Notes: generated by a model from the letters alone, not told the origin. Counted from the first letter of the stretch, positions 1-32,000 are shown. The stretch: 32,000 bases of DNA from Nonlabens ponticola (GCF_003966335.1 NZ_CP034549.1:1500001-1532000), one strand, 5' to 3'. Made by a program: numbers and translations.

Positions 1-5
1 CAGCG

Positions 6-605
6 ATGACGGCAGATTATAAGCTGCTTACTCTTAAGAATATCAGGCAAGATTCCTATGGTTATGACGCGAGTGCGTCCTATGTTTTTGGCGATCAGCG
101 CATGGATCGAGTGGATAGGGATTACCTCTACCATTTACCGTATAAGCGATCTGTCGCATACCGTGTCTCACAAGGCAACAATGGTCGCAGTACGCATCGT
201 GGCAAGAATGCCATCGATTTTAGTATGCCTATAGGTACGCCTGTTCATGCGGCTCGATCTGGTATTGTCGTGCAGGTAAAGCAAGATGGCAGTATAGGTT
301 GCGCCAGGTCAAAATGTCTAGAGTACGGTAACTACATACGCATTCTACATGAGGACTGTACGATTGCAGAATATACGCACCTCAAGGTGAATGGATCTGT
401 CGTACAAAAAGGTGATCATGTTGAGCAGGATCAGCACATAGGATATAGCGGCAACACAGGCTGGACAACTGGACCGCACCTTCATTTTACAGTATATCAG
501 CCGCGCAAGGGTAAATCGCCACAGTCCATTCCCGTAAAATTTGTCGTTGGTCGCAATCAGGTAACCAGCAACTTGCAGGAAAACAGATACTACCGTAAAC
601 CATAA
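6..605 (+). CDS. M23 family metallopeptidase (LytM-like peptidoglycan endopeptidase). The frame is open to the window edge, so the true start may lie upstream.
   Basis: 199-aa ORF with M23 core segments AIDFSMPIGTPVHAARSGIV and GNTGWTTGPHLHF. There is no signal peptide on the model starting at 6, and no in-frame stop between position 3 and 6. Confidence 0.85.
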   Translation: MTADYKLLTLKNIRQDSYGYDASASYVFGDQRMDRVDRDYLYHLPYKRSVAYRVSQGNNGRSTHRGKNAIDFSMPIGTPVHAARSGIVVQVKQDGSIGCARSKCLEYGNYIRILHEDCTIAEYTHLKVNGSVVQKGDHVEQDQHIGYSGNTGWTTGPHLHFTVYQPRKGKSPQSIPVKFVVGRNQVTSNLQENRYYRKP

Positions 606-632
606 GCTTTGCAGGCGGTTTTTTTTGAGTCA

Positions 633-646
633 GCTTTCGCGAAAGC
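633..646. repeat. 14-bp perfect palindrome GCTTTCGCGAAAGC, copy 1 (intergenic, between the M23 peptidase stop and the carboxyltransferase start)
   Basis: Exact match read directly from the sequence; preceded by a T8 run. Confidence 0.95.
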
Positions 647-681
647 GTAACAACCACACACATTCTAACACGCAAAATCGC

Positions 682-689
682 TATTTTTG
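682..689 (+). promoter_or_regulatory. Candidate Bacteroidota -7 box TATTTTTG for the carboxyltransferase gene
   Basis: Matches the TAnnTTTG consensus, 16 nt upstream of ATG 706. Confidence 0.4.
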
Positions 690-705
690 AGCAAAGACAT
701 TTTGC

Positions 706-2334
706 ATGGACCTAGACTTCAATAAGAACGAAGATCACAATAAATTACTACTGTCAGATTTGCGACGCAGATTTGCCAAAGTTGCCCTAGGCGGTGGCGA
801 GAAACGCATTGAAAAACATCATGCCAAAGGAAAAATGACGGCTCGCGAGCGCATCGATTACCTGCTGGATGATGCAGATAAAGCGGTTGAGATAGGTGCT
901 TTTGCAGGTGACGGTATGTACGCAGAACACGGCGGTTGCCCTAGTGGTGGTGTGGTGGTTAAGATAGGTCACGTGAGTGGAAAGCAGGTGATCGTTGTGG
1001 CAAATGATGCCACGGTAAAAGCTGGTGCCTGGTTCCCGATTACTGGAAAAAAGAACCTACGCGCACAGGAAATCTCAATGGAAAATAGGTTGCCCATCAT
1101 CTATCTAGTGGATAGTGCTGGTGTGTATTTGCCTATGCAGGATGAGATTTTTCCTGACAAGGAACATTTTGGCCGCATCTTTAGAAACAACGCCGTCATG
1201 AGTAGCATGGGAATCACCCAGATCGCTGCTGTCATGGGTAGTTGTGTGGCTGGTGGCGCTTACCTGCCTATAATGAGTGATGAGGCCATGATCGTTGATA
1301 AAACAGGAAGTATTTTTCTTGCTGGTAGTTATCTGGTGAAAGCTGCCATAGGCGAGAGTATTGATAATGAAACGTTGGGTGGTGCGACCACGCACTGCGA
1401 GATAAGTGGTGTGACCGATTATAAAGCCAAGGACGATAAAGATGCCCTTGATCGCATCAAGAGTGTGATGGGTAAGATTGGTGATTTTGATAAGGCTGGT
1501 TACAACAAAGTAAAAGCTGTCAAACCTGCCAAGGACCCTAAAGAATTATACGGTGTGCTGCCGCGACAGCGTAGCGCACAATACAACATGATGGAAATCA
1601 TTGAGCGCGTGATTGATGCCGACTCTTTTGATGAATATAAGGAAGGATACGGCCAGACCATCATAACAGGATATGCGCGTGTCGATGGTTGGGCAGTTGG
1701 TATCGTTGCCAATCAGCGTCAAGTGGTGAAGACTAAAAAAGGCGAGATGCAATTTGGCGGTGTGATCTACAGTGATAGTGCCGATAAATCTACCCGATTT
1801 ATCGCTAACTGTAATCAGAAGAAGATACCGCTGGTATTTTTACAGGATGTTACAGGTTTTATGGTAGGATCAAAATCAGAACATGGTGGTATCATAAAAG
1901 ACGGTGCCAAGATGGTAAACGCCGTTTCTAACAGTGTGGTTCCTAAATTCACGATTGTGATAGGTAACAGCTACGGTGCCGGAAATTATGCGATGTGCGG
2001 TAAGGCCTACGATCCACGATTGATCGTCGCATGGCCTAGTGCAGAACTTGCCGTAATGAGTGGAAACAGTGCTGCCAAAGTATTGATGCAGATAGAAAAA
2101 GCATCGCTAGAAAAGTCAGGTAAGAAACTGACTGAGGAAGAAGAAAAAGAACTCTTTGCCAAAACTAAAGATCGCTACGACGAGCAAGTGTCACCATACT
2201 ACGCAGCAGCAAGAATTTGGACAGATGCTATCATCGACCCAATGGATACTAGAAAATGGATTTCCACAGGAATCGAGGCTGCCAATCACGCACCGATCAC
2301 CAAGGATTTCAATATGGGTGTGTTGCAGACTTGA
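706..2334 (+). CDS. Acyl-CoA carboxylase carboxyltransferase (beta) subunit, methylcrotonyl-CoA or propionyl-CoA carboxylase type
   Basis: 542-aa ORF. The length and motifs are typical of the carboxyl_trans family (KGKMTARERIDYLLD, VVANDATVKAGAWFP, SCVAGGAYLPIMSD, FLQDVTGFMVGS, GNSYGAGNYAMCG). Substrate specificity cannot be fixed from sequence reading alone. Confidence 0.9.
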   Translation: MDLDFNKNEDHNKLLLSDLRRRFAKVALGGGEKRIEKHHAKGKMTARERIDYLLDDADKAVEIGAFAGDGMYAEHGGCPSGGVVVKIGHVSGKQVIVVANDATVKAGAWFPITGKKNLRAQEISMENRLPIIYLVDSAGVYLPMQDEIFPDKEHFGRIFRNNAVMSSMGITQIAAVMGSCVAGGAYLPIMSDEAMIVDKTGSIFLAGSYLVKAAIGESIDNETLGGATTHCEISGVTDYKAKDDKDALDRIKSVMGKIGDFDKAGYNKVKAVKPAKDPKELYGVLPRQRSAQYNMMEIIERVIDADSFDEYKEGYGQTIITGYARVDGWAVGIVANQRQVVKTKKGEMQFGGVIYSDSADKSTRFIANCNQKKIPLVFLQDVTGFMVGSKSEHGGIIKDGAKMVNAVSNSVVPKFTIVIGNSYGAGNYAMCGKAYDPRLIVAWPSAELAVMSGNSAAKVLMQIEKASLEKSGKKLTEEEEKELFAKTKDRYDEQVSPYYAAARIWTDAIIDPMDTRKWISTGIEAANHAPITKDFNMGVLQT

Positions 2335-2509
2335 TAAGTGCTACGAAATCTTGATCAGCTTGAGATCAGATAAGTTTTTGAGCAATTTTAAAATAACATA
2401 GATCTGATTAATTTCAATTTAGCATCGCCACTGTTAGCTGCTTTTAGCCGAATAAATAGAGAGTAGGTGGTTTAACCTATTTCTAGGACTTTGCGATTAA
2501 AACCATACA

Positions 2510-2517
2510 TAAATTTG
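2510..2517 (+). promoter_or_regulatory. Candidate -7 box TAAATTTG for the MscS-like gene
   Basis: Matches TAnnTTTG only 4 nt upstream of ATG 2522, which implies a leaderless or near-leaderless mRNA. Confidence 0.35.
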
Positions 2518-2521
2518 AAGC

Positions 2522-4273
2522 ATGGTAATCAGGATTCAGATTTTAGTGTTTTTAATCACTTTAGGTGGAGTATTCAGTTCAGCCCAACAAGATTCGACAC
2601 AGCTTAAAAACCCTAAGAAGGAAATACGTTTCCCATTAGAGAATGATACGATTCCAGAAAATGGATCTTATCCGCCTAGTCCCTTAGGAGAATACAATAA
2701 GGCATATTATGCTATGGATGAGTTCAATACCAATATTGGTATGCCTCCTACGGATATTAATCTACAAACACCGCAGTCGGTTCTTGAGCATTTTGTAAAA
2801 GAGAGCAGGTCAGAAAACTTCAAGAGTGCAGCCTATGCTCTCAATCTCAATTTATTTCCTAACGATGTAACTATTGATGAAGCGGCTGAGCTTGCTGAAA
2901 AATTTTATTTTGTACTCAATAAAAAGCTAGCAATCGATTGGCAATCTTTACCCGATCGACCAGATGGACAAGTAGATATTACTACTAATACTAATAAATC
3001 AGTCGCAGGTGTTCCTAGGCGTAGTATTGATTTTGGAAAGCTAGACCTTGATGGTCGTGAGGTGGTCTTGCGTGTTCAACGAGTTAAGGTAAAAGATGGT
3101 GGGCCGTTTTGGGTTATTTCTGCAAACACTGTTGAAAATATTGAGCCGCTTTACGTTTTATACGGCCCTAGAAAGCTTGATCGAATGATGCCTAAATGGT
3201 CTCGAGCAAATGTCCTAGGTGTTCCATGGTGGAAGCTCATCGGAACATTCGTACTTCTTGTTTTATCTATAGTCGCTGGAAAATTAGCCAGCGCAACCGT
3301 TGAGAAGATTTTCAAGAATTCCAATAGGCGCTGGATGAACATGATCGCACATAAGTTAGCATCACCATCAGGTTTTGCTGCTGGTGTTTTAGTCTTTTAT
3401 TTGACTCTAGAGAATTTAGTATCCTTTGGTGGACCATTTGCTCGATTTATTTATAGTGTTTTACTTATCGCTTTAATTGGCTCGATTGGATGGTTTATTA
3501 TGCGAGTAGTCAATGGATTGATGATCTATTTTGCAGAACGCAGTTTAGGTGATGATACGCTAGAAGAAAATCCAGAGTACCGTAAGATGATGACCTACAT
3601 CTCTGTAGCCAGGCGTTTGATCACATTGATCATCATTTTTATCGGTTTGTCCATTATAGCTTCTCAATTTCCATCTTTAGAGCGATTGGGTATCTCGTTG
3701 ATGGCTTCTGCAGGTTTGGTGTCTATTGTGTTGGGTGTGGCAGCACAAGATACTTTAGGTAATATTTTGGCTGGTATCCAAATAGCACTAACCAGCCCTG
3801 CTAAAATAGGAGATACAATTCTCATAGAAGATGAATTAGGCATTGTTGAGGACATCACTTTTACTTATGTAGTGGTACGCACTTGGGATCAAAAACGATT
3901 AGTCATTCCTTGTAAAGAGGTAGTTTCCCAAATGTTTGAGAATTGGTCTATGACAAACTCTCATATCACTAAACCTATAGAACTTTATGTGGATTACACC
4001 ACAGATGTGCAGATGATTAGGGATAAGTTTGATGAACTCCTGCGTGAATCTGAGGATTGGGATGAGAAAAACGATCCTGTTGTTGAGGTAGTCGATATGA
4101 CAGAGAAATCTATGAAGATAAGAGCACTATGCAGTGCCAAAAATCCTGCTGTTGCTTGGGATCTACATTGTAAACTCAAAGAAGAGTTAGTGGCTTACAT
4201 AGCACAACTTGAAAAGGGTAAATATCTAACTAAGGTAAGAGAGATAGATACTGTACATCAAGAAGAAGAATAG
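2522..4273 (+). CDS. Mechanosensitive ion channel family protein (MscS-like) with a large N-terminal extracytoplasmic domain
   Basis: 583-aa ORF with a signal peptide, several TM helices, and the MscS pore/beta-domain signature GNILAGIQIALTSPAKIGDTILIEDELGIVEDITFTYVVVRTWDQKRLVIP. Confidence 0.85.
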   Translation: MVIRIQILVFLITLGGVFSSAQQDSTQLKNPKKEIRFPLENDTIPENGSYPPSPLGEYNKAYYAMDEFNTNIGMPPTDINLQTPQSVLEHFVKESRSENFKSAAYALNLNLFPNDVTIDEAAELAEKFYFVLNKKLAIDWQSLPDRPDGQVDITTNTNKSVAGVPRRSIDFGKLDLDGREVVLRVQRVKVKDGGPFWVISANTVENIEPLYVLYGPRKLDRMMPKWSRANVLGVPWWKLIGTFVLLVLSIVAGKLASATVEKIFKNSNRRWMNMIAHKLASPSGFAAGVLVFYLTLENLVSFGGPFARFIYSVLLIALIGSIGWFIMRVVNGLMIYFAERSLGDDTLEENPEYRKMMTYISVARRLITLIIIFIGLSIIASQFPSLERLGISLMASAGLVSIVLGVAAQDTLGNILAGIQIALTSPAKIGDTILIEDELGIVEDITFTYVVVRTWDQKRLVIPCKEVVSQMFENWSMTNSHITKPIELYVDYTTDVQMIRDKFDELLRESEDWDEKNDPVVEVVDMTEKSMKIRALCSAKNPAVAWDLHCKLKEELVAYIAQLEKGKYLTKVREIDTVHQEEE

Positions 4274-4274
4274 T

Positions 4275-5087
4275 TTAGTCAAGCAATGCTTCCATAGCCT
4301 GCTGCAACTCAAATGCTTCAGCCCTTGCGGCATCTTCAAAATCTTCTTCCTGTGATGCATATAGAATACCACGTGAAGAATTGACTAATAATCCTACTCG
4401 ATCATTAGCTCCGTATTTGTAGACCTCTTCAAGGCTGCCGCCTTGAGCGCCTACTCCAGGTACTAGCAAAAATGAATCAGGAACTATCTGGCGTATTTCT
4501 TTCAGATACTCAGCTTTTGTGGCGCCTACGACATACATTAATCGGTCGCTGTTTTTGTATTGAGAGGCCGTTTTGAGTACCTGTTGATAAACCGGCAGTG
4601 CATCTGCAGTCAGTGTTTGATAATCATAGGCTCCAGCATTTGACGTCAAGGCTAGTAGGATGGCATACTTATCTTTAAACGCTAGAAATGGCTCGACGCC
4701 ATCCTTACCCATATAGGGTGCAATGGTGACGCTGTCAAAATTGAGCTGCTCAAAAAAAGCTTTGGCATATCGGGTCGAGGTATTACCTATATCGCCACGT
4801 TTTGCATCTGCGATGGTGAAGTGATCTGGGTAATTCTCGTTGAGGTATTTGATGATTTTCTCAAGCGATTGCCAGCCTTTGACACCGTAAGCTTCAAAAA
4901 AGGCAGTATTAGGCTTGTAGGCCACACACAAGTCGTGGGTGGCGTCAATGATAGCTTTCGCGAAAGCAAAAATAGGATCATCCTCTTGCAATAAATGGGC
5001 TGGAATCTTCTCAAGATCAACGTCTAGACCTACACACAAGAAGGATTTCTTTTTCTGAATCTGATGATATAGTTGATCTAATGTCAT
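4275..5087 (-). CDS. pyrF: Orotidine 5'-phosphate decarboxylase (type 2 PyrF)
   Basis: 270-aa ORF with active-site motifs LCVGLDVD and [12 protein letters not shown], plus GVGAQGG near the C-terminus. Confidence 0.93.
4954..4967. repeat. 14-bp perfect palindrome GCTTTCGCGAAAGC, copy 2 (inside pyrF, encodes AFAKA)
   Basis: Exact match read directly from the sequence. Confidence 0.95.
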
Positions 5088-5091
5088 AGTA

Positions 5092-5751
5092 TTACTTAGT
5101 CGTTTCTTTATCAGGATCCATCATGTAATTAAGTCTAGCGATATAGTTGGCTACTTGTTCCTTGCTATAGTGAGAATTGCGCTGGAAAAAATCACCTTGC
5201 TTGTTAGCAACTAAAACCATCTCACAACCACGGGCATTCCGAAAGATTTTGTCAACCACATAACGCTCTTGATCATAGAAGTAATCATTGCCAAAAGTTG
5301 AGAAAGCAGGACCGTATTTTGAGTCTTCTTCTACATGCACAATGTAGGCACCGTTAGTAGCCACATTATCATAGAAATTATCCCACCATAATCTGGCTCT
5401 ATCATATCGCTCTTTAACTTTTACAGTGCGTCCATAATTGATATCGCAGTTTTCATCACTGCGATTATAATTAATCACGATAAGGTTTTTGTTCCAGTCA
5501 AAGTTGGTAGTCAGATACTCCATTTGAGCCGCAGTCAAGGTGCCCGCATAATCATATCGCAGATTTTCTTGTGGATTACCCACGACCATCGTATCACTAT
5601 CTGCGGTGATGATAGCTTGTGGTGGTGTGTAACAGCTGGTTATTATTAAGCAAGAACAGATTAAAAATAAGGATATACTTACTTTCCTATGTGAAAAAAT
5701 TAAAGCAAAACCCTGATGTTTCATGAGTCTTTTTAATTTATATTTAATCAT
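5092..5751 (-). CDS. Hypothetical lipoprotein, paralog of the adjacent 5744..6334 gene. A possible alternative start is Met10 at 5724.
   Basis: 219-aa ORF with lipobox LIITSC. The C-terminal segment [33 protein letters not shown] aligns with [33 protein letters not shown] of the neighbour. Tightly packed between that paralog and pyrF. Confidence 0.7.
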
Positions 5752-6334
5752 CTTCAGTCAACCAGAGTGAATAATTACTAATTTGTTCTTTAGAGATGTG
5801 CCACCCATCTTGATAATACTCGCCCTTTTGATTTATGACCAATATAGCAATACAGTTATCAGGCTTTGTAAAAAAGTTTTTTTGTAAGTAGTTGTTATAG
5901 TCCGGGTGAAAATCCTTATTAAGTTTATTTGTATTTACACCTATTTGTTCTACTAGATCAACGTGGACCACCTTTTTCGAATCTTGAATTATATAATCAA
6001 AATAAATATTTTCTGTATTCCTGCTTTCTGCTATTCTTTGTTCTGCCGTTGGAAGTTCGGATCTGCGGAAACCGCATATTCTAGGATCATGCATTGCAAA
6101 AATATAAAGCAACTCTTCATCATTCCAATCATAGTATTTCTTCAAAAAATCAATATTCTGAGTATTAAGAAAACCATGTCGCTCATAATCTAACGTCCAA
6201 TCTTCCTTTTGAGAATTTTTATCAACATTATTTGCCCCACAGGAACTGACGATATGCGCCAAAAGGACTGCTAGAAAAATGAATTTACTTAGGCATCTCA
6301 AATCAGACAACCTAGATTTAAATCCCATCCTCAT
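5744..6334 (-). CDS. Hypothetical lipoprotein, paralog of 5092..5751; AT-rich gene
   Basis: 196-aa ORF with signal peptide and lipobox (LAHIVSSC). It shares YDWN and C-terminal SKEQ(V/I)xNY blocks with the neighbour. Its start overlaps the prfA 3' end by 17 nt. Hand counts on three 60-nt lines give about 27-37% G+C. Confidence 0.7.
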
Positions 6335-7394
6335 TCATCTTCAACTTTTCTGTATTGTCAACCAGTTGTAACTCGTCAATAATCTTCTGTATATCACCAT
6401 TGATGATATTGTCTAGATCATAAAGTGTCAAATTGATCCTGTGATCTGTAACACGACCTTGTGGATAGTTGTACGTTCTAATTTTGGCACTACGGTCACC
6501 GCTACTTACCATGCTTTTACGTTTCTCGCTATCTGCTTCCATTTTTTTGGCGAGCTCTATTTCATAAAGTCTGGATCTCAAGACCTTAAGTGCTTTTTCA
6601 AGATTTTTGTGTGAGGATTTTTGATCCTGACAACTCACGATCATTCCCGTAGGCTCGTGGTGTAATTTGATGGCAGAGTAGGTGGTGTTCACAGATTGTC
6701 CACCAGGACCAGTTGAGGTAGTACGCTCAATGCGAACCTCGGTCATGTCAAGTTCTACATCAAATTCTTCTGCCTCTGGTAATACCATCACAGTTGCTGC
6801 ACTGGTATGCACGCGACCTTGGGTTTCCGTTTGTGGGACGCGTTGTACGCGGTGCACGCCTGCTTCAAATTTTAATGTTCCATAAACGTCATCTCCGTTT
6901 ACTTCAAGGATGATCTCCTTAAAACCACCGCTAGTACCATGGCTGGTGTCAACGATACTTGTGCTCCAGCCTTTACTGGAACAGTATTTCTCATACATTC
7001 TAAAGAGGTCACCCGCAAAAATACTTGCCTCATCACCACCAGCACCAGCGCGTATTTCCATGACGGCATTTTTGGCATCTTCTGGATCTTTGGGCACCAG
7101 CATCATGCGTATTTCCTCTTCTAGCTTAGGCATAGCTTCTTGAGCTTCCTCCAGCTGCATTTGTGCCATTTCTACCATATCTGGATCGCTGCCATCGGCT
7201 ATGATTTCTTGCGCCTCTTTAAGGTTGTTGTCTATGGTTATATATTCCTCGCGTTTGTCCATTAGGTCTTTCAGGTCTTTATATTCCTTAGTCAACTGGA
7301 CATAACGTTTTTGATCTGATATGATATCTGGCTGTATGATCAAGTCATTTACCTCGTCAAACCTGTTCTTTACTATGTTTAATTTATCTAGCAT
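6318..7394 (-). CDS. prfA: Peptide chain release factor 1
   Basis: 358-aa ORF with GGQ motif ([12 protein letters not shown]), RF1-type tripeptide region [15 protein letters not shown], and typical RF1 length. Confidence 0.95.
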
Positions 7395-7486
7395 CTTCTT
7401 TTCTCAAGTCTTGCGAAAATACGGAAATTGCCTCTCATTTTTTCGGCATAATACTTGGTGATTTGGATCTTTTCAAAACACTGACC

Positions 7487-8089
7487 ATGAAAAAATTCTT
7501 GTTTTCCATTTTTGCAATTTCTGCTTCCATCATGCATGCTCAATTATTTGAAATAGGTGCTGGCGCAGGTACTGGAGCTTATTATATGATTGAAGAAGCA
7601 GATAACAGCGTGATTACGGCCTATGATTCACCAGCATCGATTTATGTAGATGTCAAGTATAATTTTAAAGATCGCATTGATGGCTTGAAGCTCAGGTTTC
7701 AAAATACCAGCGTCAATGTAGTTGGTGAGGATTATCAAACTCAGAGAAGTCTAGACGGTATTGTCGAATCATTCACCACCTCATTGCTGTATGAGCGTCT
7801 ACGAGCAGATAAAATATTCAACATAGGTTATAATGCTGGTATCGGCTACACTTTGCAAGAGTTTATACAGGTTAAAAATGAAAACAATGCAGCGCTAGAA
7901 GATCGATTTATGAGTGTTTCTTTTAATGGAATTTTCTCGTTGCGTCTTCAGGATAAGTTGCGTTTCAATCTAGATACTGGATTGCTGTGGACTGATCCTA
8001 TCAATACATTCAGAGGTTCTGACGACTGGCAAACAGCTGGTGAAGACCTCAGTTTCTTGTCACAGTTAGGCGTATCCTACAGATTTTAA
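7487..8089 (+). CDS. Hypothetical outer-membrane beta-barrel protein
   Basis: The ORF track begins at a TTG at 7463. ATG at 7487 gives a classical signal peptide MKKFLFSIFAISASIMHAQ. Alternating beta-strand pattern and C-terminal aromatic residue (..GVSYRF). Confidence 0.65.
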   Translation: MKKFLFSIFAISASIMHAQLFEIGAGAGTGAYYMIEEADNSVITAYDSPASIYVDVKYNFKDRIDGLKLRFQNTSVNVVGEDYQTQRSLDGIVESFTTSLLYERLRADKIFNIGYNAGIGYTLQEFIQVKNENNAALEDRFMSVSFNGIFSLRLQDKLRFNLDTGLLWTDPINTFRGSDDWQTAGEDLSFLSQLGVSYRF

Positions 8090-8098
8090 ATAGTTGAC

Positions 8099-8572
8099 TT
8101 GATTAAAACAATAGGATTAGGTGGTGGCTGCCACTGGTGTACTGAAGCTGTTTTTAAACGGGTATATGGCGTTAATCACGTGCGTCAAGGTTATATTAAA
8201 AGCGTGTCTCCCGATCATACTTTTAGCGAGGCAATTTTGCTCAAATTTGACGCTCGGGTTGTTTCTCTTGAACGATTGCTGGAAATCCATCTGGCCACGC
8301 ATTCTTCTACATCCATGCACCAGCGCAGGACAGACTATCGCAGTGCTGCCTACTACCTTGACGATGCCACTGGTTTGTTGTTGAGTGATTTGATAGTTAC
8401 GCTTTCGCGAAAGCATCATAAAAAATACATCCTGCAAGTGCTACCTATGGTCGCCTTTAAAGAATCGCGAGAGTCCATTAGAGATTACTATGCAACCAGA
8501 CCAGACGCGCCATTTTGTAAACGCTATATCGAGCCAAAATTAGAAATCGTCAAAGCAATGCAGGATCAATAG
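8099..8572 (+). CDS. Divergent peptide-methionine (S)-S-oxide reductase (MsrA)-like protein
   Basis: 157-aa ORF with a TTG start 10 nt after the preceding stop. N-terminal GLGGGCHWCTEAVF resembles the MsrA GGCFWC catalytic motif, and DYRSAAYY resembles MsrA YRSAIFY. Other canonical MsrA blocks are altered. Confidence 0.6.
   Translation: MIKTIGLGGGCHWCTEAVFKRVYGVNHVRQGYIKSVSPDHTFSEAILLKFDARVVSLERLLEIHLATHSSTSMHQRRTDYRSAAYYLDDATGLLLSDLIVTLSRKHHKKYILQVLPMVAFKESRESIRDYYATRPDAPFCKRYIEPKLEIVKAMQDQ
8401..8414. repeat. 14-bp perfect palindrome GCTTTCGCGAAAGC, copy 3 (inside the MsrA-like ORF, encodes LSRK)
   Basis: Exact match read directly from the sequence. Confidence 0.95.
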
Positions 8573-9744
8573 GTGAACGTGCCGTACTCGCTATTTATGG
8601 TGAGCTTTTTATGATCGCTAGCCTCAACGCGACCCATGATTTGTGCATCTACATTGAATGATCTTGATACCTCCATAATTTGGTCTGCGATGGCTGGATT
8701 GACATACAGTTCCATTCGGTGACCCATGTTGAATACCTGATACATCTCTTTCCAATCAGTCCCAGATTCCTGCTGAATCAATTTGAACAGTGGTGGTATC
8801 TCAAACATGTTGTCTTTAATAATGTGTAAATCGTTGACAAAGTGCAACACCTTAGTCTGCGCGCCACCGCTACAATGCACCATGCCGTGCAGCTGCTCGC
8901 GATCGACTTGATCCAGGATACTCTTGATTATCGGCGCATAGGTACGAGTAGGCGAGAGCACCAATTTTCCAGCATCCAGCGGACTGCCGTCAACAGCATC
9001 CAGAAGATGTTTGCTACCCGAATAGACTAAATCTACCGGTACATGCGAGTCATAACTCTCTGGGAAATCTGCCGCTAGCTGCTTGTTGAACACGTCATGG
9101 CGTGCGCTGGTAAGACCGTTAGATCCCATACCACCATTGTATGCATGCTCATAAGTTGCTTGCCCGTAACTGGATAGACCTACTATTACGTCACCAGCCT
9201 GGATGTTAGCATTATCAATCACATTGCTGCGTTTCATGCGTGCGGTAACGGTAGAATCTACGATGATGGTGCGTACGAGGTCGCCAACATCTGCCGTCTC
9301 GCCACCGGTTGATATGATGTCAACGCCGTGTGTTTTGAGATCTTTAATGAGTTCTTCTGTACCATTGATGATGGCGCTGATGACCTCACCAGGAATAAGA
9401 TTTTTATTGCGACCTATAGTGCTGGATAGGAGAATATTATCAGTAGCGCCTACACATAGTAGGTCGTCAATATTCATAATGAGCGCGTCCTGGGCAATAC
9501 CTTTCCAGACTGATAAATCACCTGTTTGTTTCCAGTACATGTAGGCTAGACTAGACTTAGTTCCTGCACCATCTGCATGCATGATAAGGCAATGATCGTC
9601 GCTGCCCGTCAAATGGTCTGGTACAATCTTACAAAATGCTTGAGGGAACAAACCTTTATCTACATTCTTGATGGCATTGTGAACATCTTTTTTACCAGCG
9701 CTAACGCCGCGCTGCGCATATCGTTTGGAAATCTCTTGGCTCAT
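8566..9744 (-). CDS. purM: Phosphoribosylformylglycinamidine cyclo-ligase (AIR synthase), Bacteroidota long form
   Basis: 392-aa ORF with PurM/AIR-synthase family blocks MHADGAGTKSSLAY, MNIDDLLCVGA, STGGETADVGDLV and GMGSNGLTSARHD. Confidence 0.85.
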   Translation of the reverse strand: MSQEISKRYAQRGVSAGKKDVHNAIKNVDKGLFPQAFCKIVPDHLTGSDDHCLIMHADGAGTKSSLAYMYWKQTGDLSVWKGIAQDALIMNIDDLLCVGATDNILLSSTIGRNKNLIPGEVISAIINGTEELIKDLKTHGVDIISTGGETADVGDLVRTIIVDSTVTARMKRSNVIDNANIQAGDVIVGLSSYGQATYEHAYNGGMGSNGLTSARHDVFNKQLAADFPESYDSHVPVDLVYSGSKHLLDAVDGSPLDAGKLVLSPTRTYAPIIKSILDQVDREQLHGMVHCSGGAQTKVLHFVNDLHIIKDNMFEIPPLFKLIQQESGTDWKEMYQVFNMGHRMELYVNPAIADQIMEVSRSFNVDAQIMGRVEASDHKKLTINSEYGTFTY

Positions 9745-9748
9745 GTGG

Positions 9749-9756
9749 CAAATTTA
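9749..9756 (-). promoter_or_regulatory. Candidate -7 box TAAATTTG for purM
   Basis: Minus-strand TAAATTTG, 4 nt upstream of ATG 9744. Confidence 0.35.
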
Positions 9757-9798
9757 ATCTTTCACGCGCAAGAAACTGAGTAACCTCAATCAATAATC

Positions 9799-10407
9799 TT
9801 AATTGTCATCATGGTCATCGCTGCCACGGGTTTGTCCACGACTAGCGAGAATTTCATCGACTCTAGCGAGTCTTCCTGGACTGTACCTAAAGGCGTGTTT
9901 CATGAGCTCCTTTGCGTTGAGTTTCTCAAGATCTTCATCTCGATCTAGAGACTTAGCTCTATCAGCGAGTTGTTCAATCAATTCATGATCTCTATCCAGC
10001 GATCGGTAAAAAGAAACCAGTTCAAATGGATACGCTAGACTTTTTTCCCGCGCAAGTTCCTTTACTTCATTAACATCTTTTAATAGATACCAGCTAGCGC
10101 GTTCCCATGAGTAGGACAGTTGCAATCGCGCACCACGTTGATCAGCAGGATTTTTCAATTCCTGCGCAAGCACCACAGTTAGTGAATCTGCATAATTAAG
10201 CGGTTCATCTGCTTTGAATTGAAAGTCTTTTTTCCATAGATCGAACTGGGCGCTGGTTGCGGTGATTTTATGATCATTATCTAAGTATTCATAGTTGTGA
10301 TGCAACCATTTACCTAGTTCTTCCTGCTCACTTTCTTCTTGAGCAACGACATTGATAGCGCTTATCATTGCAAGTATGAATAGAAGATTTGATGTAAATT
10401 TTGTCAT
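9799..10407 (-). CDS. Hypothetical secreted protein, translationally coupled to the upstream cytochrome c peroxidase gene
   Basis: 202-aa ORF with signal peptide (LLFILAMISAINVVAQ). ATGA start/stop overlap with the ccp-like gene at 10404..10407. No recognisable motif. Confidence 0.6.
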   Translation of the reverse strand: MTKFTSNLLFILAMISAINVVAQEESEQEELGKWLHHNYEYLDNDHKITATSAQFDLWKKDFQFKADEPLNYADSLTVVLAQELKNPADQRGARLQLSYSWERASWYLLKDVNEVKELAREKSLAYPFELVSFYRSLDRDHELIEQLADRAKSLDRDEDLEKLNAKELMKHAFRYSPGRLARVDEILASRGQTRGSDDHDDN

Positions 10408-11564
10408 TTAGGCATTTTGATTAGGTTGACCCTTCTGGTTCTAGTCTCTAGCGAGCTCATAAACGCGATAACGGCGTCAATTTCTTCTCTTGTTAGATCG
10501 AGAGGTTTCAATAAGGGTGAAGTTGTAGGCACCAATGAATCACGACTTGTACCTAGATATTTAGATTGTATAGGAGCTGGATTCCCTAAATTATAAAGTT
10601 CTAACACATCAACTAGCGATGGAAAATGCCCATGGTGCATCCATGGACCTGTACGCGTTGTTTCCCTTAACGATGGCGTACGGAATTTCCCTAAATCATC
10701 AATGTCTCCAGTGACATAGTAACGACCAAAATCTTCATCTTTAGTCCCAAAAAGCGCCTGACCGTCATTGTGGTATTTATTATCGCTAAAGTAAGGTGTG
10801 TTGTGACAGTTAATGCACCGAGCCTTAGTCCTGAAAAGGTGCAGTCCTTTTACCTGTTGATCAGTAAGGGCATCTTTTTTTCCTTGAATGAAACGATCAA
10901 AATCACTGCGTGGGCTGCGCACGGTGCGTTCAAAAGTTGCTAGCGCATATTGAATGCGTTTAAAAGTTACTTCTTCATCGCCAAAGGCTTTCTTGAAAAG
11001 AGGCTTGTAACCTTCTACAGCAGCGATGTTATCGACCGCAATATCAAGATTTGAATTCATCTCTACCGCATCAGGAATAGGGAATCTCGCTTGATCTTCT
11101 AGACTAGTAGCACGACCATCCCAAAACAACTCATGTGCATAACCACTGTTCAATATCGTCATGGCATTGCGCTTGCCTTGCTGCCTATTATGGCCAAAGG
11201 ACCTGGTCAAGTTATCTGTCCATGCCAACTCTGGATTGTGGCAGGAAGCACAGGCAATTTGTCCAGTACTGGATAATCGCGCGTCAAAAAACAGCATCTT
11301 GCCCAGCTCTTTTTTGGCTTTGGAGTATGGGTTGTACTTGGGATGTTTTACTTTAGGAAGTACGCCTAAATCCTGAAACTTGCTGCGGTTAATAAGTGAG
11401 TCAAGTTCAGGTGCTGGCCATAGTGAGACGTCTGGCTGGCTGTAAACGGCACGCAATTTTGACACCTCGCTGTAACCATCACTTTCCAGGCCGGATTTGC
11501 AGCCTGATAGGATCATTACAACCGCCATGAACAAGGCTGGTCTCAAAATAAACGTTTTACTCAT
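10404..11564 (-). CDS. Di-heme cytochrome c peroxidase (CCP/MauG family) lipoprotein
   Basis: Two CxxCH heme motifs (CASCH, CINCH) and the distal-ligand block FRTPSLRE..GPWMHHGHF. The ORF track extends to 11639, but Met at 11564 gives lipoprotein signal MSKTFILRPALFMAVVMILSGC, and the extension runs through an intergenic palindrome. Confidence 0.88.
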   Translation of the reverse strand: MSKTFILRPALFMAVVMILSGCKSGLESDGYSEVSKLRAVYSQPDVSLWPAPELDSLINRSKFQDLGVLPKVKHPKYNPYSKAKKELGKMLFFDARLSSTGQIACASCHNPELAWTDNLTRSFGHNRQQGKRNAMTILNSGYAHELFWDGRATSLEDQARFPIPDAVEMNSNLDIAVDNIAAVEGYKPLFKKAFGDEEVTFKRIQYALATFERTVRSPRSDFDRFIQGKKDALTDQQVKGLHLFRTKARCINCHNTPYFSDNKYHNDGQALFGTKDEDFGRYYVTGDIDDLGKFRTPSLRETTRTGPWMHHGHFPSLVDVLELYNLGNPAPIQSKYLGTSRDSLVPTTSPLLKPLDLTREEIDAVIAFMSSLETRTRRVNLIKMPK

Positions 11565-11589
11565 TGTTATTATTTGTGTTGCGGTTTTT

Positions 11590-11603
11590 GCTTTCGCGAA
11601 AGC
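11590..11603. repeat. 14-bp perfect palindrome GCTTTCGCGAAAGC, copy 4 (intergenic, between the PUL lipoprotein stop and the ccp start)
   Basis: Exact match. The dyad extends to TTTTGCTTTCGCGAAAGCAAAA (22 bp). Confidence 0.95.
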
Positions 11604-11610
11604 AAAATTA
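11603..11610 (-). promoter_or_regulatory. Candidate -7 box TAATTTTG for the ccp-like operon; its final G is the first base of the 14-bp palindrome
   Basis: Minus-strand TAATTTTG, 38 nt upstream of ATG 11564. Confidence 0.35.
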
Positions 11611-11628
11611 TCAATATCAATTATCTTT

Positions 11629-13113
11629 TTAAAGGGCAATGGGAATCTTACAATCGATGGTTAACAAGGCTGGTTCTTCAAAATCACGGATGTTGTATAA
11701 CCTGTATTCATCAGTTCTCGTACCACCAAAAAGTTGTTGGTTTGTCGCATTTAAAGCAAAATCTAACTCAAAGACGCCAGGACTGATTTCATTGTAGGTA
11801 CCAGATCCACTAATTTGGATGAGCTCGCTGCCGCTATCGTTACCTATTTCAATGGTTTGATCTATTACAAGAACAATGCCTTGAGTGCTGGACGTACCAT
11901 CAGTTGGGAAAAATTCTAGTGCTGGTACGATGTTCAATCCTGGTGATGTATCCTCATCAGTTCCTTCATTAGTGAACCATCTTCTCAAATTAAAAGGATT
12001 TGTGGTGCGACCTTCAAGAAAGGTTTTAAATCCAACTCTAAAGGCGTGATAATATATATCATCACTAGTATCTGCAGTGCCATTGTCATCGCCTAATACG
12101 GCGTTAGGATCGTCGCGATCGACAACCACCGGCTGTGTGAAGGTGTTATAATCATTCCATTCACATTCTCCATCCTGATTAAAATCAAACCAGTGAACAC
12201 CGTATACTCTATAAAACTGGTCGTTTGTATCATAAAACTGAGAGGCGGTATTCAAGGTTATATCACGATCGGACAGTGGTCCACGAATCAATGTGACACC
12301 TGGATTTCCTATAACCTCATAGTCGCTCAACTCGTTAAGATTGAGGTTAGCACGATATGTTTGCTCATCAATGTCAAAATCTTCCAGCGTGCGGAATATG
12401 TACTGTATTTGGTTCTCGCTAGTTACCGGCAACGCCTCAATTTCAAAATTAAAGTTTGAATCTTGAGTTTCAAAAGGATCAAAATCTTCTACATCTTCTT
12501 GTAGAAAACCATTAGGGAATTCTATTGTTATGATGGATTCATCACCAGCTTCACTGCCTATTTCTACACGACTGTCTGACGAGATGCGGTACACTTGCTC
12601 GACTTCTTCTAGATTGATGGTGAGCACGTCATTAGTACGATCTGGATTGGGTGCGCCTATCTCGATGTTGGGATCACTAGCTTGTGTAAGCTGCAATACG
12701 ATACTAGGTTCATCGTCTGCATCCCAGCGCTCATTGATCTGAATTAATAATGTATCAACGAGCTGAGTGCCTTGAAATGTCAATTGATCAGGCGTTATGG
12801 TATACTCATCAATATCATTATCGCTGACTTCATAATTTACGGTTACCAGTTCATCTAGTGGTGCTGAAGTTAATGCCACAGGAACCTTGAGGCTGAAACG
12901 ATCACTCTTATCAAATACTGAGACAGCACTTGATCCCAATTCTATCTGAGGCGCAGTGATAGGATTGTTATCGCTATCAACTTGTAAAAAGAAGCGCACA
13001 AATTGGGTTTGTGATGCGTCAAAGCTGCGACCGTTATCATCTTCTTCGCATGATAGTATGGCTGCACAGCAAAAGGCAAGCAATAAAAATGATCTAATTT
13101 TAATAGCCTTCAT
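11629..13113 (-). CDS. Acidic surface lipoprotein encoded downstream of SusD (SusE/F-position protein; possible Calx-beta-like segment)
   Basis: 494-aa ORF with lipobox (AAILSCEEDD) and very high D/E content. Its start overlaps the SusD stop by 14 nt. The segment VTVNYEVSDNDIDEYTITPDQLTFQGTQLVDTLLIQINERWDADDEPSIVLQL resembles a Calx-beta repeat (inference). Confidence 0.65.
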   Translation of the reverse strand: MKAIKIRSFLLLAFCCAAILSCEEDDNGRSFDASQTQFVRFFLQVDSDNNPITAPQIELGSSAVSVFDKSDRFSLKVPVALTSAPLDELVTVNYEVSDNDIDEYTITPDQLTFQGTQLVDTLLIQINERWDADDEPSIVLQLTQASDPNIEIGAPNPDRTNDVLTINLEEVEQVYRISSDSRVEIGSEAGDESIITIEFPNGFLQEDVEDFDPFETQDSNFNFEIEALPVTSENQIQYIFRTLEDFDIDEQTYRANLNLNELSDYEVIGNPGVTLIRGPLSDRDITLNTASQFYDTNDQFYRVYGVHWFDFNQDGECEWNDYNTFTQPVVVDRDDPNAVLGDDNGTADTSDDIYYHAFRVGFKTFLEGRTTNPFNLRRWFTNEGTDEDTSPGLNIVPALEFFPTDGTSSTQGIVLVIDQTIEIGNDSGSELIQISGSGTYNEISPGVFELDFALNATNQQLFGGTRTDEYRLYNIRDFEEPALLTIDCKIPIAL

Positions 13114-14545
13114 TTTGTATCATGTTTTCGTTATTGATAACGCTCTCTTCTGGGATTGGTAATATGAAAAACGGTGATGGATAAGACAAATTACATACAT
13201 TACTCAAGCAACCCTGATCGCGTTCTATGTCTTTCTCATAACGCATGAGGTCATATAGTAATTGTGATTCAAATGCGACTTCACGCCTGCGTTCCAAGAA
13301 GATTTCTTCAAGTAAATTGTCGGTACTATCAAGGCTTTCAATGCCAGCTCGATTTCTTATATCGTTCAATCTAGATAAGGCCAATCCATTATCAGTATTC
13401 AATCGAGCGAGTGCTTCGGCATGGATCAGATACATCTCGCTCAACCTAATAAACGTGGTTGCGTTATCTTCCTGATATTTGAGTGAGAAATTGTAATCTT
13501 CAAATTCTATTTCTCCAAATCTGCTAGTGGGTAAGGTCTGTTCTTGGTATAATTCTCGTCTTATGTCATCATCTTCAAACAGATCCAATAGGTCATCGCT
13601 GGCCACAAACCTGTTGTAGATATTTTGATTCGTAAATAGATAATAAGCTGAAACACTCGAAGACACATCACCTTCAGAAGTTTGTGGCGCGCTGAAAGTT
13701 AGTAAACCTTCATTTAAATCTTGATCGGTAAGCCATTGATCAACATACTGATCTTGTGATGTTAGAGAGACGTTTGAATTTGATATGACTTCGTTTGCTT
13801 GAAACGCTGCTGTTTCCCAATCATTATATTGCAGTGCGACTCTCGCATAAATTGCTCTAGTATTAGTTTCATTGAAATAAGATCTCTCTGGCCCAACGTC
13901 CAAAAACGAGGTTCCCGTAAAAAGTTCTAGAGCGCGTTCTAGATCTGCTTGCAATAGTTCATAAACTTCATTTACCGTATTTCTTGCAGGAAAATCGATA
14001 CTTGCTTCCAGCTGTCTGGTATTATAAACAATTCCCAGATGGCTGCCGTCTGATGTAAAATTTCTATTTTGAGAAAAAAGTAAGCTTAACTGATAATGCG
14101 ACAAGGCTCTTGCTGTCAACATTTCTGCTTCTAATTGATCTCTTTGACCATCAGTCAAGAATTCAAAAGAGTCAATGTTAGCAAGTATCAAGTTGATAGC
14201 ATTGATGTCATCATATCCATTATCATAATAACTCTCAAAGTCAAAGCTATCTTCTCTGCTTTCAAAATTATACGTCAGATCAATATCAGAAGGCACCTCA
14301 AGTTCTCTATTACTTATACGTGGTGCAAAGGTGATATTACCACCAGTGATTCCAGGATAAGTATGCACAAATCCTGAAAGTTGAGCCTCGATTGAGAAGT
14401 AAATTCCTGATACTGCTTCCTCAACACCTTCTTGGGTAGATAATTGCTCGCTGATAGAAACCTGCTCGTCAGGCTCTACATCTAGAAAATCGCTACAGCT
14501 GGCTAGCATTATAATGAGCGAAATGTATAATAGTCGATTTCTCAT
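13100..14545 (-). CDS. SusD/RagB family nutrient-binding outer-membrane lipoprotein
   Basis: 481-aa ORF with N-terminus MRNRLLYISLIIMLASCSDFLDVEPDEQVS, typical of SusD. TPR-like helical content and a RagB/SusD C-terminal region (YLIHAEALARL, ERRREVAFESQ). TAATG overlap with SusC. Confidence 0.9.
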   Translation of the reverse strand: MRNRLLYISLIIMLASCSDFLDVEPDEQVSISEQLSTQEGVEEAVSGIYFSIEAQLSGFVHTYPGITGGNITFAPRISNRELEVPSDIDLTYNFESREDSFDFESYYDNGYDDINAINLILANIDSFEFLTDGQRDQLEAEMLTARALSHYQLSLLFSQNRNFTSDGSHLGIVYNTRQLEASIDFPARNTVNEVYELLQADLERALELFTGTSFLDVGPERSYFNETNTRAIYARVALQYNDWETAAFQANEVISNSNVSLTSQDQYVDQWLTDQDLNEGLLTFSAPQTSEGDVSSSVSAYYLFTNQNIYNRFVASDDLLDLFEDDDIRRELYQEQTLPTSRFGEIEFEDYNFSLKYQEDNATTFIRLSEMYLIHAEALARLNTDNGLALSRLNDIRNRAGIESLDSTDNLLEEIFLERRREVAFESQLLYDLMRYEKDIERDQGCLSNVCNLSYPSPFFILPIPEESVINNENMIQNEGY

Positions 14546-17500
14546 TAGAAGGTAGTATTTAATCCTATAGATATGGTACGCTGCTGTGGATAGACGTTAG
14601 AAAGTTCTGCAATTGAATTGCGTCCAGATTGCCTACCATCACTGTACCAATAATAAAGGTTTGAACCATTGATATTAAAACTTAACGAGTTTACCGGCAA
14701 TTTCCATTTGTCAACAGGTGCCGTGTAAGACAATGTGATACTTTTTAATTGGATGTTGCTGCCATCATACACATATCTAGAAGAATTTACCAGTGAATTG
14801 CTGTTGGTAGGCGCTGGATTTGCTGCTAGATCACCAGGTTGTCTCCATGCATCAAAAAAAACGTTGAGGTTTAGATTTCGGTTAGTGAGAACATTGTATC
14901 CATCAATGAGATTGCGATCCAGTCTTATGTCACCACCATAGGTAAATGAATTAATAATAGCGAGTTGAAAGGATTTGTAGCTCAATGTATTGCGCATACC
15001 ACCATAAAAGTCAGGTTGTGTATCGCCGATTATTTGAGCGTCTGTAATGTCAAAAAGTTCACGAACCTCATTACTGTCATATATATTACCATCTACTCTA
15101 AATAACTCACGTCCCGTAGCAGGATCAATACCTATTGATTCATAACCAAATAGGGCAGTGGTAGGAGATCCTACTTGCTGCGCTCTAGCCGTTGCCGCAG
15201 CAGAAAATTCTGAGCTCGCTCCCGATAAGGACAATATCTCATTATCAAGCGATGCAGCATTGAAGTTTGTAGTCCAGCTGAAGTTTTCATTATTAAACCA
15301 CTGCGCCTCGATGGAGAATTCAATGCCGCGATTGCGCATCGAGGATCCATTGATCTCAATATTGGTATAACCAGTTTCAGGTAACGCAGGTCGAGTTGTT
15401 ATTATATCATCAATGCGATCATTGAAAAATTCTAGAGTGGCTCTAAAGCGCTGAGCAAAGTTGTAATCCAGTCCTATATTGAATTTATTGTTTTTTTCCC
15501 ATCCTAGATTAGGGTTGGGTGCGGTGCCTTGAGGACTGGCTCGTCTGTCAGTTTGATTGTAACCACCATTATTGATGTCATATAATCCTAGTGCGGCATA
15601 ACTACCTATGCGCGAATTTCCTGTGGTACCGTAGCTTACTCGTAGTCTCAAGAAGTCTGTAAAGTCTGCATCTTTTAAGAATTTCTCATTGGACAATACC
15701 CAACTAACTCCAGCGCCACCATTAAAAGCAGTGTTATTGTCATCACCAAAAGCAGAACTTTGATCTACCCTAAAATTGATCAAAGCAAAATAGGTCTTAT
15801 CAAAGTCATAGGAAATCTGTGTGTATCCAGACCTACCGTAGCGCTCATTAGTATCTGTTTCTCTATCGATTTCCGCAGCACTTTCTATGGGTTGCGGTGT
15901 AGCAAAGTTTTCAAAGTCGGTACCAGCGATATAACTAAGTTCAACAACCTCACCGCGCGTCTCTATTCCCGCAATAGCACTTACATTATGGATATCATTA
16001 AAAGACTGCTCATAAGATGCCGTGGTACTCCAATTCCAGGATCTATTGTTGCGTTCACGCAGTATACGACGGCCAAACTCACCATTGTTGGTAATACCAC
16101 TACCATTCAAACCAGAAAAAAACTTGTCCTCTTCCTTATTAGAGAAGTCAGTACCATAAAGCATGGTGATGTTAAATCTATTATTGAATTTATAATTGAG
16201 GTTGATATTTCCCAGCAAGGCAAAAGTGTTTGCTTCACTTACATTTTGTTGCGCTACCGCAATTGGGTTCCCTATATTGGGAAGTAGCGTTAGGTTACCA
16301 TTTTCATCGCGTACAGGTAAGGTTGGGTCTAGCGGAAAGCTGCCCAATGTATTTGGATTATTTTTAGTTACCCATGATGGACTCAATTTAATTGCTGCAT
16401 TAAATTTATCGGTAACTATGTTGGTTGTGAAGCTTGTATTCCATTGCTCAAAGCTATTGTTCACTTGGGCTTCTTGCCTGTTTTGGTAAGTTACGCTTCC
16501 GCGAAAGCGAACTATCTCACCACCTATATTACCACCTAAACTATATCTAGAAAAAGTACCGTCATCGTTCAATAAACCGAACCAATCTGTATCAACACCA
16601 TTATAAGGACGTACCGCTCCAAAATCACCATTGTTAATGTTATAAATATTCCGCAGTTCATTGAACTGCTCGCCATTCATGTATTGAATTTGATCAAACG
16701 CAGTTGTACGACCACCTTGAATAGAGGCGTTGAGCCTTAGTTTTCCAGGTCGAGCACTTTTGGTGGTTATAAGGATCACACCGTTGGCAGCATCTGCACC
16801 GTATAAACCTACGGCAGCGGCATCTTTCAAGATTTCTATGGATTCAATATCCTGTATTCCTACACGCGCTAGCGGATTCAAGAAATTCTCTGAAAATCTA
16901 CCAGTATCTGCATCAAAGAAATTATTTCCTTCAATGCCTAATTCTTCTGTGAGGATAATGCCGTCCACGATAATTAGTGGCTGTGTACTTGTACCAGATA
17001 CGTTGCCGTCAAGCGGTGTCAGTGATCCTTGCCCGCGTATATCGATAGATACAGGCTCGCCTAGATTTACATTACTGTTGATGAGAACTCCAGCAACTTG
17101 ACCTTCTAATAATTCATCGACGCTAGTGGCTGGCTGTTCAGTTGCTAGTTCCCGTGGTTTGATACTGCTTATACTACCCACAACTTCTTCACGACGTTTC
17201 TTAGTACCATAGGATGAGGTGACAACCACTGCATCAAGTGACTCGATGTCTTCTAGTAACGAAACGTTCACGATAGCTTGATTGTCAACCAGCACTTCCT
17301 TGGTTTCATAACCCAACGCTTTAAAGACTAGAGTAGGTGAAGTGTCGCTACTTGCAGGTATGCTTATGTTGTATTTACCATCAAAGTCTGTTACCGCGCC
17401 TGCATTGGTTCCTTTTATCTGTACCGTAACGCCAAAAAGTGGTTCACTCGTAGATTTATCTATCACGATACCGCTTACCCTAGTGCTATTTTGAGCATTG

Positions 17501-17547
17501 AGAAATCCAGTCATCAATAATAAAAGTAGAAGGAACCAAAATTTCAT
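14545..17547 (-). CDS. SusC/RagA family TonB-linked outer-membrane protein
   Basis: 1000-aa ORF with signal peptide and CarboxypepD_reg-like N-domain (VSGIVIDKSTSEPLFGVTVQIKGTNAGAVTDFDGKYNI). Plug region (IESIEILKDAAAVGLYGADAANGVILITTK) and C-terminal beta-barrel ending ..GLNTTF. Confidence 0.93.
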   Translation of the reverse strand: MKFWFLLLLLLMTGFLNAQNSTRVSGIVIDKSTSEPLFGVTVQIKGTNAGAVTDFDGKYNISIPASSDTSPTLVFKALGYETKEVLVDNQAIVNVSLLEDIESLDAVVVTSSYGTKKRREEVVGSISSIKPRELATEQPATSVDELLEGQVAGVLINSNVNLGEPVSIDIRGQGSLTPLDGNVSGTSTQPLIIVDGIILTEELGIEGNNFFDADTGRFSENFLNPLARVGIQDIESIEILKDAAAVGLYGADAANGVILITTKSARPGKLRLNASIQGGRTTAFDQIQYMNGEQFNELRNIYNINNGDFGAVRPYNGVDTDWFGLLNDDGTFSRYSLGGNIGGEIVRFRGSVTYQNRQEAQVNNSFEQWNTSFTTNIVTDKFNAAIKLSPSWVTKNNPNTLGSFPLDPTLPVRDENGNLTLLPNIGNPIAVAQQNVSEANTFALLGNINLNYKFNNRFNITMLYGTDFSNKEEDKFFSGLNGSGITNNGEFGRRILRERNNRSWNWSTTASYEQSFNDIHNVSAIAGIETRGEVVELSYIAGTDFENFATPQPIESAAEIDRETDTNERYGRSGYTQISYDFDKTYFALINFRVDQSSAFGDDNNTAFNGGAGVSWVLSNEKFLKDADFTDFLRLRVSYGTTGNSRIGSYAALGLYDINNGGYNQTDRRASPQGTAPNPNLGWEKNNKFNIGLDYNFAQRFRATLEFFNDRIDDIITTRPALPETGYTNIEINGSSMRNRGIEFSIEAQWFNNENFSWTTNFNAASLDNEILSLSGASSEFSAAATARAQQVGSPTTALFGYESIGIDPATGRELFRVDGNIYDSNEVRELFDITDAQIIGDTQPDFYGGMRNTLSYKSFQLAIINSFTYGGDIRLDRNLIDGYNVLTNRNLNLNVFFDAWRQPGDLAANPAPTNSNSLVNSSRYVYDGSNIQLKSITLSYTAPVDKWKLPVNSLSFNINGSNLYYWYSDGRQSGRNSIAELSNVYPQQRTISIGLNTTF
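16495..16508. repeat. One-mismatch copy GCTTCCGCGAAAGC inside SusC
   Basis: 13 of 14 bases match. It may be a decayed copy or a chance match. Confidence 0.4.
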
Positions 17548-17555
17548 AAAGACAT

Positions 17556-17594
17556 TTTATAAAAAAGGCTGTAAAGAGTAATCCTTTACAGCCT
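17556..17594 (-). terminator. Rho-independent terminator downstream of the T9SS ELWxxDGT-repeat gene, immediately upstream of susC
   Basis: 11-bp perfect stem AGGCTGTAAAG / CTTTACAGCCT (17566-17576 / 17584-17594) with a 7-nt loop, followed on the minus strand by TTTTTATAAAATG. Confidence 0.75.
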
Positions 17595-17616
17595 AATGTT
17601 TTAAGATGTAAAATTC

Positions 17617-19065
17617 TTACTTAACTGCAAATTTGATAGTCTTGCTTATTTCAGAGTTGCTTACACTTACAAAATAAACACCTGTTTTAAGATTATGCTT
17701 GATAGACGCGTTGTTGATCTCACCGCTTTGAACACTACGACCACTTAGATCATAAACATTATAGTTCATATCATTACTTACCGTACCAGTGAATCTAATT
17801 TCACCGTCAATGGATGGATTGGGATATAGAGTGATCGCACCATTCTCAAATCGTTCAATACTTGCTGTCGCAGCATTGAAAGAAAACAACTCTCTACCAT
17901 CACCATTGTTACCCTCAAAAATTATCTGGTCACCTAATACTACGAGGTCATCCACATCGTCTACCGTGCCGTCGATCTTTCTTATTTCAGCACCGTTAGT
18001 TCTATACAAATTGCGTTCTCCATCATTATTTGCAGTACCCGCATAGTACACTGCATTGTTGTAAACTACATAGTCAGATGGATTGTGATCTTGAAATTCT
18101 CCAGAATTGTTGCTCAATTGAGTGATAATCCCAGTTTCTGTATCCAGTATCCACAGCTGATCACCAGCACCCGTGTCGCCTTCAAAAAGAACATCACCAT
18201 TATATTCAAAGTAATTACTGGTTCCATTCATTCCCAATGAGGCAGCAGCTGGATTTTCTACAGTACCATCTGAAGTACCGTCGCTTTGCCATAAGTTGCC
18301 TTGAGCCTCAAAGTATAGCATATCGTTTGCGATCGTAAAATTGCTTATGCCACTATTTGCATCACCTGTTGCGATATCCTTAACGAGACTGTAAGTGCTA
18401 GTCGCAGGGTTGTAGGAATATAATTCACGTCCTAATTCTTCTTCTTGAAGATTGGTTTCCATATAGGCAAAAACAAGATCGTTGTAGAATGTTACTGCCG
18501 TTGCAGCAACGATTTCTCCATCGATAACGTTTGGTAAAACTTGGGCATCCGTACCATCAAATGAAGCTAATTGGTTATTACCATTGTCAAGATTCACTGT
18601 CAAGTAGGCAATATCACCGGCTACTACTGCATTGTTAGGAACGTCACCATTTCTTGCAGGGAAAAGGTCAACTTTGGTTGTTCCTTCTTCAGTACCATCG
18701 CTAGTCCACAATTCTGAGGCGCCATCGTTTGCTGTGAAATACAATTGATTGTTCAATACAAAGAAATTAAATGGGCTACTACCAGCGCCACTTCCTGGTC
18801 TAATATCTTTCACAAAATTGAGTTCAGAACCATTGGTAGCATACAATTCCCGACCCGCATCTTCACCATCAGTCAAAGATCCAGAGGCATCGTCGGCTCC
18901 AAAAAATACTTGATCACCAAAAACAAATAAATTGTTAGGCGCTGACTGGTTAGGATCACCATCTTCTTCAAATCCAGGATAGATGTCAAAAAGTTGTGTA
19001 GGTGTTTGAGCAAATGCAACTGCTGTGAGAAGCAATAGCGTAAACATTGAGTAGATTTTTTTCAT
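17617..19065 (-). CDS. ELWxxDGT-repeat secreted protein with T9SS C-terminal sorting domain
   Basis: 482-aa ORF with signal peptide. Repeated units include GRELYATNGS, ELWTSDGTEEGT, GRELYSYNPAT, NLWQSDGTSDGT, QLWILDTETG, NLYRTNGAE and GRELFSFNAAT. C-terminal ITLYPNPS...GVYFVSVSN...IKFAVK matches type A T9SS CTDs. Confidence 0.8.
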   Translation of the reverse strand: MKKIYSMFTLLLLTAVAFAQTPTQLFDIYPGFEEDGDPNQSAPNNLFVFGDQVFFGADDASGSLTDGEDAGRELYATNGSELNFVKDIRPGSGAGSSPFNFFVLNNQLYFTANDGASELWTSDGTEEGTTKVDLFPARNGDVPNNAVVAGDIAYLTVNLDNGNNQLASFDGTDAQVLPNVIDGEIVAATAVTFYNDLVFAYMETNLQEEELGRELYSYNPATSTYSLVKDIATGDANSGISNFTIANDMLYFEAQGNLWQSDGTSDGTVENPAAASLGMNGTSNYFEYNGDVLFEGDTGAGDQLWILDTETGIITQLSNNSGEFQDHNPSDYVVYNNAVYYAGTANNDGERNLYRTNGAEIRKIDGTVDDVDDLVVLGDQIIFEGNNGDGRELFSFNAATASIERFENGAITLYPNPSIDGEIRFTGTVSNDMNYNVYDLSGRSVQSGEINNASIKHNLKTGVYFVSVSNSEISKTIKFAVK

Positions 19066-19155
19066 AACGTCTTGATTTAGATGAAGTAATTTAACATTGT
19101 TGTCAAATTCTTGTTAAGTAAAATTAAATAAAATTTATAAGATCGATATGATTTT

Positions 19156-19169
19156 GCTTTCGCGAAAGC
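19156..19169. repeat. 14-bp perfect palindrome GCTTTCGCGAAAGC, copy 5 (intergenic, between the glnN terminator and the T9SS-protein start)
   Basis: Exact match read directly from the sequence. Confidence 0.95.
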
Positions 19170-19193
19170 GAAAACGTTATCGCTATACTGCAT

Positions 19194-19226
19194 AAAAAAA
19201 CTCCTTGAAATCATTCAAGGAGTTTT
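19194..19226 (-). terminator. Rho-independent terminator downstream of glnN
   Basis: CTCCTTGAA-atca-TTCAAGGAG stem. On the minus strand it is followed by TTTTTTT, and it lies 20 nt after the glnN stop. Confidence 0.8.
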
Positions 19227-19245
19227 ATAAACGTTTTCTTACTAT

Positions 19246-21432
19246 CTATCTGGTAAACAGCAGCTCACGATATTTGGTCAACGGCCAGATCTCATCATCA
19301 ACCAGTATCTCTAGCTTATCACAGTGATATCTAATGTCGTCAAAATAAGGTTTGACTTTATCACAATATGCTGAAGCCGTTTTCTCTGCATTTTTTTCAT
19401 TATTGGCTTTCTTACGAGCCTCGGTCATATCAGTAATTCCTTTATTGATATTCTCAATGTGTTCTGAGATTTCTTCAATGATGATCATCTGCTCTTTAGC
19501 GATTTTTTTGAAGTCTTTTCCATAAATCTCTTTAAGTCCGCGCACGTTTTCTATCAAGGTGTTTTGATACCTGATTGCGGTAGGAATGATATGATTGCGA
19601 GCAATATCGCCTAGCAATCTACCTTCAATCTGGATGCGCATTGCATACTCTTCTACCTCGATCTCATACCTAGCCTCAGACTCAACCTTGCTCATGATGT
19701 TCAGATCTTCAAAGAGTTTGATACTTTTCTTTGAAATCTTGGCCTTAAGAGCCGTTGGTGTCGTCTTATTATTGCTTAGCCCACGTTTTTTAGCTTCTTT
19801 TTCCCAAGCTTCTCCATATCCATCACCTTCAAATCTAATTTTCTTAGACTTCTTGATGTATTCTCTTAAGACATTGAAAATTGCCTCGTCTTTTTTAAGT
19901 TTTTTGTTCTTAATCAAGCTATCAACTTCTTCCTTGAACTCCATAAGTTGATTTGCAACAATAGCATTGAGAACGGTCATTGGGTTCGCACAGTTGGCCG
20001 TGCTACCTACAGCTCTCAATTCAAACTTATTACCTGTAAATGCAAATGGTGATGTGCGGTTACGGTCTGTGTTGTCAAGAATTACCTCTGGAATCTTACC
20101 TACTACATTGAGTTTGAGATCTGTTTTCTCTTCTGGTGATAATTTGCCGTCAGTTACTTTCTCAAGTTCATCCAGTACGGCTGTCAATTGTGATCCAATA
20201 AATACAGAGATAATTGCTGGTGGTGCCTCGTTAGCTCCTAGTCTGTGATCGTTTGATGCACTGGCAATAGTGGAACGTATTAATTCTTCATGATCATAAA
20301 CCGCCTTGATCGTGTTCACAAAGAAGGTCAAGAACTGTAAATTCTTCATAGGTGTGCTACCTGGCGACAAAAGGTTTACACCTGTGTTGGTAGATAGCGA
20401 CCAGTTGTTGTGCTTACCTGATCCATTGACGCCAGCAAATGGCTTCTCATGGAACAGCACTTTAAAGTGATGTCTTGACGCCACCTTGCGCATCACATCC
20501 ATCAATAGAGAATTATGATCTACTGCTAGGTTAGCTTCTTCAAATATTGGCGCCAGCTCAAACTGATTAGGTGCAACCTCATTGTGACGAGTTTTAACTG
20601 GAATACCCAATAGCATACATTCAGTTTCCATATCGCGCATGAAATTCATGACACGTGATGGAATAGAACCAAAGTAATGATCGTCCAGTTGCTGACCCTT
20701 TGCACTTGCATGTCCTAACAAAGTGCGTCCTGCCAATTGTAAATCTGGTCTAGAATCTGCAAGCGCACTGTCGATCAAGAAATACTCTTGTTCCCAACCC
20801 AGCGTTGCGTTTACTTTATTGACATTTTTGTCAAAATATTTACAAACTGCTGTTGCTGCTTGATCTACCGTTTGAAGGGATCTTAATAACGGAGTTTTAA
20901 AGTCAAGCGCTTCACCAGTATATGCGATAAATACTGTAGGAATACACAAAGTGGTCCCCATGATAAACGCTGGTGATGTAGGATCCCAAGCGGTGTAACC
21001 ACGAGCTTCAAAGGTGTTTCTTATACCTCCATTAGGGAAAGAGGATGCGTCTGGTTCTTGCTGTACCAGTTGTCCACCACCAAATTTTTCTAAGACCTCA
21101 CCATCCATTTCTAATTCAAAGAAAGCATCGTGCTTCTCTGCAGTACCACCAGTAAGTGGCTGGAACCAGTGTGTGTAGTGAGTCGCGCCATTCTGGATGG
21201 CCCATTCCTTCATTCCAGTAGATATATGATCTGCGATGTCACGGCTTATTTTAGCACCTGTTTCCATGGCATCCATGACACTCTTGTAAGAGTCTTTGGT
21301 TAAGTGCTGGCGCATAGCAGATTTATTGAATACGTGCTTGCCAAATATCTCACTGCGACGTGCAGGTTCATTTACTTCAACTGGTTTGCGATTTAAAGTT
21401 TCTTTAATCGCCTGAAATCTAAGAGTGGACAT
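19246..21432 (-). CDS. glnN: Glutamine synthetase type III
   Basis: About 728 aa from ATG at 21432 (MSTLRFQAIKE). The ORF track's TTG at 21456 overlaps a -7 promoter box. GS-III length plus GS catalytic blocks (NGSGKHNNWS, HNEVAPNQFELA). Confidence 0.9.
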   Translation of the reverse strand: MSTLRFQAIKETLNRKPVEVNEPARRSEIFGKHVFNKSAMRQHLTKDSYKSVMDAMETGAKISRDIADHISTGMKEWAIQNGATHYTHWFQPLTGGTAEKHDAFFELEMDGEVLEKFGGGQLVQQEPDASSFPNGGIRNTFEARGYTAWDPTSPAFIMGTTLCIPTVFIAYTGEALDFKTPLLRSLQTVDQAATAVCKYFDKNVNKVNATLGWEQEYFLIDSALADSRPDLQLAGRTLLGHASAKGQQLDDHYFGSIPSRVMNFMRDMETECMLLGIPVKTRHNEVAPNQFELAPIFEEANLAVDHNSLLMDVMRKVASRHHFKVLFHEKPFAGVNGSGKHNNWSLSTNTGVNLLSPGSTPMKNLQFLTFFVNTIKAVYDHEELIRSTIASASNDHRLGANEAPPAIISVFIGSQLTAVLDELEKVTDGKLSPEEKTDLKLNVVGKIPEVILDNTDRNRTSPFAFTGNKFELRAVGSTANCANPMTVLNAIVANQLMEFKEEVDSLIKNKKLKKDEAIFNVLREYIKKSKKIRFEGDGYGEAWEKEAKKRGLSNNKTTPTALKAKISKKSIKLFEDLNIMSKVESEARYEIEVEEYAMRIQIEGRLLGDIARNHIIPTAIRYQNTLIENVRGLKEIYGKDFKKIAKEQMIIIEEISEHIENINKGITDMTEARKKANNEKNAEKTASAYCDKVKPYFDDIRYHCDKLEILVDDEIWPLTKYRELLFTR

Positions 21433-21453
21433 AATTTTGTAAAATTTATGCCG

Positions 21454-21461
21454 CAAAAATA
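21454..21461 (-). promoter_or_regulatory. Candidate -7 box TATTTTTG for glnN
   Basis: Minus-strand TATTTTTG, 21 nt upstream of ATG 21432. Confidence 0.45.
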
Positions 21462-21534
21462 AGAATAAATGAAAATGACCCTCATTAAATTAGGGTTAAA
21501 CTATCAACATGAATATGTTTTCTGTTTATAACCC

Positions 21535-22497
21535 TTAAAATATTGGGGTGCCAAAGGCGAATAGTAAAAATATGCAATAGGCTAGCAACAAAAAAACGCC
21601 TTTAAATCTGCCGATACTGTTCTTTATTGGTAAAAACGCTAGCGGTATAAACACTAAGACAAACCCTAGCATCCAGAACATGTCATTGCTCAAGAGGTTG
21701 CTGCTATTTTCCTCAATGACGATGGGCTGAATTATACCTGTAATTCCTAGAACAGAACCGATGTTAAAAATATTACTACCTACTAGATTCCCTAAGGATA
21801 TAGCTTTTTCTTTTTTCAAGGCAGCGATAATGCTGGCAGCAAGCTCTGGTATGGATGTGCCTATCGCAATCATGGATACTGCGATCACACTTTCTGGAAT
21901 ATTGAGGCTCGTGGCAATATCAACAGCACCTTCAACAAGCCACTCAGATCCTAGCCATAACGCAATGCCGCCTAGAACAAGATAAACTATGATTTTCCAC
22001 CATGGATTAGGTTGGATATCATCAGTAATTTCTATGTTCATGGTAGATTTATCCTTTCTCGCTTTACGTATAAGTGTCACTAGAAAAATTACCAGTAGTA
22101 CCAGCAATAATGAACTTTCCCATCGTACAAGATCAGACCCAAGCCATAAGAACAACATCAATATTATCGTGAATGCCAGTAACCATGGCCAATTGAATTT
22201 GAAAAAGTCATTTTCAATATCTAGTGGCGCTATTAGGGCCGTGGCGCCTAGAACGATGCCAATGTTGGCAATGTTGCTGCCTAGCACATTTCCCAATGCT
22301 AGTCCTGAATAGCCGTCTAGCGCTCCTTGAACGCTTACAATCAACTCTGGTGCGCTTGTGGCAAAGGATACCACTGTCAATCCTATGATCATGCGCGATA
22401 GTGACAGCTTGAGCGATAGACCAACTGATGCCTTTACCAGTAAGTCACCACCGATTACTAACAGGATCAAGCCCACGATCAGGAGTAGGATGCTCAT
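21535..22497 (-). CDS. Calcium/sodium (CaCA family, YrbG-like) antiporter
   Basis: 320-aa polytopic membrane ORF with two alpha-repeat motifs: GLTVVSFATSAPELIVS...GNVLGSNIANIG and IAIGTSIPELAASI...GNLVGSNIFNIG. Confidence 0.88.
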   Translation of the reverse strand: MSILLLIVGLILLVIGGDLLVKASVGLSLKLSLSRMIIGLTVVSFATSAPELIVSVQGALDGYSGLALGNVLGSNIANIGIVLGATALIAPLDIENDFFKFNWPWLLAFTIILMLFLWLGSDLVRWESSLLLVLLVIFLVTLIRKARKDKSTMNIEITDDIQPNPWWKIIVYLVLGGIALWLGSEWLVEGAVDIATSLNIPESVIAVSMIAIGTSIPELAASIIAALKKEKAISLGNLVGSNIFNIGSVLGITGIIQPIVIEENSSNLLSNDMFWMLGFVLVFIPLAFLPIKNSIGRFKGVFLLLAYCIFLLFAFGTPIF

Positions 22498-22541
22498 ATC
22501 AAATTCTCACTTTACAGATTAAATTTAGGCGATGATGATTT

Positions 22542-23099
22542 TTAATTAATCAATTCAGGATAACCGTTCACATCTTGCATGATAAAGTCCTCTAGATCTT
22601 CATCGCCCGAAGTGTGCAGGACACTTACATCACCTGTTGTTTCTAGAACTACTGCACGCACCTCACTCAATCGCAGGACATTAGCTTCACGTAGCTTGCC
22701 TCTAATTTCGGTCATGGTGACCTTAGTTTTATTGAGATTTTCCTCGATCAATTCACCATTATACATCAGGATTATAGGCTTGTTATTGATAAGCCCTTGG
22801 ATTTTGTTGCTTTTAAAAGAGATGAAGCTCACCAGATAATTAAGCAAATACAGGATACCTATAAGTAACGCGCCCACAAATAGAGATGGTGAACTCGTCG
22901 CCGCACTCATCGCTAGAAGATTACCAATAGCGACAGTATTCAAAAAGTCAAACCCAGTCATTTTACTGAAGCTCTTGAGCCCAAACATGCGCGTACACGC
23001 AATAACAAGCAGGTATAGCACGACCGTGCCCACAACCACTTCGGGCATGATTTCTAGATCTTCAGTAAAATGTTTCCAGGATATTTTTATGTTTTCCAT
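22542..23099 (-). CDS. DUF421 (YetF-like) membrane protein
   Basis: 185-aa ORF with N-terminal TM helices followed by a soluble domain. The pattern PIILMYNGELIEENL...MTEIRGKLREANVLRLSEVRAVVLETTGDVSV is typical of YetF/DUF421. Confidence 0.65.
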   Translation of the reverse strand: MENIKISWKHFTEDLEIMPEVVVGTVVLYLLVIACTRMFGLKSFSKMTGFDFLNTVAIGNLLAMSAATSSPSLFVGALLIGILYLLNYLVSFISFKSNKIQGLINNKPIILMYNGELIEENLNKTKVTMTEIRGKLREANVLRLSEVRAVVLETTGDVSVLHTSGDEDLEDFIMQDVNGYPELIN

Positions 23100-23114
23100 G
23101 ATGGTAGTTTGTTA

Positions 23115-23128
23115 GCTTTCGCGAAAGC
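23115..23128. repeat. 14-bp perfect palindrome GCTTTCGCGAAAGC, copy 6 (in the 44-nt gap between the SUMF1-like stop and the DUF421 start)
   Basis: Exact match, 15 nt upstream of the DUF421 ATG. Confidence 0.95.
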
Positions 23129-23143
23129 GTAATTATTTTATAC

Positions 23144-23965
23144 CTACTGCGTCGATTGATTGTTGTCAACTTCACAAACACATCTAAAACCAGTCTTGAG
23201 TTCACTAGGTTCATAGTATTGAAGAGGTTCATTAAATAGCGGGTTGTAAACTTTATCCTGACCTATCTCATTGAGTTCCATGATGACTAGTTTACCACTT
23301 TCCTGCAAGGATTTGAACGTGTAAATGCCCAATGGAGCTGAGAAAATTTCATCTTGATAATAAACCATCTCACCGCGAGCATTGACAGTATTTTCAATGT
23401 CTACCATCTCGCTTGCTGTGGGTAGTCGGTAGGTAACTTTATAAGGAAATTTTGAACGTTTTGATTTATTGTTGCTGCGCATGGCAAAAACGGCATTGGC
23501 AAGGTCGGTGCGCCAGAAACAAAATAACTCTGCTTGAAATTTACTGACATTGACTGCTGGATGATACTTGTATTGAGGTGAGCTGCTATAACTCCCTAAT
23601 TGTAAATTGCGCTCGACAACAGCTTTAGGATCTTGAAATGTTGCCTCCATGTATAACCTTGTATTACCGGTCCAAGGCTGGAAAACAGTATCTGCGGACA
23701 ATTTATATCGCGGGTAATTTTTCATCCTGTCATGTTTTTTCATACTCCAATAATTCTCTAGATTATCAAGGAACTCATTATACATGAGGTTAGTCACGGG
23801 AACGCGATCTATATATAAGGAATCGTTTACCTTAATGGTGCCTGGCGGTACTGATAATGACGCGGTTTTAGAAATGCCTAGTTGTGATCCAGAATTGCTG
23901 CTACCACAACCAGTAATTATAAGTAATAACAAAACGGTAAAAATGTAGCGGAATCGAGTTTGCAT
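23144..23965 (-). CDS. Lipoprotein with SUMF1/formylglycine-generating-enzyme-like (FGE-sulfatase) domain
   Basis: 273-aa ORF with lipobox LIITGC. FGE-sulfatase family landmarks: IDRVPVTNLMYNEFL, HPAVNVSKFQAELFCFW, YRLPTASEM and C-terminal GFRCV. Confidence 0.6.
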   Translation of the reverse strand: MQTRFRYIFTVLLLLIITGCGSSNSGSQLGISKTASLSVPPGTIKVNDSLYIDRVPVTNLMYNEFLDNLENYWSMKKHDRMKNYPRYKLSADTVFQPWTGNTRLYMEATFQDPKAVVERNLQLGSYSSSPQYKYHPAVNVSKFQAELFCFWRTDLANAVFAMRSNNKSKRSKFPYKVTYRLPTASEMVDIENTVNARGEMVYYQDEIFSAPLGIYTFKSLQESGKLVIMELNEIGQDKVYNPLFNEPLQYYEPSELKTGFRCVCEVDNNQSTQ

Positions 23966-24002
23966 GGTTCAGGTTGTTAAAAACTAATAACAGATTGATA
24001 CT

Positions 24003-24010
24003 CAAAAATA
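24003..24010 (-). promoter_or_regulatory. Candidate -7 box TATTTTTG for the SUMF1-like lipoprotein gene
   Basis: Minus-strand TATTTTTG, 37 nt upstream of ATG 23965, in a divergent intergenic region shared with fsa. Confidence 0.4.
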
Positions 24011-24072
24011 CTCGATAAGGCAGGTGGTTAACGCATTTTTGTACTGGTAATTCAAATTAACAACAACTTGAT

Positions 24073-24729
24073 ATGAAATTTTTTATTGACACGGCAAATC
24101 TTGATCAAATCAAGGACGCTCAAGATCTAGGAGTTCTAGATGGTGTGACGACAAATCCATCACTCATGGCAAAGGAAGGTATCACCGGCGCCGACAATAT
24201 CATTGAACATTATAAAAAGATATGTGAGATAGTCGATGGCGATGTCAGTGCCGAGGTTATCTCGACAGATTTTGATGGCATGGTCAAAGAAGGTGAAGAG
24301 CTTGCCAAATTACACGACCAGATCGTGGTTAAGATCCCGATGATTAAGGATGGTATCAAGGCGATTAAGTACTTTAGCGATAAGGGCATCAAGACTAACT
24401 GTACCCTAGTCTTCAGCGCTGGCCAGGCATTGCTCGCGGCAAAGGCTGGTGCTACTTATGTCTCACCATTCATAGGACGTCTTGATGATATCAGCACCGA
24501 TGGTCTTAACCTGATTGCAGAGATCAGATTGATTTATGATAATTATGGCTTTGAGACAGAGATTCTTGCAGCATCGGTACGTCATACTATGCACGTACTA
24601 GAATGTGCAAAGCTAGGAGCAGATGTAATGACTGGACCGCTTTCTTCTATTGAAGGTCTCATGAAACACCCATTGACTGATATAGGCCTTGCTAAATTTC
24701 TAGCGGACTATAAAAAAGGAAATAGCTAG
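24073..24729 (+). CDS. fsa: Fructose-6-phosphate aldolase / short-form transaldolase (Tal type 3B)
   Basis: 218-aa ORF with [47 protein letters not shown], the canonical short transaldolase/FSA family. Confidence 0.92.
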
Positions 24730-24755
24730 GCTGCTTAAGCTAGAAAGCTGGAATT

Positions 24756-24795
24756 AAAAAACCCTCAAGAAATGCAATTTCTTGAGGGTTTTTTT
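24756..24795. terminator. Bidirectional rho-independent terminator shared by convergent fsa (+) and the 24811..26259 lipoprotein gene (-)
   Basis: AAAAAA-CCCTCAAGAAAT-gca-ATTTCTTGAGGG-TTTTTTT: a 12-bp perfect stem flanked by an A-run and a T-run. Confidence 0.85.
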
Positions 24796-24810
24796 ATGAT
24801 AACACGACTG

Positions 24811-26259
24811 CTACCTATTAATGTATCCCAGAAGCACGGTCTCAATCTTATAGTAAAATAGATTTATACTGGGATCAATGATTGTCAAGTCATCGTTGAT
24901 AACCATACTACGGTGATTATTGCGCAATGCCAGCTGGCTATTTACTGATGTCTTATCGACAATCTGGTACTCTAAAGAATTATTGAATCCATAATTTTGA
25001 ATATATCCTTTCCATTCTTCATAGGATATATTGTCGATGTTGATACCTATAAATTCTATTTCGGGATATTTGATTTGTAGGTTTTTTACCTGATCGTGAA
25101 TTTCTAGTGCATATTCCTCATCGTTGATGGACCAATAGTAAATGACACTCAAACCATCGACTTCATTAGACAGGTTGATAGACTCGTTAGTCATGCCGCG
25201 CAGGTCAAAATCAGGCAACATGTTTCCGGGATCTAGGTCTATATATGTGGCGGCCATTTGTGTAACCTCTGCATTGAGATTCCTGTCAGTAGATACCGCA
25301 AGAAAGTCTGTGACCAGTTTATTGATTTCAACAGCGTTTTTACGGGTGCGTATGAAGTTTTTTATTTCGGTGGCTGCAAGATGGTTTTTGGTAAATCGAT
25401 CCTCGATCAAATCATCCATCACCTCGATACGTTGTTGGTGAAAGGTATAAGATGTCAAGTCAACATCAGCGTTTGTCTCATTTGACACCTTCTCAAACGC
25501 CTTGTTCGAGATCAATGCATTTATATAAGGACTAAAGGCAAAGTTGTTGAGCAATTTGGGATTTCCTAATTCTACTCTATCACGATGCGAGAAAAATTCC
25601 TCAGGCAATGATTGAGAATTATCTAGGTAAATATTCTGATCTCTATTTAATGGATATTGCTCTAGTTTGTAATAGGAATTGAGCTTAATGACAAAATCTG
25701 TCAAGGCAGTAAAGTGATCGTTGAAATTGTATTTTTCTGCACTTCTTTGCAAGGCTTCTTGACGCTGGTTTTGAACTTGTTTTACCTTATCATAAAACGT
25801 CTGTGGATCATCATTGATGATGCTTAGGAACTCCATATTAGAGCGCTCCATATCAAGAAACAAATCAAGTAGATAACTATTCTCTCTTGCGTGATCTCCA
25901 GTAAAGGATAGGCTCTCATCAAATTCCTTGGTATTGAACCGCAACCTCAAACTGTCGCCAGGAGCTAGAAAAAAAGACTGGTATTCACCTGGGTAACCTA
26001 TGGTGTAAAAGCCTTCATCTGCATTTTTATAGCTTATATCAAAAATACCTTTTTCATCAAGTTTTATGGTGTCATTGACGGTAGCATAGTCAGTCAACAC
26101 TACATAGGAAACTTCAGGATTAACCACTTTTCCCTTAATGATGGTTTTAGTTTCTGTAGGAGAATTGCAGGATGTAATTGATAATGCAGCGCACCACAAT
26201 AGTAGGTATAGGTGACGGTAAGAAGTTAGCTTTCGCGAAAGCTTAAACATAATTCTCAT
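24811..26259 (-). CDS. Lipoprotein with C-terminal thioredoxin-like (TlpA/AhpC-TSA-like) domain lacking the CxxC active site
   Basis: 482-aa ORF with lipobox LSITSC. C-terminal LPDFDLRGMTNESINLSNEVDGLSVIYYWSINDEEY...IEFIGINID follows the TlpA fold pattern, but WCxxC is replaced by WSIND. A 14-bp palindrome lies in codons 6-10. Confidence 0.65.
   Translation of the reverse strand: MRIMFKLSRKLTSYRHLYLLLWCAALSITSCNSPTETKTIIKGKVVNPEVSYVVLTDYATVNDTIKLDEKGIFDISYKNADEGFYTIGYPGEYQSFFLAPGDSLRLRFNTKEFDESLSFTGDHARENSYLLDLFLDMERSNMEFLSIINDDPQTFYDKVKQVQNQRQEALQRSAEKYNFNDHFTALTDFVIKLNSYYKLEQYPLNRDQNIYLDNSQSLPEEFFSHRDRVELGNPKLLNNFAFSPYINALISNKAFEKVSNETNADVDLTSYTFHQQRIEVMDDLIEDRFTKNHLAATEIKNFIRTRKNAVEINKLVTDFLAVSTDRNLNAEVTQMAATYIDLDPGNMLPDFDLRGMTNESINLSNEVDGLSVIYYWSINDEEYALEIHDQVKNLQIKYPEIEFIGINIDNISYEEWKGYIQNYGFNNSLEYQIVDKTSVNSQLALRNNHRSMVINDDLTIIDPSINLFYYKIETVLLGYINR
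26229..26242. repeat. 14-bp perfect palindrome GCTTTCGCGAAAGC, copy 7 (codons 6-10 of the 24811..26259 lipoprotein ORF, encodes LSRK)
   Basis: Exact match read directly from the sequence. Confidence 0.95.
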
Positions 26260-26369
26260 TACTACAATTAATTAACTTGTTGCAAAACACGAGCATTGAC
26301 TAGTTATTGCCAGTTAACAGGCTGTTAAATTGAGTGTTGCGATAGACTTGTGTGTCGATGCTTAAATCG

Positions 26370-26377
26370 TATTTTTG
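26370..26377 (+). promoter_or_regulatory. Candidate -7 box TATTTTTG for the ABC-F gene
   Basis: Matches TAnnTTTG, 19 nt upstream of ATG 26397. Confidence 0.45.
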
Positions 26378-26393
26378 CACTCCTAAAAAATAG

Positions 26394-28019
<1,626 letters not shown>

Positions 28020-28104
28020 AGTGTAAAAATTATTCTGCCCGAATTTGTGGAAAAGAGGTCCTGTTGAGGTATGATCTTTGCTTTTTAAAGCAAGAGGTTA
28101 TCCG

Positions 28105-28112
28105 TAAATTTG
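28105..28112 (+). promoter_or_regulatory. Candidate -7 box TAAATTTG for the small-ORF/mutL/rhomboid operon
   Basis: Matches TAnnTTTG, 16 nt upstream of ATG 28129. Confidence 0.4.
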
Positions 28113-28128
28113 AAAAAGGTCACAGATC

Positions 28129-28407
28129 ATGGGAGTTTTGCGCCGTAAGAATAAGAAGTACGATTATGAGCCACGCTATTATAAAAGCGAGGAAGGCTCA
28201 AAACCTTTTGAGATCAAGCATAAATTTGATGATCAACGCACAACCGTAAATAGATTAGGGTTGAAAGGCAAATTCAATAATGCCATGCGTGATTATAAGG
28301 AAGGCACTGATGCGCTGGCTAGAAAACGCATTTACATCATTGTTGCAGTTCTCGTGTTTTTGTTTTTGTGGCTTATTGATTTTGATTTATCCATCTTTAG
28401 TTTTTAA
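28129..28407 (+). CDS. Small basic protein with a C-terminal TM helix, first gene of the mutL operon
   Basis: 92-aa ORF with a TAAATTTG -7 box 17 nt upstream and a single C-terminal TM (IYIIVAVLVFLFLWLIDF). It ends 8 nt before mutL. Function unknown. Confidence 0.55.
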   Translation: MGVLRRKNKKYDYEPRYYKSEEGSKPFEIKHKFDDQRTTVNRLGLKGKFNNAMRDYKEGTDALARKRIYIIVAVLVFLFLWLIDFDLSIFSF

Positions 28408-28415
28408 TTGACTGT

Positions 28416-30245
28416 ATGTCAGATATCATTAGGTTATTACCTGATCACGTTGCAAATCAAATTGCCGCTGGTGAAGTTGTTCAACGACCAGCCAGTGTCG
28501 TCAAAGAATTATTAGAGAATGCCATTGATGCTGACGCACGTGAGATTTCGTTAATTGTAAAGGATTCTGGTAAGACTTTGATCCAAGTGATCGATGATGG
28601 TAAGGGTATGAGCACCATGGATGCACGCATGGCTTTTGAAAGACATGCCACTTCAAAGATCCAGTCTGCTGACGAATTATTTAATCTTTCTACCAAAGGA
28701 TTTAGGGGTGAGGCGCTAGCGTCAGTAGCCGCAGTATCTCATGTAACTATTAAGACAAAACGTCCAGAAGATGATCTGGGAACCACTATTTCTATTGAAG
28801 GTAGTAAAGTGATTGCTCAAGAACCTGCTGTGGCTCCGGTAGGAACGACTGTGAGTGTGCGCAATTTGTTTTACAATGTTCCTGCACGCCGCAAGTTTTT
28901 AAAATCGGACAATGTTGAGTTGCGTAATGTGACTAATGAGTTTCATCGTGTAGCACTAGCGCATCCCAAGATTCATTTCAAATTCTCACATAACGGCAGC
29001 GATTTATTCAATCTACCTGCAGGAACTTATCGGCAACGCATTGTCAATGTCATGGGTCATAAGGTGGACGATAAACTTGTTGAGATCAAGGAAGAAACAG
29101 AATTGCTCAATATCCATGGATACATAGGTAAACCAGAATATGCTAGAAAAACCAAAGGACTGCAATATTTCTTTGTCAACGATAGATTCATCAAGCACTC
29201 TTATCTTCATCATGCAGTTTCTAGCGCTTTTGAAGGATTGTTGTCTCAAGGCTCTAACCCTAGTTATTTTCTATTTCTGGATGTACCGCCAGATAGCGTG
29301 GATATCAATATACACCCAACTAAGACAGAGGTAAAGTTTGAGGATGAGCACAGCTTGTATGCGATCATAAGAGCAAGTGTTAAGCATGCCTTAGGACAAT
29401 TTACCATTAACACTATCGATTTTCAAAAGGATACAGAACTTGATGTACCGTATGAAGTGAGTAGATCTGCTATTAAATCACCTCGTATAGAGGTAGATCC
29501 AGATTTTAATCCTTTCAATGATACGGGTTCATCTAGAAAGGTTCATCAACATATTCAAAAACCTGCTGGATCTTGGGAATCGTTGTATGCTGGACTAGAT
29601 GATACGAGTGTATTGCATGATGAAACTGTGACTAGTCCCAGAAATTCTACTTCATTATTCAATGATGATGTAGAGCAAACGGGCTCCAGTATTTTCCAGT
29701 TGCAGCGCAAGTTTATTATTAGCACGCTGCAAAGTGGTTTACTGGTAATCAATCAACATCGAGCGCATGAGCGCGTATTGTACGAGCAATTATTGAGACA
29801 GCTTACCGTTCAAAATGGGGTGAGTCAGCAATTGTTATTTCCTGTAAAGATCAATCGATCACCAGATGAGGTTGATATTGTCAAACAATTACAAAGTCAA
29901 TTAGAGAGCGTAGGGTTCTTATTTGGTATTATTGAAAATAATGTCATAGAAATTCAAGGTTTACCGCTGGACTTGAAAGAACCACAAGTAGAGCCACTAC
30001 TGGATGTCGTGATAAAGTCAGAGCAAGAACAGGTACCGCAACAGCAAGATGCACAATTGCAGCGCATGGCGGCTCAATTGGCAGGACAAATGGCGATTAA
30101 GACAGGTGAGCAATTACGAGTAGAGCAAATGCAGCAAGTCATTGACGAGCTTTTTGCTTGCGAGGAACCAGCGCTATCACCAGCTGGTAAAAAAGTATTT
30201 ATTACGATTACGGGCGATACGCTCAGTTCAAAATTTGACCATTAA
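28416..30245 (+). CDS. mutL: DNA mismatch repair protein MutL
   Basis: 609-aa ORF with GHKL ATPase N-domain motifs (IAAGEVVQRPASVVKELLENAIDA, DDGKGM, GFRGEALASV) and a C-terminal dimerisation domain. Confidence 0.95.
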   Translation: MSDIIRLLPDHVANQIAAGEVVQRPASVVKELLENAIDADAREISLIVKDSGKTLIQVIDDGKGMSTMDARMAFERHATSKIQSADELFNLSTKGFRGEALASVAAVSHVTIKTKRPEDDLGTTISIEGSKVIAQEPAVAPVGTTVSVRNLFYNVPARRKFLKSDNVELRNVTNEFHRVALAHPKIHFKFSHNGSDLFNLPAGTYRQRIVNVMGHKVDDKLVEIKEETELLNIHGYIGKPEYARKTKGLQYFFVNDRFIKHSYLHHAVSSAFEGLLSQGSNPSYFLFLDVPPDSVDINIHPTKTEVKFEDEHSLYAIIRASVKHALGQFTINTIDFQKDTELDVPYEVSRSAIKSPRIEVDPDFNPFNDTGSSRKVHQHIQKPAGSWESLYAGLDDTSVLHDETVTSPRNSTSLFNDDVEQTGSSIFQLQRKFIISTLQSGLLVINQHRAHERVLYEQLLRQLTVQNGVSQQLLFPVKINRSPDEVDIVKQLQSQLESVGFLFGIIENNVIEIQGLPLDLKEPQVEPLLDVVIKSEQEQVPQQQDAQLQRMAAQLAGQMAIKTGEQLRVEQMQQVIDELFACEEPALSPAGKKVFITITGDTLSSKFDH

Positions 30246-30940
30246 TGTTTAGTAATATCACACCTGTAGTACGCAATTTGATCATCTTGAATGTCGTGAT
30301 GTACATAGGTACCGTTTTTCTCGCGCCACAGCTGTATTATGATTTCAGTTTATGGTTTTTTAAACATCCTGAATTCGATTTCTGGCAAATCTTCTCGCAT
30401 ATGTTTATGCATGATTCGCGCAGTTTCATGCATATCCTTTTTAATATGTATGGTTTGCTATTATTCGGGCCACTGTTGGAACGATGGATGGGATCCAACC
30501 GATTTATATTTTTTTATCTCGCTTCAGGAATTGGTGCTTATTTATTAACGACAGGAATAGATTATTTTCAATACGTTCAGACCGTTGCCGAATTAGAATC
30601 TAAAGGCTACAGCGCTAATGAAATACCTAATATCCTTTTCACCAAAACCTCACTGGCAGTTCCTATGGTAGGAGCAAGTGGTTGTCTCTTTGGTGTATTG
30701 GCAGGGTTTGCTTATTTGTATCCCAATCTAAAGTTGCAATTGCTGTTTATACCAGTACCAATTGCTGCAAAATGGTTGATAGGCGCTTACGTCGCTTATG
30801 AAACACTTGCCACCATTGGAATCATTAATTTACAAGACAATATTGGTCATGCAGCACACCTAGGTGGTGCGATATTTGGCTTTATTATGGTATGGTATTG
30901 GAAACGTAACGACTACGATCAATATAGAATAGACAACTGA
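30245..30940 (+). CDS. Rhomboid family intramembrane serine protease
   Basis: 231-aa polytopic ORF with catalytic GxSG (GASGCLFG) and His (HAAHLGGAIFG) in TM helices. TAATG overlap with the mutL stop. Confidence 0.88.
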   Translation: MFSNITPVVRNLIILNVVMYIGTVFLAPQLYYDFSLWFFKHPEFDFWQIFSHMFMHDSRSFMHILFNMYGLLLFGPLLERWMGSNRFIFFYLASGIGAYLLTTGIDYFQYVQTVAELESKGYSANEIPNILFTKTSLAVPMVGASGCLFGVLAGFAYLYPNLKLQLLFIPVPIAAKWLIGAYVAYETLATIGIINLQDNIGHAAHLGGAIFGFIMVWYWKRNDYDQYRIDN

Positions 30941-31803
30941 TGGATTTTATAGATTCTGTAAAACTTAAATATAAACAGCTTGACGTACTAGGTCAGCTCA
31001 TTGCCACGGTGGTAGTAGTGAATCTGGTTATATATCTGGCTTCTTTATTGTATCAACCCATCTGGAGTTGGTTTGCGTTGCCCGCTGGCTTCATTGAACC
31101 ATTATTGCAACCATGGGCTTTTATCACCTATGGGTTCTTGCATGGTGGCATTTTTCATCTATTGATAAACATGTACATCTTGTACATTATGGGTCAGTTT
31201 TTACTCAATTTATTTACTGGTAAACAATTACTATCGCTGTTTTGGGCAGGCGTTCTTGCCGGTGGTCTTGCATTTACGGCTGTCAGCGCCATTTTCACCG
31301 AATTTTTATTCAATACCCAATTAGTGGGTGCCAGCGCTGGTGTTTTTGCAGTGGTGTTTTTTGTATGCACCTATATGCCTGATCATGAGATACGCCTATT
31401 TTTTGTACTCAACGTTAAGCTCAAGTATTTGGCATTAGTGTTTTTAGGTTTTGACCTTATCGCCATTTTCACTGGCGTCAATGCTGGTGGTAGTATCGCT
31501 CATTTAGGTGGCGCCGCTTTGGGATATTATGCTGCAACGCGCATGAAAGATGGTATTGATGTATTGACAGGAGTTTCTGCTGCTGGTGATTGGTTAGGTA
31601 ATTTATTCAAGTCATCTGGTAAGCCTGCCAAAAAATCCAAAATGAAAACCGTTTACAAAAGTGCCAACAAGAAAAAAGCCGCCGGAAATCCAAAAGATCA
31701 ACAAGCGCGCATTGACGCTATACTTGACAAGATCAGTGCTTCTGGTTATGACAGCTTGAGCCGTGCCGAGAAGGATTTTCTCTTCAAGGCTGGAAAGGAG
31801 TAA
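30940..31803 (+). CDS. Rhomboid family protein (second paralog) with a Lys-rich linker and small C-terminal soluble domain
   Basis: 287-aa ORF with HGGIFHLLINM, GASAGVFAVV (Ser retained, GxSxG variant) and IAHLGGAALG. C-terminal tail KPAKKSKMK...ILDKISASGYDSLSRAEKDFLF. TGATG overlap with the previous rhomboid. Confidence 0.82.
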   Translation: MDFIDSVKLKYKQLDVLGQLIATVVVVNLVIYLASLLYQPIWSWFALPAGFIEPLLQPWAFITYGFLHGGIFHLLINMYILYIMGQFLLNLFTGKQLLSLFWAGVLAGGLAFTAVSAIFTEFLFNTQLVGASAGVFAVVFFVCTYMPDHEIRLFFVLNVKLKYLALVFLGFDLIAIFTGVNAGGSIAHLGGAALGYYAATRMKDGIDVLTGVSAAGDWLGNLFKSSGKPAKKSKMKTVYKSANKKKAAGNPKDQQARIDAILDKISASGYDSLSRAEKDFLFKAGKE

Positions 31804-31821
31804 AGTTGTTTTTTTGTTTAC

Positions 31822-31835
31822 GCTTTCGCGAAAGC
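31822..31835. repeat. 14-bp perfect palindrome GCTTTCGCGAAAGC, copy 8 (between convergent gene ends after rhomboid 2)
   Basis: Exact match. The dyad extends to ACGCTTTCGCGAAAGCGT (18 bp). Confidence 0.95.
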
Positions 31836-31897
31836 GTGATAACAAGAACTTCAACATTTTAGTAATGTCATTAATTCTTGTGCCTTCTTTATTACTG

Positions 31898-32000
31898 CTA
31901 ATTTACACGTGGGTCTATACCACCCATCTTAGAATGGCTATAATTATATCCAAAAACGCTTTTAAGTTCACTACCGTCTTCCTTATACGGCTTGTAAAAT
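31898..32000 (-). CDS. 3' end of an unidentified ORF running in from beyond the window edge
   Basis: The minus-strand frame is open from 31999 to 31901 (..FYKPYKEDGSELKSVFGYNYSHSKMGGIDPRVN) and is followed by TAG (31900..31898). Only 33 codons are visible, so coding status is unproven. Confidence 0.3.
   Translation of the reverse strand, partial: FYKPYKEDGSELKSVFGYNYSHSKMGGIDPRVN

Follow-up and report, generated by a model that had tools for sequence, protein, structure and literature searches.

A 14-bp palindrome as the core of a genome-wide, dyad-symmetric DNA signal in the Dokdonia/Nonlabens branch of Flavobacteriaceae

The palindrome and its surroundings in the window

The window analysed here is a stretch of 32,000 nucleotides from Nonlabens ponticola (GCF_003966335.1, NZ_CP034549.1:1500001-1532000). 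It carries eight exact copies of the 14-bp perfect palindrome GCTTTCGCGAAAGC. The first (633-646) is intergenic, 28 nt past the stop codon of an M23 peptidase gene and 60 nt ahead of the start of a carboxyltransferase gene, and its right arm is free of G for at least 20 nt. The second (4954-4967) lies inside the minus-strand gene pyrF, in frame 0, with codons that read A-F-A-K-A, and the third (8401-8414) inside msrA (codons L-S-R-K), with a left arm free of C for 27 nt and a right arm free of G for 19 nt. The copy at 11590-11603, flanked by TTTT and AAAA, is located between the stop of the ORF at 11629-13113 and the likely ATG (11564) of a cytochrome c peroxidase gene. Two further copies are intergenic, one (19156-19169) between a glutamine synthetase III gene (stop 19246) and the gene of a T9SS-sorted protein (start 19065), the other (23115-23128, right flank GTAA) 15 nt past the stop of an FGE-sulfatase-like gene and 15 nt ahead of the start of a YetF-like gene. 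The copy at 26229-26242 falls within the first ten codons (K-L-S-R-K) of a thioredoxin-like gene, towards a divergently transcribed ABC-F gene, and the last one (31822-31835, flanks TTAC and GT) lies 18 nt past the stop of the second rhomboid gene. A ninth site, GCTTCCGCGAAAGC (16495-16508) inside a SusC-like TonB receptor gene, deviates at one position. Since its flank is the canonical GTTAC and its arms are poor in G, it is regarded as a near-copy, either decaying or nascent. A search of the window at up to two mismatches gave no match beyond these nine.

Direct search thus returned the eight exact copies and the 13/14 copy at the coordinates given in the original prediction. Its rough chance expectation is about 1e-4, and Markov models of order 1 and 3 give less than 1e-4 copies per window; dinucleotide-preserving shuffles of the window (n = 100) contained on average 0.06 matches and at most one. 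The prediction also placed five of the eight copies between genes, which is correct for 633, 11590, 19156, 23115 and 31822, the second of these only if the peroxidase gene begins at the ATG at 11564, and a sixth within the first ten codons of a gene, which is the copy at 26229 in the ORF 24811-26259.

The conserved unit extends beyond the 14-mer. In related genomes about 87% of the copies have C/G at position ±1, which is less frequent in the window, and a TTAC/GTAA flank comes next. On either side the outward-reading strand is depleted of G for about 18 nt per arm (in the window 14 G in 270 arm positions, 5%) and has A at every third base, so that in both mirror-image arms the strand pointing 5' to 3' towards the palindrome is rich in T and G, poor in C and patterned in a 3-nt register. 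The symmetric footprint and the period-3 arms are present in coding and in wholly non-coding arms alike, and the arm sequences are unrelated between copies. Of the earlier description of the flanks, the T-rich 5' and A-rich 3' bias stands, but the claim that no longer unit is conserved needs some amendment: the footprint measures about 50 bp, with arms defined by composition and period. A reader would thus see some 50 bp, consisting of a 14-16-bp palindrome, the TTAC/GTAA flank and two mirror-image arms, and from the mirror symmetry we infer a symmetric, presumably dimeric, reader of DNA rather than an element acting as RNA.

Abundance, phylogenetic range and gene context

In about 45 genomes of Dokdonia, Nonlabens and related Flavobacteriaceae, 256 exact copies were counted in 1.06 Mb, which is one per 4 kb. 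For this 1.06 Mb of related DNA, order-1 and order-3 Markov models that were fitted to it predict 0.001-0.003 copies, and the 14-mer is over-represented more than 10^5-fold. The enormous enrichment seen in the window is thus a genome-wide property, as comparison of counts in related genera with the Markov expectation shows, and not a fluke of this stretch. At a density of about one per 4 kb, a genome of 3.3 Mb would by extrapolation hold roughly 800 copies. Copies with 0, 1, 2 and 3 mismatches number 256, 26, 18 and 41 in the same 1.06 Mb, the exact form being about ten times as frequent as the one-mismatch forms. Over-representation therefore drops steeply and steadily with mismatch load, as has been reported for uptake sequences (PMC1939737).

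The motif is limited to the Dokdonia/Nonlabens branch of Flavobacteriaceae. A scan with an 18-mer seed across 185,579 species matched at least 120 stretches. Among the matches listed, 118 of 120 belong to Dokdonia, Nonlabens or unclassified Flavobacteriaceae and uncultured MAGs; the listed matches are scattered across whole chromosomes, and their stretches contain 224 exact copies in 908 kb. The boundary was located with 80 prfA-anchored metagenome loci graded by RF-1 identity. The seven closest loci, with an RF-1 identity of at least 89%, hold 24 copies in 118 kb, whereas the other 73, from more distant relatives and amounting to about 0.92 Mb, contain neither exact nor one-mismatch copies. 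The phylogenetic edge is sharp, with the motif present at identities of 89% and above and absent at 85% and below. Prophage-like contigs have a motif density like that of the host. In the 35.7 kb of one lytic Nonlabens phage neither copies nor near-copies were found, the comparison being with the host genus.

The copies are more evenly spaced than chance permits and avoid one another. Gaps of less than 1 kb occur 7 times against 34 expected, a number as low as this being reached in none of 2000 simulations, and the smallest gap in the window has a probability of 5e-5. Just two of 128 gaps measure about 100 nt or less, with spacers that are unrelated. According to gene calls made with a home-made longest-ORF heuristic, 110 of 232 copies (47%) are inside ORFs, and copy density between genes is about sevenfold that in coding DNA; tandem, divergent and convergent spacers are used alike, at about 0.7-1.1 copies per kb.

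The preference for spacers could indicate an element of RNA or transcription: a hairpin with a role in termination, in mRNA stabilisation or as an RNase processing site, or else a global regulator's operator. In the window, five of the eight copies are in short spacers at most 100 nt from a start codon, and the 22-mer can fold into a stem of 9 bp, for which an energy of -7.3 kcal/mol as DNA was predicted. Nevertheless, almost half of the copies are in ORFs, the three kinds of spacer differ little in their use, and the T-rich 5' and A-rich 3' flanks have the reverse of terminator polarity. The centre, where a loop would be, is itself palindromic, the unpaired arms are mirror images that do not pair, compensatory changes are found in only 1 of 18 two-mismatch variants, and the stem of the 14-mer is as stable as that of shuffled sequences (z = -0.2). 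No family of Rfam 15 matched at any copy, even at E <= 1. This explanation is very improbable, and the flank polarity, the scarcity of compensatory changes and the weak predicted stem leave the RNA-hairpin role proposed at first unsupported. The window does hold a genuine bidirectional terminator, at 24753-24797, with a canonical arrangement of A-tract, stem and T-tract. For the palindrome, an intrinsic terminator is excluded by its reversed flanks and its use of divergent spacers and ORFs, and the genuine terminator differs from it in form.

Origin and conservation of the copies

At the pyrF site the same peptide, FAFAKAIID, is encoded in eight genomes (the window and seven related metagenome contigs). 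Five of them have the exact word (the window and four contigs) and three contigs have synonymous versions with one or two mismatches, with no indels at the site in any of the eight. The msrA copy likewise lies in a region that aligns without gaps to solved MsrA structures, i.e. it is not an insertion. At the place orthologous to 26229 the 14-mer is exact in a Nonlabens MAG (L141) despite diverged flanks. In aligned cases as a whole, orthologous sites are exact in 60 of 78 (77%), compared to 127 of 2664 control 14-mers (4.8%) from the same alignments. The copies were formed in place through point substitution and not by insertion, in genes via the choice of codons, and were then held exact either by selection or by a drive coupled to recombination.

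A miniature mobile element, i.e. a REP/REPIN spread by a RAYT transposase, a MITE or an IS remnant, could account for the high copy number, the palindromic core and the enrichment in spacers. However, orthologues with and without the exact copy differ by substitutions alone, with neither indels nor target duplications, the arms are unrelated in sequence, half of the copies are in ORFs, and copies are solitary and repel each other instead of forming clustered doublets. A mobile origin is largely refuted and its probability is minimal. A MITE or IS remnant, already rejected in the original prediction, is excluded by the unrelated arms and by the comparison of orthologous sites that have or lack the motif, in which no indels occur. 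The REP likeness that was also proposed is not supported. REP, BIME and REPIN elements are, like the motif, abundant palindromic repeats that are richer between genes, but they are extragenic, imperfect, 20-40 nt long, often clustered and copied by RAYT, whereas the motif is half intragenic, exact, solitary, evenly spaced and made by substitution. The 47% of copies in ORFs, the two of 128 gaps of about 100 nt or less and the substitution origin exclude REP/REPIN.

Exactness could also be imposed by biased repair. The motif would then be a functionless HIP-type word, linked to an orphan methyltransferase acting on TCGCGA or CGCG and corrected to the exact form by a very-short-patch-type system. 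This would fit the tenfold excess of exact over one-mismatch forms, and the one-mismatch variants most often seen inside the word are transitions, among them the CpG change GCTTTTGCG; an association of HIP1 with orphan methyltransferases has been described (PMC4390886). On the other hand, known patch-repair systems read 4-6 bp and not 14-16 bp plus arms, and the even spacing is left unaccounted for. A lytic phage of a Nonlabens host is, moreover, devoid of copies and near-copies (a single phage, compared with the genus of its host). Outside the motif, TCGCGA occurs about 97 times per Mb in motif-bearing genomes and 92 times per Mb in motif-free relatives and is therefore neither favoured nor avoided, which also speaks against the restriction target at TCGCGA that had been suggested. 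We consider biased repair improbable.

Comparison with known systems and possible function

The DNA signal with GCTTTCGCGAAAGC at its core is dyad-symmetric, genome-wide and specific to the clade, and it belongs to the same class as HIP1 and USS/DUS. The original prediction of HIP1-, USS- or DUS-like behaviour is upheld by the substitution origin, the occurrence in both genes and spacers, the conservation at sites, the clade specificity and the even spacing. HIP1 (GCGATCGC) of cyanobacteria and the motif are both short perfect palindromes, hyper-abundant throughout the genome in genes and spacers, and both are clade-specific, conserved at orthologous sites and spaced in a quasi-regular, non-random manner (for HIP1: PMC5861425). 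In HIP1 the orthologous conservation implies selection (PMC5861425). The motif combines the perfect palindrome with over-representation of more than 10^5-fold and a conservation of 77% against 4.8%. It differs in having 14-16 bp instead of 8, in being about 4-10 times sparser and in its long strand-asymmetric arms with a 3-nt register, and HIP1 itself is excluded by the different word and phylum (Bacteroidota instead of cyanobacteria).

Even spacing has also been reported for USS. The USS and DUS of Pasteurellaceae and Neisseriaceae share with the motif hundreds to thousands of copies and a weaker extended flank consensus common to related genera. Like them, the motif is found in many copies in genes and spacers across related species (256 in 1.06 Mb; 110 of 232 in ORFs), has arisen by point substitution where codons and spacers are under less constraint, as the pyrF variants illustrate, and declines steadily with mismatch load (256/26/18/41; PMC1939737). 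What argues against an uptake role is that known USS/DUS are asymmetric words of 9-12 bp, about fourfold denser (some 1 per kb against 1 per 4 kb), while the motif is a palindrome. Moreover, the uptake machinery that recognises USS and DUS is known, and their hosts are demonstrably competent.

The arms invite comparison with Chi, the word that acts on RecBCD and AddAB. Chi also occurs about once per 4-5 kb, needs an exact word, is set in genes via codons and is taxon-specific, and with Chi the strand destined to be the 3' tail loaded with RecA carries GT-rich DNA, a feature to which the arms of the motif can be likened. Yet Chi is an asymmetric word of 5-8 nt, co-oriented with replication and over-represented only a few-fold, whereas the motif is over-represented more than 10^5-fold and no orientation is possible because it is a perfect palindrome. 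A Chi-type oriented word is thereby excluded. By their composition and their 3-nt register, the arms nonetheless hint at a possible Chi-like attenuation of the RecBCD or AddAB nuclease and loading of RecA.

Sites of chromosome-organising proteins form another group of palindromes. parS, NBS, matS and SBS are, like the motif, chromosome-scattered palindromes of 13-16 bp, known to be bound by dimers, and parS and NBS have TTTC/GAAA half-site arms that are found in the motif as well. The motif could accordingly be the site of a clade-specific dimer that, in the manner of ParB, Noc, MatP or SlmA, structures or segregates the nucleoid by binding every 4 kb or so; selection for site occupancy would then hold the copies exact and spaced. 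The perfect dyad core and symmetric footprint of about 50 bp, the even spacing, the sites kept where flanks diverge and the spread of the listed seed matches across whole chromosomes are in favour, and the periodicity of HIP1 has been interpreted in this way (PMC5861425). A structural nucleoid protein accounts for symmetry, spacing and conservation as well as an uptake signal does. It sits less easily with some 800 sites per genome, 10-100 times the number in known systems, which have tens of domain-confined copies and no known compositional arms; strand-asymmetric arms in a 3-nt register are unexpected for a binder of double-stranded DNA. The half-sites are separated by two nucleotides (TTTC-N2-GAAA) and by four in parS and NBS, so that a reader of the ParB type does not fit; with the extrapolated 800 copies and the whole-chromosome spread among the matches listed, this excludes a parS/NBS-type ParB site. 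A nucleoid protein in general is doubtful, though a serious contender.

We tentatively favour, with a confidence a little short of even, a HIP1/USS-class signal of genomic 'self', read as DNA by a symmetric reader. Its most likely function would be to mark self DNA for uptake, for recombinational processing or for both. HIP1 is now tied to transformation. In Riemerella, which PMC7965970 places in Flavobacteriaceae, some species are naturally competent, and a preference for its own DNA is reported for R. columbina (PMC7965970). The T/G-rich, C-poor strands of the arms would become 3'-ended single strands carrying RecA-type filaments. RecA works in a 3-nt register and prefers GT-rich DNA, and it is from these two properties that the link between arms and RecA is drawn. 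A more specific proposal, unlikely as a whole, is that the motif would be the first sequence-specific signal for DNA uptake or recombination known in Bacteroidota, and one with a new mechanism. A dimeric reader would bind the dyad and perhaps cut or arrest processing there, and evolution would have shaped the mirror-image T/G-rich, C-poor arms, with their 3-nt register, into optimal 3' single-strand tails on which RecA or DprA filaments nucleate. One symmetric site would thereby serve DNA that enters, or is resected, from either direction.

No earlier description of the motif was found in the literature that could be searched, in agreement with the view that no equivalent had been described for Flavobacteriaceae. 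Only a few iterated genome-wide signals exist, USS, DUS, HIP1 and Chi among them, and every one has given insight into the recognition of self DNA by bacteria. After 30 years there is still debate over what HIP1 does, and the motif offers a second, independent palindromic case beside it, with a strand-asymmetric footprint in a 3-nt register that narrows the possible mechanisms. Its hosts are cultivable marine model bacteria, including isolates of Dokdonia and Nonlabens, and with the sharp boundary between 89% and 85% RF-1 identity it becomes feasible to look for the reader gene by phylogenetic profiling. If a role in uptake or recombination is correct, sequence-biased gene exchange exists in Bacteroidota, and including the motif in donor DNA might be a practical aid to genetics in these organisms. 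Whatever its function, the motif provides a strong taxonomic marker by which metagenomic contigs of this clade can be binned.

Occurrence in the window and across the clade

The palindrome GCTTTCGCGAAAGC was found in the window as exact matches at 633, 4954, 8401, 11590, 19156, 23115, 26229 and 31822 and with one mismatch at 16495, which reproduces every coordinate of the original prediction; no further matches at up to two mismatches were present in the window. The enrichment lies far above both controls used, since dinucleotide-preserving shuffles of the window gave a mean of 0.06 matches and order-1 and order-3 Markov models fitted to DNA of relatives predict 0.001–0.003 copies per 1.06 Mb. 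By gene content the window is ordinary Flavobacteriaceae chromosome, with genes for an M23 peptidase, a carboxyltransferase, MscS, PyrF, RF-1, MsrA, an AIR-synthase-like protein and a cytochrome c peroxidase, followed in our inventory by SusD/SusC, a T9SS-sorted protein, glutamine synthetase III, a transaldolase, ABC-F, MutL and rhomboids. A 92-aa ORF immediately 5′ of mutL (28129–28407) had no Pfam match. Gene calls agree with the proposed placement of five copies in intergenic gaps and one in the first ten codons of an ORF, here a thioredoxin-like gene; two more lie in pyrF and msrA, and the near-copy at 16495 is inside a SusC-like gene. The longest run without an exact copy (11604–19155, 7.6 kb) covers the SusD/SusC-like pair and the gene of the T9SS-sorted protein, and the SusC-like gene holds its only motif-like site, the one-mismatch copy, a possible hint that accessory polysaccharide-utilisation genes have a lower motif density.

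Species-representative genomes were scanned with the 14-mer plus its commonest flank, GCTTTCGCGAAAGCGTAA, a query matched on one strand by four of the eight copies in the window and for which about 17 chance matches are estimated in 596 Gb. At least 120 stretches match it. Among the matches listed, 118 of 120 belong to Dokdonia, Nonlabens or unclassified Flavobacteriaceae and uncultured MAGs, representing roughly 45 species, and the matches are spread along whole chromosomes; single-copy matches in one Polaribacter and one Muricauda record are consistent with chance. Exact copies in the listed stretches number 224 in 908 kb (1 per 4.06 kb), a density equal to that of the window, and one-mismatch copies only 20. 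An independent sample was provided by 80 metagenome loci anchored on the RF-1 gene of the window. The seven closest (RF-1 identity 89–94%) contain 24 copies in 118 kb, and the 73 more distant ones (identity ≤85%, 0.92 Mb) contain neither exact nor one-mismatch copies. A count in related genera, as proposed with the original prediction, gives 256 exact copies in 1.06 Mb, where 0.001–0.003 are expected. The motif is genome-wide and clade-specific.

A viral scan of IMG/VR with the bare 14-mer returned mostly chance or conserved single matches in unrelated high-GC phages; multiple copies per contig occurred in low-GC flavobacterial contigs only. One high-GC viral family (loci of about 51–53 kb, 65% G+C; L001, L010, L013, L017, L019, L026, L041 and others) has an identical copy in common, in the context cttgccacgacgGCTTTCGCGAAAGCcgcgatcggctc; this is a single conserved site of an unrelated phage lineage, outside the flavobacterial phenomenon.

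An exact core with compositional arms

The shorter cores TTCGCGAA and TTTCGCGAAA and the 12-mer are almost confined to the full 14-mer (285, 282 and 263 occurrences against 256), and 195 of the 256 copies extend to a 16-mer with C/G at ±1. When the flanks of 232 pooled copies are read outward, the consensus is G (0.87), T (0.60), A (0.83), A (0.64). Beyond it G falls to 3–12% against a background of 19%, an effect that reaches to about position 18–22, and A peaks at +4, +7, +10 and +13. Put differently, on each side the strand entering the palindrome 5′ to 3′ is T/G-rich and C-poor. In the window G occupies 14 of 270 arm positions, and in the pooled set +4 to +15 is free of G in 54% of intergenic and 39% of coding arms (background 8.6%). 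The profile is unchanged in halves without seed-pattern bias and alike in coding and intergenic copies.

The period of three is not a by-product of coding, since it persists in arms lying 25 nt or more from the nearest ORF, where its amplitude is 0.53 compared to 0.13 in shuffles, with none of 2000 shuffles reaching the observed value. A transcription-linked asymmetry is likewise rejected, the profile being alike, and G equally depleted, upstream and downstream relative to transcription. This equality would still allow a role in RNA because a palindrome yields identical RNA from either strand. The RNA hairpin element originally suggested nevertheless finds no support: no Rfam family matched at the motif, no compensatory changes supporting an RNA structure were found, and the predicted stem is weak. 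An extended hairpin was also rejected, as arm complementarity shows no excess within copies (5.84 of 15 positions, against 5.93 between copies) and folding energies are unremarkable. Nor is the motif a terminator, its flank polarity being opposite to that of the genuine, canonical bidirectional intrinsic terminator of the window at 24753–24797, a 21-nt inverted repeat (AAAAAACCCTCAAGAAAT / ATTTCTTGAGGGTTTTTT, 95% complementary, 3-nt loop) located where the transaldolase and thioredoxin-like genes converge. Weak Rfam matches at that terminator (His_leader, MIR8001) are spurious.

Neither a shared sequence among the arms nor covariation between left and right arms was found, and between orthologues the arms are conserved to 78% compared to 77% for distant flanks. 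A common compositional profile on arms that are unrelated in sequence and do not covary therefore defines the unit as a dyad of about 50 bp, with an exact core and compositional arms in a 3-nt register. The earlier view that the flanks have no longer conserved unit holds for shared sequence but not for the GTAA consensus and the G-poor, period-3 arms.

Spacing, origin by substitution and maintenance

Copies lie in ORFs in 110 of 232 cases, and spacers are enriched about sevenfold per base, with 67 copies in 64 kb of tandem, 26 in 24 kb of divergent and 11 in 17 kb of convergent spacer. Copies show no positional relation to promoters, so the motif is not an ordinary operator. Short gaps between copies are scarce: 7 below 1 kb against 34 expected, and 29 below 2 kb against 62 expected, with none of 2000 simulations giving so few. 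The minimum gap of 3.1 kb in the window has P = 5e-5. Copies thus repel each other and their spacing is even; the few close pairs are not doublet elements.

Orthology was taken from the prfA-anchored metagenome loci, since all-against-all BLAST of 8-kb genome blocks overlapped too little. The pyrF copy encodes A-F-A-K-A inside FAFAKAIID, a peptide identical in all eight motif-bearing genomes, in which the word is exact in five and replaced by synonymous variants (GCTTTTGCGAAAGC, GCTTTTGCTAAAGC, GCTTTTGCAAAAGC) in three, without any indel at the site. Outside the eight motif-bearing genomes, a regular-expression search for the site gave no match, owing to loss of synteny. The msrA copy can be aligned gap-free with solved MsrA structures. 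The copies were therefore written into existing sequence by substitution. This origin and the unrelated arms bear out the claim that the motif is not a MITE or IS remnant, and the REP-like behaviour also suggested is at odds with copies that are solitary and intragenic in half of the cases.

Coding copies are in frame 0 (GCT TTC GCG AAA GC) in 57 of 110 cases, which sets the A/T peaks of the arms on wobble positions. Where a gene ends shortly before a copy, the preferred phase is again 0: among 39 cases within 30 nt, the stop-to-motif distance is divisible by 3 in 25 (P = 8e-5; window and the pooled genome stretches L119–L238). The consensus flank in frame 0 reads GCG TAA, which makes a stop, and three ORFs end in this way.

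Comparisons between aligned orthologous sites show the exact 14-mer in 60 of 78 cases, as against 127 of 2664 for control 14-mers drawn from these alignments; one case is the copy at 26229 in a spacer, shared with a Nonlabens MAG. Sites with 0, 1, 2 and 3 mismatches number 256, 26, 18 and 41, and only one of the 18 two-mismatch variants is palindromic. Over-representation drops steeply yet steadily with mismatch load, a pattern described for uptake sequences (PMC1939737). The motif is maintained by selection or drive. Outside the motif its core TCGCGA occurs at about 97 per Mb, compared to 92 per Mb in the outgroup, so that this background frequency lends no support to restriction avoidance or to the restriction target once proposed. 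Copies about 10 nt 5′ of a tRNA gene (…GCCGACGTAGCTCAGGGG) occur in L138 near 3639 and L162 near 7169, a site kept between a Flavobacteriaceae MAG and Nonlabens tegetincola.

Possible function as a self-DNA signal

In IMG/VR, two contigs that encode phage structural proteins each have three copies within 11–12 kb, flanked by arms of the typical kind. These are L089, whose genes include those for a portal protein and for a major head protein 45% identical to a Cellulophaga phage counterpart, and L053, a provirus from an isolate genome; motif density is host-like in both. By contrast, no copy is present in the 35.7 kb of the lytic Nonlabens phage P12024S (NC_018271), even when two mismatches are allowed. 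Judging from this one lytic phage, replication in the hosts does not suffice to impose the motif on a DNA, and the motif accumulates in DNA residing in, or recombining with, the chromosome. Among the genes of P12024S are Erf/exonuclease recombination genes of its own and one for a DNA methyltransferase.

The motif is thus a clade-wide, substitution-generated, evenly spaced and dyad-symmetric DNA signal, which a symmetric reader would read as DNA. Its most likely function would be that of a self-DNA signal for uptake and/or recombination. Such a signal would account for the on/off boundary of the clade, the sharpness of the mismatch profile, the spacing and the tolerance of coding sequence, and for copies being absent from the lytic phage but present in the prophage-like contigs. 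A site for a chromosome-organising protein is the chief alternative. The self-DNA reading also fits the natural competence with reported self-DNA preference within Riemerella, a genus that the same source assigns to Flavobacteriaceae (PMC7965970), and the link between the cyanobacterial palindrome HIP1 and transformation drawn in recent work.

The polarity of the arms corresponds to the strands that a break or arrest at the dyad would turn into 3′ tails. The 3-nt register and T/G richness of the arms recall RecA-type filaments, which such arms might serve. The searchable literature makes no mention of the 14-mer, its 10-mer core or such a repeat in Dokdonia/Nonlabens, and to our knowledge the Bacteroidota are a phylum without a known signal of the HIP/USS kind. 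The flavobacterial motif is best placed in this class, as a variant that is longer than the known members and palindromic with structured arms.
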